From: Gemmatimonadales bacterium | GTDB lineage: Bacteria > Gemmatimonadota > Gemmatimonadetes > Gemmatimonadales > GWC2-71-9 | DNA: 55,609 bases | NCBI GenBank assembly: GCA_031402135.1 | Contig: JANNSC010000095.1 | Span: 1-55,609, forward strand | Direction of reading: 5' to 3' | Shown: piece after piece, positions 1 to 55,609 of the stretch | Layout: each line of letters begins with the position of its first letter | How positions within the stretch are numbered: the first letter of the stretch is position 1 | The notes under the pieces: generated by a model | What the model was told of the DNA's origin: nothing | The model's database searches: none | The model's input: only the letters and a program-made list of their open reading frames with translations | Translations under genes and position numbers: made by a program

Positions 1-288
1 AAGGATATCGAGGCCGCTTGCAGTCAGTTCGTAGCCCCCGGGTGAGCGGGCGTCCTCACGGACCTGGCCGGTAACCGCCACCGAAGTTTCGTGGGTCAGA
101 GTGCCGAAGGCCTCCCAGACCGCCTCAGGGACCTCCTTCCTGGGGAGCACCGCCTGGAGGTATCCGGTACCGTCGCGCGCCACCAAAAAGGCGATCTTCC
201 CGCTGGATCGGGTCGTGACGACCCAGCCCCGCACGGTCACGGTTCCGCCGATGTGGTTTCGGAGCTGATGGATGTATGTGTATGCCAT
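1..288 (-). CDS. asnS: asparagine--tRNA ligase, N-terminal fragment (rest of gene lies left of the window)
   Basis: Not in the ORF track because it runs off the edge. The reverse complement from ATG (286..288) reads MAYTYIHQLRNHIGGTVTVRGWVVTTRSSGKIAFLVARDGTGYLQAVLPRKEVPEAVWEAFGTLTHETSVAVTGQVREDARSPGGYELTASGLDIL. This is the OB-fold anticodon-binding N-domain of class IIb AsnRS/AspRS and resembles Thermus-type AsnRS. Confidence 0.65.
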   Translation of the reverse strand, partial: MAYTYIHQLRNHIGGTVTVRGWVVTTRSSGKIAFLVARDGTGYLQAVLPRKEVPEAVWEAFGTLTHETSVAVTGQVREDARSPGGYELTASGLDIL

Positions 289-369
289 AGATGGCGCATT
301 GTAGCCCCGGAGAGCGGGGCGGTCAACGCAGAGTGACCAGGAATCTTACGGTGTCACCTTTTTCAGATC

Positions 370-398
370 TTGCCAGCCGGAGCGCAGGCGTCAATACT
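370..398 (+). promoter_or_regulatory. putative sigma70-type promoter for the small ORF at 437
   Basis: TTGCCA (370..375), a 17-nt spacer, then AATACT (393..398). It sits in the lower-GC divergent region between the asnS start and the small ORF. An AAGAGG Shine-Dalgarno lies at 424..429, 7 nt before ATG 437. Confidence 0.35.
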
Positions 399-436
399 GT
401 CTACCCGCAGGTACGGACAATCCAAGAGGTAATTTC

Positions 437-682
437 ATGTCCGAAATGCAAGCCCGCTTGAAGCCCGATTTCAGTCTGAGGTACCCCCGCTTGAGCCCCG
501 GGGTCTGGTACGATGTCTCTCCCATTTTTCCCGGTGTGACGGTGAGGCGAGTGGATATTTTCGGTCGCCGGATTTCCCGGCTCAAGACCGCCCGGGATTT
601 CGAGACGGTGCAGTCGCTCCATTTCGAGTTTAGGCCCCACATGGTGGAGCAAGCGGAAACGGAGGTGCTCGCGACGGCCTGA
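437..682 (+). CDS. hypothetical small protein (81 aa), no recognisable family
   Basis: ATG preceded by AAGAGG at correct spacing and by a -35/-10-like pair. It is the only plus-strand ORF that fills the asnS/DUF1295 gap. I recognise no motif. Confidence 0.45.
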   Translation: MSEMQARLKPDFSLRYPRLSPGVWYDVSPIFPGVTVRRVDIFGRRISRLKTARDFETVQSLHFEFRPHMVEQAETEVLATA

Positions 683-693
683 GGAACCTCAGG
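678..693. terminator. short palindrome CCTGAGG-AA-CCTCAGG spanning two convergent stop codons (weak bidirectional hairpin)
   Basis: A 7-nt perfect inverted repeat encloses TGA (680..682, plus-strand ORF) and tca (689..691, minus-strand DUF1295 gene). The loop is very tight and there is no T-tract, so terminator function is doubtful. Confidence 0.2.
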
Positions 694-1480
694 AAGCCCG
701 GGGCCAGCGCGGAACAAAGGCGCTGGTCCGCCGGATGTAGTCTCGATACTGCGGTTTGGTTTCCTGCAGAGTCTTCTCCAGCAACGCCACCCCCGATACT
801 TTCATCAGCAATACAGTCATCAGGGCAGGACCGAACGCGGTCCACCAACCGCCCACCGCCGCGGCAAGGCAGAAATACCCCCACCAGACCACGGCATCAC
901 CGAAGTAGTTGGGATGCCGAGTATAGCGCCAGAGTCCGCGGTCCATCACCTGTCCCCGATTAGAAGGATTCGCTTTGAAGCGGGCGAGCTGCCAATCCCC
1001 CACCGTCTCGAACAGAAATCCCGTCAGCCAGCAGGCCATCCCAACCCCGACCCACACGGAATTGGGGGTGGCTATCCGGGAACTGACCGCCACCAGGAGC
1101 GGGGCCGAGATGATCCAGGCAAGGATGCCCTGAAGCACAAAGACCGAAAAGAGGCTCTTCCACCAGAAAGTTCCGCCCTGGGCAGCCCGCATGGCGCGGT
1201 AGCGATAGTCCTCCCCCTGGCCCCAGTTCCGCCAGGTCAGGTACAGGGATAGCCGGAGGCCCCAGATGGTCACCAGGATCACTACCAGGCGGGCAAGCCA
1301 GGGGGCTCCGCGAAAGCCCCCGGCCGGCTGCAGGTAGAGCCACGCCAGTAGCACGAACCCCATGCCCCAGAGCCGGTCCACCAAACTGGCATCTCGAAGG
1401 AGGACGCTGCCGAGCCAGAGGACCAGCATCATTGTGAGGATGCCGCCGAGCCCAAGAACCCCACTGCCGATGTCGACCAT
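689..1480 (-). CDS. DUF1295 / steroid 5-alpha-reductase-like (ICMT-like) integral membrane protein
   Basis: 263 aa, multi-pass hydrophobic. The C-terminal RYTRHPNYFGD...WWG motif is characteristic of the DUF1295/ICMT superfamily. Confidence 0.8.
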   Translation of the reverse strand: MVDIGSGVLGLGGILTMMLVLWLGSVLLRDASLVDRLWGMGFVLLAWLYLQPAGGFRGAPWLARLVVILVTIWGLRLSLYLTWRNWGQGEDYRYRAMRAAQGGTFWWKSLFSVFVLQGILAWIISAPLLVAVSSRIATPNSVWVGVGMACWLTGFLFETVGDWQLARFKANPSNRGQVMDRGLWRYTRHPNYFGDAVVWWGYFCLAAAVGGWWTAFGPALMTVLLMKVSGVALLEKTLQETKPQYRDYIRRTSAFVPRWPRAS

Positions 1481-1510
1481 GCAGCCGCTTTCCGAAAGGG
1501 GTGTTCCGGC

Positions 1511-3580
1511 TTACCCAACCCGGAAGAGTACCTCGGCCTTGGGGTACCGCAGCAACGCCCGAGCTTTGAGCGGGGCATGCCGGGCGCGCTCCAGCCCAGG
1601 GTCGATTGCAAACACCTCCTGGGACATCTCCCGAGCCACCGTCAGGAGGTCGGTATCGTCGGGGAACCGTGCCACCCGAATATCTGCCATTCCCGATTGC
1701 CGCTGGCCCAGCAGGTCTCCCTGGCTGCGCTCGGCCAGATCCAGCTCGGCGATTTTGAATCCATCGTTGGTCGCGGCAAATGCGCCAAGCCGGTCCGAGG
1801 ATTTATCGGCCAGCAGAATGCAGTTACTCTGGGCTGCGCCGCGCCCCACCCTGCCCCGCAGCTGATGCAATTGGGCCAGCCCGAATCTCTCGGGATGTTC
1901 AATGAGCATCACCGTCGCGTTGGGAACATCAATCCCGACTTCAATGACCGTCGTCGCCACCAGGACTTGAACCCGGTTGTGCCGGAACTCATCCATCACT
2001 CGCTCGCGTTCCTCGGCCTTGAGCTTGCCGTGCACCAGCCCGATCGAAAGATCGGGCCATCGTGCTTTGAGTTCCTCGGCCATCGTCGTGGCCGCCCGCA
2101 AGTCGGCCTTCTCGGTTTCCTCGATGACCGGCAGCACCAGGTATCCCTGACGCCCGACGCGACACTCCGACTCGAGAAAGGCGAGCACCCGATCACGTTG
2201 CTTTCCAGAGCGAACCGTGGTGCGAATTTCCCCTCGACCGGGAGGCTTTTCTCGAAGCACCGACACGTCGAGATCGCCGTAGCGGGTCAGCGCCAGCGAA
2301 CGGGGAATCGGCGTGGCGGTGAGCAGCAGCACATCGGGTGCCGCACCCTTGCCGATGAGTGCCGCGCGCTGTTCCACCCCGAACTTGTGCTGCTCATCGA
2401 TCACCACCAGCCCGAGCCGGCGAAAGGCGACCTGGTCCTGCATCAGCGCATGGGTCCCGATCACAATCCGGGCTGATCCGTCGCGGAGCCGCTCCCGCAC
2501 CGCGGCCTTTTCCGTCGCGGTAAACCGCCCCAGCAACAGGTCGGGTACCACGCCAAGCGGGGCCATTAGGCGGGTGAGCGTCGCCAAGTGCTGCTCGGCC
2601 AGCAATTCGGTCGGCGCCATCAGCGCCGCCTGGTAGTCGTTTTCCACCGCCAGCAACATGGCAAAGAGTGCCACGACGGTCTTTCCGGTTCCCACATCGC
2701 CCATGAGCAGCCGATGCATCCGGTCGGGCGCGGTCATGTCGGCGGTGATTTCCCTGAGCGCCTGGCGCTGATCGGCGGTCAGGCTCCAAGGCAGCGCCTC
2801 CTTGAGGGCGGTGGTGAGCTGCCGCTTGATCTCGAACTTGACCCCGATGCGCCCCCGCTTGGCGAGGTGCCGAGCTCGGCCGAGCATCAGTTGCAGGTCG
2901 AGCAATTCGTCGAGTGCCAACCGGCGGCGGCCCCGTTCCGCCTCGGCAATTGTGGTGGGACGGTGGACCGCGCGCAGCGCCTCAGGAAGCGTCGGGAGCT
3001 CAAAACGGCGGCGAAGATCCTCCGGCAGAAGTTCCTGACAGAGGCCGATCAGGGCATCGAGATGCCGCTCGATGAGGGAGCGGATGATTTTGTGGCTAAG
3101 GCCCGCGGTGGCGGGATACACCGGGAGGACTTTCCCTTCGCTCCAGGCGTTGCCACCCTCGTCATCGGCCTCGGCGAGCACCAGGAACTCGCGCGGGGCC
3201 ATCTGTCGCCCGTGATAAAATCGGATCGGCCCTGCCACCAGCAAGGTTTGCCCCTCTTCGATGGTCCGGTCCAGGAACGATTGCCCCGGCCAGGCGCATT
3301 CGAGCGACCCAGTGTCATCCCGGAGGACCGCATGGAATATCCGGAGACCCTTGCGGGTGGGGACGACGCCCTTGTTGACGACCTTGCCGACGCAGGCCAC
3401 GTCGTCGCCGACCTTGGCCCGGGCCATCGGGGTAACGGTGGACGCGTCGATATATCGGTGCGGAAGATGCCAAAGCAGATCCTGGGCGGTGCTGATGCCG
3501 AGTCGTTCGAGCGCTTCGGCGCGACGCTCGCCAATGCCCTTGAGAAACTTGGCCGGGGTCGAGAGGAGGAGGGGGGGCAT
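1511..3580 (-). CDS. recG: ATP-dependent DNA helicase RecG
   Basis: 689 aa. It has an N-terminal wedge/OB region, Walker A GDVGTGKT, DEQHKFG (DEQH box) and a helicase C-domain (QLHQLRGRVGRG). Confidence 0.95.
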   Translation of the reverse strand: MPPLLLSTPAKFLKGIGERRAEALERLGISTAQDLLWHLPHRYIDASTVTPMARAKVGDDVACVGKVVNKGVVPTRKGLRIFHAVLRDDTGSLECAWPGQSFLDRTIEEGQTLLVAGPIRFYHGRQMAPREFLVLAEADDEGGNAWSEGKVLPVYPATAGLSHKIIRSLIERHLDALIGLCQELLPEDLRRRFELPTLPEALRAVHRPTTIAEAERGRRRLALDELLDLQLMLGRARHLAKRGRIGVKFEIKRQLTTALKEALPWSLTADQRQALREITADMTAPDRMHRLLMGDVGTGKTVVALFAMLLAVENDYQAALMAPTELLAEQHLATLTRLMAPLGVVPDLLLGRFTATEKAAVRERLRDGSARIVIGTHALMQDQVAFRRLGLVVIDEQHKFGVEQRAALIGKGAAPDVLLLTATPIPRSLALTRYGDLDVSVLREKPPGRGEIRTTVRSGKQRDRVLAFLESECRVGRQGYLVLPVIEETEKADLRAATTMAEELKARWPDLSIGLVHGKLKAEERERVMDEFRHNRVQVLVATTVIEVGIDVPNATVMLIEHPERFGLAQLHQLRGRVGRGAAQSNCILLADKSSDRLGAFAATNDGFKIAELDLAERSQGDLLGQRQSGMADIRVARFPDDTDLLTVAREMSQEVFAIDPGLERARHAPLKARALLRYPKAEVLFRVG

Positions 3581-3598
3581 GGAGCGATCGACGCCGGG

Positions 3599-4525
3599 CT
3601 ACGGGGTGTCAGCCAGGAGTGCGTGGGCGAACCGGACCGGATCGAAGACCTCCAGATCGTCCGGGGTTTCCCCGGTTCCCAGGAAGCGAATAGGCATGGC
3701 CAGCTCCCGCCGTAGTGCCACCACCGCGCCGCCCTTGGCGGTGCCGTCGAGCTTGGTGACAATGATGCCGGTGGGAGTGACCGCTTTGGCAAAGAGCTTG
3801 CCCTGTTGGACCGCGTTTTGTCCGACGGTCCCATCCAGCACCAGCAGGGTTTCGTGGGGGGCTCCGGGCGCTTTCCGGGCGATGACCCGGGCCACCTTGG
3901 AGAGCTCTTCCATGAGGCCCTCCTGCGTGTGCAGCCGGCCGGCGGTATCGATGATGGCGACAGTGGCGCCACGGGCCTGGGCAGCCTCGATGGCATCGAA
4001 GGCGACTGCGGCGGGGTCACCCCCGGCGGTGCCTGACACGCAGGGCACCCCAAGCCGCGCGGCCCAGGTTTCCAGCTGGGCCACCGCACCGGCCCGCCAG
4101 GTGTCGGCGGCGCCGAGCAGCACCTGGTCACCCTGCTGCTGCAGCCGCCGGGCGAGCTTGGCGATCGAGGTGGTCTTGCCGACCCCGTTCACCCCGACGA
4201 TGAGCAGCACGGTAGGCCCGGATACCGCACGGGTCAGCTCCCCCGGGTTGCCGGGGCTGGACAGCAGCTCCGTCAAATGCGTGACCAGCGCACCGCGTAA
4301 ATCGGCCTCCGACTTGAGGCGGCCTCGGCGGACGCCTTCCGCCAGCATCTCGATCAGATCGGTGGTTGCCGCGATGCCGAAATCCGCCTCGAGCAGCAGG
4401 CGTTCCATTGCCTCGATGTCGGCGGCCTTGAAGCCCCGCACCAGGGCGCCGACGTCGGTCAACGCCACCCGCTTGAGTCGGGCCCAAAGCGAGAGCTTCT
4501 GGCTTTCGGTGATGCGATCAGTCAT
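3599..4525 (-). CDS. ftsY: signal recognition particle receptor FtsY (short form, NG domains only)
   Basis: Start chosen at MTDRITESQ (ATG 4523..4525). This forms an ATGA overlap with the upstream gene's stop. Motifs: GVNGVGKTT, DTAGR, TKLDGTAKGG. The longer 562-aa track ORF overlaps the upstream gene and is rejected. Confidence 0.93.
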   Translation of the reverse strand: MTDRITESQKLSLWARLKRVALTDVGALVRGFKAADIEAMERLLLEADFGIAATTDLIEMLAEGVRRGRLKSEADLRGALVTHLTELLSSPGNPGELTRAVSGPTVLLIVGVNGVGKTTSIAKLARRLQQQGDQVLLGAADTWRAGAVAQLETWAARLGVPCVSGTAGGDPAAVAFDAIEAAQARGATVAIIDTAGRLHTQEGLMEELSKVARVIARKAPGAPHETLLVLDGTVGQNAVQQGKLFAKAVTPTGIIVTKLDGTAKGGAVVALRRELAMPIRFLGTGETPDDLEVFDPVRFAHALLADTP

Positions 4526-6321
4526 CGTAGTCCTCGCCTCCGCCGAGCCAGCCATTCGCCCGCAAAGGCGACCACCGCAATTCCAAACAGCCAGAGCCAA
4601 CCCCGCACCGGCACCTGGGCGAGCTCGGCGGTGGTGGTACCCTGCCGCGATTCGAGGCTCCGCCGCGTGGGGAGCAATTCGTCGGAATATTCCTCCACGG
4701 CAATTGTCCCCTGCCCGCCACCGCTCAGGCGATAGCGCCACGATCCGGGTGGGACGGCCAGCTGGGAGCGCCCGGCGCCGTCGAAAATCAAGGTGTCTTG
4801 CCGAGTTCCAGCGGTACCGCTGAGCTCGATCGCCACCGGCGACGGCGCGCCCCCGCCGGACCACTCGAAAACCGCGGGGCGGCCCTGCTGGACCACCGGG
4901 CGGAGTAGCCGGGCCTTTCCCGCCACCGAATCGGCCCCGCCCAGGAGCCAGGAGAGGGTGGCCGATACTAACCCGCGATACCCCTGTTCGCTGCTGCCAC
5001 CCCGAAAGGTCCAGCGCCAGAGTCCCTCGACACCCATCGTTACGCGGCGGACCCCAGCGGAATCCCGCCCGATCAGCACCGGCCGCACCGCCCCGCGGCG
5101 GCCCGCCTGGGCGGTGAGTCCGATCCAGTCTTGGGGACCGGGAATCAGCTCGGAAATCGATGTGCCCGGGGGAAACGAATCCACCGCAAGGCCCGCGAAG
5201 GCGGCGCTCAGGGGAGTCGGCGAAGGGACGCTGAGATACCAATCGGCGCCGGCCCCGGGCTGAGGGGGCAACGCCGGCCACGACCAAACGGCCCGGGCCC
5301 GCGGGCGCCGGGCCAGCTCTCCTGGTGCCCCCAGGGTAATCAGAAGATCGGCGCGCCGGGCGGCGTCACCGAGCTCGACGGCACTCACCGGGATGAGGCT
5401 GCCGGCTCGGCGCCAGCGGCCCCGCTCGAGCTCGAGGTAGCCCCGCACCGGGAGCGCCGCCACCTCGTTCAACGCCTGGAGCAGGAAACGACTCTCCCAC
5501 GTCGGGGGAGAGGCGAGCAGCACGATGCCGGGGGTGGGGACGACGGTCACCACCTGCAGCCGTGCGTCGGTTCGCGGCTCGGCGTCACGCGCCCCGATGA
5601 TTGCTACCGAGAGCACGTGCACCCCGGGCGATACCGAGGGGAGAACACCCTTGAGCACCACTCTCCCGCGACCACCGGAGTCCATCGGAAGGACGCCCCG
5701 GAGCCAGACCCGATCCCCCTCCCGAACCTCGATGCGGAGGGGGTTGCCAGCAGCGCCCCCGCGCGTCAATGCCTCGATGTCGAATCGAAGCGAATCCGAA
5801 ACGGTGAGGCGGGTGGTCCCCTCCACCCGGGTCAAGGCGACGTCGGGCACCGCAGCGCGTTCCAGCACCTTCACGCTGATGTTGCCCAGGCGATCAACCG
5901 GCAGGGCATCGGCATCGTCGATTTCGCCGTCGGTGATGACCACGATCGGGCGGGAGCTGCCGAGTGCACCGATTATGGCGGCAGCGAGGAGGGAACGACC
6001 GCCGGTTGGAGTGGTGTCCCCGGCTGGAACCCCAACGAAGCGTACCTCTCCCGAACTCCGCGCGAGTGCCAGCGCCTCGGTCCACCTCCCGCCCGCCGCC
6101 TGCATGCTCAATGAGGCATCGAGCAGTACGATCGGGCGGCTGAATTCCGGTACCACCGGGCAGCCGGCGTTCGTGAGGAGCAGTGCGATGCTACCCCAGC
6201 CGACCGCGCGACAGGCCGCCGGCAGCCAATTCCTGGGGGTCCATTCTTCCAGCACTCGGTAGGAAAGTATGGCCCCTATGGCGGCGAGGAAGACCAGGGC
6301 GGCAGTCATTGAGGGAAGCAT
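4522..6321 (-). CDS. membrane-anchored vWA-like (BatA-like) protein with N- and C-terminal TM helices
   Basis: N-terminal TM MLPSMTAALVFLAAIGAIL and MIDAS-like LLDASLSM (DxSxS), followed by ITDGEIDD. There is a C-terminal TM plus an RRRR anchor. Start is uncertain (6321 or 6309; the track ORF extends to 6453). Confidence 0.6.
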   Translation of the reverse strand: MLPSMTAALVFLAAIGAILSYRVLEEWTPRNWLPAACRAVGWGSIALLLTNAGCPVVPEFSRPIVLLDASLSMQAAGGRWTEALALARSSGEVRFVGVPAGDTTPTGGRSLLAAAIIGALGSSRPIVVITDGEIDDADALPVDRLGNISVKVLERAAVPDVALTRVEGTTRLTVSDSLRFDIEALTRGGAAGNPLRIEVREGDRVWLRGVLPMDSGGRGRVVLKGVLPSVSPGVHVLSVAIIGARDAEPRTDARLQVVTVVPTPGIVLLASPPTWESRFLLQALNEVAALPVRGYLELERGRWRRAGSLIPVSAVELGDAARRADLLITLGAPGELARRPRARAVWSWPALPPQPGAGADWYLSVPSPTPLSAAFAGLAVDSFPPGTSISELIPGPQDWIGLTAQAGRRGAVRPVLIGRDSAGVRRVTMGVEGLWRWTFRGGSSEQGYRGLVSATLSWLLGGADSVAGKARLLRPVVQQGRPAVFEWSGGGAPSPVAIELSGTAGTRQDTLIFDGAGRSQLAVPPGSWRYRLSGGGQGTIAVEEYSDELLPTRRSLESRQGTTTAELAQVPVRGWLWLFGIAVVAFAGEWLARRRRGLR

Positions 6322-6447
6322 AAGGGGTAGCCATTGCCTGCTGGCTTTCGGTGGCTGGCCCTCAGTGATAAACTGATGGGATGGCTTGCATTCGGCACAG
6401 TTTCTGGGCCGGGTCAGGGACCTTCGAATCCGCGACGCGTACCGATT

Positions 6448-6463
6448 TGGCACACAATTGGCA
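6448..6463 (+). promoter_or_regulatory. candidate sigma54 (RpoN) -24/-12 promoter upstream of the ATP-grasp pair
   Basis: TGGCACacaatTGGCAt has GG (6449..6450) and GC (6461..6462) at the canonical GG-N10-GC spacing, matching TGGCAC-N5-TTGCA at all but one position. It lies about 42 nt upstream of ATG 6505. Confidence 0.35.
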
Positions 6464-6504
6464 TGGGCTCCCTTCGTCGAGGCTCAACCTATCCTGGATG
6501 CCCA

Positions 6505-7491
6505 ATGAAGATTCTCTGCATCACCGATCCCCTGACCCACCCGCCAATCGACACGACTGTCGAAATGTACAATCGTCTCGCCGAGGACCCTCGATTCGAG
6601 CTCTTCCATCTCGAGGCAGGGCGCGTCGGTGACGGCTTGGGTATTCCAGTCACCCTGGTTCCGCGAGCACTGGCCTTCGAGGAGTTTCTGGGGCTGGCGC
6701 AATGGCCGGTGCACCGAGCCGAATTCGCGGACTTCGAAATCGCCTTCTCACGGACCGACCGGCCGTATCCACCTGGTTTTCTCGATGCCCTGGTCCGCCA
6801 CGAACACGAAACGAAATTCGTCGCCCGACCCTCAAGCATGCGGGATCATGGCACTCGGGTTTTCTGCCGCTCGGTGGCCGGGCACTTCATGCCGCCGGGC
6901 ATCCTGACGCGCAGCATCGAGGAAGCCGCGGCCTTCATCCGTGACCACGGCAAGGTGGTGGCCAAGCAGAACCGCAGTTACGGTGGAAAGTGGGTGTACA
7001 AGCTCTGGCGGGAGGGAACCCGGTGGTTTATTGACGGCGGCGGGAAGACGCAGCAGGAGCATGGCTCAATCGAGGGGATCCTCGAGCCGCTCTTTGCGTC
7101 CAACCCCGACCCATTCGAGTTCGTGCGATACCTTGAGCGTGTTACGATCGGTGACAAGCGGGTGCTGATGGTCGACGGCGACATCTACGGCTGCATGCTG
7201 CGGGTGGCCACCGATGGCGGCTGGATCAACAACCTATCTTCCGGTGGCGTTGCACGGCCCGCGACGGTAACCCCGCGGGAAGAGGAAATCATCATGGCCA
7301 CCTGTCAGCAGTATCATGAGCGCGGGCTGTACGCGCTCGGCTATGACTTCCTGATGGACGACTCGGGAGAGTGGATCTTGAGTGAGATCAACTCCGGGAA
7401 CACCGGTGGGTACGGCGGCATCGAGGAAACCAGCGGACGGCAGGTCTTTCGCCGGTTCCTCGATTGGCTTGCGGTATTTCCGACGCGATGA
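6505..7491 (+). CDS. glutathione-synthetase-like (GshB family) ATP-grasp ligase
   Basis: Starts MKILCITDP like the GshB N-domain. The C-terminal ATP-grasp reads GDKRVLMVDGDIYGCMLRVATDGGWINNLSSGGVARPATVTPREEEII...LSEINSGNTGG, which parallels E. coli GshB GDKRVLVVDGEPV...GNLAAGGRGE...LTEINVTSPT. Confidence 0.7.
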   Translation: MKILCITDPLTHPPIDTTVEMYNRLAEDPRFELFHLEAGRVGDGLGIPVTLVPRALAFEEFLGLAQWPVHRAEFADFEIAFSRTDRPYPPGFLDALVRHEHETKFVARPSSMRDHGTRVFCRSVAGHFMPPGILTRSIEEAAAFIRDHGKVVAKQNRSYGGKWVYKLWREGTRWFIDGGGKTQQEHGSIEGILEPLFASNPDPFEFVRYLERVTIGDKRVLMVDGDIYGCMLRVATDGGWINNLSSGGVARPATVTPREEEIIMATCQQYHERGLYALGYDFLMDDSGEWILSEINSGNTGGYGGIEETSGRQVFRRFLDWLAVFPTR

Positions 7492-8684
7492 CGCCCCTTC
7501 CACTCGCGGCGCATCCCACCCTGGCGGACGTCCTCGGGCCCGGTGTGGCTTACGTCCCTCGTCGTTCCCCAAATCTCGGCGGCTGGTCACCGCAGGGCCC
7601 CGGCCAGGTGGATTTTCGGGCCGGCCTCCAGCTCGGCGTGGGCGGGGGGGTGCCGTACGTCGTGTGTGCGGCGACGGTGACTCCCGAGGCCCGGGAGGTC
7701 TACGCCGAGGCGGGCGTGCCCATAGATGCCACGCTCCACGTATATCGCTCCACCAAGGAGTACCTCGAGCTACTGTCACGGCTGATCAGGCAGGGGCTTC
7801 GCCTGGCAAATCAGCGGGTGCATCCCGATGAGGAGGTCCCGGCTGAGGCGGCGTTCGTGGCAGCCTCGCTGCAGCGGCGGCTCAATAACAAGGGGCATAT
7901 GGAGGAGTTCGTGCCTCCGGAGTGGCGGCCGGAGCGTCGTACCGTCGCGGTGGCGGAGCTCCCCGCCGGTCGATCGCTGGTGTCCCCGGGCCGCCCGGTC
8001 GTACTGAAAGTTGCAACGGCGTTGCCGAACGGGGGCGGGCACGGGGTGTGGATCTGCCGCACCGCCGAGGACGTCGAGCGCGCCCGCACCGCCCTGGTTG
8101 ATGAGAACCGCGTGGTGGTGGAGGAGTTCCTGCAAATCGTCCGAACTGTCTGCGTCCATGCCGTGGTGTTCCCCAACGGATCCTCGACCGTTCTCGGAGT
8201 GGCGGAGGAGGTGTGCCAGGACGGTCGGTGGTTGGGGAACTGGCACGACGCGTCGGGCGACAAGGTGCCGCCGGAGGTGCTCGACGTGGTGGCCGAGATT
8301 GTCGCCGCCGCTGCCGCACTGGGCTATCGCGGCATCGTGGGCATCGACGTGGCGCTCCGCGAAGATGGTCCACCGAGGGTGCTGGATCTCAATTTTCGGG
8401 TTAATGGGTCCACGTCGGTTACCTGGCTCCGTTCGGGCATCGAGCGGGCCCGCGGCATCTCCACGTTTCGGGGCAAGAACTGGACGGGGCGGCAAGGATT
8501 TGCGGCCATGCTCCGGGTCGTCCGGGCTGCGGTGTCTCGCGGAACACTGATTCCGCTGTCAATCTACGACCCAGAGGCGTGTGAGATGGGGGGGGATGCC
8601 CGGGTGGGTGGCGTCTTGCTCGGCGGGTCCCGAGCCGAGGTCGAGGAAGAGGACCGGCGCCTGGCAATGGAAGGGCTCGACTGA
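7488..8684 (+). CDS. second ATP-grasp domain ligase (unknown substrate)
   Basis: ATGA start/stop overlap with the preceding gene (7488..7491). Motifs: VVLKVATALPNGGGHGVWICRTAEDVE...VVVEEFL and GIVGIDVALREDGPPRVLDLNFRVNGST, the typical ATP-grasp core. Confidence 0.7.
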   Translation: MTPLPLAAHPTLADVLGPGVAYVPRRSPNLGGWSPQGPGQVDFRAGLQLGVGGGVPYVVCAATVTPEAREVYAEAGVPIDATLHVYRSTKEYLELLSRLIRQGLRLANQRVHPDEEVPAEAAFVAASLQRRLNNKGHMEEFVPPEWRPERRTVAVAELPAGRSLVSPGRPVVLKVATALPNGGGHGVWICRTAEDVERARTALVDENRVVVEEFLQIVRTVCVHAVVFPNGSSTVLGVAEEVCQDGRWLGNWHDASGDKVPPEVLDVVAEIVAAAAALGYRGIVGIDVALREDGPPRVLDLNFRVNGSTSVTWLRSGIERARGISTFRGKNWTGRQGFAAMLRVVRAAVSRGTLIPLSIYDPEACEMGGDARVGGVLLGGSRAEVEEEDRRLAMEGLD

Positions 8685-8707
8685 ACCGCTCGGCAAACAG
8701 CCGATGA

Positions 8708-9949
8708 TCAGATCGGTGGGAGCTGGGGACTGCCCGAAGCCGACAGCATCTGCTCAAACCGCAGCAATTCTCTCTCGAATAACGGTAGCAACGACTTTTC
8801 CAGAGGCTTCCCGCTTCCCAAATCCACCCGCCGGGCGTCCCGTGGGGCACCGTTGACCCGAAATTCGTAATGCAGGTGCGGGGCGGTGGAGAGGCCGGTG
8901 GAGCCGACGTACCCAATGACATCCCCCTGGCCCACTCGCGTCCCGACGCGTATCCCCCGAGCAAATGACCGAAGGTGGCCGTACCGCGTGGTAATTCCAT
9001 TGATGTGGCGCAACTCCACCAGGTTGCCGTACCCACCGGACCAACCGGCGGTCCGGACGGTGCCGTCTCCCGCAGCGAGCACCGGTGTGCCACTCCCGGC
9101 AGCGTAGTCGGTCCCTGCATGCCGTCGCCAGATTCCCAGCACCGGGTGGAAACGGGAGCGGGAGAACGATGAGGAAACTCGGCGAAACTCGACCGGCGCC
9201 CGGAGGAACGCCCGTCGGAGCGAATTCCCCTTGGCGTCGTAAAAGCGGACCAAACCGTCCTCGTGGGTGAACCGGAACGCCGTCTGGTGTTTCCCCGACA
9301 CCAGCAGGCTGGCTGCCAGGACGCCACCTAGGCGGAGCTCACCCTCCTCGGAGACTTCCCGCTGCAGCACCACGCGGAAGCTGTCTCCGGGCTGGATATC
9401 CCGATTGAAATCAATGGACCAGGCGTAAATATCAGAGAGATCCCAAGCGAGCCGGACCCGGTTGCCAGGGTCGAGGACGGTGTCGGCAATCCGGCCATCG
9501 AGCGCCTCATAGAGCGAATTGTCGATGGGACCCTCGACCCGGACCACCTCGTTGGTCCACGACACCAGCTTCCGTTCCGCCGTCCAGGCTTCGCCGACTC
9601 GGCGTGCGGACAGTCGCTCGTCCGGAGTGGTCCGCATGGAGATGCCGCTGGGGAGCGAGTCGCCGACCCGGCGGCGGAACTCCACCACCAACCCGGCGTG
9701 GAGCCGTCGGGGATCAAGGCCGGTGCGCTGGAACATTGCGACCAGATCGAGGGACGCCAGGCCGTGCCGGTCGAAGATGTCGCTGAGGGTCTGGCCGCTG
9801 TGGAGGGTGTCCGAGAAGTTCTGCCACGCGGTGGTAACGATGATTGGGGGCGCCTCGTCGAGCCGCCGCCACGGCCACCGGCCGGTGACGGCCAGGACCA
9901 CGGCGGCGGCAATGACTCCGAGCGCAAGCGCGACCCGGAGCAGGCGCAT
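8708..9949 (-). CDS. M23 family metallopeptidase (murein endopeptidase-like), N-terminal membrane anchor
   Basis: Start at MRLLRVALALGVIAAAVVLAV (ATG 9947..9949) gives a TGATG overlap with the ftsZ stop. Motifs: HAGTDYAA...GYGNLVELRH...GSTGLSTAPHLHYE (HxxxD / HxH of M23). Confidence 0.9.
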   Translation of the reverse strand: MRLLRVALALGVIAAAVVLAVTGRWPWRRLDEAPPIIVTTAWQNFSDTLHSGQTLSDIFDRHGLASLDLVAMFQRTGLDPRRLHAGLVVEFRRRVGDSLPSGISMRTTPDERLSARRVGEAWTAERKLVSWTNEVVRVEGPIDNSLYEALDGRIADTVLDPGNRVRLAWDLSDIYAWSIDFNRDIQPGDSFRVVLQREVSEEGELRLGGVLAASLLVSGKHQTAFRFTHEDGLVRFYDAKGNSLRRAFLRAPVEFRRVSSSFSRSRFHPVLGIWRRHAGTDYAAGSGTPVLAAGDGTVRTAGWSGGYGNLVELRHINGITTRYGHLRSFARGIRVGTRVGQGDVIGYVGSTGLSTAPHLHYEFRVNGAPRDARRVDLGSGKPLEKSLLPLFERELLRFEQMLSASGSPQLPPI

Positions 9950-11133
9950 CAGTCCATCTGGCGCCGGATGAAGGTGGGAATTTCCATGTCCGACACTTCG
10001 GGTGACCCGGTGGCGCTTTTGGGCCCGCCGGCCCGCGGAGCCACGGTGCGTGGACTGGATACCGTAGTGCCACCGGTCGGAGTACCCCCAACCATTCCGC
10101 CACCCGCCACCGCCCGCTTCTTCTCGGGGAATTGGAGCACCCCATTCCCCCTCATCGGCTGCTGCTCTCCAGTAATGGCACGATCGAAGCCGGTGGCAAT
10201 GACCGTCACCCGGATTTCTCCCTCCAGCGACTTGTCGGTGCACGACCCGAAGATGATCTCGGCCTGATCGCCCGCCGCATCGTGGATGATTTCCGAGATC
10301 TGGGTGACCTCGCCCATGGTGATGTCGCTGCTGCTGATATTGATCAGCACACCGCTGGCGCCGGAAATCGAGATGTTGTCGAGCAGCGGACTCGAGATGG
10401 CCTGCTGGGCCGCTTCGAGGGCGCGATTTTCCCCCTTGCCGCTGCCGGTCCCCATGAGCGCCGAGCCACCGTTCTGCATGACAGTGCGCACATCGGCAAA
10501 ATCGACGTTGATGAGGCCGGTGCGGGTGATCAGGTCGGCAATGCCCTGGGTCGCGTTGAGGAGCACTACATCGGCCTTCTTGAGCGCATCCTCGAACTTG
10601 AAGCCTTTCCCCACCACCGCCATCAGGCGCTCGTTGGGAACCACAATCATGGTGTCTACACTCCGGCGCATTTCCATGATGCCGGTTTCGGCCTGCTTCA
10701 TCCGCTTTTGACCCTCGAAGAGAAACGGCTTGGTGACAATGCCGACGGTCAGCGCACCGATGTCCCGCGCCATTTGGGCGATGACCGGCGCTGCACCGGT
10801 GCCGGTGCCGCCACCCATCCCGCAGGTGACGAAGACCAGGTCGGCGCCCTGCATTGCGGCGAGCACCTCATCCCGGTTTTCCTCGATGGCCTGGCGCCCG
10901 ATTTCCGGCCGGGCCCCGGCGCCGAGTCCGCGGGTGTGCTTCTTGCCGATTTGCACCTTCATGTCCGATTTGGACTTGGTGAGTGCCTGGGCATCGGTGT
11001 TGACCGAGATGAATTCGACGCCGACGAGGCGTTCCTCGATCATGCGGTTGACAGCATTTCCACCGCCACCGCCGATGCCGACGACCTTCATGCGGGCGTG
11101 CTGGCCGTTGCTCTCTTCGAGTTCGAAAATCAT
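9949..11133 (-). CDS. ftsZ: cell division protein FtsZ
   Basis: MIFELEESNGQHARMKVVGIGGGGGNAVNRM, GGGTGTGAAPVIA (tubulin signature), and a C-terminal conserved peptide DMEIPTFIRRQ. Start is 11133; the track alternative is 11175. Confidence 0.95.
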   Translation of the reverse strand: MIFELEESNGQHARMKVVGIGGGGGNAVNRMIEERLVGVEFISVNTDAQALTKSKSDMKVQIGKKHTRGLGAGARPEIGRQAIEENRDEVLAAMQGADLVFVTCGMGGGTGTGAAPVIAQMARDIGALTVGIVTKPFLFEGQKRMKQAETGIMEMRRSVDTMIVVPNERLMAVVGKGFKFEDALKKADVVLLNATQGIADLITRTGLINVDFADVRTVMQNGGSALMGTGSGKGENRALEAAQQAISSPLLDNISISGASGVLINISSSDITMGEVTQISEIIHDAAGDQAEIIFGSCTDKSLEGEIRVTVIATGFDRAITGEQQPMRGNGVLQFPEKKRAVAGGGMVGGTPTGGTTVSSPRTVAPRAGGPKSATGSPEVSDMEIPTFIRRQMD

Positions 11134-11153
11134 GGGAGGAGCCCCTCGCGTTC

Positions 11154-12407
11154 TCAGAAGAAGTCCTGAAGCCATCGTTTGACCGGTCCAAGCACCTTGT
11201 CCACCGCCGGAGATCGGCGGGCACCACCACCAAATCCGCCACTTGCCATCATTTGTTTGGCGCCATAGAAGAGCAGCCCGACCGGCACCACCATCCGGGG
11301 TGATTCGACACTGTCCACCAGCCCGGTCAACCCCTCACCGGGAGTGCCGACCCGCAGCGGCATGGCAAACACCTCACGACCCAGTTCCACAATGCCGGGA
11401 GCCTGCGCACCGCCGCCAGTGAGAATGATGCCAGCAGTGAGCCGCTGGCGGTACCCCGCCCGGCTGATTTCGTCGAGCGCCAATTCAAGCACTTCCTGAA
11501 GGCGCATGTGCATGATATGCGCGAGTACTCGGCGGTGGGCGGTACGGGCGCCCTGGCCCGGCGTTCCCGGCAGTTGGAATACGTCAGTCTCGGGCACCAA
11601 TGGCTCATAGGCTGCGCCAAATCGCTCCTTGAGGCGCTCGGCATCCTGTTGGGTCACCTGCAACCCCTGCATCACGTCGGCGGTGACATGGCCCCCGGCA
11701 AACATCGAGCTGGCGGTGTGGCGGATCTTCCCGCCGTAGAACACCGAGACGTTGGTGGAGCCGCCACCCATTTCCACGATGGCGCAGCCAAGTTCCCGTT
11801 CGTCGGGGGTCAGGACGGCAAGGGAGGCGGCAACCGGCTCCAGGACAAACTCCCCGACGTGATACCCGGCCTTTTCGACGCACTTGCGGAGGTTCTGGAC
11901 CGCGCTGGAGAGGACGGTGACGAGATAGACCTCGGCCTCGAGCCGGGAACCGGTCATCCCGATCGGTTCGGTGATGCCCTCCTGCTGGTCGATCAGGTAG
12001 TCCTGCGGGATGGCGTGGAGCAACTCGTGGTCCCGGCCGAACGAGATATTGCTCGCCACATCGTTGACCCGAGCGACGTCGGTGGTCCGGATTTCACTGC
12101 CAAGGACCGAGACCACGCCGTGGGAGCTCCGGGCGGCAATGTGCTCGCCGGCCACCCCGCAATAGACGGTGCCGACTTCAACACCGGCCATGGTCTGGGC
12201 GTCCTTCATTGCCTTGGCGATGGCTCGAGTAGTCTCCTCGATATCCCGCACCACCCCGCGGCGAATCCCCGGAGTCCGCTCCGTGGCGGCGCCGAGGATG
12301 CGCACTCTCGGTTCTCGGGCATCTCCGCTCACCTCGCCGATCAGGCCGACGACCTTGGTGGAGCCGAGGTCGAGCGCCGCTACCAGCCGCTGGTTCTGAT
12401 TGCTCAT
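11154..12407 (-). CDS. ftsA: cell division protein FtsA
   Basis: 417 aa, actin-like ATPase. LVAALDLGSTKVVGLIGE; ATGA overlap with the ftsQ stop. Confidence 0.93.
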   Translation of the reverse strand: MSNQNQRLVAALDLGSTKVVGLIGEVSGDAREPRVRILGAATERTPGIRRGVVRDIEETTRAIAKAMKDAQTMAGVEVGTVYCGVAGEHIAARSSHGVVSVLGSEIRTTDVARVNDVASNISFGRDHELLHAIPQDYLIDQQEGITEPIGMTGSRLEAEVYLVTVLSSAVQNLRKCVEKAGYHVGEFVLEPVAASLAVLTPDERELGCAIVEMGGGSTNVSVFYGGKIRHTASSMFAGGHVTADVMQGLQVTQQDAERLKERFGAAYEPLVPETDVFQLPGTPGQGARTAHRRVLAHIMHMRLQEVLELALDEISRAGYRQRLTAGIILTGGGAQAPGIVELGREVFAMPLRVGTPGEGLTGLVDSVESPRMVVPVGLLFYGAKQMMASGGFGGGARRSPAVDKVLGPVKRWLQDFF

Positions 12408-13075
12408 GCGCCGGCTCCCCGCACCACCACCCGGGAGGCAAACCGGGCGTCGAGTTCACGCCAGCTGCGCCCGCCCCGGGCCAGGTGGTCGGCCACCGCG
12501 GACAGGTCCCGAACCTCCGCGCTGGACACGCCGGCGCGGAACAGGATCCGGCCGGCGGCGACATCCAGCGCCACATCCTGGTGAACCCGGGTGGCTCGCT
12601 CGACCCGAGAAAAGAGCGCTGGGTCGGCCTCCCGAACCAGGGCCAATACGCCAGTCACCGCCGGATCGACGTCGGCCAGCGGAAGATCGGCGGCGGGTTT
12701 GGTGGGATTGAAAGGGAGTACCTGGCCGGACCCATCGAGCAGAACCAGCCGCCCGCTGCGCTCCGCCAGGGCGACCGGTTCGGCCTCCTGGAGCGTCACC
12801 CGGATGGTGCCGGGGATCCGCCGAGAGATGCGGACCGTGAGCACGCCGGGAATTGCCCGGGCCTTCTTTTCCAGCGGTGCGAGATCGTCGAAGATGCTGG
12901 CTCGGGAAGGCACCCCGATTGCCAGGGCCACCGAGGCGGGAGTCAGATAGCGGCCGCCCACCAGCTCCAGGCGACGGACCTCGAAGAAGGCGAGCGAGCG
13001 GAGCAGGCGGAACCCACCGGCCAGCAGCAGGAGGAGCACCCCGAGGGCGACGCCGCGCAGCAGGGCCGTCCTCAC
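12404..13075 (-). CDS. ftsQ: cell division protein FtsQ (POTRA domain)
   Basis: 223 aa with an N-terminal TM (GVALGVLLLLLAGG) followed by a POTRA-like region. It sits between murC and ftsA; GTGA overlap with the murC stop. Confidence 0.8.
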   Translation of the reverse strand: MRTALLRGVALGVLLLLLAGGFRLLRSLAFFEVRRLELVGGRYLTPASVALAIGVPSRASIFDDLAPLEKKARAIPGVLTVRISRRIPGTIRVTLQEAEPVALAERSGRLVLLDGSGQVLPFNPTKPAADLPLADVDPAVTGVLALVREADPALFSRVERATRVHQDVALDVAAGRILFRAGVSSAEVRDLSAVADHLARGGRSWRELDARFASRVVVRGAGA

Positions 13076-14445
13076 CGGGCCTCGAGCAACGCGCGGACCT
13101 CGCGCGCCAGGTGGGTGACATCCCCCGCACCGAGGGTCACGAGGAGGTCACCGGGGTGGAGCATCTCCATAACACGCCGACCCAACGCCTTCCGATCCGG
13201 CTCATAGACCACCGCGGTGGAGGTGGCCCGCGCCGCGTCGGCAACCAGTTGACCGGTCACGCCGGGCAGGGGCTGTTCCCGGGCGCCATACACATCGGTG
13301 ACCACGGCGAGATCGGCGGCGCCGAGCGCCCGGCCCATTGCCGCATGGTGCTCCGCGGTGCGCGAATACAGATGGGGCTGAAAGACCGCCACCAACCGGC
13401 GATCGGGAAACGCCTGCCGGGCCGCCGCGAGGGTAGCACTGAGTTCGGTGGGATGGTGGGCGTAGTCGTCCACGATTTCGACCCCTGCCACCATTCCCAG
13501 CCGATCAAAACGACGGCCCACGCCGGTAAACTGCGCCAGGGCAAGTGCGGCAGGGGCCGGATCTCCCCCGAGTGCCAGCACCACGCCCAGCGCAGCGGTG
13601 GCGTTGCGGAGATTGTGCAGTCCGGGAACTTGCAAGTGCAGCGCAACGGTGCCCCGACCGGGGAGGGTAATCGTCGCGCGGGTGCCCGAAACATCGGCGA
13701 TGATGCCATCCACCCGAAGATCCAGCGCTCCGGGGCCGAAGCGCCAGGTGGCCGCCGGAACAAGCCTCCGGGCCACCCTGTCAGCCCCGGGGGAGTCGTT
13801 CCCCACCAGGGCTCGGCTGGCGCGGGACGCAAAGGTCACGAAGGCACCTTCCAGCGCCTCGAGCGACCCGTAGCATTCCAGATGATCGGATTCAACGTTG
13901 TTCACCACCGCGATGGTCGGATGGAGGGTAAGAAATGCCTGATCGTATTCGTCCGCTTCCACCACAAAAAGATCGTCACCGCCGAGGCGAGCATTGCCGC
14001 CCCACGCTTCAACCCGGCCCCCGGCAATTCCGGTGACTGGAAACCCAGCTGCGGCGACCGCCTCGGTGGTCATGACGGTTGTCGTCGTTTTTCCATGGGT
14101 GCCGGCGATCCCGATGGAGCGAGCTTTTCCGATCAGTCCGGCCAGCGCGTCCTTTCGCGGCACGATGGGCAGCCCCCGCGACCGCGCCGCCTCGACTTCA
14201 ACATGACCGGGCGGAATTGCGGCGCTCACCACCAGCGCGCGGGCGTTGCCAACGTGAGACGCGGCGTGCCCTGCGTAAACCTCTGCACCGGCGGCGCGCA
14301 GGTCAGCGGCGCCAGAGATGTCTATATCCGAGCCACTTACCGCCAACCCCCGCTTCAGGGCAATCAGAGCCAACGCGCTCATCCCCGCACCACCGATCCC
14401 GACGAAGTGGAGCGGTCGCGGGTCGGAGGGGAGAAAGAGGTTCAT
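13072..14445 (-). CDS. murC: UDP-N-acetylmuramate--L-alanine ligase MurC
   Basis: HFVGIGGAGMSALA, GTHGKTTTT, Mur ligase middle and C domains. Start ATG 14445 (alternative GTG 14472). Confidence 0.93.
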   Translation of the reverse strand: MNLFLPSDPRPLHFVGIGGAGMSALALIALKRGLAVSGSDIDISGAADLRAAGAEVYAGHAASHVGNARALVVSAAIPPGHVEVEAARSRGLPIVPRKDALAGLIGKARSIGIAGTHGKTTTTVMTTEAVAAAGFPVTGIAGGRVEAWGGNARLGGDDLFVVEADEYDQAFLTLHPTIAVVNNVESDHLECYGSLEALEGAFVTFASRASRALVGNDSPGADRVARRLVPAATWRFGPGALDLRVDGIIADVSGTRATITLPGRGTVALHLQVPGLHNLRNATAALGVVLALGGDPAPAALALAQFTGVGRRFDRLGMVAGVEIVDDYAHHPTELSATLAAARQAFPDRRLVAVFQPHLYSRTAEHHAAMGRALGAADLAVVTDVYGAREQPLPGVTGQLVADAARATSTAVVYEPDRKALGRRVMEMLHPGDLLVTLGAGDVTHLAREVRALLEAR

Positions 14446-14494
14446 GACGGATGGTCTAATGTATAACAGCACCGCAACTTGGGAAAGCCCGGAG

Positions 14495-15601
14495 CTACAC
14501 CGAAAGGATCCCGATACGCTCCGAAATCCGGGCCACTGCCTCGGGACGGCCCCGGGAGCGAGCCGCGGCTGCCATGGTGGCCAGGCGGTCGGGGGCTCCC
14601 AGGAGGTTGGTCAGTATCTCGGCCAATTCGGGGCCCGCCAGGGCTGCCTCGGGGAGGTGAATCGCCGCGCCCACCCCGGACAAGACCGTGGCATTGGGGG
14701 TTTGGTGATCGGCAGCGGCGCTGGGAAGCGGAATCAGAATGGAGGGAACTCCCCAGGCGCACAGCTCTGCAATGGTCATCATTCCCGCCCGGGACACCGC
14801 CAAGCTGGCGACGGCGTAGGCGTGCGCCATCGGATCGAGAAAATCGAAGAGCTGAACCGCCGGGGGCCGATGGTAGCGCTGGAACTGCTGGTAGGTGGTG
14901 CGGCCGGTGGCCCAGATGACCTGGACGTCCTTCCCGCCACCGGCGTCAAGCCAACCGGCGATGGCGGTGTTGATTGCCAGTGCGCCCTGACTCCCACCGG
15001 TGACCAGGAGCACCGGACGCGACGGATCGAGCCCAAACCGGCGGAGTGCTTCGGCCCGGAGGGCATGATCCGGTGGGGCAATCGGGTTGCCGGTGACGAT
15101 CACCTCGGTTTGGGGACCCGCTGCAAGGTGGCGACGGGCCTCGGGGACACCCAGCCAGATCTCCCGAACCGATCGGGCGAGCCAGCGGGTTACCAGTCCG
15201 GGGTAGGCGTTCTGCTCCTGGAGCGCGGTGGGAATGCCTCGTCGCACGGCCCGCCACAGCACCGGACCCGCTGCGTAGCCTCCGGTGCCGATGACCAGCG
15301 CCGGACGCTCCTGATCGAGGACCCGGTTCACTTCCCGAACCAGCCGCGGCACCAGAAACGGCCAGCGGAAGTTCTTCCACCACTGCCGCCGGTATATCGG
15401 CTCAGCCGGCAACAGGTGAAAGGGGAAGTCGCGGGTGGGGAGCAGGGTGGCCTCGACGCCGCGGGTAGCGCCCACCAATACCACGCGCCAGTCGGGGTGC
15501 CGGCGTCGGACCTCCGTGGCAATCGCCAAAGCCGGCATCAAGTGCCCGCCGGTGCCTCCCCCCGCAATGAGGATGGTGACGGGAGCCGAGGCTCTGGTCA
15601 C
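14495..15601 (-). CDS. murG: undecaprenyldiphospho-muramoylpentapeptide beta-N-acetylglucosaminyltransferase MurG
   Basis: IAGGGTGGHLMPALA N-terminal glycine loop; 368 aa; GTGA overlap with the ftsW stop. Confidence 0.93.
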   Translation of the reverse strand: MTRASAPVTILIAGGGTGGHLMPALAIATEVRRRHPDWRVVLVGATRGVEATLLPTRDFPFHLLPAEPIYRRQWWKNFRWPFLVPRLVREVNRVLDQERPALVIGTGGYAAGPVLWRAVRRGIPTALQEQNAYPGLVTRWLARSVREIWLGVPEARRHLAAGPQTEVIVTGNPIAPPDHALRAEALRRFGLDPSRPVLLVTGGSQGALAINTAIAGWLDAGGGKDVQVIWATGRTTYQQFQRYHRPPAVQLFDFLDPMAHAYAVASLAVSRAGMMTIAELCAWGVPSILIPLPSAAADHQTPNATVLSGVGAAIHLPEAALAGPELAEILTNLLGAPDRLATMAAAARSRGRPEAVARISERIGILSV

Positions 15602-16719
15602 TGTTTGACCGGCCTGCCTCTTGCCCTCCCGATATTGACCACCACCGCCACCGAGAGCAGCGCGATCAGCAGCCCGGAGCGTCCGTGCGACATGAACGGC
15701 AGGCCCAATCCTGTGGTCGGCATCAGGTCAAGATTGACCGCCGCATGCAACGAGGCGGAGAGCGCCACGGTCGCCGTTAATCCTGCCGCGAGATATTGGC
15801 CGAAGGGATCCGGGGCCGTCTTGGCGATGCGGAACCCCAGCCAGCAAAAGGTGGCAAACAACGCAATGACGACCGTCACCCCGAGGAATCCCCATTCTTC
15901 GCCGATGGTGCTGAACAGAAAATCGGAATAGGCATAGGGGACGTAGCGCATTTTGATTTGACCCTGGCCAAAACCGACCCCGAAGGGTCCGCCTGACCCG
16001 AAGCCGATCAGCGCCTGGTTGAGCTGCCGCCCCCCTTCGCCACAGGACGTCGGCTCCAGGAAACACTTGAGCCGATCCAGGCGATAGGCCTCGGCCCAGA
16101 TCAGGGACACCCCGCCAAACAGCCCCGCCACGCCGAGCAGCAGGAAATGCCCGATCTTGGCGCCGGCGGTGAAGAGCACCACCCCGCCGGAGAGGGCAAC
16201 CAGAGCGGCCATCGAGAGATTCGGTTGCAGCAGGATCAGCAGGGACACCAGGCCGAACACCAGCAAGAATGGTGTTACCCCGGTCTTGAAGCCGCGCACC
16301 GCAGCACCCTTCTTGGCAGCCAGCATCGCGGCCCACACCACCACGGCAAATCGGGCCAGCTCAGAGGCCTGAAACTGGACCGGCCCGAGGCGGATCCAGC
16401 GGTGCGCGCCATTGATCCTGGGCGCGACTCCCGGTATGCGGAAGGCCAGCATCAGCAGGAGCAGGATCGAAAGGAACAAGATCGGCCAGGCGGCCTTCCG
16501 CCAAATGTGGTAGTCCACCCGGGAGACCACGCTCAGCACCAGCGCACCAACCACCGCGCCGATCAGTTGATCGAGAAACTTCCCGGTCGAGTCGCGCTCC
16601 ATGGTGGCGGCGGCGTAGAGGCTGGCAAGGCCGAAGACGGTGAGAATGGCCGTGACCATTACCAGGAGCCGAGTTTCCCAGCGCAACTCCCCCGGGTGCA
16701 TGGCGGCGGGTGTGCTCAC
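15598..16719 (-). CDS. ftsW: SEDS-family peptidoglycan polymerase FtsW
   Basis: 373 aa polytopic membrane protein. SDFLFSTIGEEWGF and GLPFMSHGRSGLL are SEDS motifs; dcw position between murD and murG. Confidence 0.9.
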   Translation of the reverse strand: MSTPAAMHPGELRWETRLLVMVTAILTVFGLASLYAAATMERDSTGKFLDQLIGAVVGALVLSVVSRVDYHIWRKAAWPILFLSILLLLMLAFRIPGVAPRINGAHRWIRLGPVQFQASELARFAVVVWAAMLAAKKGAAVRGFKTGVTPFLLVFGLVSLLILLQPNLSMAALVALSGGVVLFTAGAKIGHFLLLGVAGLFGGVSLIWAEAYRLDRLKCFLEPTSCGEGGRQLNQALIGFGSGGPFGVGFGQGQIKMRYVPYAYSDFLFSTIGEEWGFLGVTVVIALFATFCWLGFRIAKTAPDPFGQYLAAGLTATVALSASLHAAVNLDLMPTTGLGLPFMSHGRSGLLIALLSVAVVVNIGRARGRPVKQ

Positions 16720-18048
16720 CAGCCCTCCACGATCTCGCGGAAGCGCTGTCCCCGTTCTTCATAGTTCTTGAACATGTCGTAACTCGAACAGGCGGGAGAA
16801 AGGAGCACCACGTCGCCGGGGCGCGCCACCGTTCGGGCCAGACCAATTACCGAGTCGAAATCCCCGGCCTCCTGGGGGACGATGCCGACGGCGCGGAGAT
16901 CCTGGGCAATAATCGGCTGGGCCTCTCCGTAGGCAATGACCGCCCGGCAACGTTCAGCGAGCAGCGGTGCCAGCCTGGTGTACGGCTCACCCTTGTGCCG
17001 ACCGCCCAGCAACAGCACACAGGGCCGGGTCACGGCGGCGAGCGCAACCTGCGCGGCGGTGACGTTGGTTGCCTTCGAATCATTGATCCAGAGCACGCCG
17101 TCGACCTCCCGCACCGCCTCCATCCGATGGGCCAGCGCGGTGAAGCTCCGGACGCCGGCCGCGATCTGGTTGTGGGGGACACCGGCGGCGGCCACGGCAA
17201 GGGCGGCAGCGAGTGCGTTGGCGACATTGTGATCGCCGAGGAGGGCGAGTTCCGCTCGGGGAAGCAGTTCCTCCCCCACCGAGGCGAAGGACTCCCCGCC
17301 CCCGGTCGAACCACCCGTCCGCTACCCCGACGACTGAAAAGCAAAGCTGCCGACCGGGCACCCCGCGCACCAGGTCACCCGATGCCGGATCGTCGGCGTT
17401 GGTCACCGACACCGAGGCGGCATCGGCGTGCTGGTAGATTCGACGCTTGTCGGCGTAATACTCATCAAGCATCGGATACCGGTCGAGGTGGTCGGGCGCC
17501 AGATTGGTCAGCACGCTGATGGTGGGCCGGATGGCGGTCATGTCGTGGAGCTGAAACGAGGAGAGCTCCACCGACAACCACTCCGGCGGCGCGGGAGCCA
17601 TCGCAATTTCGGAAACCGGCGTGCCGATGTTGCCCACCGCCTCCACGCTTCGACCGGCAGCGCGCAACAGATGTGCGATCAGCGCGGTGGTGGTGGTTTT
17701 TCCGTTGGTACCGGTCACCGCGATGTAGCGCACCCCGGAGAGTGCCTCCAACCCGAGATCCACCTCGGCTTGGATGGGCACTCCAGCCGCGCGGGCCGCG
17801 GCGATCGGTGGTGCGGTGGGCGGCACACCCGGTGACACGACACAGAGCGTCGCCTTTCCGATGCGCGGAAGGTCGTGACGACCCAGCTCCACGCTGGCAC
17901 CCAGTGAAGTCAATTCGAGTGCCACGCGATCCAGCGCCGGGGAATGCCCTGCGTCCGATGCATAGACCGACCGGCCCTGACGGCGGAGCAGCCGAGTTGC
18001 CGCGGCGCCGCTCCGGCCCAGGCCGATCACTGCGACCTCGGCGGTCAT
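16716..18048 (-). CDS. murD: UDP-N-acetylmuramoylalanine--D-glutamate ligase MurD, reading frame broken by one extra nucleotide (frameshifted; assembly error or pseudogene)
   Basis: The N-part (track ORF 17080..18135, true start ATG 18046..18048) reads AVIGLGRSGAAA...GTNGKTTTT...ADGWFDRGRGVLRLGG and then goes out of frame. The C-part (16716..17279) continues EELLPRAELALLGDHNVANALAA...WINDSKATN...LLSPACSSYDMFKNYEERG. Removing one C from the C5 run at 17273..17277 joins them into a 443-aa MurD. Confidence 0.9.
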
Positions 18049-19175
18049 CAGCGCAATTTCAGGGTAGCAAAGGCGATCAGCGCGCAGAAAATGCCCAGGA
18101 TGTAAAAACGGATCACCACCGTCGGCTCGGCCCACCCCATCTTCTCAAAGTGATGGTGCAGCGGTGCCATGCGAAATACCCGATGGGCGTCGGCGTACTC
18201 TCGCCCGCGGGTGCGCCTGAACCATTTGTAGACGCCCATCTGCAGCATGACGGAGAGTTGTTCGGTGACGAACACCCCGCCGATGATCAGGAGCAGGAAC
18301 TCCGCCTTGAGCAGGATGCTGACCGTGCCGAGAGCACCACCGATGGCCAGGGCTCCGGTATCCCCCATGAACACCTGCGCCGGCGGTGCATTGAACCAGA
18401 GGAAACCGAGCGACGCGCCCATCAGCGCGGCGCAAAAGATGGTGAGCTCTCCGGCGCCGGGCAGGTAGTAGAACTGGAGATAGCTGGTGGCATCCACCCG
18501 CCCGAAGACATAGGCAAAGAAGGCGAACGCCGCCGCCGCGATGGTGGTGAGCCCGGCGGCGAGGCCGTCGAGTCCATCGGTCATGTTCACTGCATTACTG
18601 GCACCAGTAACCACCAGCGTGACGAACCCGACATAGAACAAGGGCAGAAACTGAATGATGGTGAATTTGAGAAATGGGACCGTCGTGGCACTGGCCGGGA
18701 TGATATTCGGTGCGACCACGGGGAAATAGAGCAGGTAGAGTCCGAGGGCCAGCCCGAAAATGCACTGCCCTGCCAGCTTCCACTTGGCCACCAGTCCGCG
18801 CGACTTTCCCTCGACGATCTTCAGGTAGTCATCGAGGAAGCCAATGGCTCCGGTCCACAGTGTCGCCAGCATTGCCACCACGACGAAACGATTGTTGAGT
18901 GGAGCCCAGAGCAGCGTGGGGATGATGGTCGCCAGCAGGATGATGATCCCGCCCATGGTTGGGGTGCCACGCTTGCCCTGGTGGCTGGCCAGCACTTCGG
19001 GGCGGACCACCTGGCCGATTTTCTTCTGACGGAGCCGCGCAATGATGCCGGGACCGACGACGAACGCGAGGATCAACGCGGTGAGCATGGCCCCCGCGGC
19101 CCGAAAACTGATGTAGTTGAAGAGGTTGAAAATCAGGTGGTCGCGCGCGAGGGGAGCCAGCAGGTGATACAGCAT
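18048..19175 (-). CDS. mraY: phospho-N-acetylmuramoyl-pentapeptide transferase MraY
   Basis: 375 aa polytopic protein. NAVNMTDGLDGLA and MGDTGALAIGGALG motifs. Confidence 0.95.
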   Translation of the reverse strand: MLYHLLAPLARDHLIFNLFNYISFRAAGAMLTALILAFVVGPGIIARLRQKKIGQVVRPEVLASHQGKRGTPTMGGIIILLATIIPTLLWAPLNNRFVVVAMLATLWTGAIGFLDDYLKIVEGKSRGLVAKWKLAGQCIFGLALGLYLLYFPVVAPNIIPASATTVPFLKFTIIQFLPLFYVGFVTLVVTGASNAVNMTDGLDGLAAGLTTIAAAAFAFFAYVFGRVDATSYLQFYYLPGAGELTIFCAALMGASLGFLWFNAPPAQVFMGDTGALAIGGALGTVSILLKAEFLLLIIGGVFVTEQLSVMLQMGVYKWFRRTRGREYADAHRVFRMAPLHHHFEKMGWAEPTVVIRFYILGIFCALIAFATLKLR

Positions 19176-19181
19176 CGCGCC

Positions 19182-20540
19182 TCAGGTCGTGGGGGACGAC
19201 GAGCGTGCCACAAGATCAGGGAGGAGTCGCTCCAATGCAACGCCCCGGCTGCCCTTCAGCACGATGAGTTCATCGCCCGAAATCCGGGCGGAGAGCTTGG
19301 GCGAGAGGAGGATCGCGTCGGAAGCGGTAACCAGGCGATTTCCCAGTGCCACCCGGTACGGTTCCAAGGCCGGCACAAATTCCCCGATCGCGCAAAGGAG
19401 ATCAGGACGAAGCGCCACCAGCAGGGACGCAACCTCGGCGTGCAGTGCCTCGGACTGGGCGCCCAGCTCGCGCATTGTTCCGGCCACAAAAACCAGGGGC
19501 CGGGTGCCCCGAAGTGACCGGGCCAGGTCAATTGCCGCCCGAAATGACGCCGGATTGGCGTTGTAGGCGTCGTTGACGATGGTGAGGCCCCCGTAATGGG
19601 AAATTTCTCCCCGGCCTCCAGGCAATGGCAGGTGTTCCAGGCTGCGGGCCATCTTTTCGGGATCGAGCCCCAGCGCCGTCCCGACCGCCCAGGCGAGCAT
19701 GGCATTGCCGGCCTGGTGCCGCCCCCGGGCGTCGAGCAGGAAGGTATGCTGCCCTATAGTGACCTTGGGGCGTCCATCGCGCGACAGCTCGACCTTGGAT
19801 GGCACCCGGTCGGCGTCGGTGAGACCGGCTGAAATAACCTTGCGCGCGTGTCGGCGGGCCAGGTCGGGCAGCAGTGGCGGCTCGGTACCGACGATTGCCA
19901 GCGCCACCCCCTCGATCAGCGACAACTTTTCGAGCAGGACCGCTTCCCCACTTCCGAATCCCTCCAGGTGCCCGGCCGCAACATTGGTAATGACCGCAAT
20001 GCTCGGAGCGATCACCTCCCGGTGCCGGGCGATTTCCCCTTTGAGATTGGCCCCGGCCTCGATGACCAGCGCCTCGGTATCGTCGGGCGCCTCGAGAATA
20101 GTCAGCGGGACTCCGACAAGGTTGTTGAGGTTGCTGCGGGTGGCCCAGGTGCGGTAACGAGTCCGCAGCGCGGCGGCGATCATTTCCTTGGTCGAGGTCT
20201 TCCCGTTGGTTCCGGTGATGGCAATGACCGGGCCGGTGATTGCCCTCCGCCGGGCATGGGCGAGTTCGCCGAGGGCATGTTGGGTGTCGACCACCCGGTA
20301 CAAGGTGAGCCCCGGCACATCGGGAGTCTCACTGCGCACCACCGCACCGATTGCACCGGCCCCGTGGGCGGCGGTGAGAAAAGTATGGGCGTCGAACCGC
20401 TCTCCGACCAAGGCGACAAACAAAGCGCCCGGCGCAATGGCCCGAGTGTCGGTCGAGATCCCGGAGTAGGTTTCGATTCCGGCGGGACCGGCCAAGCCAA
20501 GCGCCGCGCGGACCGAGCGGTCATTCCATTGCATGGCCAT
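19182..20540 (-). CDS. murF: UDP-N-acetylmuramoyl-tripeptide--D-alanyl-D-alanine ligase MurF
   Basis: ITGTNGKTSTKEM, Mur ligase domains, dcw position. Confidence 0.93.
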   Translation of the reverse strand: MAMQWNDRSVRAALGLAGPAGIETYSGISTDTRAIAPGALFVALVGERFDAHTFLTAAHGAGAIGAVVRSETPDVPGLTLYRVVDTQHALGELAHARRRAITGPVIAITGTNGKTSTKEMIAAALRTRYRTWATRSNLNNLVGVPLTILEAPDDTEALVIEAGANLKGEIARHREVIAPSIAVITNVAAGHLEGFGSGEAVLLEKLSLIEGVALAIVGTEPPLLPDLARRHARKVISAGLTDADRVPSKVELSRDGRPKVTIGQHTFLLDARGRHQAGNAMLAWAVGTALGLDPEKMARSLEHLPLPGGRGEISHYGGLTIVNDAYNANPASFRAAIDLARSLRGTRPLVFVAGTMRELGAQSEALHAEVASLLVALRPDLLCAIGEFVPALEPYRVALGNRLVTASDAILLSPKLSARISGDELIVLKGSRGVALERLLPDLVARSSSPTT

Positions 20541-21990
20541 CCCCGAGCAGGTCCTTGACGATCAATTTTTCGTCGAAGGGGCGCTGCTCTTTGCCAATGA
20601 CCTGATAGGTCTCGTGCCCCTTCCCGGCCAGCAAGACGGTGTCGCCGGGCCGGGCGGTGCCCAGCGCGGCGGCAATCGCTTCGCGCCGATCGGCAATCCG
20701 GAGGTGCGGTGTTCCCGCGGGCAGCCCGGTGATCACTTCGTCGAGGATGGCGTCGGGGTCTTCGGTGCGCGGGTTATCCGAGGTGACCACCGCAAAATCG
20801 GAACCGGTACCGGCGATCCTGGCCATGATCGGGCGCTTGCCGCGGTCCCGGTCACCGCCGCAGCCGAACAGCACGATCAGCCGTCCGGTGGTCACCGGGC
20901 GGAGGGCCGCAAGGGCCCGCTCCAGCGCGTCGGGGGTGTGGGCATAATCCCGGAGCACGACGAAGGGCGTTGTCGCCAGCCGCTCCATCCGACCCGGCAC
21001 CTGGGGCACCGCGCCAAGCCGCTCGGCCACCTCCGAAAGGGGCAGACCCATCCCGAGGACGACCGCCGCGGCCGCGAGGGCGTTGGCCACGTTGAAATCC
21101 CCTGGAAGCGGCAGCGACACCTCGGCGGTGCCAAAGCGACCTTCAATGCGAAACCGGCTCCCGGTCGCGCCCAGTACCGCGCCGGTGGCGCGCAGGTCAG
21201 CCTCGGGATGCATTCCGAATCGCACCGCACCGGCCCTTCTCGGCAGGTCGTTCCACGCCGGGTCGTCGGCGTTGGACGCGACCACGGCGTCCCGGGCCAG
21301 AAGCCCGAGGAGCTTGAGTTTGGCGGCGCGGTAATGCTCCATGGTGTGGTGGTAGTCGAGGTGATCCCGGGTCAGGTTGGTGAACACCGCGGCGTGAAAC
21401 ACCAGGCCATCGAGACGACCCTGATCGAGGCTGTGGGATGAGGTTTCCATGGCAACCCGACAAACCCCGCGATTTCGCAGCTCGGCAAAGGTGGCCTGTA
21501 GATCGACCGGCCCCGGTGTGGTGAGGGAACCGGCGGTCGAGGGAACCTGCTTTCCGTGGCCATCCAACGCGCCCAGAGTTCCGAGACTGCCGGCGTCGCC
21601 CTCCCGGTTGAGCAGGTAGTGGATCAGGCCGGTGGTGGTGGTCTTGCCGTTGGTGCCGGTAATGCCAACCAGCTGCATGGTTCGGCTGGGATCATCGTAC
21701 CAGACCCGGGCCAGTGCGATTGCCGCCTTTCGTGCGTCCGATACGATGATCTGCGGTGCGGTGGCTTCCAGCGGGGCTTCCACCACCACCGCCGCCGCGC
21801 CGCGAGCGATTGCGTCGGGAACGAAGCGATGGCCATCCGCCTGGCTGCCACGGACCGCCACGAAAAGGGTTCCCGGCGTGGTGAGCCGGCTGTCCACCGT
21901 GATGCCGGTAAATGTCGGAAGGCCGGCAGGGGCAAAACGGAGCAGACCGTCGCGCCGAAGTGCGGCAATCAGGGCGTCGGTTCCCGTCAC
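20521..21990 (-). CDS. murE: UDP-N-acetylmuramoyl-L-alanyl-D-glutamate--2,6-diaminopimelate ligase MurE
   Basis: ITGTNGKTTTT, and DNPRTEDP near the C-terminus (DAP-type DNPR motif). GTGA overlap with the ftsI stop. Confidence 0.93.
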   Translation of the reverse strand: MTGTDALIAALRRDGLLRFAPAGLPTFTGITVDSRLTTPGTLFVAVRGSQADGHRFVPDAIARGAAAVVVEAPLEATAPQIIVSDARKAAIALARVWYDDPSRTMQLVGITGTNGKTTTTGLIHYLLNREGDAGSLGTLGALDGHGKQVPSTAGSLTTPGPVDLQATFAELRNRGVCRVAMETSSHSLDQGRLDGLVFHAAVFTNLTRDHLDYHHTMEHYRAAKLKLLGLLARDAVVASNADDPAWNDLPRRAGAVRFGMHPEADLRATGAVLGATGSRFRIEGRFGTAEVSLPLPGDFNVANALAAAAVVLGMGLPLSEVAERLGAVPQVPGRMERLATTPFVVLRDYAHTPDALERALAALRPVTTGRLIVLFGCGGDRDRGKRPIMARIAGTGSDFAVVTSDNPRTEDPDAILDEVITGLPAGTPHLRIADRREAIAAALGTARPGDTVLLAGKGHETYQVIGKEQRPFDEKLIVKDLLGDGHAME

Positions 21991-23987
21991 GGGGTTCCCG
22001 GCCGAGCGGCGTAGATCACCACGGTGGTACCGGCGGGAAGCGAATCTCCGGCCGATGGGACACTGCGAATGACCCGTCCACCCCCCTCGACCCGGACCCG
22101 GAATCCCCGCTGGTGGAGGGCAAGGGTGGCCGGGCGGACCGGCTTTCCATTCACATTGGGAACCACCGCGTAGGAGGCGCGCGCCGGTGCCGGGGCCGGC
22201 ACCGGCAGCCGCACCGCGGCAATATGGGGCTGACCAACTTCGCTTTCGGTGCGGCGGGGCGGACGCGCGGGGGCGGCTCCCGCGGGGGCGGATTCGTCGG
22301 AATCCGCCAGCGCGCCCCGATCGATGACGCTCTTACGAGCGGAAAGCGCCTGGAGCAACATGTTCTTGAGCACCGGCGCGGCGACGGTTCCACCGAAATA
22401 TTCCGGGGTGCCCGGTTGGTCGATGGTAACCACAGCCACCAGCTGGGGATCCTTGGCGGGAAAAATTGCGGCAAAGGAGGCACGGTACTTTCCGGTGGCG
22501 TAGCTGCCGTTCTCGGCAATACGCGCTGTTCCGGTTTTTCCCAGCAATCGAAAGCGGAGCTGGGCCTGCCCCCCGGTACCGGAATCGCTGGCTGCCTCGG
22601 CCAGGAATTCGCGGACCGTGGCGGCCACCGCTTCGGTGATGACCCGACGGACCACTTCGGGGGCGTGCTGGTAGAGAATGCCGCCATCCACATTGCGAAT
22701 GGACCGGACCAGCGTTGGCGCCATGAGCACGCCATCATTGGCAAAGACCCCATAGGCGGCGGCCAATTGGACCGGGGTCACCACAAACCGATATCCGATG
22801 GCAATGCTCAACCCCTCCTGGCCATCCCTCCAGGTGTCGGGCCGCACCAGGGAAGTCGCTGCTTCGGAGGGAAACTCCGCCCCGGTCGGCGCGCCGAACC
22901 CAAAGGCGCGCAGCATGTCGTATTGCTCCTCCGGCTTGAGCCGCAACGCAAACTGGGCCACCCCGATGTTGCTGGACACCTGGATGGCACCGGCAAGCGT
23001 CAGCGGTTGATTGTGGACATGAGTGTCCTGGATGGTCCGGGAATAACGGCCGCTGGCCGAGATGTAGGTCCACTTTCCTCCGGCCGCGGAGACGGTTTCA
23101 GCTGGTTTGACCCGGTCGAAGGTCAGCAGCGCCGCCGCGGTGAACGGCTTGGCGGTCGAGCCGGGCTCGAATGGCACCGTGAATGCCGAGGCGGTGACGG
23201 TACCGGCTGCCGCGCTCCGCGAGGCCACCGCGAGGATTTCCCCGGTCTGGTGGTCGAGGAATACCACATCGCCACCCTCCGCCTTGGAATCTTTCAGCGC
23301 CTCGGTCAGCGCCTGCTCCGCGATTTCCTGGAGCTCCGCATCGATGGTGAGCACGACGTCATTTCCGGGAATCGGCGCCCGGATCAGCCGCTCGGGGGAC
23401 TCGAATTGGCGCCCGACACCATCACGCAGATTGGTGGTGAGGCCGGGCGTTCCCGCGAGGATTGAGTCCAGCGATCGCTCCAGTCCGGAGGTTCCCCGCC
23501 CGGAATCCCCTGCGACGGTCCCGATGATGGCTCCGGCCAGTCGGCCACTGGGATAGGCCCGGCTGTACACCGGGATCAGGTGCACCCCCTTGAGCTTGCG
23601 GATCCGGGCGATTTCGGGAGCGGTCCAGGGCCCGTTGAACCAGGCGTAGCGGGACGCACCGCTCTGGAAGATGCGGTGGAGGGTCGTGGCGGGGAGACGG
23701 AGGTCGCGAACCACGGCGCGTTTCAGCAGCGGGGTATCGCTGACCTCCCGGGTGGCAATCTGGACGTGATATTTCTCTTCCGAGATGACCAGCCGGGTGC
23801 CGTTGCGGTCGAGGATGGAGCCGCGCCGCGCGGGGAGCTCCAGTTGCACCAAGCGATATTTTTCCGCGGTGCGGGAGAACTCACTGCCCCGAACCAGTTG
23901 AAGCCACCCGGCTCGGCTGAGTACCAGCACCAGGCCGATGCCAAAGGCTACCTGCAGCGCCACAATCCGCGCGACCGGCTTGGCCAT
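21987..23987 (-). CDS. ftsI: division transpeptidase FtsI (class B PBP) with C-terminal PASTA domain
   Basis: N-terminal TM, then STAKPF (SxxK), SSN and KTGTA motifs. The last ~60 aa (VVPNVNGKPVRPATLALHQRGFRVRVEGGGRVIRSVPSAGDSLPAGTTVVIY) look like a PASTA domain. Confidence 0.92.
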   Translation of the reverse strand: MAKPVARIVALQVAFGIGLVLVLSRAGWLQLVRGSEFSRTAEKYRLVQLELPARRGSILDRNGTRLVISEEKYHVQIATREVSDTPLLKRAVVRDLRLPATTLHRIFQSGASRYAWFNGPWTAPEIARIRKLKGVHLIPVYSRAYPSGRLAGAIIGTVAGDSGRGTSGLERSLDSILAGTPGLTTNLRDGVGRQFESPERLIRAPIPGNDVVLTIDAELQEIAEQALTEALKDSKAEGGDVVFLDHQTGEILAVASRSAAAGTVTASAFTVPFEPGSTAKPFTAAALLTFDRVKPAETVSAAGGKWTYISASGRYSRTIQDTHVHNQPLTLAGAIQVSSNIGVAQFALRLKPEEQYDMLRAFGFGAPTGAEFPSEAATSLVRPDTWRDGQEGLSIAIGYRFVVTPVQLAAAYGVFANDGVLMAPTLVRSIRNVDGGILYQHAPEVVRRVITEAVAATVREFLAEAASDSGTGGQAQLRFRLLGKTGTARIAENGSYATGKYRASFAAIFPAKDPQLVAVVTIDQPGTPEYFGGTVAAPVLKNMLLQALSARKSVIDRGALADSDESAPAGAAPARPPRRTESEVGQPHIAAVRLPVPAPAPARASYAVVPNVNGKPVRPATLALHQRGFRVRVEGGGRVIRSVPSAGDSLPAGTTVVIYAARPGTP

Positions 23988-24289
23988 CAGTGGTCCGGGC
24001 GGAGGCCGGGTGAGAGGGAGTCAGCCTTCAAAATTCGGCTCTCGTGGTCGTCGGGTTGGTGAAACCCGGCGCGTTCCATCTGGGGGATCAGGACGGTGCG
24101 GCTGGTGGCCTCCTCGATCTGCCGATCGAGCCGGGCCTTTTCACCTTCGAGCGCCACCCGCTGATTTCTCAAACTGTCGAGGGATCGGGCAGTGAGGAGG
24201 GCGGCCCGCTGCCGAGAGACGACTGCGGCGGCAACACCCAGAAAGAGTACCAGCCAGAGCATCAGCCAGTGACGGCCCCTAGCCTTCAT
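23987..24289 (-). CDS. ftsL: cell division protein FtsL
   Basis: 100 aa from MKARGRHWLMLWLVLFLGVAAAVV (TM) plus the coiled coil LRNQRVALEGEKARLDRQIEEA. It lies between rsmH and ftsI. The track's 229-aa extension is rejected. Confidence 0.8.
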   Translation of the reverse strand: MKARGRHWLMLWLVLFLGVAAAVVSRQRAALLTARSLDSLRNQRVALEGEKARLDRQIEEATSRTVLIPQMERAGFHQPDDHESRILKADSLSPGLRPDH

Positions 24290-25184
24290 TGGCGATCCGG
24301 AAAATCCGGAGCCGGGCACTCCGGGCTCGAGGGTTTTCCAGGAGCTCCACCGGATCGGCCACCACGCCTCCGCGGGGGACCGCCGACCCAAGCGGCCGTC
24401 CCCGGCAGGTGCATACGGGTTGCTCCGGTGGGCAAATACAGCTTCGGCTCCACTCGTGGAATGCGTGCTTGACCAGCCGGTCCTCACCGGAATGATAACT
24501 GATTGCAGCCAAGGTTCCGCTGGGCAGGAGCAGGTCACGGAGCTCGGGAAGGGCCGCCACGAGCCCCTCGAGCTCGCTGTTGACGGCAATCCGGAAGGCC
24601 TGAAAGATGCGGGCGAAATCATCTGGCCCCGACCTCGGCCCCAGCACGGCACGGATGGCGTTGACCAGGTCGTCACTCAGCGCAAAGGGGGTCCGCTCCC
24701 GGCGGCGGACGATTTCTCCGGCAATGCGGTGGGCTCGAGGTTCATCAGCCCAATCGGTAAGCCAGGCCCGAAGGGTGTCTTTGTCTACGGTATTGAGCAA
24801 ATCGGCGGCGGTGGAACCGTCCGTGCCCATCCGCATGTCGAGCGGCGCACCTTCACGAAAGGTGAAGCCCCTGCCGGCCTCGTCAAACTGCCGGGATGAT
24901 ACGCCGAGATCGAGGAGGATGAAATCGGGGGCGAAATCCGCGATTTGGGCGAGGGCTTCGGGGCTGCCGAACGGCGCCTCCACGTAGCTGATGCCCGCTT
25001 CACCGAGACGTTCCCGGGCAATACGGACCGCGTGGGGGTCTCGATCGACGGCAAGAATCTCTGCCCCGGCGGCGCGCAACGCCTCGGCATGGCCGCCATC
25101 CCCCAAAGTTCCATCCACCACCCTCCGGGCGCCGCGGGCGGCGTCGAGGACGGCATTCATCAGCACCGGAACGTGGAAGGCCAA
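24279..25184 (-). CDS. rsmH: 16S rRNA (cytosine1402-N4)-methyltransferase RsmH (MraW)
   Basis: TTG start followed by AFHVPVLMNAVLDA (the conserved H-x-PVL N-terminus), then DGTLGDGGHAEAL and LLDLGVSS motifs. Confidence 0.93.
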   Translation of the reverse strand: MAFHVPVLMNAVLDAARGARRVVDGTLGDGGHAEALRAAGAEILAVDRDPHAVRIARERLGEAGISYVEAPFGSPEALAQIADFAPDFILLDLGVSSRQFDEAGRGFTFREGAPLDMRMGTDGSTAADLLNTVDKDTLRAWLTDWADEPRAHRIAGEIVRRRERTPFALSDDLVNAIRAVLGPRSGPDDFARIFQAFRIAVNSELEGLVAALPELRDLLLPSGTLAAISYHSGEDRLVKHAFHEWSRSCICPPEQPVCTCRGRPLGSAVPRGGVVADPVELLENPRARSARLRIFRIANEG

Positions 25185-25241
25185 GTTAGGAAACAGTGGC
25201 TAGAGACAGGACATCAGCGCGCGATCACTGGGGCCGAAAGA

Positions 25242-25273
25242 CTTCACCCCGCCGGTTTCGCGACGGGGTGAAG
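25242..25273 (-). terminator. putative intrinsic terminator downstream of tRNA-Asp, just upstream of the dcw operon
   Basis: 10-bp GC-rich stem CTTCACCCCG / CGGGGTGAAG with a 12-nt loop. On the minus strand it is followed by TCTTTCGG, which is only a weak T-tract. Confidence 0.4.
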
Positions 25274-25289
25274 CGGAACGCAACCTGAG

Positions 25290-25364
25290 CGGGGCTGACG
25301 GGGCTCGAACCCGCGACCTCCGCAGTGACAGTGCGGCACTCTAACCAAGCTGAGCTACAGCCCC
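25290..25364 (-). tRNA. tRNA-Asp (anticodon GTC)
   Basis: Reverse complement: GGGGCTGTAGCTCAGCTTGGTTAGAGTGCCGCACTGTCACTGCGGAGGTCGCGGGTTCGAGCCCCGTCAGCCCCG. It folds into a cloverleaf with a 7-bp acceptor stem, anticodon loop CT-GTC-AC and a TTCGAGC T-loop. CCA is not encoded. Confidence 0.93.
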
Positions 25365-25399
25365 TGTTGCGAAGCCCCGGAATCTATCGGGGCAGCCAC

Positions 25400-27187
25400 T
25401 CACTTGCAATACGCTTTTTGGAGTGATGCGTTGCGGGCACCGCCAAAGCCTTCCACTCCCTGCAACAGGCGGTCCACTGCGGCCTGGTTGATCGAGCGGC
25501 CCGCGGTGAGCGCCGGGCCGGCTTCGTCCAGGAGGGCCTTTACCTGTTTGGCCAAATCGCAGGACTTGGTCGCCTCGGCCTCTTTGTCCAGCGGAACGGC
25601 CTGAAAGAACGTGGCGTACCCGAGGACATAATTTGCAAAGGCAACCCGCTGGGGAACCCCGGCCGCCAGCCGGACGGCGGTACGAGCGATCTCAGCCGCG
25701 GTGGGGAAGTCCGATGCGGGCGGTTGCAACGCTCCCAGGCCAGCCACTGCCAGAATGCCCGACATGTTGGCCTTGTCGTCGGTGCTTCCCAGCCGCTCGA
25801 TGTAGGACGCCAGTTCCAGCGCTTCCTTGCCGCGTTTGGCGTCGGCCAGGGTCTTAGCCACGCGGAGGACCGGGGACACATCCGACGAGTCCACCGTCAT
25901 GAGCCGCTTGGTCACCGACACCGAGCTGTCAATCGGACCCGCGACACTGTACGCCTCGGCGAGCTGCCCCAGGAGAATGGCGCGGTTGGGATACTTGGCG
26001 ACGCCCATTCGGGCCCATTTGACGAACCGGGCGGTGTCGGGGATGATGACCACCGAGTCCTTGGTATTCCCGGCCGAGTCAATCTTGACCTTGATGGTGG
26101 ACTCGACGGATGGCCGGGAAGCGGCGTAGGTAATCTTGGAGTAGAACATGGTGTCCGCCTTGGTGGTATCGAGCGCGTAGACCTGTTCCAGCGCGTCGAT
26201 GGCACACTTCACTTTGGCGGGGGAATCCTGGCTCAGGCACGCACTGCTCTTGAGATCCCAGAGATCGGCGTTGGCCGGGTCGAGTACCAGCCCGGAATCG
26301 GCCACTTCCTCGGCGGCCTCGATGCGACCGTACCTCAGGAAGAGACGGTAGGCCTCCTTGCGCAGCACCTCGTTGGTGGGCGCCACCCGCAGCATTTCCT
26401 TGAAGGTTTCGACGGTTGCCGCACTGTCGCCCTTGGTCTGATACTGCACCCCGAGATCGCTCCACGCCTTGAGGGAGAGCCGGTCTCCAGCGGTAGTGGC
26501 CTTGAGGTGCGCGATGACGACATCCGCAGGGGCCTTCTCAGCGATGGCAATCTGGGCCAGGCAATAATGCGCCAGCCCGTTGCTCGGCTGCAGACGGAGC
26601 GCCTTGGCGGCGGATTCTGCAGCTTTGGCCGGCGCGGTGCCCCGGAGATTTTCGCACATCTTGGCGTCGGGAAGGGCGCGAAACGCGACCGCAATCGAGT
26701 CGCCAACTTTGCTACCGAAATCCTCGAAGGCCTGATTGGCCAACTGGGTGACGCTGAGCATCTGGCCAGCATCGTCGTTCATTCCGGCGAGCCGTACTTC
26801 AATGGTGAAGCGGTTCGCTTCGCCCCGGAGGATGGTGCCGGCCACCATGACCCTGGCTTGCAACGACGAGGCCAGTTGTCGGGCAACCAGGGGCGGAAGT
26901 ACCGCATCGACCGGGTAGGCATACTGTGACAACGCATCGTTCATTTGAGCGCGAAGAATGACCTTGTACCACTTGTCAGCGATCTTCTCGACCTTGTCGC
27001 GCAGTCCCGCCCCGATGCGTACCGAGGCAGCGGAATCCTGCGCCGAAAAGCTATGGGGATTGGCCACCAGCAGCCGGGGGAGGTTCTGGACCGGCAGGGC
27101 CGGCCGGCTGGAGCGCAACTGCGCCGCGACGGGCCCGCTGTGGCCTGCGACCATTGCACCGGCAAGAACGAGAGGAGTGAGGCGCAT
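25400..27187 (-). CDS. secreted TPR-like repeat protein (595 aa), unknown function
   Basis: Start at MRLTPLVLAGAMVAGHSGPVAAQ (signal-peptide-like; ATG 27185..27187). The longer track ORF runs through the tRNA-Val gene and is rejected. Helical repeat segments are present, e.g. AWSDLGVQYQTKGDSAATVETFKEMLRVAPTN. Codon usage looks more A/T-rich at third positions than in neighbouring genes. Confidence 0.7.
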   Translation of the reverse strand: MRLTPLVLAGAMVAGHSGPVAAQLRSSRPALPVQNLPRLLVANPHSFSAQDSAASVRIGAGLRDKVEKIADKWYKVILRAQMNDALSQYAYPVDAVLPPLVARQLASSLQARVMVAGTILRGEANRFTIEVRLAGMNDDAGQMLSVTQLANQAFEDFGSKVGDSIAVAFRALPDAKMCENLRGTAPAKAAESAAKALRLQPSNGLAHYCLAQIAIAEKAPADVVIAHLKATTAGDRLSLKAWSDLGVQYQTKGDSAATVETFKEMLRVAPTNEVLRKEAYRLFLRYGRIEAAEEVADSGLVLDPANADLWDLKSSACLSQDSPAKVKCAIDALEQVYALDTTKADTMFYSKITYAASRPSVESTIKVKIDSAGNTKDSVVIIPDTARFVKWARMGVAKYPNRAILLGQLAEAYSVAGPIDSSVSVTKRLMTVDSSDVSPVLRVAKTLADAKRGKEALELASYIERLGSTDDKANMSGILAVAGLGALQPPASDFPTAAEIARTAVRLAAGVPQRVAFANYVLGYATFFQAVPLDKEAEATKSCDLAKQVKALLDEAGPALTAGRSINQAAVDRLLQGVEGFGGARNASLQKAYCK

Positions 27188-27256
27188 TCCGAACAACCTC
27201 CCAACAAGGGCGCCCTTGCGGGCGAAGGTCTCCGCGTCCGGTCGGATCGCGGCAAG

Positions 27257-27330
27257 TGGGCGAAGAGGGATTCGAACCCCCGACATCCTGCGTGTAAGGC
27301 AGGCGCTCTGAACCGCTGAGCTATTCGCCC
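27257..27330 (-). tRNA. tRNA-Val (anticodon TAC)
   Basis: Reverse complement: GGGCGAATAGCTCAGCGGTTCAGAGCGCCTGCCTTACACGCAGGATGTCGGGGGTTCGAATCCCTCTTCGCCCA. Anticodon stem CCTGC/GCAGG, loop CT-TAC-AC. CCA is not encoded. Confidence 0.93.
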
Positions 27331-27418
27331 GGGCCAATGGCGCCGGGGCCCCGGGATGTGCCATGGGGGACGCACCACGCCACCCCCCCTGCACGTCGGG
27401 CCGTCGGCTGGCCGAACG

Positions 27419-27610
27419 TCAGAGCGCGATAGCCAGCGGGAAAAGCACGCAATAGCCGACCACCAGCAGGACCGCCGCAACGCTGGCCATTCCGCTGTAC
27501 AGCGTGGCATACCCCGCCACCAAGCAGGCGGTGGCGGCGACCAGAACGACGATGTTTCGGCGCCGCAGAAGTCTCTGGCGGCCCCCGGGTTGCGTTTCGG
27601 CTGTTGCCAT
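27419..27610 (-). CDS. small two-TM membrane protein (63 aa), hypothetical
   Basis: MATAETQPGGRQRLLRRRNIVVLVAATACLVAGYATLYSGMASVAAVLLVVGYCVLFPLAIAL: a basic N-terminus followed by two hydrophobic helices. It begins 13 nt after the upstream gene's stop. Confidence 0.5.
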   Translation of the reverse strand: MATAETQPGGRQRLLRRRNIVVLVAATACLVAGYATLYSGMASVAAVLLVVGYCVLFPLAIAL

Positions 27611-27623
27611 AAGGCCATGCAAA

Positions 27624-28604
27624 TTAAGGCGCTGGACCAGCTTCATCAAGCGGGAGTTCGGCCTCGTCGTCCGGCTCGACAATCCAGCCCTGGTCGAGCG
27701 CTTTCCGCCGGGGCAGCTCCCGCCGTCGTTTGGCCCAAGCGGCCCAGATTACCACCGAGCCGGCCGCCAGCCAGAAGCCCCCAGCCAGCCCCCAGGTCAC
27801 CAGTCCAAATCGTCGGCGGACGTCCTTCTGCCACTCTTCCTCGAACCGGCTCAGAGTCCATCCTGTCGATGCCAAAACCGCCTCGGAAAAGCCCTGGCCA
27901 CCACGCAGCCGGTCGAGCAGCGGAACCAGGGAGCGTTGGGGGTGGCGCCGGGCCAGCATGGTGACCGCAGATGCCGCCAGCCCGTATGCAGTTTCGGCGG
28001 TCAACTGACTGCCGCGCAGCGCCCGATCGAGTTCAAAGAAGCCCGGCACCTTGCCCCGGGCCACGCTCAAGTCGAGCCGAAGCTTGTCGAAGCGACTCCA
28101 TTCCCCCGCCGCCACCGAAGCGTACCCCTCGTTGAACCACAGGGGCACCCTCCCCGGCACGGCATCGTGCAAGGCGAAGTGGGCGAGCTCGTGGGAGAGG
28201 ATCTGCTGAGGATTGCCGGCATCGGCCCGAATCACGATGGTGCGGACTCCCGGCAGCGCGAATCCGGCGCCCCACGAGGGGGCCCGGCCCCCCATTACCG
28301 AATCGAGCCGGGCGCCACCTCGCAGCACAATCAGTTGGAGCGGACCGGGACTGCTCCGGCCGAGGCCATACCACGCTCGGGGTGCCCCGGCCGCCTCCGC
28401 AAGCGCAATAGCCAGATTCACGTCGGCCGGCCGCGCAACTGCCCGGACCGAGCCCACCTGCACCTCCTGAAATCCCTGGAGGAGGAGCAGACTCAGCCAG
28501 AGCCGGTGCGCGGAACCTCCTCGCCCCGAGCGGTGCGCTCGAGCAGCTCCTGGCAGCGCTGGGCCCAGGGTGAAAATTTTCCTGCCGCCGCCCCCTGTTC
28601 CCAA
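27624..28604 (-). CDS. peptidase MA-like zinc metalloprotease with C-terminal TM anchor
   Basis: HELAHFALHD (HExxH) plus a downstream WFNEGYAS glutamate, and a C-terminal TM GLAGGFWLAAGSVVIWAAWAKRRR. The start is ambiguous. ATG 28604 overlaps the upstream gene by 112 nt. The alternative GTG at 28455..28457 is preceded by AGGAGG but loses the hydrophobic LWLSLLLL segment. Confidence 0.65.
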   Translation of the reverse strand: MGTGGGGRKIFTLGPALPGAARAHRSGRGGSAHRLWLSLLLLQGFQEVQVGSVRAVARPADVNLAIALAEAAGAPRAWYGLGRSSPGPLQLIVLRGGARLDSVMGGRAPSWGAGFALPGVRTIVIRADAGNPQQILSHELAHFALHDAVPGRVPLWFNEGYASVAAGEWSRFDKLRLDLSVARGKVPGFFELDRALRGSQLTAETAYGLAASAVTMLARRHPQRSLVPLLDRLRGGQGFSEAVLASTGWTLSRFEEEWQKDVRRRFGLVTWGLAGGFWLAAGSVVIWAAWAKRRRELPRRKALDQGWIVEPDDEAELPLDEAGPAP

Positions 28605-29365
28605 CTGGCTCGCGCTTTGGGCTGCTCCCCGGCAAACCAGTGGGCCCGCCCGAGGTCGTAGTAGGCCTCGATCAGATTGGGACCGAGCGCCAGCGCCTTC
28701 CGAAGAAAAGACTCGGCGTCGGCCATCATGCCGCGTTCCAGATACACCAGGCCGAGGTAGTAGTGGGCGTACAGTGTTGCCTTGGGGTCGTTGTCCATCC
28801 GGATGACCCGGGAGAGATGCTCGATCGCTTCGCCGAAAATCATTTTCTTGAGGCAGATGTACCCGACGTTGACCCGGGCGAGAGCGTTGGCCGGTTCGGT
28901 CATCAGGACCCGGGAGAACGTCGCCAGGGCATCATCGAAGGCTTCCATGAGCATCTGGGCCCAGCCCAGCAGGGAGAGGGCCTGGGGGTCTCCGGGGGCA
29001 AGTTCGAGAGCCCGCTGCAGCGCCTGGGTGGCGCCGGCCGGATCGCCCAGCGAGATCAGGCTCCAGCCCTTCTCGATGTAGGTCGAGGCGCCCAGGTGAT
29101 CCCGGTGCAATTGCGGCGTCTCCGGTGCGCGCGCGGCGCCGGCGTCGGCGCTGGCTTCCTTGTAGCGGGTTACCAGTCCCCGGATGTCCTCCTTGAGCTG
29201 GGCAAACTCACCCAGCGCCCCATCCACCCGCTTGAAAAGTCCCACGATTCGCCGCTTGACGTCCTCCCGCTCGGTCCCGGCGGCACCGCCGTCGAGGGCC
29301 GCGCCGATGGCGTGGAATTCCTCCCGGAGGCCTTCCAGCAGCAGAGGAGGACGCGGATCGGTCAC
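28493..29365 (-). CDS. TPR repeat protein (290 aa)
   Basis: TPR units such as AGATQALQRALELAPGDPQALSLLGWAQ, ANALARVNVGYICLKKMIFGEAIEHLSRVIRMD and AHYYLGLVYLERGMMADAESFLRKALALGPN. GTG start in a GTGA overlap with the cheD stop. Confidence 0.8.
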   Translation of the reverse strand: MTDPRPPLLLEGLREEFHAIGAALDGGAAGTEREDVKRRIVGLFKRVDGALGEFAQLKEDIRGLVTRYKEASADAGAARAPETPQLHRDHLGASTYIEKGWSLISLGDPAGATQALQRALELAPGDPQALSLLGWAQMLMEAFDDALATFSRVLMTEPANALARVNVGYICLKKMIFGEAIEHLSRVIRMDNDPKATLYAHYYLGLVYLERGMMADAESFLRKALALGPNLIEAYYDLGRAHWFAGEQPKARASWEQGAAAGKFSPWAQRCQELLERTARGEEVPRTGSG

Positions 29366-29853
29366 AGCTCCACCGAGCCGTGCTGGTAGGAGCTCACCAC
29401 CACTCGGCCGGTTTCCACGTTGAAGTCCACGGAACGGCCATAGTCCCCGCCCACCACCTCGCCAACGGTGCGGATGCCCTGGCGGTGGAGCGCCTCGCGC
29501 ACCGCGTGGACGTTGCGTTCGCCCATCTGGATGGTGCCGGCGGGTTGCAATGCGGAGAACATGCTGGCCCCACCGACCAGACGCGCGGTGAGCCGGGGCT
29601 GCTGCGCCCCCAGCGCGAGCAGCAGTTCGGTCAGCGCGGGGATGGCCGTGGGTGCGTAGCGCCCCGGCGTGTCAGGACGGGCCCGCCCGACGCTCCCTGA
29701 CGGCAGCAGCACATGGGCCAGGCCTCCAACCTTGGCGACCTGGTCGTACAGGATCACCGCGACGCAGCTTCCCAGGGCCAGTGCCGTGAGCGTGGCCGGC
29801 GCACTGGCGACCTCCATTTCGGCGATTCCGATGATTCGGCGCGGGGCGGTCAC
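29362..29853 (-). CDS. cheD: chemoreceptor glutamine deamidase CheD
   Basis: GTG start (29851..29853) in a GTGA overlap with the cheR stop. ALGSCVAVILYD (catalytic Cys), GGLAHVLLP (His), GERNV; 163 aa. The longer track ORF is rejected. Confidence 0.88.
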   Translation of the reverse strand: MTAPRRIIGIAEMEVASAPATLTALALGSCVAVILYDQVAKVGGLAHVLLPSGSVGRARPDTPGRYAPTAIPALTELLLALGAQQPRLTARLVGGASMFSALQPAGTIQMGERNVHAVREALHRQGIRTVGEVVGGDYGRSVDFNVETGRVVVSSYQHGSVEL

Positions 29854-30665
29854 GACGCCCTCCGGTAAATGCGATGAGTGACATCGACCGGGGTCAGCCC
29901 GGCATCGGGAAACGCCAGCAGCGATTCCGTCCGGCCGAGCATCAGGAGCCCGTTTTCCGCCAGCGCACCGCAGGCCGCCTGGAGCACTCGGCGCTGCCCC
30001 TCGGGGCCAAGAAATATGAGCAGGTTGCGACAACAGACCAGATCGCACCGGTCGGGGGACACTGCGCCGGCGGTGAGATCTTCATGGCAAAAAGTGACTC
30101 GCTCGCGGGCGGCGGATCCCACCACGAAGTGTCCATCTTCCACGGTTCCGTAGGGCTCCGACACCACGGCCGTGATTGCGGCCGCCGCGCCCGGCGCATA
30201 GCGACCGGCGATTGCCGCCGTCAACCCCTGGGAGTCCACGTCGGAAGCGAACACCCGGATATTGGCAGCCGGCGGAACTCCCAGCTGTCGGGAAAGGTCG
30301 AGCAGCAGCATGGCCAGGGACCACGCCTCTTCGCCGGTGGCGCAGCCCATGCTCCAGGCGGAGATCTGTCCTGCCTGCCCGCATCGCTGGCGCAGCAGGT
30401 GGGCCTGGAGGCACTGCCAGCTGTCGGGGTTCCGAAAGAACTCGGTGACCCGCACCGAGAGGGTGTGCAGCAGCTGGTCCACTTCGGCCGGGTCATCGGC
30501 AAGCATTCCGGCATAGACGAGGAGAGAGTCGGTTCCCCGGGCCCGCATCCGCACCTCCACCCGGCGCAGGAGGCAATTTTCCTTGTACCACTCGAACCCG
30601 CCGGCGCCGTGCAGCGCCAGCTCCTTGATGACCACCGAGAGCCCATACTCATCTTTCAGGGTCAT
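29850..30665 (-). CDS. cheR: chemotaxis protein methyltransferase CheR
   Basis: Start MTLKDEYGL (ATGA overlap with the upstream stop). VTEFFRNPDSW, AWSMGCATGEEAWSLAMLL (SAM-binding), CRNLLIFL. Confidence 0.88.
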   Translation of the reverse strand: MTLKDEYGLSVVIKELALHGAGGFEWYKENCLLRRVEVRMRARGTDSLLVYAGMLADDPAEVDQLLHTLSVRVTEFFRNPDSWQCLQAHLLRQRCGQAGQISAWSMGCATGEEAWSLAMLLLDLSRQLGVPPAANIRVFASDVDSQGLTAAIAGRYAPGAAAAITAVVSEPYGTVEDGHFVVGSAARERVTFCHEDLTAGAVSPDRCDLVCCRNLLIFLGPEGQRRVLQAACGALAENGLLMLGRTESLLAFPDAGLTPVDVTHRIYRRAS

Positions 30666-32278
30666 GGCGACAACGGCAGAGTGTCGAGGTTGGCCCGGGC
30701 CAGTTGATGCCCCGGATTGAGCGCCAAGGCGCGGTCCCAGCATTCCCGGGCCCGGGCAGTGTCGCGCTGACGAAAGGCAAGATTGCCAAGCTTGAAGAAG
30801 AGATCGTCTCCCAGGCAGGGGTCGAGGGCAGCAGCGCGCTGGTAGAGACTCACCGCCTCGTCATAGCGGCCGGAGCGATAGCAGAGATCGCCAAGGTTCT
30901 TGAACGCCTGGGGAAGCGAGGCGTCGGTGGCCAGAACTTCCCGGAGCAGCACCTCCGCCTCGGCGATGGCCCCGGTGGCCTCGAGCAGCACCGCGTAATT
31001 GTTGCGCAGGACGACGTCGTGGGGATGGTGCTCGCTGCCCTCGCGTCCCAGCGCAAGCGCGCTGTCCAGATCCTCGGTGCCGGCGGCGGCACGCATTGCG
31101 GCCCAGTACCAGAGGGCAGGCGGAGTCTCCCGAATCATTTCCCGGGCCCGCTGCAGGCGCTGCCGGGCCACCACCGGCTCGCCCCGCTTCAAGGCGAGAA
31201 TGCCCCAGCCGAGGTGGATCCGGCCATCATCCGGGGCCCGGCCAGCCGCCTCGGCCAGCGCCGTCTCGGCTTGCTCGAGCCTTCCCTGTTGCTGGAGCGC
31301 AATCCCCAGGTTGTGGAGCAGCGACGGGCGGGGTCCGCTGCGGTCGATAGCCTGGCGCAGCAGGTCGGTCGCCTCGGCCCACTGGCCCCGGCGGGCCGCA
31401 ATGAGACCGAGGTAGAAGGGCGCGGTGCCTTCGGAGGGCCGCAGTTCCGCCACTCGGCGAAACTCCCGCAGCGCCTCGTCGAGCATGTCGGTTCGGTAGA
31501 AAGCAATCCCGAGGTTGCGATGCTCCTCGAGCTGAGCATCGAGCAGGCGGGATGGCGCCGCCATGGCTGAGGTGCCGACCTTGTGGGCGAGTCCCGCGGT
31601 GACCAGGCCGTAGAGCGCCTGCCCGGCGTCGAATTCCACCAGCCCCGACTGGTCGATGACCTGGCGAACGTCACGCTGCCCATCGAGCAAGGGGAGGATG
31701 CGGCGCTGCGATTCGGTGAAATCCGCCTGATGCCCTTCGACCTGTCCGGGCAGCACCGCGAAAATGAGATCGAAACTGGTGATTTTTTTCTCGATCAGGC
31801 TCCACTCGTCAATGCGACGAGCGCCCTCCAGCAAGAGCGATTCCGGGTTGATGCGGTCGAACCGGTCCTCTCCCTCGGGCTGGACGCCGACCTCGAAGCT
31901 GAAGGTGCCGGTTTCCCAGGAGAAGAGCGAGTAGACCGCCTCCTCGATCTGCAGCCGGACCGAGCGGCGGAGTCCTTCGGGGCTGAGCACCCCAAGGGTC
32001 ACCAGCAGTTCTCCGATCCGGCGCCCCGGTGCGGTCTGCTGAAGCACCAGCGCCTGTTCCAGCTGAGGCCGGGTTATGGCACCGCTGGCCAGCAGCATGT
32101 CTCCCAACCGGTCGCGCCGGTTGACGATCGAGGCAGAGATGATCGCGCCTTCCTCAAACCAGATCGATCCGTGGCGCTGCCGGTCGGCGACCGAAAGGCA
32201 TCCGGTTCTTCGCCCCATGAAGAGGAGCTGGATGACGTCGGGGAGGCTGGCCTCGCGGAGACTGCCCTTGATGGCCAT
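30662..32278 (-). CDS. PATAN (DUF4388) domain - TPR repeat protein
   Basis: The N-terminus MAIKGSLREASLPDVIQLLFMGRRTGCLSV...GSIWFEEGAII is the DUF4388/PATAN signature. The C-terminal half has multiple TPR units. It is a paralog of 36416..37564 (shared LLLEGARRIDEWS block). Confidence 0.8.
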   Translation of the reverse strand: MAIKGSLREASLPDVIQLLFMGRRTGCLSVADRQRHGSIWFEEGAIISASIVNRRDRLGDMLLASGAITRPQLEQALVLQQTAPGRRIGELLVTLGVLSPEGLRRSVRLQIEEAVYSLFSWETGTFSFEVGVQPEGEDRFDRINPESLLLEGARRIDEWSLIEKKITSFDLIFAVLPGQVEGHQADFTESQRRILPLLDGQRDVRQVIDQSGLVEFDAGQALYGLVTAGLAHKVGTSAMAAPSRLLDAQLEEHRNLGIAFYRTDMLDEALREFRRVAELRPSEGTAPFYLGLIAARRGQWAEATDLLRQAIDRSGPRPSLLHNLGIALQQQGRLEQAETALAEAAGRAPDDGRIHLGWGILALKRGEPVVARQRLQRAREMIRETPPALWYWAAMRAAAGTEDLDSALALGREGSEHHPHDVVLRNNYAVLLEATGAIAEAEVLLREVLATDASLPQAFKNLGDLCYRSGRYDEAVSLYQRAAALDPCLGDDLFFKLGNLAFRQRDTARARECWDRALALNPGHQLARANLDTLPLSP

Positions 32279-34219
32279 CTACTTGAACTCCGCGATGAGG
32301 CGGTCCCGCATGACCGGCCACTCTTCCACGGTTTTTTCCGAGCTCCGCACCAGCCCCATCCCGGGTGACAAGATGCCGCTGGCTCGGCCGGCGCTGCTCT
32401 TGCGCTGTCCCCGGCCGGGCCCCAGGTCGAGGACCTCGAGGACTTCGCGGGCCAGGGCGGGGCTGGGCGTGACGCCCTGGGCGGCGGCTTCGCCCAGCAC
32501 CCGCTGGACGATGCCCTGGACCGCGCGGATCGAGTCGGCCGGCCGGGCTGCGAGGTAGTCCGCCAAGCCGGCATCGAGCTCGGCCAAGGTGCCGGCGAGG
32601 AGCCGCTTGATGACCGTCAGCCGCACCTCCCGATCGGGTGCGGGGAGTTCGACGACGAGCCCGCTCTCCAGGCGTACCAGGAGCCGAGGATCGATCACTT
32701 CCAGACTCTCCAGGGGGCGCAGGCTGGCGAAGACCATCTGCCGCCCGCCTTCCAGCAGCTCGTCCTGCAGCATCAGCAGTTCCATTTGCGCGTCGGTTTC
32801 GCCGGCCAGCAGGTGGAAATCATCCACCAGCAAGGCCCCCACCCAGCGATACCGGTGGCGCCAGGCGGCGCGCTGCACCGGCTCGGCGTGGGCCCGCACC
32901 TCGGCCGCAAAGGCATGGGCGCCAAGGCACGCGATGGGCGCGACACCTCGGGCGGCGAGGGCGTTGCCGAGCCCGTGGAGGAAGTGGCTCTTGCCCGCCC
33001 CGGCACCGCCGATGATGACCAGCGGGGAGTAGCGCTGACCCGGCTCATTGATGATGTCCCGGGCGGCCATCATGGGCAGCCGTATGCCGGGGCCCTCGGC
33101 GAAATCCTCGAAGCGATAACTGGCCAGCGGCGCAGTGAGTGGTGCCGTGCGGGAGCGGGCCTGCTCGACCAGCGCCCGGGCAGCGGCCACCTGATCGGGA
33201 TCCCGAAAGAGTTCCGCCCCGGCAAGATCAGGGGCGAGTTCCGCGGCCTCCAGGGCGAGGGCGAGGATTTCCCGCGCATCGGCGTCGTAGAGGGCGAGGA
33301 TCGGTTCCGGGTCGACCGGCGCTTCCCGCTGAAGCAGCTCCTCAAGACGCCGAGTTCGCAGCCCTTCCCCGCCCCATTTCAGGACGGCTTCCCCGATCCG
33401 GCGGCGCCAGCGATCGACTTGCTCCGAGAGACTGGCGGTGACCTCGGAGAGAAAGGCGCCAAATTCGTCTCCGGCATCGGCGGGCAAGGCAGGCGGCTGG
33501 AACGGCTCGGGCAACGGTGCCACCGGCGCGCCAATCAGGAGCAGCGCATCGCGAGCGGACAGCGGAACAGCGCTGGCTTCCTGAAACGCGAGGAGCCGCG
33601 CCAAGGCGCCGGTGTAGTCCCGCATGGAGGGAAACTCCGCCTCGGCGATGGCGCGGACCGCTTCGCTGGGCAGTACCGTGGTCGATCCGGTGAGGCGCTG
33701 ACGGAGGATTGCCAACCGAGTGGCCGGTCCCGGGAGCGTCAGCGTGACGGTGGTTCCTTCCGACAGCCGGCGCACCAGCCGGGCATCGAGGCCGGAGAGC
33801 TGGTCGACCGGCACGGTCACGGCGATCACCACTTCCCGGCCGGCACCCCGCCGGGCATCCACCAAATCGGCCACCAGTCCCTGGCAGTCGCGGTGCCGAG
33901 CCAGCGTTTCGAGATCATCCAGCAGCACCAGATCGGCCCCGAACAGCTCACCCCGAAAGCGTTCACCCCGGGCAACCAGGAGCGCGGAGCGATAGCGCTG
34001 GGCCAGCGTGTCAGGGTCGAGCACCTCGAGGGTCGCGCTGGGATGATGGGTCCGGACCCGGGAGGCAATGGCCTGGAGAAGTTCGGTCTTGCCGCTCCCC
34101 GGCGCGCCCACCACCACCAGCGGCGCGTAGGGAACCCCGCTGGCGTCCGCCACCGCCCGGGCCGCCGCGGCGGCGGGGCGGTTGGCCGGGTCGAGAACGA
34201 AGGTCTCGAAGTCGGTCAC
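32279..34219 (-). CDS. tandem DnaA-domain-III-like (Hda-like) AAA+ ATPase, two modules, no DNA-binding domain IV
   Basis: Module 1: FETFVLDPANRPAAAAARAVA...PLVVVGAPGSGKTELLQAI (Walker A), LVLLDDLETL (Walker B), RLVRRLSEG (box VII Arg), SMRDYTGAL (sensor 2). Module 2: FEDFAEGPGIRLPMMAARDII...PLVIIGGAGAGKSHFLHGL, LLVDDFHLL, RLLVRLESG, SIRAVQGIV. Each is colinear with E. coli DnaA TFDNFV...GGTGLGKTHLLHA...LLIDDIQF...RLKSRF...VRELEGAL. GTG start in a GTGA overlap with the mglA stop. Confidence 0.75.
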   Translation of the reverse strand: MTDFETFVLDPANRPAAAAARAVADASGVPYAPLVVVGAPGSGKTELLQAIASRVRTHHPSATLEVLDPDTLAQRYRSALLVARGERFRGELFGADLVLLDDLETLARHRDCQGLVADLVDARRGAGREVVIAVTVPVDQLSGLDARLVRRLSEGTTVTLTLPGPATRLAILRQRLTGSTTVLPSEAVRAIAEAEFPSMRDYTGALARLLAFQEASAVPLSARDALLLIGAPVAPLPEPFQPPALPADAGDEFGAFLSEVTASLSEQVDRWRRRIGEAVLKWGGEGLRTRRLEELLQREAPVDPEPILALYDADAREILALALEAAELAPDLAGAELFRDPDQVAAARALVEQARSRTAPLTAPLASYRFEDFAEGPGIRLPMMAARDIINEPGQRYSPLVIIGGAGAGKSHFLHGLGNALAARGVAPIACLGAHAFAAEVRAHAEPVQRAAWRHRYRWVGALLVDDFHLLAGETDAQMELLMLQDELLEGGRQMVFASLRPLESLEVIDPRLLVRLESGLVVELPAPDREVRLTVIKRLLAGTLAELDAGLADYLAARPADSIRAVQGIVQRVLGEAAAQGVTPSPALAREVLEVLDLGPGRGQRKSSAGRASGILSPGMGLVRSSEKTVEEWPVMRDRLIAEFK

Positions 34220-34818
34220 GGAGCCGGGGGCCGTGCCGCGAGGCGCTGCAGCACCAGGCTGGACAGCGCCTTCAGGGTTTCAAACACGCCACTCCCGTGC
34301 AGCGCGTCGGAGGGAAAACTGGGCACCCCGCGAAAATTAAAGGCGTCATCGAGTTCGCTGGGCGCCAGGATCAGGTCGGTGGGAAGGTCCTGTTTGTTGT
34401 ATTGGAGGACGAGAGGAAGCTGCCGAATGTCCACGCCTTGCTCCAGCAAGTTTTCCTGGAGGTCTCGAAAGCTCTCGAGATTATCGTCGAATCGCCGGGC
34501 CTGACTGTCGGCGACGAAGACGACGCCATCAGCGCCCTGCAGCACCAGTCGGCGGGTGGCATTGTAATAGACTTGTCCCGGCACGGTATAGAGTTGAAAC
34601 CGCGTGGTATAGCCGGAAATGATGCCGAGTTCGAGCGGCAGAAAATCAAAGAACAGGGTTCGGTCCGATTGGGTGGCCAGCGACACCATGTTCCCCCGCC
34701 GATCCTCCGGCACCCGACCATGGATATAGAGCAGATTGGTGGTCTTTCCGCACCGCCCGGGTCCGTAGAAGACCAGTTTGCAGGTGATTTCACGGCTGGT
34801 GAAGTTTACCAGAGGCAT
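34216..34818 (-). CDS. mglA: Ras-like polarity GTPase MglA
   Basis: 200 aa, MPLVNFTSREITCKLVFYGPGRCGKTTNLLYIH...SDRTLFFDFLPLELG...RFQLYTVPGQVYY...VLQYNKQDL. It is near-colinear with Myxococcus MglA ([32 protein letters not shown]...TDRTLFFDFLP...TVPGQV...NKRDL). The track's 312-aa extension is rejected. Confidence 0.92.
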   Translation of the reverse strand: MPLVNFTSREITCKLVFYGPGRCGKTTNLLYIHGRVPEDRRGNMVSLATQSDRTLFFDFLPLELGIISGYTTRFQLYTVPGQVYYNATRRLVLQGADGVVFVADSQARRFDDNLESFRDLQENLLEQGVDIRQLPLVLQYNKQDLPTDLILAPSELDDAFNFRGVPSFPSDALHGSGVFETLKALSSLVLQRLAARPPAP

Positions 34819-34822
34819 CAGG

Positions 34823-35284
34823 TCACCGTCCGAACAGCGCGCGAAGGCTGCTGTTGAGTTCGTCCTCGAAATTTTCCGCCAACACCTGCCGGGCCGGCTC
34901 GGCGGCCGGCGCAGCGCGCTCGAGGTCCTGGGTGAGGCGAGCGAAAAAGAGCTGGACCAGGCCGAGGGAGGTTTCCGCTCCGAAAACGACGAGACCGATC
35001 CAGCGGCCTCTCGGGGTGGAGAACGCGGCGAGGTAGAGGCCCAGCCCGGTTCCCTGATGGACCACCGCATCCAGCGGTCGGCTGCCCATGACGCGGGCCA
35101 ACTCGGCGGTTGCGGCCATGATGCCGGCTCCCAGCGCAGCGGCGGACATGACATCGAGCGAACGAGTGAAGCCGTGCTGCGCCACGACCTGGCCCGACGC
35201 GGTCATCAGCAGCGTGACCCGGGCCGCCGATTCGCCGAGGAACTCGGTCAGCGGCCGCTCCACCCACGGCTCGATGGCGCGCAT
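34823..35284 (-). CDS. mglB: Roadblock/LC7 domain protein, MglB-like GAP
   Basis: 153 aa. VTLLMTASGQVVAQHG...AALGAGIMAATAELARVMG...LVVFGAETSLGLVQLFFARLTQDL parallels MglB VVFLVDKNGQLISSAG...VIFDNRTSLGLVRLRIKKASDEL. It lies immediately upstream of mglA. Confidence 0.85.
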   Translation of the reverse strand: MRAIEPWVERPLTEFLGESAARVTLLMTASGQVVAQHGFTRSLDVMSAAALGAGIMAATAELARVMGSRPLDAVVHQGTGLGLYLAAFSTPRGRWIGLVVFGAETSLGLVQLFFARLTQDLERAAPAAEPARQVLAENFEDELNSSLRALFGR

Positions 35285-35628
35285 CAGGCGGATTGCTCCG
35301 CAGCCGCGAGCAGGCCGAGTCGGAGCTCACCGGCGTTGACGTCCGCCGCCGCGATGGCCACGACCAGCAAACCGCCCGGGGCGGGCGCCACCAGGAGTGC
35401 CCCCTCACTGCCGGTGAGCTGGACCAGCACCCCCTCCGGGTGACCCAGTGCCGCCGTCATGCCGCCGATTCGTTGGGTGAGGCTGGCGGCGAGCGCGGCC
35501 ACCGCTGCTCCATCCAGACTGTCCATGAGCGCCTCGGCCACCACCAGTCCGTCCTCGCGGGAAACCAGCAGGGCGCCACGGACGCCGGCAATGCGGGTCA
35601 GGGTGTCGAGCGTATCGGTCAGGCTCAC
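35284..35628 (-). CDS. Roadblock/LC7 domain protein (second paralog, MglC-like position)
   Basis: 114 aa. LTRIAGVRGALLVSREDGLVVAEAL...AAVAALAASLTQRIGGM...LLVAPAPGGLLVVAIAAADVNAGELRLGL shows a typical Roadblock fold pattern. GTG start in a GTGA overlap. Confidence 0.75.
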   Translation of the reverse strand: MSLTDTLDTLTRIAGVRGALLVSREDGLVVAEALMDSLDGAAVAALAASLTQRIGGMTAALGHPEGVLVQLTGSEGALLVAPAPGGLLVVAIAAADVNAGELRLGLLAAAEQSA

Positions 35629-36419
35629 CGGAGTTCCTCCAGCCAGCGCCGCGCGGTGGCGGTCGCGCGGTCGGCCAGGAGGGCCAGCCGTCCGGCGGGC
35701 ACCTCAGAGGGGCGGGTTATGAGCAACACCGCGTCCACCGTGGGGAGACGAATCTCGAAATGGGCCGGGCCACCCTCCAGGGCAATCCGCCGCCAGGCGC
35801 CCAGCCCGAGGAGCCGGGCCACGCGGTCGGCCTCCCGGGTGATGCCCCCGAGGGCTGCCGCCACTGCCTCAGCGGCGTCCCGGCCATCGGCGGCCCGAAC
35901 GCCGCCTGCCAGTATCCGTCCCTGCCGGTCCACCAGCACCGCCCGCCCGGCCTCCGGGTCGAGGACGGCGAGGGGATCGGGCGCGGGCTCAGCATAACCC
36001 GGTATCGGCCGTGCCCCGGCCCGCTCCCGGGCCCGGGCGAGCGCCGCCGCGAGTGGGGCGTCCTCCGGCGACAGTTCCGCGGCCCTCTGCATGTAACGCA
36101 GACTGCGGGCGTGGTCGCCGGCCCGGTAGGAGAGGAACGCCAGCCCCTTGTGGGCGCCAACGTGCTCCGGCGCCAGCCGGAGGACGGTGGTCCAGGCATC
36201 GAAGGCGAGGTCTCCCTCCCCTCGATCGCTCTGGATCCGGGCGACCAAATCCCAGGCGCCGGCCATTTCCGGATAGCGGCCCGCCCCCTGCGCAGCCACG
36301 GTGAGCGCTGACTCGAATTGGCCCCGCCGGCGCAGCAACTCGGCCAGCGGGAGGAAGACCAGGCTCGAGGGGTCGCGGGCGAGCTGCGCGGTCAGGGCCG
36401 GGATGTCGTCGCTGGTCAC
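35625..36419 (-). CDS. TPR - Roadblock/LC7-like fusion protein
   Basis: GTG start (36417..36419) in a GTGA overlap with the upstream stop. The N-half is TPR-like (AGAWDLVARIQSDRGEGDLAFDAWTTVLRLAPEHVGAHKGLAFLSYRAGDHARSLRYMQRAAELSPED). The C-half (GRAVLVDRQGRILAGG...EAVAAALGGITREADRVARLLGLG...VLLITRPSEVPAGRLAL) follows the Roadblock pattern. Confidence 0.65.
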   Translation of the reverse strand: MTSDDIPALTAQLARDPSSLVFLPLAELLRRRGQFESALTVAAQGAGRYPEMAGAWDLVARIQSDRGEGDLAFDAWTTVLRLAPEHVGAHKGLAFLSYRAGDHARSLRYMQRAAELSPEDAPLAAALARARERAGARPIPGYAEPAPDPLAVLDPEAGRAVLVDRQGRILAGGVRAADGRDAAEAVAAALGGITREADRVARLLGLGAWRRIALEGGPAHFEIRLPTVDAVLLITRPSEVPAGRLALLADRATATARRWLEELR

Positions 36420-37564
36420 GACACCTTCCGAAGTTGCTCGACCAGGTGCCGCGCGGCGGGCACCACGCCCGACACCTCCCGAAGATGCGCTGCTTCCTCG
36501 GGATTCTTGTCGGGAAGAGCCAGCCACGCCTCGAAGCCATGCACCGCTTCTTCGAGTCGCCCGGCCCCGAGAAGCGCCCACGCCAGGAGCCGCCGGGGAC
36601 GGCAGCCACCCGGATCCAGCCGCACCGCTTCTCGAAGCGCACTTTGGGCCTCAGCGTAACGGCGCTCGATCAGCAGGATCGAACCGATCAGCAGATGGGT
36701 CCGCGAGTCGCCGGGAAAGGCATCGAGCGCCGCCTGCGCGGCGGCCCGCGCCGCATCGGCGTTCCCGGCGCGAAGCTGGTCTTCGCCCTGACGGAGCAAG
36801 GCCTCGGCATCCCGGCGAGGCGCGGCGTGGGCCGATTCGAGCGCCGGATCCCGGAGGACCACCACACCGGCAGTGGTCAGCCCGAAGAGAGCGCGGGCCA
36901 CATCGAACTCGGGTTCTCCCAGCGAAACTGCCATGGTATGCAGGTCGCGATCGCCGTCAGCTGCAGCGAGCACCCGCCACTCGAAGGGGGTCAGGGTGAG
37001 TGAACCGGAGTCGGTGGTGACCGGCGGCGCCAACCGGGGAACCACGCCGGTATGGGCTACCCGGCTCTGGATCCGGGACCACTCATCGATGCGACGGGCT
37101 CCCTCGAGCAGGAGGTGTTCCACCGAAATCCGGAGATCGGTCTCCTGGGGGATTTCCTCGACTGGACACTCCTCGAATACAAAATACCCCTCGGACCATC
37201 CTAGCATGGTGAAAACGACGTCCTCGATGTGGGCGCGCACCTGAATCTTGAGCTCCCGCTCGCTAAGGGCTCCGGTCGCCACCAGAATTTCCCCGATCCG
37301 TCGAGCGTCCCCGTGTTCCTGCAGGGCCCGGGCCTGGGCCAGGTCTTCCTCGCGAATCTTTCCGGCCCGCAGCAGCGCGGTTCCCAGCGGATGCGGATTC
37401 GAATGAATCGAGGCCGCCACCACTGCGGCCGCGTCGAACCAGATGGTGCCTTCATTCTGGCGAAGGGCTGAGGAAATGTTGAGCGCCCCGGTCTTGCGGC
37501 CCAGGTCGAGCAGCTGAAAGACGTCGTGGATGCCGAGCTCGCGGAGAGGCCCCTGGATGGCCAT
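36416..37564 (-). CDS. PATAN (DUF4388) domain protein with C-terminal TPR-like region
   Basis: MAIQGPLRELGIHDVFQLLDLGRKTGALNI...GTIWFDAAAVV is the DUF4388 signature. It shares the LLLEGARRIDEWS block with 30662..32278. Confidence 0.8.
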   Translation of the reverse strand: MAIQGPLRELGIHDVFQLLDLGRKTGALNISSALRQNEGTIWFDAAAVVAASIHSNPHPLGTALLRAGKIREEDLAQARALQEHGDARRIGEILVATGALSERELKIQVRAHIEDVVFTMLGWSEGYFVFEECPVEEIPQETDLRISVEHLLLEGARRIDEWSRIQSRVAHTGVVPRLAPPVTTDSGSLTLTPFEWRVLAAADGDRDLHTMAVSLGEPEFDVARALFGLTTAGVVVLRDPALESAHAAPRRDAEALLRQGEDQLRAGNADAARAAAQAALDAFPGDSRTHLLIGSILLIERRYAEAQSALREAVRLDPGGCRPRRLLAWALLGAGRLEEAVHGFEAWLALPDKNPEEAAHLREVSGVVPAARHLVEQLRKVS

Positions 37565-37565
37565 T

Positions 37566-40232
37566 TCAGGCCGGGCTCGATTGGAGGATATGAGCCAGTT
37601 CGCGCGCCGAGCGGGCCTGGGCCCGGGCCGGCTCCGCGAACGGGCCGGTGGGGTCGAGCGCCGTCACCCGTTCCCAGTCAACCACCGCGGCGCGGTAGCG
37701 ACGCAGCCTCGCTTCGGCGAGGCCGCGGTGATAGAGCGCCAGCACATGGTCGGGGTGGAACCGAACCACCCGGTCGAACGCGGCGATTGCCTCTTCGGTG
37801 CGCCCATCGTCGGCGAGGCTGCGGCCAAGCAGCACCAGGGCCTCCAAGGCGTAGGGCTGGGCAAGCAGCAGATCCACCATGAGCCGGATGGCTTCCCCGG
37901 TGAGCCCGCTTCGCCGCAGCAGGTCGCCGAGGGCGAGCCCGGCATCGAGAAAGGTCGGGAGCAGTTCGAGGGCCCGCTGGTACGCAATGCGAGCGGCGCC
38001 GCTGCGCTGCAGTTCCTCCTCCACGACACCGCGTTCGTACCACGCCTGCACCAGGGTGCCGTCGAGCTCCAGGGCGCCGGTGAGGGCGTCGAGCGCGCCG
38101 AGGCCGTCACCCTGCTTCCGGAGAATGCTGCCGCGGAGCAGCAGCAGATCGGCGCGCCCGGGCGCCTGCGTAGCTGCGGCGGTGACGTCGAGGGCGGCCC
38201 CTTCGAGATCACCGATGAGCTGGCGAGCGTGGGCGCGAACCAGCAACACCTCGGGTCGATCGGGCCCCTGCCCCACCAGCTGGTCGGCCACTGCAATGGC
38301 CTCCGCACCGCGACCCAATGCCACCAGGGACTGAGCTTCCCCGAGCAGAATGTCGGAATCGTTGGGTGCCAGAGCTCGCGCCTCCCTGAAGCGCTCCAGC
38401 GCCTCCCCGAAAAGGCCCCGGCGGGCAAAGACCTCACCGAGGAGGGCGGCTCCGGTGGCCCGGGGCGCGCCGCGACGAATTGCCCGGTGGACTTCGGCCG
38501 CCGCGGTATCGAGCAAGCCCTTGCCGAGCAGATCCCGGACCAGCGCGTAGAGGTCGTCCTCCGGATCCGGAGCCGGCGCGGTTTCCCGGGGAGCAAGCTG
38601 CCCGAAGAGCTGGTCGAGCACTCCGGGGTCAAAGTCGAAGCCCTCATCGGTCGGGAAGGTTCCGGAGGCAGCCCAGACTGCGGGAGGCATCGGGAGCAGA
38701 GATTCCTCGAACTGCAGTTGGACCGCAAGCGCATAGCTCTGCGGCACGTAGAAGGGATCCAACTCGAGGGCCCGCCGGGTTTCCCGCAGGGCATCGTCGA
38801 AGGCGCCCAGCTGGCTCAGCGCGAATCCGAGGTTGTATCGGGCTGGAGCAAAATTGGGGTCATTCTCGACCGAGCGGGCAAATGCGTTGCGGGCATCCTG
38901 GTGCCGGCGCAGTTCCATCAGGACCAGACCGACTCCATTCCAGGCCACCGGCTCTCCGGGCCGGTCCGCCAAGGCGGCGCGGTACGCTTCGAGGGCGTGT
39001 TGGAGGTCGTGGCGCTGGAGGAAGAGATGTCCGAGGTTGAGGCGGGCGCCGGCAAAATCCGGTCGGGCCCGGAGCGCCACCTGGAACGCTTCGACCGCGG
39101 GCCCGGTGTCGGAGTCGCTAGTACCGGCCACGCCGAGATTATTCCAGGCGTGGGCCGAGGAGGGATCGGCGTCCACCGCCCGTCGATAGGAGCCCCGGGC
39201 TTCCTCCCGGCGGCCCGCTTGATGGAGGCAGACGCCTCGCTCGTTCCAGAGTTCGGCATTGCCCGGCTGGCGCTCGAGTAAGCGATCGTAAAGCTCGATG
39301 GCCGCGCCGAAATCTTTCCGGAGCAGGTGGGTTTCGGCCATCGCTTCGAGCGCAGTGGCCTCGTCCTCACCGGATTCGAGCGCGAGGCGGCACTCCCGCA
39401 GCGCTTCGGTGAGGTAGCCGCGCTTTCGAAATGCGACGGACAGACTGAGATGCGGCTGCAACACTCCGCCATCGCTTCCACCGGTGGGGCGGCGGGGCGC
39501 CTTGCCGCGCTTGCCACCGATGAGCAGGTTGGGCTGGGCGGTGGCCAGCGCCGGGTTCAACGCGATGGCCCGGCGGGTCGAGGCGCGGGCTGCCTCGTGG
39601 TAGCCAAGATCTCCGTAGAGGAATCCCAGGAGGTAGTGCACCTCGGCGTGATCGGGATTGAGCGCCGTGGCCTCGGTGAGAATGGTCAGTGCCTTGTCGT
39701 TGAGGCCCCGGTTGTACAGCGCTCGCCCAAGGTAGAGCCGGGCCACCGAGCTTTTCGGGTCGGCGTCGCAGGCGCGCTGGTACCACTCGGTGGCGCGCTC
39801 CGGGCGGCCCCGGGCCTGCTCGACCAGCCCGAGTTGCACCAAGGCGGTTGGATCGACCGGATTGATCCGGAGCAATTCCTCGTGCTGTTGAATGGCCTGA
39901 TCGTGCTGGCCCAAGGCGAGATAGGCGCGGGCGAGTTCGAGTCGGGCGTTTCGGGCACCGGGATCCCGGGTAAGACGCTCGCGCAGGTCCCCGATCAGGG
40001 TGTCGAAATAGCCCGACTCCCGCTGCACAGTTTCCAGATTGTCCTGAGCGACCCGCATGTCAGGGTCGAGCTCGAGCGCGTAGCCCAAGGCGGCAATCGC
40101 CTCGGGGATCAGCCCGCGTTCGTAGTAAAAAACACCGAGGTTGTTCTGGGCACCCGGGTCCGAGGGGTCAATCCGCCGGGCGAGCGACCGGAGAGCGTCG
40201 GCGTCCCGGCCGGACGGAGCGGCCGCCGGCAT
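37566..40232 (-). CDS. large TPR repeat protein (888 aa)
   Basis: About 20 recognisable 34-residue TPR units run through the whole length, e.g. AQNNLGVFYYERGLIPEAIAALGYALELDPD and AEVHYLLGFLYGDLGYHEAARASTRRAIALNP. Confidence 0.85.
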   Translation of the reverse strand: MPAAAPSGRDADALRSLARRIDPSDPGAQNNLGVFYYERGLIPEAIAALGYALELDPDMRVAQDNLETVQRESGYFDTLIGDLRERLTRDPGARNARLELARAYLALGQHDQAIQQHEELLRINPVDPTALVQLGLVEQARGRPERATEWYQRACDADPKSSVARLYLGRALYNRGLNDKALTILTEATALNPDHAEVHYLLGFLYGDLGYHEAARASTRRAIALNPALATAQPNLLIGGKRGKAPRRPTGGSDGGVLQPHLSLSVAFRKRGYLTEALRECRLALESGEDEATALEAMAETHLLRKDFGAAIELYDRLLERQPGNAELWNERGVCLHQAGRREEARGSYRRAVDADPSSAHAWNNLGVAGTSDSDTGPAVEAFQVALRARPDFAGARLNLGHLFLQRHDLQHALEAYRAALADRPGEPVAWNGVGLVLMELRRHQDARNAFARSVENDPNFAPARYNLGFALSQLGAFDDALRETRRALELDPFYVPQSYALAVQLQFEESLLPMPPAVWAASGTFPTDEGFDFDPGVLDQLFGQLAPRETAPAPDPEDDLYALVRDLLGKGLLDTAAAEVHRAIRRGAPRATGAALLGEVFARRGLFGEALERFREARALAPNDSDILLGEAQSLVALGRGAEAIAVADQLVGQGPDRPEVLLVRAHARQLIGDLEGAALDVTAAATQAPGRADLLLLRGSILRKQGDGLGALDALTGALELDGTLVQAWYERGVVEEELQRSGAARIAYQRALELLPTFLDAGLALGDLLRRSGLTGEAIRLMVDLLLAQPYALEALVLLGRSLADDGRTEEAIAAFDRVVRFHPDHVLALYHRGLAEARLRRYRAAVVDWERVTALDPTGPFAEPARAQARSARELAHILQSSPA

Positions 40233-40236
40233 CGTG

Positions 40237-40872
40237 TCAGTTGGCGACCCGGATCGCGTCGAAAATGGCTTGCAGCGAGGGAGGGTCCGGCATCAGCAGG
40301 AACTGCCCGGTAAGGGCCTGGTCGGATCCTTCGATCCGGAAAGTCGTTTCGACGCAGAACAGGGCGTCGCGATCGTGGCCGAAGTTGAGGTAGGCGGTGG
40401 TGAGGACGGCGCCGGCCAAGTCGACGACCAGCGCGGGCACCGAGGGGACCAGCATCATCCCCAGAAAATCGGAGAGCGCCGTCATGTAGGCGGAGCAGAG
40501 AATATTCGCGGTTTCCTTGATGGTGGACTGCTGCATGGCATCGAACGTGGTGCCGGGACCATTGGGGCGCCGGAGCAGAAGCTCACACAGCGCAAACGCG
40601 GAATCCTGGCCCAGGACAACCAACGTCCGCCCGGTCAGATCTCCCATAACGTGCATGAGTACACCGGCAATCACCGTATCCGGTGGCCCGACCAACAGCG
40701 CGACCTCCTCGAGGCGGCGAATGCTGACTTCGGGGACACTGATCATGATCTTGCGGCTGGTCATTTGGGAGAGCGCGGTGGCTGCGTGGCCGGCCCCGAT
40801 GTTGGCCACCTCGCGCAGCGCATCCCGCTCCAGGTCGGTCAAGGATCTCAGGTCAGCCATCACATCCTCCAC
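40237..40872 (-). CDS. cheC: CheY-P phosphatase CheC
   Basis: Two CheC active-site repeats: LREVANIGAGHAATALS and IKETANILCSAYMTALS (E-x2-N). About 210 aa. An alternative start is 12 nt downstream. Confidence 0.85.
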   Translation of the reverse strand: MEDVMADLRSLTDLERDALREVANIGAGHAATALSQMTSRKIMISVPEVSIRRLEEVALLVGPPDTVIAGVLMHVMGDLTGRTLVVLGQDSAFALCELLLRRPNGPGTTFDAMQQSTIKETANILCSAYMTALSDFLGMMLVPSVPALVVDLAGAVLTTAYLNFGHDRDALFCVETTFRIEGSDQALTGQFLLMPDPPSLQAIFDAIRVAN

Positions 40873-42450
40873 CTAGAAGAGAGCGGCCGGGTCGATGATC
40901 AGCGCCGGCGCGCCGTCGGGCAGAATCGTGGCTCCGCTCACCCAGGTGGGGAGTCCCGCCGGCGCCATGAACCGCCGAACCACTACGTCCTGCTGCCCCA
41001 GCAGCACATCCACCACGAGGGCGGCGCGGCGCCCCCCGATATCCACCACCACGACTGGCCGCCGGGAAGCATTGGCCTCGGCCAGGCCAAGGATCTTCCG
41101 GAGATCGGCGGTGGGCAACGATTCCTCCCGTAAAATAACCTCGCCGTCGCCTGCTTTATGCACCGCAGCCTCGGCCAGAAGCCCGAAGGGGAGCGCGTAG
41201 CGTTCTCCGCCCACCCCGACCAGCAGTGCCCGGAGGATCGCTCGGGTCACCGGAAGGTGCATCAGGAAGGTGGTGCCCCTCCCCGGAACGGTTTTGAGCT
41301 CCATCCGGCCGCCGAGGGAGCGCACCCGCGCCAACACCGCATCGATGCCAACCCCGCGTCCCGAGACCGCAGTGACTTCACGCTTGGTGGTCAGGCCGGG
41401 GTGCGCCAGCAGCCGGAGCAGCCCGGTGGCATCGGGCATCCCTGCCTCGGGGTCAAGAAGACCGCGCTCCACGGCGCGGAGTCGCACCGCCGCACGATCG
41501 ATCCCGCGGCCGTCGTCGGCAACCGTGACGGTCACCTCATCGCGGACTCGCTCGGCCCGAAGCCGGAGGGTGCCGTGGCGGGGCTTCCCGACCGCGATCC
41601 GCTCCGACGGCGATTCCATCCCGTGGTCGGCGGCGTTTCGAAGCAGGTGGGTGAGTGGCTCGGTGAGTGCATCGAGCACCGAGCGATCGAGTTCGATATC
41701 GATGCCCTGCAACTCGAGCTCCAGCTCCTTGCCGAGCTCCCGGCCGAGGTCGCGCACCATGCGAGGAAATCGGTCAAAGACCTCGTCCACCGGCGCCATG
41801 CGGGCCCGGAGCACCCCGCTCTGGAGGCCGGAGACCAGCGCCGAAATCCTGCCACTGACCTGCTCCAGGTCAGATCCGATTTCCCGATCGGCAATCCCGG
41901 AGAGCCGGTTGCGCGACACCACCAGCTCACTCACTGCGGTGACCAGCGCATCGAGCCGCTCGAGGTCGACCCGGACCTGCCGGGCGGGGAGCTTGGTCAT
42001 GACCGGCTGGGCGCCGGTGAGCCGCGGCTGAATCCGACGCTCCACCACCGGCATTTCCCCAGTGCGGGAATCGACCACCGGGACCAAACCGTAGAGCGCG
42101 TCGATCAGGAGGGGATCGACCTCGGGTGGTTCGCCCCGACCGACTGCCTCGACCGCCTCGGCAAGGCCATCTACCGCGTGGAAAAGGGCCTCGAGCGCAT
42201 CGCGGGAGACGGCCAGGGTCCCCTGACGCACCGCCGCAAGCACCTGTTCGGCGGCGTGGGAAAGGTCCGACAGCGGCTCGAGAGAGAGCGCTGCCGAAGA
42301 ACCCTTGATGGAGTGGAAGGCACGAAAAAGCTCGGCCACCGGAGTGGACGAGCTCGGATCACGCTCCCAGGCGAGGAGCAGCTCGTTGCAGCGCTGAAGG
42401 TGGTCGCGGCTGTCGGAGAGAAAGAGGGCGGTATATCGGGCCAGATCCAC
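40873..42450 (-). CDS. cheA: chemotaxis histidine kinase CheA (P1-P3-P4-P5, no obvious P2)
   Basis: Hpt FHSIKGSSAAL, dimerisation VRVDLERLDALV, N-box LTHLLRNAADHG, G1 DDGRGID, G2 GRGVGID, and a C-terminal CheW-like domain. Confidence 0.92.
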   Translation of the reverse strand: MDLARYTALFLSDSRDHLQRCNELLLAWERDPSSSTPVAELFRAFHSIKGSSAALSLEPLSDLSHAAEQVLAAVRQGTLAVSRDALEALFHAVDGLAEAVEAVGRGEPPEVDPLLIDALYGLVPVVDSRTGEMPVVERRIQPRLTGAQPVMTKLPARQVRVDLERLDALVTAVSELVVSRNRLSGIADREIGSDLEQVSGRISALVSGLQSGVLRARMAPVDEVFDRFPRMVRDLGRELGKELELELQGIDIELDRSVLDALTEPLTHLLRNAADHGMESPSERIAVGKPRHGTLRLRAERVRDEVTVTVADDGRGIDRAAVRLRAVERGLLDPEAGMPDATGLLRLLAHPGLTTKREVTAVSGRGVGIDAVLARVRSLGGRMELKTVPGRGTTFLMHLPVTRAILRALLVGVGGERYALPFGLLAEAAVHKAGDGEVILREESLPTADLRKILGLAEANASRRPVVVVDIGGRRAALVVDVLLGQQDVVVRRFMAPAGLPTWVSGATILPDGAPALIIDPAALF

Positions 42451-42456
42451 CGGGGC

Positions 42457-42819
42457 TCACCCGAGCAGCCGTTGCACCGCTTCGAGCACGCGGGAGGGCT
42501 GAAACGGCTTGACCACGAAGTCCTTGGCACCGGCTTGAATTGCTTCCACCACCAGGGCCTGCTGCCCCATGGCGCTGCACATCAAGATCTTGGCCTGGGG
42601 GTTGTCCTTGCAGATTTCGCGTACCGCCTCGATGCCGCCCATCTCAGGCATGACGATGTCCATGGTGACCAGATCGGGCTTGAGCTGGCGATATTTTTCC
42701 ACCGCCTGGGCGCCGGATTCAGCTTCACCGACGACTTCGTACCCGGCTTGGGTGAGAATATCGGTGATCATGGTTCGCATGAAGATCGCGTCGTCGCAGA
42801 CGAGCACCGTATGAGCCAC
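42457..42819 (-). CDS. cheY: response regulator CheY (single receiver domain)
   Basis: 120 aa. VLVCDDAIFMR, phospho-acceptor LVTMDIVMPEMGG, KDFVVKPF. Confidence 0.92.
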   Translation of the reverse strand: MAHTVLVCDDAIFMRTMITDILTQAGYEVVGEAESGAQAVEKYRQLKPDLVTMDIVMPEMGGIEAVREICKDNPQAKILMCSAMGQQALVVEAIQAGAKDFVVKPFQPSRVLEAVQRLLG

Positions 42820-42834
42820 GGGGTCCTCCCTCGG

Positions 42835-43212
42835 TTACAGCTTGGTGACTTCGGGCCGGAGCAGCGGGCGAACCAACGCTTCAACGTCAAGGGTTGGCAG
42901 CCGGCCTGCTGTGCCCACGGCGTGCACATCCTCCACCTCATCCACTTCCAGACCGACCGTTCCGTCACACATTGAGAGCACCAGGAGCCAGTCGGTGGAC
43001 CCGGCATTGCGAATTCCGAAGAGCGCCGGTCCACTCACTACAGTGACCAAGGTCCCCCGCACATTGGCAATACCCCGGACCGCCTCGGGGGCGCCCGGCA
43101 ACCGGGCCAGCGCCGGGGTGGCGACCACTTCCCGGATGGCAGCAATTGGTAGCGCAAATCGTTCGCCAGCCACCCGGCAAACCACAACGCGGGTGGTGCC
43201 CGGGCCCGTCAC
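42835..43212 (-). CDS. cheW: chemotaxis coupling protein CheW
   Basis: GTG start (43210..43212), 4 nt after the rluD stop. RVVVCRVAGERFALPIAAIREVV...VRGIANVRGTLVTVV is the CheW-like domain. The longer track ORF overlaps rluD and is rejected. Confidence 0.85.
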   Translation of the reverse strand: MTGPGTTRVVVCRVAGERFALPIAAIREVVATPALARLPGAPEAVRGIANVRGTLVTVVSGPALFGIRNAGSTDWLLVLSMCDGTVGLEVDEVEDVHAVGTAGRLPTLDVEALVRPLLRPEVTKL

Positions 43213-43216
43213 TTGG

Positions 43217-44218
43217 TCAGTACCTGAAGAAATCAAAATAGGTAAGCCCCGGAATGGGAGCAACTTGCCCAGCTTCGCCTCGGGCCGATTCGAGTGCCGC
43301 GTCGAGGTCGGCCGGCCACTCGGCGTGGAACGCCATCCGGGCCCCGGTGGCCGGGTGCTTGAACAAAAGCTCGGCAGCATGCAAGGCTTGGCGTGGCGTG
43401 ACGCGTTCCAGCCGCGCGGCATCCTGGCGGCCCGGCCCGGTCATCCGTCGGGCGCCGCCGCCGCCATAGACCGGATCCCCAATTACGGGATGCCCGATGT
43501 GGGCGAGATGCACCCGGATCTGGTGAGTGCGGCCGGAGTGCAGTTCGGCCCGGAGGAGATCGCAGACCCCAAACCGGGCCAGCACAAAAAGGTCGGTGCG
43601 GGCGTCGCGACCATCGGGTCGGACCACCATCCGCTTCCGGTCGGTACCGCTCCGTCCCATGGGAGCGTCCACCGTCACCGTGGGGGTGTCGAGGTGCCCC
43701 CAGGCAAGGACAGCGTAGGCGCGCTTGATCTGCCGGGCGGCGAGGGCAGCGCCGAGCTTCCGGTGGGCAAGATCGGTCTTGGCGATGACCATGAGTCCGC
43801 TGGTATCGCGGTCCAGGCGATGCACAATGCCGGGTCGGCCCTCGGCGCCACCGGCAAGCGTCGTTCCCCGGGCCACCAGGGCGTTCACCAGCGTGTCATC
43901 CCAGTGGCCGGGGGCGGGATGCACCACCATGCCGGCGGGCTTGTTGAGCACCGCGAGATGCTCGTCCTCGAAGACGATGTCGAGCGGGGTATCGAGCGGA
44001 GCCAGGGTCCGGGCCGGCTCGTCCTCCGGAAATTGGACCTCGATCAATTCGCGATATTCGGGGATCCGGGAAGCTCGCACGACCTTGCCGTTGACTCGGA
44101 CCCCGCCGGCCGCAACCACCCGAGCTGCCTGGGTGCGCGAAAGATTCAATTGATCGGCGAGGAAGCGGTCAATGCGTTCGGCCGAGGCCGCGGCGACGGA
44201 AAAGGCAATGGCGCTCAG
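43217..44218 (-). CDS. rluD: 23S rRNA pseudouridine synthase RluD (RluA family, S4 domain), probable non-canonical CTG start
   Basis: Catalytic HRLDRDTSGLMV motif. The S4-domain motif ERIDRFLADQL lies upstream of the first canonical start (TTG 44149), in an open frame that has no ATG/GTG/TTG. The CTG at 44216..44218 overlaps the lspA stop (CTGA). Confidence 0.85.
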   Translation of the reverse strand: MSAIAFSVAAASAERIDRFLADQLNLSRTQAARVVAAGGVRVNGKVVRASRIPEYRELIEVQFPEDEPARTLAPLDTPLDIVFEDEHLAVLNKPAGMVVHPAPGHWDDTLVNALVARGTTLAGGAEGRPGIVHRLDRDTSGLMVIAKTDLAHRKLGAALAARQIKRAYAVLAWGHLDTPTVTVDAPMGRSGTDRKRMVVRPDGRDARTDLFVLARFGVCDLLRAELHSGRTHQIRVHLAHIGHPVIGDPVYGGGGARRMTGPGRQDAARLERVTPRQALHAAELLFKHPATGARMAFHAEWPADLDAALESARGEAGQVAPIPGLTYFDFFRY

Positions 44219-44718
44219 GGGGCGGCTTCGGCCCGGGCCCGGGCGTCCTCGGCCCAGAGCGAAATAGCGAGCACGATGGCGCCGATGGTGACGCCCATAT
44301 CGGCGATATTGAAGGTTGGCCAGCGGGCGGTCCCAACGCCAATGTCAATAAAATCCACGACACCGTGAGTGCTGCGCAGCCGATCCACCAGATTGCCGGC
44401 GGCGCCGCCGGCAACCAGCCCGCAGGCCAGATGGCGAATTCGGTCAGCGGGCGCGCTGGAGCGGCTGAGGCGGAAGAGCATGACCACCGCGACGATCGCA
44501 ATCACGATAAAGATCCAGCGCGACCAGGCGCCGAGGTGCAGCCCGAATGCCGCGCCCTGATTGTAGACCAGGCGGAACTGCAGCCAGCTTCCCAGCACCT
44601 GCACCGGTGGAATCTGCAGCAGGACCCGCTCGGCTATTTGCTTGGTAACGAGGTCGAGCCCCAGCACCGCCGCCCCGGCAGCGGCAAACCAGCGCCGGGA
44701 ATCAGCGCCGCTTTTCAT
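44215..44718 (-). CDS. lspA: lipoprotein signal peptidase LspA (signal peptidase II)
   Basis: Start MKSGADSRRWF. VVDFIDIG and WPTFNIADMGV (catalytic Asp motifs), four TM segments. Confidence 0.9.
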   Translation of the reverse strand: MKSGADSRRWFAAAGAAVLGLDLVTKQIAERVLLQIPPVQVLGSWLQFRLVYNQGAAFGLHLGAWSRWIFIVIAIVAVVMLFRLSRSSAPADRIRHLACGLVAGGAAGNLVDRLRSTHGVVDFIDIGVGTARWPTFNIADMGVTIGAIVLAISLWAEDARARAEAAP

Positions 44719-45091
44719 CTTCTTCCTTCTCCTTGCAGGTGATGCAAAGCCGTGCGTGGGGAAGCGCATCGAGGCGCTCCAGGGCGATATCCTGCCCGCA
44801 CTGGTGGCACTTGCCGAAGCTCTCGGGCTCGCTGTAGAGGCGCCGGAGCGCCTGGTTCACGTGCCAGAGGTAGCGACCCTCTTGGGAGGCGAACAGGAAC
44901 TGCTTCTCCCGTTCCATGGTATCGGTGCCTTGATCCGCCATGTGGAAGGAGTAGGAGGAGAGGTCGCCATCGGACGACTGCAAGGTGCTGCTGAAGGACT
45001 CGTCATAGTACCCCAGTTCCTTCATAACCCGGGCCCGCTCGTCCTTGAGGCGGGTTTCGAGGTGCTGCAGCTGCTTCTTGGTCATGGCCAT
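44702..45091 (-). CDS. TraR/DksA family C4 zinc-finger protein
   Basis: 129 aa. An N-terminal coiled-coil-like region followed by CHQCGQDIALERLDALPHARLCITC (CxxC-x17-CxxC). Confidence 0.85.
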   Translation of the reverse strand: MAMTKKQLQHLETRLKDERARVMKELGYYDESFSSTLQSSDGDLSSYSFHMADQGTDTMEREKQFLFASQEGRYLWHVNQALRRLYSEPESFGKCHQCGQDIALERLDALPHARLCITCKEKEEDEKRR

Positions 45092-45111
45092 TCCGTTCGG
45101 AGTAAACTGGT

Positions 45112-48100
45112 TCAGGTCGACGCTGCGGGATGGCGCGCGACCGCGATCACTGCCTGATGCCCTTCGATGTCCAGGGACTCCTGCCGGTCGGCGCTCCCGG
45201 CGCGCTGCCCGGCGTGCAACTCGCGGGCCAGTGTTTCGGCCTGGATGGTGGCCGCGTGGGCCATTACCGAATCCAGCAGGGGCGGCGGGCCATCAATATA
45301 GAGCGCGATCCGGGTGGTGTATTCGTAGCCGGCGTCCTTGCGCAGCCGCTGAATCCGGTTGATGACTTCGCGCGCCAGCCCCTCCTGGCGCAGTGCGTCG
45401 GTCAGGGACGGATCCAGCGCGGCGACGTAGCTCCCGGCGCTCTGCACCAGCCAATCGGTGGTAACCTCACGCTCCACCGTCACATCCTCAGGACCATACT
45501 CCCACACGTCGGCGCCGCTGTTCAGCATGACGGTGCCACCTTCCTCGACGGCCCGGAGCTGGTCGGCCGAAAGTCCGGCCGCAGCGGCGGCGGCCTCGGG
45601 CGTCCGCTTGCCGTAGCGCTTGCCCAGCGAACGGAAATTGGGCCGGGGCTTGAGCCGGACCAGATCTGCGTCCGACGCCACGACCTCCACATCCCGCACA
45701 TTCACTTCCTGGGCGAGCAGCGGGAGCAGCCCGTGAAAGCGGGCCCCGTCGGCGGCGCGGGGGAGGGCCACTCGCATTCGCGCCAGCGGCTGCCGCACCT
45801 TGAGACTGCGGCCCTCCCGGGCAGCCCGGCCCAGTGATGCGAGGCGGCGCACCGAGTCCATGGCAGATTCGAGTTCGCGGTCGATCGGATCCGCCGGCAC
45901 GGGGAACTCGGCCAGGTGCACCGAACTGCCAGCCAGCGCACGGTGGAGCCAATCACTGGCAAAGGGCGCCGCCGGTGCGAGCAACCGGCTCACCGTCAGC
46001 AAGGCATCGAACAAGGTGCGCACCGCGGCAGGGTCGGCAGCCTTCTCGGGAGCCCAGAAGCGGGACCGAGAGAGACGCACATACCAATTGGACAGATCAT
46101 CCACCACGAAATCAATGATCGGACGAATACCCCCAGTCGGGTCGTAGCGGTCCCACGCCGCGGTGGTCCGGGCGACGGTATCCGCAAGGCGGCTGCGGAG
46201 CCATCGATCAAGTGGTTGTTCCGCCTCCAGGTTGCGCTCCGGTGCAGCCCCACCGGCGTAGAGCTGAAAGAAGCTGTAGGTGCTTTTCAAGGTGACCAGG
46301 AAGGAGCCGGCCACTTCGTCGATGGCTCCACGGTCGAAGCGTTTGGGCCGCCAGACCTCGCTCGACCCGATCAGGTAGAGGCGGACGCTGTCGGCGCCGA
46401 ACTCGCGGATCACCTCCCACGGATCGACGACGTTGCCCTTGCTCTTGGACATCTTCTGGCTCTGGGCATCCAGCAACAAGTCGTTCACCAGCACATTGCG
46501 GTAGGGCGCCTGGTCCATGACCGCAGCCGAAATGGCCAGCAGCGAATAGAACCACCCACGAGTCTGGTCGATACCTTCGCAGATGTAGTCGGCCGGAAAA
46601 TGCCGGGAGAATTCCTGTTGGTGCTCGAAGGGGTAGTGCCATTGAGCGAAGGGCATGGCGCCGGAGTCGAACCAGGTGTCGATCACCTCGGTGACCCGAC
46701 GCATGGTACCGCCGCCGGGCGCCGGCCAGGTGAGTTGGTCGAGGGTCGGCTTGTGGGGGTCGAAATTGGCGCCGAGCGGACGACCAAGCTGCTGGGCGAG
46801 CTCAGCGTAACTGCCGATGACCTGCACTTCGGCGGGGTCCTGGTCCGACACCCAGATCGGCAGGGGAGTGCCCCAGTAGCGATCGCGGGAGAGGGCCCAA
46901 TCGACGTTGTTGCTGAGCCAGTCGCCGAAGCGGCCGCTGCCAACTTCAGGGGGCTGCCAGGTAATGGTGTCATTCAGCGCCATCAGCCGCTCCTTGATGG
47001 TGCTGGTGGCGACAAACCACGAATCGCGGGCGTAATAGATCAACTTGCTGCGACACCGCCAGCAGTGGGGATAGTCGTGGGTGTACTGCTCGGTCCGGAG
47101 ATGGTGGCCGTCGGTTTTGAGCCGCCGAATGATCAGCTCGTTGGTTTCATCGGCGGTCACCAGGCGGCCCTCGAGTTCGGGCCAGGTGGTGCCAACGAAG
47201 GTCCCGTCGGATGCCACCGGCCGGAGCAGGGCCAGCCCGAAGCGCTTGCCGGCACTGTAGTCGTCGGCGCCGAAGGCGGGAGCGAGGTGGACGATGCCGG
47301 TGCCGTCGTCGGCGGTGACGAAATCTCCCGTGACCACGATCTGGCTGGCGGCGTCTTCCGGGAGGGGCACTACATCCAGGGGGCGCCGATAGCGCCGACC
47401 GGCAAGGGCGGAGCCGGGATACCTGGCAACGGCAGCCACCTCACCGCCCAGCACCTGAGCGAGTTTTTCAGCCCGGGCAACGGCGGCGACGAACTGGCGA
47501 CCGGGGTGCAGCGTGCTGACAAAGGTGGCGTACTCGAGCTCAGGGTGGACCGCAGCGGCAACGTTGGCCGGGAGGGTCCAGGGAGTGGTGGTCCACACCA
47601 CGAGTTCACGTCCACTATCGTCTGCAAGTGGAAAAGTGACGTAAATAGACCGGTCGTCGATTTTCTCGTAGCCAAGGGCCAGTTCGTGACTCGAAAGCAC
47701 GGTGCCGCAGCGGGGGCAATAGGGCAGCACCCGGTGGCCCCGCACCAGCAGGGATTTCTGGTGGATCTGTTTCAGCAGCCACCAGACCGACTCGATGTAC
47801 TCCGGGGTACAGGTGATGTAGGGGTGATCGTAGTCGAGCCAATAGGCGGTGCGCTCGGAGAGGTCTTCCCAGTCCTTCTTGTAGGTGAACACGCTCTCCC
47901 GGCAGAGCCGGTTGAACGGAGCCACGCCGAAGGCTTCGATGTCTTTCTTGCCCTTGAGATTGAGCTGTTTCTCAACCTCGATTTCGACTGGGAGACCGTG
48001 GGTATCCCAGCCGGCGACCCGAGTGACCGAGCAACCCTGGGCCACCCGGAAGCGGCAGAAGAGGTCTTTGAGGGTGCGGGAGAATACGTGATGAATTCCC

Positions 48101-48276
48101 GGCCGCCCGTTGGCGGTTGGCGGCCCATCATAGAAGACGAACGGCTTGCCGCCGGCTCGCGACCGCTGCACCTGGCCGAAGAGGTCCTCCGCCTTCCAGC
48201 GCGCCAACAACTCGCACTCCATGGCATCGGGGCGCTGGTCGGGCCAGGCGGGGTAGCGAACTGCGGCCTGGGTCAT
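45112..48276 (-). CDS. ileS: isoleucine--tRNA ligase (type 2, long form)
   Basis: 1054 aa. FYDGPPTANGRPGIHHVFSR (HIGH region, type-2 style), KMSKSKGNVV (KMSKS), and a CP1 editing domain. Confidence 0.95.
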   Translation of the reverse strand: MTQAAVRYPAWPDQRPDAMECELLARWKAEDLFGQVQRSRAGGKPFVFYDGPPTANGRPGIHHVFSRTLKDLFCRFRVAQGCSVTRVAGWDTHGLPVEIEVEKQLNLKGKKDIEAFGVAPFNRLCRESVFTYKKDWEDLSERTAYWLDYDHPYITCTPEYIESVWWLLKQIHQKSLLVRGHRVLPYCPRCGTVLSSHELALGYEKIDDRSIYVTFPLADDSGRELVVWTTTPWTLPANVAAAVHPELEYATFVSTLHPGRQFVAAVARAEKLAQVLGGEVAAVARYPGSALAGRRYRRPLDVVPLPEDAASQIVVTGDFVTADDGTGIVHLAPAFGADDYSAGKRFGLALLRPVASDGTFVGTTWPELEGRLVTADETNELIIRRLKTDGHHLRTEQYTHDYPHCWRCRSKLIYYARDSWFVATSTIKERLMALNDTITWQPPEVGSGRFGDWLSNNVDWALSRDRYWGTPLPIWVSDQDPAEVQVIGSYAELAQQLGRPLGANFDPHKPTLDQLTWPAPGGGTMRRVTEVIDTWFDSGAMPFAQWHYPFEHQQEFSRHFPADYICEGIDQTRGWFYSLLAISAAVMDQAPYRNVLVNDLLLDAQSQKMSKSKGNVVDPWEVIREFGADSVRLYLIGSSEVWRPKRFDRGAIDEVAGSFLVTLKSTYSFFQLYAGGAAPERNLEAEQPLDRWLRSRLADTVARTTAAWDRYDPTGGIRPIIDFVVDDLSNWYVRLSRSRFWAPEKAADPAAVRTLFDALLTVSRLLAPAAPFASDWLHRALAGSSVHLAEFPVPADPIDRELESAMDSVRRLASLGRAAREGRSLKVRQPLARMRVALPRAADGARFHGLLPLLAQEVNVRDVEVVASDADLVRLKPRPNFRSLGKRYGKRTPEAAAAAAGLSADQLRAVEEGGTVMLNSGADVWEYGPEDVTVEREVTTDWLVQSAGSYVAALDPSLTDALRQEGLAREVINRIQRLRKDAGYEYTTRIALYIDGPPPLLDSVMAHAATIQAETLARELHAGQRAGSADRQESLDIEGHQAVIAVARHPAAST

Positions 48277-48740
48277 CCCTCTCCACCGAGCGAGGCGAGC
48301 TCACCAAGTTGGCGTTCGAGCAGCTGCCGATAGCTGGCGACGTAGGCCTGGAACTGGCGTTGGGCCTGCTCGTTGTTCTGGGCGATCCGCTGCTCCTCCA
48401 TGCGGGCCTGCTGGAGGATCTGCTCGGCCTGGACCCCCGCCTCCCGAAGCGCCACGTCGCGCTCCCGCTCGACCTGGGTCTGGGTTTCGCTGCGCAGCTG
48501 CTGGGCCCCAACCAGAGCATCGTTCATGGCCCGTTCGCGGTCGCGATAGGTCCGGAGCTGATCACTCATTCCCTTGATGCGTTCGTCGAGCTGCACCCGG
48601 TCCCGGATCAGCCGATCGATTTCTTCGGCCATCCGTTGCTTGAATTCCTCCACCTGGGTGGGGTCGTAGCCCCGGAGCACCCGCTGGAACTCCTGGGCCC
48701 GAACGTCGTGCGACGTGAGGTGGAACGCATCATCGGTCAT
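48273..48740 (-). CDS. divIVA: DivIVA domain protein
   Basis: LTSHDVRAQEFQRVLRGYDPTQVEEFKQRMAEEIDRL is the canonical DivIVA N-terminal lipid-binding domain, followed by a coiled coil. Confidence 0.9.
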   Translation of the reverse strand: MTDDAFHLTSHDVRAQEFQRVLRGYDPTQVEEFKQRMAEEIDRLIRDRVQLDERIKGMSDQLRTYRDRERAMNDALVGAQQLRSETQTQVERERDVALREAGVQAEQILQQARMEEQRIAQNNEQAQRQFQAYVASYRQLLERQLGELASLGGEG

Positions 48741-49429
48741 GGCGAGCGTTCTCCAAAAAGCAGGGTTCCCAGGCGAAGCATCGTTGCCCCTTCCTCCACC
48801 GCGACGGTATAGTCGGCCGACATCCCCATCGATAATTCAGTGACCGGATGCCCGTCGGACCCCATCTGGTCCCGGAGCCGGCGCAGCACTCCAAAGGCGT
48901 GGCGCTGGACCCGCTGGTCCTCGGTCAGCGCCGCCATGGTCATCAGGCCGCGGAGTTCGAGACCGGGGAGCGCCCGGATGGCGTCGAGGAGCGATGGCAG
49001 CGCCCCGGGCTCGACCCCGCCTTTCTGGGGTTCTCCACTGCAATTGACCTCGACGAGAATTGGCTGTTGCCGATTGGCCACTTGCCGGTGATTCAACTCC
49101 ACAGCCAACTCCAGGCGATCCACTGAATGAATCAGGGCAAAGCGTCCCACCGCGTGCTTTGCCTTGTTGCGCTGCAGCGAACCGATCAAATGCCACTGGA
49201 CCGGCACGGCAACGCACTCCGCCTGCTTGGCGAGTGCCTCCTGCACCCGATTTTCCCCGACATCCCGAATGCCCGCCGAGACTGCCGCCTTGACCGCCTC
49301 CGGGCCATGGGTCTTGGTGACCGCCACGATTCGTACCGGATGGGTCCACCCTCCGATTGCCTGGTGGTGGGCGACCCGGTTGGCCACAACGGCCAGCCGC
49401 CCCGCAAGGTCCGGGAAATCCATAACCAT
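48737..49429 (-). CDS. yggS: YggS family pyridoxal-phosphate homeostasis protein
   Basis: 230 aa. RIVAVTKTHG (PLP lysine), HLIGSLQRNK, SMGMSADY. Confidence 0.9.
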   Translation of the reverse strand: MVMDFPDLAGRLAVVANRVAHHQAIGGWTHPVRIVAVTKTHGPEAVKAAVSAGIRDVGENRVQEALAKQAECVAVPVQWHLIGSLQRNKAKHAVGRFALIHSVDRLELAVELNHRQVANRQQPILVEVNCSGEPQKGGVEPGALPSLLDAIRALPGLELRGLMTMAALTEDQRVQRHAFGVLRRLRDQMGSDGHPVTELSMGMSADYTVAVEEGATMLRLGTLLFGERSP

Positions 49430-49498
49430 TAAATCTAATGAGGGTTACGCCCTGCCAAGAAGGGAGCCGGACCAGCAGAAGTGGCTCTGGAAAGCCGG

Positions 49499-50989
49499 CT
49501 AGTTGGGTTGGAGGAAGACCGGCTGTATCCAGGCGCGGGCGCCGCCGGAATCCTCCACCCGGGCCCGAACATAGCTGAGGCCCCGTGCCCTGCTGCGATC
49601 GAGGCTGAATACCGGGGCAAGCCCGCCCACCTGGGCGAGGGCCCGACCGTGGTCTCCGATGAATGTGGTGGTGTACTTGAAATCAGCCTCCGGCTGAATC
49701 CGTAGCGCGAGGGTCGTTCCGGTCACCGAAATATCCGCCACGGTCACCCCGCTGCTGGCGTAGAAGAGTCCGTGCTCGAGGTTCCGCATCAGCTGCCGGG
49801 CCTCGAGCGTCTGCGCTGCAATCGAAATCCATCCGCGCCCGGGGTTGGCCCGGTTCCGGGCGAACTCTCCCTGAAAATGGTGGGCGTCGTCCACCGCAAT
49901 CCCGTAGATCCGCTTCCCGGCACTGAGTAATCCGTCCCAGATGGCCTCGACGCCGAGCCCCTCATCACCGCCGTCGTTGTGAACCTGGGGATGACCGTTG
50001 AAAATCTCCAGCAGCGAATCGTTGCGCACCTGCAAGAGCTCCTGGAGCCCGAAGGACCAGCGGAAGTTGGGGTGATTGATGTGGGGAATGCCAGCCACCT
50101 CTCGAATGGCATCGACGTTTCGCTGGATGGTTCCCACCAGGGTCGAATCGATCCTCTGAGGCACCAGTTGGGTCAGGGCCAGGCCATTGATGTGCACCGG
50201 CTTGGACCCGAACTGAGTGGTGAGCTCTTCGCCACCGACCAGCAGAAACGTTGAATCCACCAGCCCGGTGAGGCGGGCCGGATCGGTGAAGACGTTGTGG
50301 TCGGAGAGAACCAGGAAGCTGTAGCCGTGGGATTTATACCAGCGAACCACGACTTCGGGAGGGGAGTCTCCGTCACTTTCCGTGGTATGGGAGTGAGTAT
50401 TGCCCTTCCACCACCGGAGGCCGGACAACTCCCGCGGTTCGAAGCGCCGGGCCGACAACCCGGTGGGGGGCGGCTCGGCGCAATTCACCCGGCGCATCGG
50501 GAAGTCGACGCCGCGGAGCCCGCTGGGGCCAGGACCCTCAATCCGGGCAAGGAGCGAATCGGTGCCCAGCCTGCGATAGAGAATTCGCTGGGGAAAGTCG
50601 TGCGCCAGGTTTTCGACTATGAAGCTGGAGTCAGTGAGCTGTACCGCCTTGAATGAGGTGACGGTCTGACCGGAGGGAATGGAGGTGTAGACCACGGTGT
50701 CCCGCTGGGTCTCGATGCGGAGTTGTTCGAATTCCCGTACCGCGCCAGCGGCGATGGTGCGGCTGGCGCCCAACATCATGCCGCCGTCGGGGGGCATCCA
50801 CATCTCCAGCGTGGTGCGGCGGGCAGTTTTGAGCTCCCAGCAGCCGGCGAGCCAGCCCAGCCGGGCGAGCCCGCCGGCGCCGACGGGCGCCGGGGAAACC
50901 GGGCTCCCCGGTTGGGCGCTGGCGGGCGAGGCAAGCAGACAGAGCAGGCCGAAGGTCATCGAGCGGCGATGCGGCTTCACGCAATTCAT
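49499..50989 (-). CDS. secreted fusion protein: N-terminal lipocalin-like DUF domain + PHP-domain (CehA/McbA-like) metallohydrolase
   Basis: Signal peptide MTFGLLCLLASPASAQ, then LGWLAGCWE...FIVENLAHDFPQRILYRR (DUF6265-like), then WWKGNTHSHTTESDGDSPPEVVV...LVLSDHN (PHP His motifs). Confidence 0.7.
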   Translation of the reverse strand: MNCVKPHRRSMTFGLLCLLASPASAQPGSPVSPAPVGAGGLARLGWLAGCWELKTARRTTLEMWMPPDGGMMLGASRTIAAGAVREFEQLRIETQRDTVVYTSIPSGQTVTSFKAVQLTDSSFIVENLAHDFPQRILYRRLGTDSLLARIEGPGPSGLRGVDFPMRRVNCAEPPPTGLSARRFEPRELSGLRWWKGNTHSHTTESDGDSPPEVVVRWYKSHGYSFLVLSDHNVFTDPARLTGLVDSTFLLVGGEELTTQFGSKPVHINGLALTQLVPQRIDSTLVGTIQRNVDAIREVAGIPHINHPNFRWSFGLQELLQVRNDSLLEIFNGHPQVHNDGGDEGLGVEAIWDGLLSAGKRIYGIAVDDAHHFQGEFARNRANPGRGWISIAAQTLEARQLMRNLEHGLFYASSGVTVADISVTGTTLALRIQPEADFKYTTTFIGDHGRALAQVGGLAPVFSLDRSRARGLSYVRARVEDSGGARAWIQPVFLQPN

Positions 50990-53349
50990 GGGATGCGCTT
51001 TCGGATCTGTTCCAGCGCCGCCTGGATGGCCGGGTTGCTGGAGAGGTGGGCGCTCCGCTCCAGGTACTTGAGCAGCTGAGCGGTGTCGCCCCGGCTTTCC
51101 AGGGCGTAGGCAAGCTGGGTGAAGGGCAATCCGAGGGTGCTGGCAATGCCGCTGGCGGTGTTTTCCAGCTCCCGCCGAGGCTGAGACAACAAATCGGCAA
51201 AGCGATAGGTGTCCATCATGAGCCGGTCGGTGGCGGCAATGTCGAGTGGCACGCCCATCAGCCGCTTCAAATCGTAGGCGGCGCTGGTGGTGTCGACCGC
51301 GACGGTGTCGAGTACGATGCCCAGCCCTCGCTGCACCATGAAGCGGCCCAGGCCATAGTCATTCCCGACCGCGGTGAGCCCCCACACGATCGGGCGGCGG
51401 CCGAAATTCTGCTGGATCACCCGGAGGGAAAGAAAATCCTTGCCGTAGAGGACGCTGTTGGCGGCCAGCGTGGTTTGGTAGCGTCCGACCCGCAGCGTCG
51501 CCGCCTGGTCGATAACTTGGGGCAGCGCGGCGTGAATCTCGGCATCGGTCATGTTGTGGAGCGGCCAGGTCGGGGCCACCGGATGGAGTCCCTGCCAGAT
51601 GGCGGGAGCCTTTTCCTCCTCGAACGGCCGGACTGCATTGTCCCGCAACTGGCGCATGTACCACTCGGTTTCGGCGAGCGCCAGACAGACTACGGTGACA
51701 TCTCGGCGGACTCCCGCAACCTCCTGGGCCCACCAGAGCGGAAAGGTGTCGTTGTCCCCGTAGGTGAAGAGAATGCCGTAGGGCGGAACCGAGTTGAGCA
51801 GGGAGTAGGCAAAGTCGCCGGGCAGCCGGGCGTCGGGACCGTGCCGACGACCAGCCTGGGCAAAGTTGAGGGCGAACGGCAGCAGGGCAAGCAGAAATAC
51901 CGCAGGGACCACCCGCCGCAACGGTGCCGCCACCCGGGCCAATCCCTCACGCACCACGGTCTGAAGGCCAAGACCGGCCCAGAGCCCCCACACAATGAAG
52001 CTGACCACGAAGAAGTAGTCCCGCTCCCGCACTTCATGATCGTTTCCGTCGGGGTAGGGATCGTAGCCGATGCTGAACCCCGGCTTGAAGTTCATGTACA
52101 CGACGAGGCCCAGCCCGGTGACCAGCCAGAGCATCAGCAGCATCCAGGCGCCACTTCGGTCACTGCGCCAGTGCGCTGCCATGCCGCGGAGGCCGAGGGT
52201 CAGGAAGAGCAGAGTGAAAAGGGTGCGAAGGGGGAAGCCACCGATCATCCCCGGCACCGACTTGGCCCATTGCCAATCGAAATACTGCAGGTAATTAAGG
52301 AATTGCAGCCCGATGATTGTGAGGTTCCGTCCCGGGTTGTCGGGGCCATGACGGACGGTGGGATCGTCGAACGGGGTTCGGAACTCGTACTGGGCCCGCC
52401 GGATGACTTGCACCAGCGCATCCCAGCTGCCGGGCGCAGCTTCGTTGATCATGGGCGACTGGCCGGAGCGGATGTACAGATACAGGTAGGGCGTCACACC
52501 AACCAGAGCAATCACCAGCAGGAGCAGGCCGAAGCGGAATTCGCCGCGGCGGCCGGCAAAGAGCAACGCCGCCACGAAGCCCACCACGCCAACGGCAATG
52601 AGACCACGGTTGCCTAACCCGATTCCGGTGAGCAGTGCCCAGAGACCGGCCAGCACCGCCGCATGGCCCCATTCGGCGGAGCTGGTGGCGGGGTCGGCGG
52701 CCGGCTGGCGACGGAGCTCGGTCACCACGAACAGCAGCGCGGCGGGGCCGACCAGAAGCCCGAGCAGATGGTTTCCGATGGCAATGCCCAGCAGATACGC
52801 CACCATCAGGAGGTACTTGGGGGCGCGAGGAGTTCCCCGTGCGGCGCGCCATCGCAACAGCAGCCAGCAGACCGCGGCAATGGTAAAGGTTGCGACGGCG
52901 TAGACCTCGGTTTCATTGCTGTTGAGCCAATTGGTAAATCCGAACGCGGCAATCAGCGCGCCGGCCGCCGCCGCCACCGGGGCGAGCCACGGCAAACGGC
53001 GGGCATCGGCGGCCTCGAGAGTGCCGGCAGTGGCCTCATGGAGCACCAGGAACCAGCAACCGGCGCCCGCCGCGCTGAACAAGGCGCTCAACAGGTTGGT
53101 CCGAAAGGCAAATTCCCCGAACGGGAAGATCATTCCCCACACATGCCCCATCATGACGAACAGGGGAGTCCCCGGCGGATGGGGAATTCCCAGGGTCTTC
53201 ATGGCGGCAATGAACTCACCGGCGTCCCAGAAGGTGACCGACGGAGCCAGGGAGAGGAGGTAGCCAAGGAGGACGACGGCGCTGAGCAGGAGGGCCGCCC
53301 GGTAGGGCGGATGGGCGATGGCGCTGGCGGACGATTCGACGGACTTCAT
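50986..53349 (-). CDS. DUF2723 (TMEM260-like, GT-C type glycosyl/mannosyltransferase-like) polytopic membrane protein
   Basis: 787 aa. SVTFWDAGEFIAAMKTLGIPHPPGTPLFVMMGHVW is the hallmark DUF2723 N-terminal motif. It has about 10 TM helices and a large C-terminal soluble domain. Confidence 0.8.
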   Translation of the reverse strand: MKSVESSASAIAHPPYRAALLLSAVVLLGYLLSLAPSVTFWDAGEFIAAMKTLGIPHPPGTPLFVMMGHVWGMIFPFGEFAFRTNLLSALFSAAGAGCWFLVLHEATAGTLEAADARRLPWLAPVAAAAGALIAAFGFTNWLNSNETEVYAVATFTIAAVCWLLLRWRAARGTPRAPKYLLMVAYLLGIAIGNHLLGLLVGPAALLFVVTELRRQPAADPATSSAEWGHAAVLAGLWALLTGIGLGNRGLIAVGVVGFVAALLFAGRRGEFRFGLLLLVIALVGVTPYLYLYIRSGQSPMINEAAPGSWDALVQVIRRAQYEFRTPFDDPTVRHGPDNPGRNLTIIGLQFLNYLQYFDWQWAKSVPGMIGGFPLRTLFTLLFLTLGLRGMAAHWRSDRSGAWMLLMLWLVTGLGLVVYMNFKPGFSIGYDPYPDGNDHEVRERDYFFVVSFIVWGLWAGLGLQTVVREGLARVAAPLRRVVPAVFLLALLPFALNFAQAGRRHGPDARLPGDFAYSLLNSVPPYGILFTYGDNDTFPLWWAQEVAGVRRDVTVVCLALAETEWYMRQLRDNAVRPFEEEKAPAIWQGLHPVAPTWPLHNMTDAEIHAALPQVIDQAATLRVGRYQTTLAANSVLYGKDFLSLRVIQQNFGRRPIVWGLTAVGNDYGLGRFMVQRGLGIVLDTVAVDTTSAAYDLKRLMGVPLDIAATDRLMMDTYRFADLLSQPRRELENTASGIASTLGLPFTQLAYALESRGDTAQLLKYLERSAHLSSNPAIQAALEQIRKRIP

Positions 53350-54542
53350 GCGGGGTGGATCGCCGCCGCAATGGCGAGTGCATCCTTGACGGCGGCCGGG
53401 TTATGTACCCGGAACAATCGAGCGCCCTCACCCCACGCCACGACGCAGGCGGCGGCAGTGGCGCTGTCCCGGTCCGGGGTGGCCTGACCGGTGAGGTCCC
53501 CGAGGAATCGCTTCCGGGACGGGCCGACCATAATGGGAACACCAAGGACCCGGAGCGCACCAAGGCCGCGAAGCAGCTCGATGCTGTCGTCCGGGGCCTT
53601 TCCGAAACCCAGTCCGGGATCGGCCACCAGGTACCCGATCGGAATGCCCGCGGCTCGGGCCCGCCCGATGGCGGGCCCGAGTTCGTCGATCACGGAGGCA
53701 AGCACGCCCTCGGGATAGACTGCGTGCTCCGCTGAAGCGAGGTCCCCCGCTCCACCACGGGAATGCATCAGCACGACGCCGGCTTTCCGATCGGTACACA
53801 GCGCCGCCATCTCAGGATCGAGGCGGAAGGCCGACACATCATTGACAATCGCGGCGCCGGCGTCGAGGGCGGCGCGGGCCACGCCGGCCTTGGTGGTGTC
53901 CACCGATATCACAGGGTCCACAGATTGCACAGATTTCACAGATGAAGTCAATTGCCTTGCGAGGGCGGCAATGACCGGGATCACCCTGGAAAGCTCTTCC
54001 GCTTCGGACACCGGATCCGCTCCCGGTCGGGTCGATTCTCCACCCACATCGAGCACCGTTGCTCCGGCGGCAAGGAGCGCCTCGGCATGGCGGAGGGCGG
54101 CGGTCTGCGTGTTATGTTTTCCGCCGTCGCTGAAGGAGTCGGGGGTCACATTGAGGATGCCGACGATGACCGGCCGATCGAGGGAAATCGGGCCGGCGGC
54201 GGTTTGCCAGAAGGGCGGAGTGTCCGCGGGAAGGGCATGACCCAGCGCGGTGGCGAGTTCCACCAGTGCCTCGGGGCTGGTCCAGGGCCGGGCCAGGGAG
54301 GAGAGGCGGGCCAGGGGGCCTGCCAGCACCGCCCAGTCGCTCCCGGTGACGATGTCGAGGCCGAGCTTGGCCCCGATCCGGACCAGCGCCTCCAGGGTGG
54401 CTGGTTCCACCCGGGTCAGGTGGAAGGCGAGGGACTCGACGCCATCGGCGGTGCTGCGCGCGAGATCGCCCCCCCATCCGTGAGACAGGAGGGCGATTCG
54501 GACCGCGTCTTCGGAGCGGCCGGCGAGCGGAACGAGCCTCAC
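53346..54542 (-). CDS. folP: dihydropteroate synthase FolP with ~120-aa N-terminal extension
   Basis: VIVGILNVTPDSFSDGG, LDVGGESTRPG, VDTTKAGVA, NDVSA. GTG start in a GTGA overlap with the ftsH stop. Confidence 0.9.
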   Translation of the reverse strand: MRLVPLAGRSEDAVRIALLSHGWGGDLARSTADGVESLAFHLTRVEPATLEALVRIGAKLGLDIVTGSDWAVLAGPLARLSSLARPWTSPEALVELATALGHALPADTPPFWQTAAGPISLDRPVIVGILNVTPDSFSDGGKHNTQTAALRHAEALLAAGATVLDVGGESTRPGADPVSEAEELSRVIPVIAALARQLTSSVKSVQSVDPVISVDTTKAGVARAALDAGAAIVNDVSAFRLDPEMAALCTDRKAGVVLMHSRGGAGDLASAEHAVYPEGVLASVIDELGPAIGRARAAGIPIGYLVADPGLGFGKAPDDSIELLRGLGALRVLGVPIMVGPSRKRFLGDLTGQATPDRDSATAAACVVAWGEGARLFRVHNPAAVKDALAIAAAIHPA

Positions 54543-55609
54543 GCGCCCGCGGGTTCGGCGGGGGGCGCCCCGAGAATTGGGGGACGTGCCGCAGCGGGGG
54601 TGGCGGCGGAGCGGCTGGGCGACGAATACGACGGCAGCGGAGCCTGCGGCGGGGCCCGGGGCGGCAGCGGCTCGCCCCGATCAAGGAACGCCATCTCTTC
54701 CCGATCGAGTGTCTCCCGCTCCAGCAGCGCCAGCGAGAACCGGTCGAGCAACTCGAGGTTCTGGCTGAGAATGGAGCGGGCCCGGGCGTAGGCTTCGTCG
54801 ACGATTCGCTTGACCTCGGCGTCGACCATCTGGGAGAGCGACTCGGAGATGTCGCGCCGGTGGCCGATTTCCCGGCCCAGGAATACCTCCTGCTCCCTGT
54901 CTCCCACGGCAATGACGCCGATCCGGTCACTCATGCCGAATTGCGTCACCATCCGACGGGCAATGCTGGTCGCCTGTTCGATGTCGTTGGTTGCGCCGGT
55001 GGTGACCTTTTCGGGCCCGAACACCAACTCCTCGGCGACCCGGCCCCCGAAGGCGCAGGCCAAGCGCCCTTCCAGCCAGACCTTGGTGTAGTTGTGGCGG
55101 TCCTCTTCGGGGAGCCAGGTGGTGAGACCCAGCGCCCTGCCCCGGGGAATGATGGTGACCTTGTGGAGCGGATCGGTGCCGGGGAGCTTGAGCGAAACCA
55201 CGGCGTGTCCCGCCTCATGATAGGCGGTCAGCTTTCGCTCGTCTTCGGTGAGGGTCAGGCTGCGGCGTTCCACACCGAGCATCACTTTGTCCTTGGCATC
55301 CTCGAAATCCGACATTTCGACCAGGTTCTTGCTGCGCCGCGCCGCGAGCACAGCCGCCTCGTTGACCAGATTGGCGAGGTCTGCGCCGTTGAGCCCCGGG
55401 GTACCCTTGGCGAGGGTGTCGAGCCGTACATCGGCGGCGAGCGGAATCTTGCGGGTGTGGACGCGGAGAATGCCTTCCCTGCCCCGTACGTCGGGCGTAT
55501 CCACCACGATCTGGCGGTCGAAGCGACCGGGCCGCAGCAGCGCCGGATCGAGCACATCGGGCCGGTTGGTGGCCGCAATGAGGATCACGCCATCATTGGA
55601 TTCAAATCC
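54539..55609 (-). CDS. ftsH: ATP-dependent zinc metalloprotease FtsH, C-terminal part (5' end lies right of the window)
   Basis: In frame to the window edge: [34 protein letters not shown] (second region of homology) and HEAGHAV (HExxH protease site). Confidence 0.93.

Follow-up and report, generated by a model that had tools for sequence, protein, structure and literature searches.

The window, by which we mean the whole stretch of 55,609 nucleotides analysed here, belongs to a Gemmatimonadales bacterium. It contains fourteen consecutive minus-strand genes between positions 29362 and 43212, whose presence and coordinates we confirmed and whose domains we identified by profile and structure-database searches. 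Together with their nearest neighbours, and in the direction of transcription, they are as follows.

43217..44149, minus strand: rluD-like pseudouridine synthase (PF00849 E = 7e-30, plus an S4 domain)
42835..43212, minus strand: cheW, 125 aa, GTG start (PF01584 E = 4e-20)
42457..42819, minus strand: cheY, single-domain receiver (PF00072 E = 2e-32)
40873..42450, minus strand: cheA, 525 aa, P1/P3/P4/P5 (Hpt, H-kinase_dim, HATPase_c and CheW domains; PDB CheA E = 1.5e-76)
40237..40872, minus strand: cheC, CheY-P phosphatase (PF04509 E = 5e-24)
37566..40232, minus strand: 888-aa all-TPR protein, candidate scaffold/effector (many TPR families, e.g. TPR_2 E = 2e-73)
36416..37564, minus strand: PATAN1, a PATAN (DUF4388) domain with C-terminal TPRs (PF14332 E = 2.8e-27)
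35625..36419, minus strand: TPR–Roadblock fusion, 264 aa, GTG start at 36419 (TPR_2 E = 9e-7; only a weak Robl_LC7 match of 21.7 bits, short of the 23-bit cut-off)
35284..35628, minus strand: stand-alone Roadblock/LC7 protein, 114 aa (PF03259 31.6 bits, clearing the 23-bit cut-off; PDB Robl_LC7 7f8m E = 2.5e-4)
34823..35284, minus strand: mglB, 153 aa (PDB M. xanthus MglB E = 1.4e-10; T. thermophilus MglB E = 1.8e-7)
34216..34818, minus strand: mglA, 200 aa, Group 1 type (aligned along its entire length with the PDB entries for M. xanthus MglA, E = 6e-70, and T. thermophilus MglA, E = 1e-63)
32279..34219, minus strand: AAA2, tandem DnaA-domain-III-like AAA+ ATPase, 646 aa (PF00308 E = 1.5e-51, matched over two stretches; 4-nt overlap with the end of mglA)
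30662..32278, minus strand: PATAN2, PATAN plus TPRs, 538 aa (PF14332 E = 2.7e-36)
29850..30665, minus strand: cheR, receptor methyltransferase (PF01739 E = 2.7e-36)
29362..29853, minus strand: cheD, receptor deamidase and CheC partner (PF03975 E = 8e-28)
28493..29365, minus strand: 290-aa TPR protein, a fifteenth gene (TPR_1 E = 1e-21; 4-nt overlap with the end of cheD)
27624..28463, minus strand: Peptidase_MA_2 protein with a C-terminal hydrophobic helix (PF13485 E = 3e-10; last gene of the tight run, after a 29-nt gap)
27256..27330, minus strand: tRNA-Val (Rfam 73.8 bits and ARAGORN), inside the 436-nt gap that forms the downstream border

The domain content given in a preliminary description of this DNA is thus borne out by profile and PDB matches for all fourteen proteins, MglA, Roadblock and PATAN assignments included, with Robl_LC7 weak in the TPR–Roadblock fusion and slightly under the cut-off in MglB. 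The sixth gene, labelled simply PATAN, does encode that domain, while its C-terminal TPRs had been missed.

The thirteen junctions among the fourteen genes, computed with chosen start codons, measure −4, −4, −4, −4, −4, −1, 0, 0, 1, 4, 4, 6 and 15 nt, in agreement with the earlier statement that all are overlaps or gaps of at most 15 nt. The further statement that there is no room for an internal promoter stands as far as intergenic space is concerned, which is minimal, but promoters may lie inside coding sequence. The original borders were drawn too narrowly: the tight run extends from rluD, which ends 4 nt from cheW and probably shares a transcript with it, to the 290-aa TPR gene and the membrane MA-peptidase (27624-44149), and the first sizeable gaps are one of 65 nt on the upstream side of rluD and one of 436 nt beyond the peptidase. 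The adjacency of rluD and cheW recurs in two relatives, L001 and L003, and in 40 related genomes. Almost all genes of the window read on one strand, so that tight spacing alone may overstate functional unity. On that same strand the cassette is flanked by yggS-divIVA-ileS-dksA-lspA-rluD on one side and by the dcw cluster (rsmH-ftsL-ftsI-murE-murF-mraY-murD-ftsW-murG-murC-ftsQ) on the other, a placement conserved in L001 and L003. Overlaps of 4 nt also occur in the window between unrelated genes, at ftsH/folP, yggS/divIVA and divIVA/ileS. The cassette is probably a single unit, co-transcribed and translationally coupled.

The Che core (CheW, CheA, CheY, CheC, CheR, CheD) is of the Thermotoga/Bacillus type. 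CheY matches T. maritima CheY (1tmy) with E = 1.4e-51 and is the most conserved product of the cassette, with a median identity of 86% across relatives. For both CheC and CheD the best models are those of Thermotogales: CheC scores 173 bits against NF041093 (CheC_Thtogales), under the equivalog cut-off of 250, and CheD 142 bits against NF041119 (CheD_Thtga). The domain search found no P2 match in the CheA of the window; relatives L003 and L085 have P2. The whole 55.6-kb window, cassette included, has neither an MCP gene nor a cheB gene. In 40 of 43 related genomes a cheB + cheW/cheW block is kept between cheD and the TPR gene, and the genome studied here has lost it. Contrary to what had been proposed, the cassette is not self-contained: it has no chemoreceptor gene, the cheB block is missing and the run extends into its neighbours. 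The mgl block is framed by che genes, cheWYAC on its upstream side and cheRD(B,W,W) on its downstream side, and the preservation of this interleaving makes a chance juxtaposition of two operons unlikely.

MglA carries the motifs GPGRCGKT, DRT, TVPGQ and NKQD, seen in the alignment and conserved across 84 sequences. MglB scores 41.7 bits against NF052242, under the equivalog cut-off of 200. The stand-alone Roadblock gene has an MglC-like position, and its slot of about 360 nt is preserved even in relatives where tblastn misses the gene; the TPR–Roadblock fusion is conserved in 68 relatives. A RomR/RomX-like protein is absent from the cassette.

Four TPR-containing proteins of scaffold type are encoded, two of them with a PATAN domain, and the 290-aa TPR gene is kept after the che block in 46 relatives. 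The MshEN-like motif of PATAN1 is degenerate (NF053729 30.9 bits, cut-off 38), whereas PATAN2 has an intact MshEN-type insertion at about residues 54-112 (48.8 bits, above this curated c-di-GMP-motif cut-off), with matches to the MshE N-domain (5htl, E = 1.6e-6) and PilF (6f8l, E = 8.8e-7) and an RLG core conserved in 63 orthologues. This insertion is a predicted c-di-GMP-binding site of MshEN type.

The structure model of AAA2 (pLDDT 84) shows two DnaA-III folds, joined by a helical linker at residues 252-355, and its best Foldseek match is domain III of DnaA from B. subtilis and T. maritima (TM 0.85, rmsd 2.2-2.7 Å). The domain search found neither DnaA domain I nor the DNA-binding domain IV, and the protein scores under the NCBIfam cut-offs for both DnaA and Hda. 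Inspection of the N-terminus by eye revealed no clamp-binding motif. The Walker A lysine, Walker B DD, box VII arginine and sensor II arginine are each retained in 80-95% of 192 family members, and the nucleotide-binding and hydrolysis motifs of AAA2 are intact. A C-terminal EK…WP tail is predicted to be disordered, yet its W634 is retained in 185 of the 192.

How far does this arrangement extend beyond one genome? Identical gene order was found in all 80 species-level Gemmatimonadota genomes retrieved, including a Longimicrobiales MAG (L081), and is therefore far beyond chance; cheA is present in 40/40 genomes with sufficient upstream flank, and cheD in 49/50 on the downstream side. In different orders of the phylum the arrangement is preserved even where AAA2 identity has fallen to 43-50% and MglA identity to 66-68%, and overlaps of 1-8 nt recur in the gene calls of L001 and L003 at just 43-50% AAA+ identity. 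The cassette is a vertically conserved locus found throughout this soil phylum and not a quirk of one genome. Variants are found as well. In L085, a separate lineage with a different genomic setting, the order is cheW-cheY-cheA-…-cheC-TPR-PATAN-AAA2, without mglA or mglB; two L085 proteins cluster at 90% identity with those of a MAG labelled 'Cloacimonetes bacterium 4572_55'. In L087 and L089 the order is rluD-(mglB-like)-AAA2-PATAN-TPR-peptidase, without che genes or mglA and with the peptidase gene directly after PATAN-TPR, and modules are here lost as whole blocks. Fuller versions occur in L090 and L091. In L088 AAA2 follows two bactofilin genes at a distance of a few genes, and a gene like that for the 888-aa TPR protein adjoins the AAA+ gene in both L085 and L088. 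Since its adjacency to PATAN and TPR genes is kept in lineages without mglA/mglB and in lineages without che genes and mglA, AAA2 is a core member of the cassette, and the most persistent one, not a hitchhiker, and the AAA+ gene can no longer be called unexpected.

We propose, with a probability of roughly 0.55, that the cassette is a Gemmatimonadota chemosensory-controlled polarity system, in which CheY-P from a Thermotoga/Bacillus-type Che pathway acts on a PATAN/TPR/Roadblock/AAA+ hub, and this hub in turn sets MglA polarity. The links from CheY-P through the PATAN/TPR/Roadblock proteins and AAA2 to MglA are all drawn from gene order and domain precedents. CheA would be driven by chemoreceptors encoded elsewhere and would phosphorylate CheY, and CheY-P would dock on the PATAN–TPR proteins, on the Roadblock/MglB proteins, or on both. 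We suggest this docking because of the precedents of PATAN–receiver fusions in cyanobacterial regulators of PatA type, whose binding partner is the type IV pilus motor, of FrzX-P, which reportedly acts on MglB in Myxococcus, and of TPR proteins as MglA partners, among them Bd2492 and SgmX. Docking would shift the balance of MglA-GTP and MglB and thereby set or switch the pole bearing the active machinery, for which type IV pili are the likeliest candidate, while PATAN2 could provide an additional c-di-GMP input. AAA2 may be an ATP-driven assembly or remodelling factor acting on the PATAN/TPR hub, probably docking on a TPR domain via its conserved C-terminal EK…WP peptide, a role for which we know of no precedent among DnaA-clade ATPases. 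The trio of TPR, PATAN and AAA+ would then be the older core, with the MglA/MglB/Roadblock block and the Che block as optional modules. Synechocystis PATAN response regulators are reported to bind the pilus motor (bioRxiv 10.1101/2021.06.11.447907).

The preliminary description, which our analysis supports in part, had named cell polarity as the output; that output is an inference, and the type to which CheY, CheC and CheD belong usually acts on the flagellar motor switch. It is accordingly conceivable, though we doubt it, that the che genes serve plain flagellar chemotaxis, with CheY-P acting on FliM/FliY and the Mgl, PATAN, TPR and AAA+ genes merely co-expressed in a 'motility superoperon' without receiving CheY-P signals (their task being, for example, the placing of a polar flagellum or pili). 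The close match of CheY to its T. maritima counterpart, the Thermotogales affinity of CheC and CheD, and the high conservation of CheY, expected of a motor-binding protein, all fit such a pathway. But the mgl/PATAN/AAA+ genes divide the che genes into two blocks, an interleaving kept phylum-wide, and in L085 TPR–PATAN–AAA2 directly follows cheC where mgl genes are missing. Moreover, no flagellar gene was found in the window or in the annotated 20-kb related loci that we examined, and the cassette is present in a MAG of the Longimicrobiales, whose cultured member is described as non-motile. Gemmatimonas genomes themselves carry genes for type IV pili as well as for flagella (PMC7844134), the latter as flagellar chemotaxis would have it.

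Less probable still is that the cassette governs the polarity of growth and division (budding, pole identity, cell-cycle coupling), with the DnaA-like ATPase connecting a polar hub to the state of replication or of the cell cycle. Its conserved location between the divIVA-containing group and the dcw cluster, the retention of AAA2–PATAN-TPR–peptidase at the rluD/divIVA site in L087 and L089 despite the loss of che genes and mglA, the bactofilin genes of L088, the descent of the AAA+ modules from DnaA, and the occurrence of both binary fission and budding in Gemmatimonas species (PMC7844134) point this way. Synteny with housekeeping clusters may, however, be merely historical; AAA2 has neither domain I nor domain IV nor, by eye, a clamp-binding motif; Group 1 MglA, PATAN and MshEN-type domains have so far been linked to pili and gliding (PMC4316618); and a full adaptation set of CheR, CheD, CheB and CheC fits fast behavioural signalling better than cell-cycle control. 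Finally, the adjacency could be without functional meaning, a frozen gene order in a low-rearrangement lineage with the spacing typical of a compact one-strand region. The 4-nt overlaps between unrelated neighbours and the rluD–cheW join, as tight as those inside the cassette, are what one would then expect, but we regard this as very improbable and already disfavoured: the order survives deep sequence divergence across orders of the phylum, TPR–PATAN–AAA2 meets che genes again in the other genomic setting of L085, modules are lost as blocks, and fusions (PATAN–REC, and TPR–Roadblock within the cassette) join the same families.

Returning to chemosensory control of polarity, how does the cassette compare with known systems? 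The literature searched contained no description of the whole, in line with its having been called uncharacterised; MglA–PATAN neighbourhoods alone have been tabulated. Wuichet & Søgaard-Andersen (2014) recorded MglA–MglB–PATAN neighbourhoods in Aquificae, Chlorobi, Chloroflexi and Gemmatimonas aurantiaca, where GAU_1409 is tabulated as 'PATAN>MglA>-PATAN>' (PMC4316618). The one unnamed gene between mglA and the downstream PATAN there has the position of the AAA+ gene in our cassette, a likeness in tabulated order only, and the survey covers MglA, MglB and PATAN without mention of che, TPR or AAA+ genes. As in DnaA and Hda, each half of AAA2 adopts the domain-III fold and carries Walker A/B, box VII arginines and the sensor II arginine, but the chain of AAA2 has two such modules, neither domain I nor domain IV, and a conserved EK…WP tail, and its gene belongs to a signalling operon instead of lying at an origin.

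Cyanobacterial Tax/Pix phototaxis systems with PatA-type (PATAN–REC) regulators likewise couple a Che-like pathway to PATAN proteins, with a PATAN insertion akin to the MshEN/GSPII-type domain found in pilus ATPases and with type IV pilus machinery as the likely target. There, however, PATAN is fused to the receiver, whereas here it is fused to TPRs and the receiver (CheY) is separate, and the Tax/Pix operons have neither MglA/MglB nor an AAA+ gene. Bdellovibrio bacteriovorus, compared by its published description, shares a Group 1 MglA and a TPR partner (Bd2492) at the type IV pilus-bearing pole, but its system is described with RomR and without mglB, linked che genes, PATAN or AAA+ (PMC3983030).

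Another parallel is M. xanthus, with its Frz pathway and MglA/MglB/MglC/RomR-RomX polarity module. Both systems combine a Che-type kinase pathway with a Group 1 MglA (intrinsic arginine finger, TVPGQ), a cognate mglB just upstream of mglA, at least one extra Roadblock protein (cf. MglC) and, by domain class, large TPR proteins (cf. SgmX effector), and they would share the concept of phosphorylated receiver proteins resetting a GTPase/GAP polarity axis. Our CheA differs from FrzE in having no fused receiver domain, the cassette has no FrzCD-like receptor and no RomR/RomX-like protein, and by its CheC/CheD-type Che core it stands apart from the ACF class of Frz. The two PATAN–TPR proteins, the TPR–Roadblock fusion and the tandem DnaA-like ATPase have no Frz/Mgl counterpart. 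In Myxococcus, as the preliminary description rightly held, and in Bdellovibrio, mglA is encoded apart from its signalling partners (PMC4316618), while the Gemmatimonadota cassette is one tight gene run. It thus offers a natural second example, outside Myxococcus, of a possible wiring from sensing to polarity.

Our analysis indicates that the cassette is real and strongly conserved and that it is not unique to the window genome. All fourteen genes that the preliminary description placed at 29362-43212 were recovered on the minus strand, which carries almost all genes of the window, by domain searches of proteins with chosen starts; every domain assignment was upheld, and the junctions of the run lie between an overlap of 4 nt and a gap of 15 nt. 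Domain matches and junctions together thus confirm the original observation. Moreover, the tight spacing continues outward: rluD stops 4 nt before cheW, the gene for a 290-aa TPR protein overlaps the cheD stop by 4 nt, and a Peptidase_MA_2 membrane gene lies 29 nt beyond it. Since real gaps appear only beyond these genes, one of 65 nt upstream of rluD and one of 436 nt past the peptidase gene, the latter with a tRNA-Val inside, the likely unit comprises 17 genes at 27624-44149. Such junctions leave hardly any space between genes for an internal promoter, as had been claimed, but promoters may lie within coding sequence. A scan for promoters and terminators gave counts equal to the shuffled-sequence expectation and is therefore uninformative on transcript borders, speaking neither for nor against a single transcript.

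The G+C content is 62-70% over the window, and the cassette region exhibits no break in composition. A genomic island or horizontal transfer was considered and rejected, because GC is even at 0.66-0.70 over the region and relatives keep the same flanks, with rluD at one end and tRNA and dcw genes at the other. Upstream lie yggS-divIVA-ileS-dksA-lspA-rluD (45112-49429 region), and downstream a gene for a secreted-looking TPR protein, tRNA-Asp and then the dcw division and cell-wall cluster, all on the same strand.

Features downstream of the cassette
12404-25184, same strand as the cassette: dcw cluster genes rsmH, ftsL, ftsI, murE, murF, mraY, murD, ftsW, murG, murC and ftsQ
25289-25364, minus strand: tRNA-Asp(GTC), flanking a 595-aa TPR gene between cassette and dcw cluster
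27256-27330, minus strand: tRNA-Val(TAC), on the other flank of the 595-aa TPR gene and within the 436-nt gap after the peptidase gene

A long ORF at 25400-27394 overlaps tRNA-Val, so the 595-aa TPR gene must start later, at ATG 27187. Within the dcw cluster, murD (16716-18135, minus strand) seems to be split by a frameshift near 17280-17330: ORF 17080-18135 encodes the N-terminal and middle Mur-ligase part and then runs into Pro/Arg/Gly-rich nonsense, and the C-terminal domain lies in another frame at 16716-17279. We take this for a likely indel of the assembly, in a gene that is essential; the window may hold other single-base errors as well. The Peptidase_MA_2 protein (27624-28463) has a hydrophobic C-terminal helix followed by basic residues (…GLAGGFWLAAGSVVIWAAWAKRRR…), which suggests a membrane anchor; its gene stays beside PATAN-TPR even in lineages without che genes and mglA.

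Pfam returned no more than a weak signal for MglA, and it is the comparison with solved structures that decides its identity: the protein matches M. xanthus MglA end to end (6hjh, residues 1-193, E = 6.4e-70) and T. thermophilus MglA over its full length (3t12, E = 1e-63). The alignment contains a P-loop, an arginine finger by the G2 threonine in 'SDRTLFFDF' and the G3 motif TVPGQ in 'YTVPGQV', and the DRT arginine finger and TVPGQ are conserved in 84 sequences. An intrinsic arginine finger and the TVPGQ motif define Group 1 MglA (PMC4316618); judged by its motifs the cassette GTPase is a member of this group, with GTP-dependent polar localisation and control of motility machines as its predicted behaviour. 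Its cognate partner adjoins it, as mglB (34823-35284) stops 4 nt ahead of the mglA start. MglB matches its counterparts in M. xanthus (E = 1.4e-10) and T. thermophilus (E = 1.8e-7) and falls under the curated thresholds (Robl_LC7, 20.3 bits against 23; NF052242, 41.7 bits against 200); by sequence it is a divergent family member, the NF052242 equivalog model being Thermus-centred. Two further Roadblock genes encode a TPR–Roadblock fusion and a 114-aa stand-alone Roadblock protein. An apparent absence of the stand-alone gene in 12 relatives was rejected as a sensitivity artefact, a slot of ~360 nt being kept in each.

The 525-aa CheA has Hpt (P1), the dimerisation domain P3, HATPase_c (P4) and a CheW-like P5, with the H-box 'HSIKGSS', and beside it are CheW and a 120-aa CheY. 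By eye, CheY has the acid pocket, the phospho-acceptor Asp, the Ser/Thr and the Lys. T. maritima CheY is a very close match to it (E = 1.4e-51), and CheC and CheD best match Thermotoga-type models. Signs that bear on evolutionary class F1 for CheA are only indirect, namely the presence of CheC and CheD and best matches to Thermotoga/Halobacterium-type models. A Che core with Thermotoga-type CheY, CheC and CheD normally signals to the flagellar switch; the cassette core is therefore of this type, and it is mainly for this reason that we are cautious about the output of the cassette.

How complete is the pathway? The cassette had been called self-contained, a description that fails because the chemoreceptor gene and cheB are both missing from the window. 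No MCPsignal match was returned among the 37 window proteins scanned or in five annotated loci of relatives (L001, L003, L085, L090, L091), so the chemoreceptor must be encoded elsewhere. As for adaptation, CheR is present in the window and CheB is not, CheB being found in L003, L090 and L091; CheD may stand in for demethylation or deamidation. In 40/43 relatives cheD and the TPR gene are set apart by over 800 nt of inserted sequence, which consists of cheB and two cheW in L003 (14831-16808) and of cheB, a small AAA_22 NTPase gene and two cheW in L091 (6004-9381); in L091 and L085 a ~270-aa AAA_22/nSTAND-like NTPase accompanies a ~344-aa CheW-domain protein. The cheB/cheW block is missing at the 29365/29362 junction in the window and in its nearest relatives (L001, L005, L006, L008, L009). 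The window clade has lost this block, so the cassette here is a reduced version. No P2 match was found by domain search in the window CheA; among the gene calls of four loci, P2 is missing in the window and L001 and present in L003 and L085. An attempt to link P2 loss to cheB loss through CheA length was dropped, as BLAST segments skip the P2 region.

Both PATAN proteins, PATAN1 (36416-37564) and the larger PATAN2 (30662-32278), carry the PATAN domain (PF14332/DUF4388; E = 2.8e-27 and 2.7e-36, both above the 25-bit cut-off) with TPRs C-terminal to it, and in neither did domain search return a Response_reg match. PATAN2 scores 48.8 bits on the c-di-GMP motif model NF053729 (cut-off 38), its residues 54-112 match the c-di-GMP-bound MshE N-domain (5htl, E = 1.6e-6) and Thermus PilF, and the RLG core of the motif is conserved in 63 orthologues; PATAN2 thus carries a predicted MshEN-type c-di-GMP site. 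PATAN1 stays under the cut-off at 30.9 bits, and in its motif the first arginine is gone.

The tandem ATPase (646 aa, 32279-34219, minus strand) contains two Bac_DnaA ATPase stretches. An AlphaFold model from a 27-sequence alignment (mean pLDDT 84, pTM 0.49) shows a pair of lidded α/β AAA+ modules, one spanning about residues 1-230 and the other about 360-598, bridged by a long helical linker (252-355) and ending in a disordered tail. In the fold search, domain III of DnaA from B. subtilis and from T. maritima ranked best (TM 0.85-0.86 on target, rmsd 2.2-2.7 Å), and sequence matches are to DnaA only; p97/Cdc48 fold matches (rmsd ~28 Å, TM <0.3) were rejected as an artefact of any two-AAA chain. 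Walker A and B, the box VII Arg and the sensor II Arg occur twice per chain. Across the family the Walker A lysine is kept in 181/192 sequences in one module and 179/192 in the other, the Walker B aspartates and the box VII and sensor II arginines are also kept, and by these residues each of the two sites looks able to bind and hydrolyse ATP. For the C-terminal ~45 residues (~600-646; 32279-32420) disorder is predicted, with pLDDT <50, and a motif therein, E628-K629-x4-W634-P635, is near-invariant in 192 family members (W in 185/192). This EK…WP tail looks like a short docking peptide, for which TPR domains would be the obvious candidate receivers.

No match to DnaA domain IV (PF08299) or domain I (PF11638) was found in the protein, while true DnaA matches have both, and its scores lie under the curated equivalog cut-offs for DnaA (TIGR00362, 272.1 against 343.9 bits) and Hda (TIGR03420, 102 against 194.8 bits). 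The DnaA-type labels that homologues in the protein collection (P0003-P0120) carry, 'chromosomal replication initiator protein DnaA' from JGI and for some 'DnaA/Hda family protein' from NCBI, are therefore misleading, an annotation trap. One entry, P0001, is 100% identical to the window protein, yet an exact-sequence look-up returned none, likely because of the GTG start (V in the query, M in the collection). The family search, exhaustive and profile-free, gave 160 representative clusters at E < 1e-30, many of them full-length at ~600-720 aa, with membership checked where we inspected context or motifs; when a distant member served as query, ordinary DnaA followed beyond ~30 tandem relatives. 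Close homologues carry Gemmatimonadales labels, and the family appears undescribed in function.

A scan for MglA with one genome per species gave at least 587 relatives, onto the loci of the best 80 of which 18 window proteins were mapped. Nearly all of these 80 carry a Gemmatimonadota label, Gemmatimonadaceae and a single Longimicrobiales MAG among them, and gene order is identical wherever contigs reach. We found cheA in every locus with enough upstream flank (40/40), and cheD is present in 49/50 with enough downstream flank. Median identity to the window is 86% for CheY, 77% for MglA, 63% for CheC, 55% for PATAN2, 54% for MglB, 48% for CheA and 38% for the AAA+ protein.

More distant loci separate the parts. 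L090 and L091 are fuller Gemmatimonadota versions of the cassette. L085 reads cheW-cheY-cheA-(small NTPase)-cheW-cheC-TPR-PATAN-AAA+, a locus from which mglA, mglB and Roadblock genes are absent, and its CheY and CheC share 90%-identity clusters with proteins of a MAG labelled 'Candidatus Cloacimonetes bacterium 4572_55'. L087 and L089 read yggS-divIVA-pnp-ileS-rluD-AAA+-PATAN-TPR-peptidase, with no che genes or mglA at either locus and an mglB-like gene before the AAA+ gene in L089 only. In L088 (3765-4667), a 'Gemmatimonadetes bacterium' MAG, a gene resembling that of the 888-aa all-TPR protein (37566-40232 in the window) is followed by the AAA+ gene, with two bactofilin genes a few genes upstream; no che, mgl or PATAN genes are found near this pair. 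From these contexts it follows that the invariant association is that of the AAA+ protein with PATAN and/or the large TPR protein, and that the MglA/MglB/Roadblock genes, like the Che genes, form a modular block. The AAA+ protein, first regarded as unexpected, is instead a core member, staying with PATAN/TPR in L085, L087, L088 and L089.

How could a chemosensory pathway act on polarity through such a cassette? In the general model that we favour, with a probability of roughly 0.55, receptors encoded elsewhere would control CheA, and CheC with CheR and CheD (and CheB in relatives) would set the CheY-P level and adaptation. CheY-P might then dock on the PATAN–TPR proteins and/or the Roadblock/MglB proteins and so alter where MglA-GTP can persist. 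For such docking there is precedent in Myxococcus FrzX and RomR, which act on MglB and MglA, and in cyanobacterial PATAN–REC fusions, which reportedly bind the pilus motor (bioRxiv 10.1101/2021.06.11.447907). MglA-GTP would in turn recruit a TPR effector, as the analogous TPR proteins SgmX and Bd2492, reportedly partners of MglA, would suggest. Finally, c-di-GMP may modulate PATAN2, and the double ATPase could assemble or reset the PATAN/TPR hub. We hold the individual contacts to be less certain than the general model.

The type of the Che core would also suit a plain flagellar chemotaxis pathway that sits within a shared motility superoperon, which we regard as possible though unlikely. The cassette could also control the polarity of growth, budding or division, as its divIVA/dcw setting and the DnaA ancestry of the AAA+ protein would suggest; this placement recurs in relatives, also where AAA+–PATAN-TPR–peptidase alone remain (L087, L089), and still we find such a role rather doubtful. 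That the gene order is frozen synteny without meaning strikes us as very improbable; in L001 and L003 AAA+ identity is just 43-50%, yet order and 1-8-nt overlaps are the same. Going beyond chemosensory control of MglA polarity, we propose, quite tentatively, that the tandem DnaA-derived ATPase and its PATAN/TPR partners form a module, not recognised before, that is driven by ATP and serves chemosensory pathways as output or organiser. It would predate the MglA switch and be separable from it, and in Gemmatimonadota it would join chemosensing to c-di-GMP and MglA polarity, possibly also to the division site or the cell cycle, in a single machine. If so, the replication-initiator fold would have taken on a new task.

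Chemosensory steering of MglA is established for Myxococcus Frz, where the parts are scattered and the FrzX/FrzZ/RomR link took years of genetics; to our knowledge the link is understood in Myxococcus only. Gemmatimonadota are abundant in soil and their behaviour is little known. Here, candidate interaction partners are written side by side across a whole phylum, and natural variants without the MglA block or without the Che block yield a short, testable list of candidate bridges from CheY-P to MglA/MglB. The cassette also points to a c-di-GMP input, and about 160 clusters of double DnaA-like ATPases are now defined, which are labelled DnaA, yet stand in signalling operons where context was read. 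Was the locus already characterised? MglA–PATAN neighbourhoods were tabulated by Wuichet and Søgaard-Andersen, with G. aurantiaca GAU_1409 given as 'PATAN>MglA>-PATAN>' (PMC4316618), and the unnamed middle gene there may be the AAA+ gene. Their survey makes no mention of che genes, TPR proteins or the AAA+ protein (PMC4316618). In the literature searched, which excluded most subscription papers, so that absence is no proof, we found no che–mgl operon, and for MglA in Gemmatimonadota that table was the sole source.

Compared with Frz, the cassette is built on a different Che class: its CheA has no fused receiver (no Response_reg match), unlike FrzE-type kinases, the cluster lacks the FrzCD receptor and FrzZ as well as RomR/RomX, and the sole receiver domain is that of the 120-aa CheY, no receiver being joined to an extra output region. 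With PatA-type regulators it shares PATAN, followed here by TPRs instead of fused to REC. With DnaA and Hda its ATPase shares the features of domain III, present twice per chain, and lacks domains I and IV. Overall, the cassette is a variation on a type of system already known, its output being a prediction, and one of its component families, the tandem DnaA-like ATPase, appears undescribed in function.

Follow-up and report, generated by a model that had tools for sequence, protein, structure and literature searches.

The accepted view of DnaA domain III is that it serves replication only, and its known offshoot without domain IV, Hda, carries an N-terminal beta-clamp-binding motif of the QL[SP]LPL type that is needed for RIDA of the Hda type. 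In the AAA+ initiator clade (DnaA/Orc/Cdc6/DnaC), two helices are inserted between beta2 and beta3; they form the initiator-specific motif, which favors open, filament-type contacts. Among polarity systems, PATAN domains bind an ATPase, PilB1, and set type IV pilus polarity in Synechocystis (bioRxiv 10.1101/2021.06.11.447907), and the presence of MglA/MglB genes near PATAN genes has been noted earlier (PMC4316618). We describe here a gene whose product carries two copies of DnaA domain III in a single chain and which lies in an operon of polarity and chemosensory genes. The gene, hereafter the double-DnaA gene, is part of a 55,609-nucleotide stretch (contig JANNSC010000095.1, positions 1 to 55,609) of a Gemmatimonadales bacterium, which is referred to as the window.

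The double-DnaA gene occupies positions 32279..34219 on the reverse strand and encodes 646 amino acids from a GTG start, with a frame that is open throughout. The GTG start shares bases with the TGA stop of mglA (GTGA, 4 nt; CTCCGTGACCGAC), and the TAG stop is followed immediately by the ATG of a PATAN-TPR gene (AAGTAGATGGCC). Both junctions, which an earlier note made from the sequence alone had pointed out, can be read directly from the sequence. The identity of the two flanking genes given there was also confirmed, as the product of mglA (about 200 aa, 34216..34818, reverse strand) scores 231 bits to M. xanthus MglA 6hjh, and Pfam finds DUF4388 (E 2.7e-36) and TPRs in the 538-aa PATAN(DUF4388)-TPR protein (30662..32278, reverse strand). 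The junctions point to a real translational coupling of the double-DnaA gene to both neighbors, and its product may be co-expressed stoichiometrically with MglA.

All other genes of the operon are likewise on the reverse strand. Beyond mglA are two Roadblock/LC7 (MglB-like) genes (34823-35284 and 35284-35628; Robl_LC7 E 4.7e-4 and 1.4e-7, respectively) and, as assigned by Pfam, a gene for a TPR and Roadblock protein with an uncertain start (35625-36581), a PATAN(DUF4388)-TPR paralog (36416-37564), a gene for an 888-aa TPR protein (37566-40232), cheC (40237-40872), cheA (40873-42450), cheY (42457-42819), and cheW, whose start is uncertain (42835-43221). On the other side of the 538-aa PATAN-TPR gene, Pfam and synteny identify cheR (29850-30743), cheD (29362-30048), and genes for a 290-aa TPR protein (28493-29365) and a Peptidase_MA_2-like protein (27624-28604); for cheR, cheD, and the peptidase-like gene, the first possible start overlaps a neighboring gene and is uncertain. 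Alongside one true MglA and the Che proteins, the window operon encodes three proteins with a Roadblock domain and two of the PATAN-TPR type, and this che-Roadblock-mglA operon sits between divIVA-ileS-lspA-rluD and the dcw cluster.

The protein was proposed in the earlier note to contain two complete DnaA AAA+ cores, and profile searches bear this out. Pfam PF00308 (Bac_DnaA) matches the whole 646-aa protein with an E value of 1.5e-51 in two separate places, aa 3-158 (83.9 bits) and aa 367-524 (95.9 bits), both of which are above the gathering score of 23 bits. The N and C halves can be aligned collinearly with each other at 28% identity (E 2e-19). Including their lid helices, the N-terminal module covers aa 1-230 (33530..34219, reverse strand), as defined by PF00308, TIGR00362, and the AlphaFold2 model, and the C-terminal module covers aa 367-596 (32432..33121, reverse strand), as defined by the same two profiles and by a PDB sequence match to DnaA 2z4r (E 1.2e-27). 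The DnaA equivalog model TIGR00362 scores 129.4 bits (N) and 146.8 bits (C) over model positions 106-336 of 437 only, and neither half reaches its equivalog cut-off of 343.9 bits. The AlphaFold2 model of the whole protein has a pLDDT of 85.7, mostly >90 in the N module, and a pTM of 0.50, which makes the inter-domain arrangement unreliable. A Foldseek search with this model placed DnaA domain III on top (8bv3, TMt 0.87, rmsd 2.6 A), in keeping with the domain assignment, and ssDNA-bound DnaA 3r8f was also among the best matches.

The Walker A, Walker B, box VII, and sensor-2 motifs were located in both halves, as had been stated. These are Walker A GAPGSGKT (38-45) in the N half and GGAGAGKS (404-411) in the C half, Walker B LLDD (99-102) and LVDD (VDD at 465-467), box VII DARLVRRL (D145/R147/R151) and DPRLLVRL (R512/R516), and sensor 2 SMRDY (R200) and DSIRAV (R565). 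Each half of the window protein therefore has the lysine of Walker A, the acidic pair of Walker B, an arginine finger, and sensor 2, and the box VII arginines of both halves are the equivalents of E. coli DnaA R281/R285. The FxxFV motif said to open each copy stands for the N half but not for the C half, which begins FEDFA. Judged by these motifs, both sites of the window protein are predicted ATP sites with their arginine fingers kept. The sensor-1 "TSD" of DnaA is degenerate in both halves (AVT and ASL), so ATP hydrolysis may be slow or absent. In the AlphaFold2 model, two helices (69-81 and 85-94) lie between strands 64-67 and 97-100 (beta2/beta3) of the N half, and two more (434-442 and 447-457) between strands 429-433 and 462-466 (beta2/beta3) of the C half; from their position alone, these helices are consistent with the initiator-specific motif.

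The region between the modules was first taken for a helical, proline-rich linker of about 130 aa. This description needs to be revised, as the region actually comprises a 20-aa disordered hinge and a conserved, folded helical domain. The hinge (aa 231-250, 33470..33529, reverse strand) contains 35% Pro, has a pLDDT <50 for aa 237-249, and is gap-rich in the alignment, with a length that differs among relatives. The helical-bundle domain that follows (aa 251-366, 33122..33469, reverse strand, with the conserved fold itself at aa 252-356) is family-specific and was delimited by conservation and the AlphaFold2 model. Its invariant residues in 111 sequences include E252, F256, W271, P304, P330, G334, D340, and P341, its motifs include DEFxxFL, APDLAGA, and FRDPDQ, and when modeled alone it reaches a pLDDT of 88 and a pTM of 0.75. 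No match for this middle domain came from scanning all aligned members with Pfam, from searching the PDB with a profile, or from Foldseek with the confident model.

The C terminus (aa 597-646 plus stop codon, 32279..32431, reverse strand), defined by AlphaFold2 and conservation, consists of a disordered Gly/Ser/Arg-rich tail (SGIxSPG), with a pLDDT of 30-50 for aa 598-626, and a helix at 637-645. This C-terminal helix, which is of a docking type, has the conserved motif EK.V..WP....R.I.EL, which was missing from the earlier note. Residues G615, P619, E628, K629, and W634 are invariant in the 111 sequences, and in the three subgroups examined, 113/114, 113/116, and 89/113 of the full-length proteins have the WP motif. 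A 456-aa variant from which the whole C half is gone, leaving a single AAA+ module at that locus, still has the C-terminal WP motif.

Neither of the terminal domains of DnaA was detected, as the earlier note had claimed: DnaA_N (PF11638, domain I) gave no match at E<=0.1, and Bac_DnaA_C (PF08299, the domain IV HTH) gave none at this threshold with the whole protein or its C-terminal piece. Domain III begins at residue 3, with no linker domain II, and where domain IV would be, the model shows the disordered tail and a single short helix. Clamp-binding motifs, searched for over the whole protein with the expressions QL[SDP]L[FLP], QxxLx(x)F, and QLxLxL, were not found. In the absence of domain I, domain IV, and a clamp-binding motif, a DnaA-like action is impossible and an Hda-like action is unlikely. 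The name "Hda-like" originally given to the protein is apt for the missing domain IV but not otherwise, as each half scores 129-147 bits to DnaA versus 52-55 bits to Hda. The Hda model TIGR03420 gives 55.4 and 51.9 bits against a cut-off of 194.8, NF006571 gives 40.4 bits against a cut-off of 297, and the match to PDB Hda 5x06 is marginal (E 0.0026). Slow-evolving relatives share 43-51% identity with domain III of a canonical DnaA; for the window clade the figure is ~30%. Hda-like descent was rejected, since DnaA models outscore those of Hda, the clamp-binding motif is missing, and the slow relatives lie near canonical DnaA. By these comparisons, descent of the family from DnaA is clear, and it would be a non-replicative paralog.

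Conservation of the ATP sites was followed in a close set of 111 relatives and in a wider family of 78 clusters, the latter including a few true DnaAs matched twice. In the close set, K410, D466, and R565 of the C-site are found in 111/111 sequences and D467 in 110/111, and G407 and G409 of the C half are also invariant (111/111); such invariance of the C-site implies that at least nucleotide binding is under selection. K44, the Walker A lysine of the N half, is kept in 101/111, and the N-site is lost in 13/111; N box VII is retained almost throughout (D145 and R147 in 111/111, R151 in 110/111). All 10 of the 10 close relatives without the N Walker A lysine are also without the C-half finger R516, a co-loss that comes mostly from one clade. 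Both P-loops, Walker B motifs, sensor-2 arginines, and fingers are intact in the window clade. Across the 78 clusters, the N finger is intact in 55, the C-site in 52, the C finger in 63, and the N-site in 71; the C-site is dead, with the C box VII arginines kept and the N-site live, in 21, and at least one complete site is kept in nearly all. Tests of association between sites and fingers were not significant after redundancy reduction to these 78 clusters. A composite of the N finger with an invariant C-site was rejected as a general rule, as 23 of the 78 have lost the N finger and 26 have a dead C-site while its arginines persist. Since every site or finger is dispensable in some lineage, no one catalytic scheme can apply to all members. 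We make the weaker statement that the N and C halves appear to be functionally coupled.

All named relatives of the double-DnaA protein belong to Gemmatimonadota, and a scan of species genomes with the window protein as the single query returned only two close relatives. Many metagenome records label family genes "chromosomal replication initiator protein DnaA", very probably wrongly. A fusion of the DnaA-type module to REC, adjoining Hpt/REC genes, was also observed, as were MshEN fusions of the module among distant relatives in a type IV pilus/T2SS-like locus. Searches of the open-access literature for MglA, PATAN, MshEN, or PF00308/Bac_DnaA with DnaA found no description of the double-DnaA family, which is apparently undescribed and known so far only from Gemmatimonadota. 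The remark in the earlier note that DnaA-type ATPases are not tied to motility or polarity agrees with our finding no paper that links them to MglA, PATAN, or motility.

The gene neighborhood is conserved to differing degrees. mglA is located directly upstream in the window and in eight Gemmatimonadales-type loci (L001, L002, L003, L005, L007, L008, L012, and L017), there too within a che-Roadblock-mglA operon flanked by divIVA-ileS-lspA-rluD and the dcw cluster; the 4-nt overlap between mglA and the double-DnaA gene is present in the window, L003, L005, L007, and L017, and the Roadblock gene pair is kept in six related loci (L001, L003/L004, L005, L006 in part, L007, and L017). A PATAN-TPR homolog lies directly downstream in 10/10 syntenic loci (L001-L003, L005, L007, L008, L012, and L015-L017), and in ten loci the PATAN-TPR gene abuts or overlaps the double-DnaA stop codon. 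In the Longimicrobiales-type loci L015 and L016, the double-DnaA gene is found at the syntenic position beside the PATAN-TPR gene, but without mglA or che; the linkage to mglA and che noted in the window is conserved among the Gemmatimonadales-type loci. As L015 and L016 keep the PATAN-TPR gene, the primary partner is more likely to be the PATAN-TPR protein, and MglA is not a universal partner. Another Gemmatimonadota member, P0178 (L013), has neither mglA nor a PATAN gene adjoining. A 200-aa gene following the P0178 homolog was considered as a candidate MglA and rejected, having no Pfam and no tblastn match.

Given a protein with no DNA-binding domain, encoded in a polarity/chemosensory operon, a role in signaling is more likely than one in replication, and we consider it the most likely function. 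Our main reading, to which we assign a probability of roughly 0.4, is that the protein would be an ATP-gated covalent DnaA dimer that serves as a switch or scaffold with the PATAN-TPR protein and is recruited to MglA/Che signaling. In such a covalent "DnaA dimer", the ATP at a Walker site would meet a box VII arginine that comes from the other module or from a neighboring molecule, as between adjoining DnaA protomers. The nucleotide state would then select between a closed or oligomeric and an open conformation, and the conformation would govern the partner contacts of the middle domain and the C-terminal WP helix, with the abutting 538-aa PATAN-TPR protein as the constant partner. In Gemmatimonadales, this pair would have been inserted into a cheW-Y-A-C / Roadblock (MglB-like) / mglA / cheR-D operon, where it could act as an ATP-gated scaffold or effector, linking a complex at the pole or division site to MglA-GTP and to input from the chemosensory proteins. 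The interaction of PATAN with PilB1 in Synechocystis is an experimental precedent for pairing a PATAN domain with an ATPase. The architecture, the state of the motifs, the family distribution, and the synteny are direct observations; the ATP gating, the head-to-tail coupling of the modules, and the contacts to PATAN-TPR and MglA are what we infer from sequence and gene order, and a role as a switch partner for MglA, as suggested in the earlier note, may be part of this. It is rather doubtful that the protein is a co-opted polarity/chemosensory effector in the fuller sense, in which MglA-GTP and a Che pathway would control its ATP-dependent head-to-tail closure or the growth of filaments, and a complex at the pole or division site would be built or switched by it through the WP peptide and a PATAN-TPR partner.

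Other explanations can be weighed against this reading. An artifact, in which adjacent dnaA-like genes were wrongly assembled or called as one fusion, has nothing in its favor except the unusual architecture. It was rejected as practically negligible, because the collinear architecture recurs unchanged in more than 100 full-length homologs (640-690 aa) whose assemblies are independent, including ones on Mb-scale contigs (4.4, 1.7, and 3.7 Mb), and the uninterrupted frame of the double-DnaA gene has a GC3 of 0.83, typical of the window's genes. The AAA+ folds could instead be a pseudo-enzyme, a static scaffold, with or without bound nucleotide, bridging TPR/PATAN proteins in which ATP turnover has no regulatory part. 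This would accord with the degenerate sensor 1 in both halves, with the losses of the N-site, the C-site, or either finger that relatives tolerate, with the one locus that has a single AAA+ module only, and with the middle domain and C-terminal WP helix being the best-kept non-ATPase elements. Yet all ATP-site motifs and both fingers are intact in the window clade, the C-site is invariant in the close set, and nearly all clusters retain a complete site, and we regard a pseudo-enzyme as unlikely.

A role in replication control, in which the box VII arginines would dock on ATP-DnaA as those of Hda do and stimulate hydrolysis or cap or poison DnaA filaments, would make initiation depend on signals from polarity, chemosensing, or division. 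The origin of both halves in DnaA domain III and their arginines equivalent to R281/R285 favor it, hetero-oligomerization is conceivable from the closeness of the slow relatives to canonical DnaA, and the divIVA-ileS-lspA-rluD and dcw surroundings are a cell-cycle neighborhood. We nonetheless think such a role quite improbable, as the motif needed in Hda-type RIDA is missing, the scores fall under every curated DnaA and Hda cut-off, the window clade is distant from canonical DnaA, the closest linkage, and a conserved one, joins the gene to those for PATAN-TPR and MglA and not to dnaA, dnaN, or oriC, and the fusions seen are to the signaling domains REC and MshEN. The modules might also bind and stretch ssDNA (or RNA) through the initiator-specific helices, for example in DNA uptake or in processes linked to pili. 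The helix pair between beta2 and beta3 is kept in both halves, 3r8f is a close structural match, and the MshEN fusions occur in a pilus-like locus, but the operon is without DNA-related genes in a context that is uniformly one of signaling and TPR proteins, the folded parts carry a net negative charge (-2, -8, and -6), and the low identity of the window clade to canonical DnaA weighs against this role as well, leaving it very unlikely.

If the fuller reading, that of a co-opted effector controlled by MglA-GTP and Che, is true, no DnaA-type ATPase before it would have been seen to work outside DNA replication, and MglA would have a new kind of output. The double-DnaA family would demonstrate reuse of an initiator-type ATP switch in cell polarity or signaling, and it provides a candidate new partner or effector of MglA from a phylum that has hardly been studied and of which some members (Gemmatimonas) are in culture. 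The natural half-dead variants (dead N-site, dead C-site, and single module) make the division of labor between the sites directly testable.

In conclusion, the double-DnaA protein shares features with several known systems and departs from each of them. Like p97/Cdc48, NSF, and ClpB, it has two AAA+ modules per chain, of which its relatives often have one active and one degenerate, but it belongs to another AAA+ clade and carries a 135-aa insert between the modules. A p97-like stacked tandem was rejected, as Foldseek alignments spanning both modules have an rmsd of 24-30 A at 13-15% identity and the best matches are to single DnaA domain III; the helix pair that sits where this motif of initiators is expected would also argue against stacked closed hexamers. 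The closest likeness in sequence, profile, and fold is to DnaA (2z4r, 8bv3, and 1l8q/2hcb/3r8f), with each half being a full domain III of base and lid that has Walker A/B, box VII, and the sensor-2 arginine. Unlike DnaA, the window protein has two copies of domain III per chain without domains I, II, and IV, the loss of the last precluding DnaA-box binding, has a novel helical domain separating the copies, ends in a conserved peptide, has a degenerate sensor 1, scores far under the 344-bit equivalog cut-off, and is encoded in an mglA/che/PATAN operon rather than at dnaA-dnaN. With Hda/HdaA it has in common that it is a domain-III paralog of DnaA without domain IV and with the arginine finger kept, whereas Hda consists of only one module (about 230-250 aa) with a clamp motif and the window protein has two modules in 646 aa. 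No AAA+ or DnaA-type component was found in the literature on the described MglA/MglB/PATAN systems. The window operon resembles the systems of Myxococcus and Thermus in encoding true MglA, Roadblock, PATAN, and Che proteins, while its PATAN proteins bear TPR repeats in place of a receiver domain and its ATPase is an initiator-clade AAA+ protein rather than a T2SSE-family pilus assembly ATPase such as PilB1.

The gene for the tandem DnaA-III protein (32279-34219, reverse strand) is an uninterrupted reading frame of 646 codons whose GTG start overlaps the TGA stop of the gene upstream (…CTCCGTGACC…) and whose TAG stop is followed at once by the ATG of the gene downstream (…AAGTAGATGGCC…); both junctions can be read in the sequence as the earlier note described them. 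The Pfam DnaA ATPase model PF00308 matches the protein twice (whole-protein E 1.5e-51), and separate scans match each half, at residues 3-158 (83.9 bits) and 367-524 (95.9 bits), bearing out the proposal of two DnaA AAA+ cores in one chain. The halves align collinearly with 28% identity (E 2e-19), and the closest solved structures by sequence are those of DnaA domain III from Thermotoga, Bacillus, and Aquifex. Built on 111 homologues, an AlphaFold2 model (pLDDT 85.7) superposes on domain III of B. subtilis DnaA (TM 0.87, rmsd 2.6 Å), in agreement with that proposal. Both halves carry the motifs previously read in them: Walker A (GAPGSGKT in the N half, GGAGAGKS in the C half), Walker B (LLDD, LVDD), the sensor-2 arginine (R200, R565), and box VII arginines (R147/R151, R512/R516), which from our own alignment we take to be the equivalents of E. 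coli DnaA R281/R285. The sensor-1 “TSD” of DnaA is degenerate in both halves, and an FxxFV start, claimed for each, does not hold for the C half, which starts FEDFA. Pfam models of DnaA domains I and IV have no match in the protein, as expected from the reported absence of domain I and of the domain IV helix-turn-helix. An assembly or annotation artefact is ruled out: over 100 homologues are collinear with the protein, some of them on megabase-scale contigs.

The 140 residues between the two PF00308 regions have no match in Pfam. What had been called a proline-rich linker of 130 residues is so only at residues 231-250, a disordered hinge of variable length with 35% proline; the rest is a helical bundle (residues 252-356) that is among the best-conserved parts of the family. 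Its invariant residues include E252, F256, W271, P304, P330, G334, D340, and P341, and its motifs are DEFxxFL, APDLAGA, and FRDPDQ. Modeled alone, it is predicted to fold with pLDDT 88 and pTM 0.75, and no relatives were found in Pfam, PDB sequences, or PDB folds. Beyond the second AAA+ lid, a disordered Gly/Ser/Arg tail leads to a terminal helix with the motif EK.V..WP....R.I.EL, carried by 113/114, 113/116, and 89/113 of the full-length proteins in three subgroups. This motif is kept in a 456-residue variant from which all of the second AAA+ module is gone. That variant, in the related locus L012 (7315-11037), retains only the N-half AAA+ module with the middle domain and WP helix, and its gene likewise lies between mglA and the PATAN-TPR gene. 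Both the folded, conserved middle domain and the C-terminal motif had been overlooked.

The operon in the window, on the reverse strand, reads divIVA, ileS, lspA, rluD, cheW, cheY, cheA, cheC, an 888-residue TPR protein, a PATAN-TPR protein, a TPR-Roadblock protein, two Roadblock proteins, mglA, the tandem gene, a 538-residue PATAN-TPR protein, cheR, cheD, a TPR protein, a Peptidase_MA_2-like protein, another TPR protein, and dcw genes (ftsI, murE/F-type ligases). The GTPase encoded just upstream of the tandem gene is a genuine MglA, which aligns collinearly with the M. xanthus protein at 231 bits. Its mechanical open reading frame (34216-35154, reverse strand) begins 112 codons before the conserved MPLVNF start, in overlap with a Roadblock gene (34823-35284); alignment with five orthologues places the real start at 34818. 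The che/mglA/DnaA-like module is set between divIVA-ileS-lspA-rluD and dcw genes, namely ftsI and two Mur ligases (19182-23987 and 43217-48740, reverse strand), a placement also seen in related loci, including Longimicrobiales-type loci without mglA or che. Across 27624-43221 (reverse strand) cheW, cheY, cheA, cheC, cheR, and cheD are present with no receptor (MCP) gene; the operon instead encodes two PATAN-TPR paralogues and five proteins rich in TPR repeats. Related loci have cheB and a further two cheW genes as well, and there too no MCP was seen.

Eight further lineages (L001, L002, L003, L005, L007, L008, L012, and L017) show this gene order, with a tandem protein about 33% to 67% identical to that of the window; the mglA stop and tandem start overlap by 4 nt in L003, L005, L007, and L017. 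The coupling to mglA is real. In the Longimicrobiales-type loci L015 and L016 the tandem gene holds the same chromosomal position, in the order divIVA, ileS, rluD, tandem gene, PATAN-TPR, Peptidase_MA_2, sigma-54 response regulator, and neither locus has mglA or che genes; in L015 a 146-residue Roadblock/LC7-like gene (7564-8004) overlaps the tandem start by 4 nt, so that a Roadblock protein is coupled to this ATPase where no small GTPase is present. The start of the 538-residue PATAN-TPR gene abuts or overlaps the tandem stop in all ten syntenic loci, and this gene is therefore the constant neighbor, with the Peptidase_MA_2 gene nearly as constant. The tandem gene is translationally coupled to PATAN-TPR in all the syntenic loci, and in Gemmatimonadales to mglA as well. 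The gene for P0178, a family member from Gemmatimonadota, adjoins a homologue of the 888-residue TPR protein, with neither mglA nor PATAN adjacent. Of the earlier note, the tandem architecture and MglA coupling stand; the most constant partner is PATAN-TPR and not MglA, and the terms “linker” and “Hda-like” call for correction.

As to the last of these, domain IV is indeed missing, but descent points elsewhere. On the DnaA equivalog model the halves score 129-147 bits, but on Hda only 52-55 bits, all below the curated cut-offs, and a clamp-binding motif was not found in the protein. Identity to a canonical DnaA with domains I, III, and IV (P0392) is 51% for the N half of P0178, 46% and 43% for the relatives P0401 and P0100, and about 30% for each half of the window protein. 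DnaA domain III is therefore the source of the family, with the window's clade as a branch that evolves fast. A first search returned 190 homologues, with full-length members of 640-690 residues at 43-85% identity and named ones appearing as “DnaA/Hda family protein [Gemmatimonadales]”. Many further two-module proteins came from a profile search of 1.84 billion cluster representatives, and searches seeded with two distant members added hundreds more, named Longimicrobiales, Gemmatimonadaceae, or Gemmatimonadota. All named members belong to Gemmatimonadota, and the MglA-linked architecture was not found outside it in these score-ranked searches, in which few matches carry names. Many source records label these proteins “chromosomal replication initiator protein DnaA”.

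Among 111 close relatives, the C-half ATP site is nearly invariant (K410, D466, and R565 in 111/111, D467 in 110/111), as is the N-half box VII (D145 and R147 in 111/111, R151 in 110/111). Ten sequences have lost the N-half Walker A lysine and 25 the C-half arginine finger, R516, and all 10 are among the 25, which first suggested fixed pairings of site and finger. A wider set of 78 clusters at 60% identity, contaminated by a few true DnaAs, was less tidy: the N-site is intact in 71, the C finger in 63, the N finger in 55, and the C-site in 52, and the associations are not significant after this redundancy reduction, so fixed pairings were rejected as a general rule. In 21 of these clusters, mostly Longimicrobiales-type, the C-site is dead and the C lid absent, but the N-site is live and the box VII arginines of the C half persist. 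At least one complete ATP site is almost always retained, the loss patterns fit head-to-tail coupling of the modules, in which the C finger and N-site are the most widely retained pair, and the window protein belongs to the subgroup with all sites and fingers intact. In the clade of L007 (9468-11929) the N-half Walker A/B is dead and the C-half finger lost, and the adjacent MglA is degenerate (49% identity, an 8-residue switch I deletion, TVPGQ changed to AIAGET), a hint, from one clade, that the two nucleotide switches may co-evolve and possibly co-degenerate.

The protein is built from two AAA+ modules of the initiator type, a new helical domain, and a C-terminal peptide that is conserved; parts for DNA or clamp binding are absent. 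In DnaA itself, ATP-bound protomers assemble head to tail, each with its box VII arginine in contact with the ATP of the next, and the initiator-specific helices favor open spirals over closed rings. Function is inferred: the tandem protein may be an ATP-gated covalent “DnaA dimer” whose nucleotide state would set closure or oligomerization and so control exposure of the middle domain and WP helix. The helix could plausibly bind the TPR or PATAN part of the 538-residue protein encoded next to it. In Gemmatimonadales, MglA-GTP, Roadblock proteins, and the Che pathway might regulate or localize this pair. Placement between divIVA and the dcw cluster weakly hints at a polar or septal role. We give this mechanism as a whole a probability of about 0.4, and are confident of the architecture and of the non-replicative, signaling-linked nature of the protein. 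There is precedent in Synechocystis, where PATAN domains bind PilB1, the pilus ATPase, and determine polarity (bioRxiv 10.1101/2021.06.11.447907), and MglA/MglB genes near PATAN genes have been observed before (PMC4316618).

A static pseudo-enzyme scaffold would account for the degenerate sensor 1 and the site and finger losses in relatives, but sits poorly with the invariant C-site of the window's clade, and we regard it as unlikely. Still less probable is an Hda-like regulator of DnaA: the persisting box VII arginines and DnaA-like surfaces would suit such a role, but the clamp motif is absent and the gene is not linked to replication genes. Binding of ssDNA or RNA by the tandem protein seems very improbable.

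Related fusions support a broader signaling use of the DnaA-III module. In L009 (8001-11691) a 738-residue variant carries a receiver domain C-terminal to a tandem unit whose C-site is degenerate; its gene neighbors are Hpt/REC/Hpt/REC genes and one for a hybrid histidine kinase, a phosphorelay context. L010 (2681-13179), a pilus/T2SS-type locus, encodes giant proteins of 921 and 1876 residues in which an MshEN domain is fused to DnaA domain-III modules, along with a prepilin peptidase, an MshEN-T2SSE ATPase, and a small DnaA-III protein that stands alone. We found no description of a tandem DnaA-III protein in the open-access literature, nor a report there of a DnaA-type ATPase in MglA, PATAN, Che, or pilus contexts. 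Compared with known systems, the protein is not a p97-type tandem AAA+, an identity ruled out by structure comparison, and it matches PF00308 twice but departs from both DnaA and Hda in every other defining feature tested.
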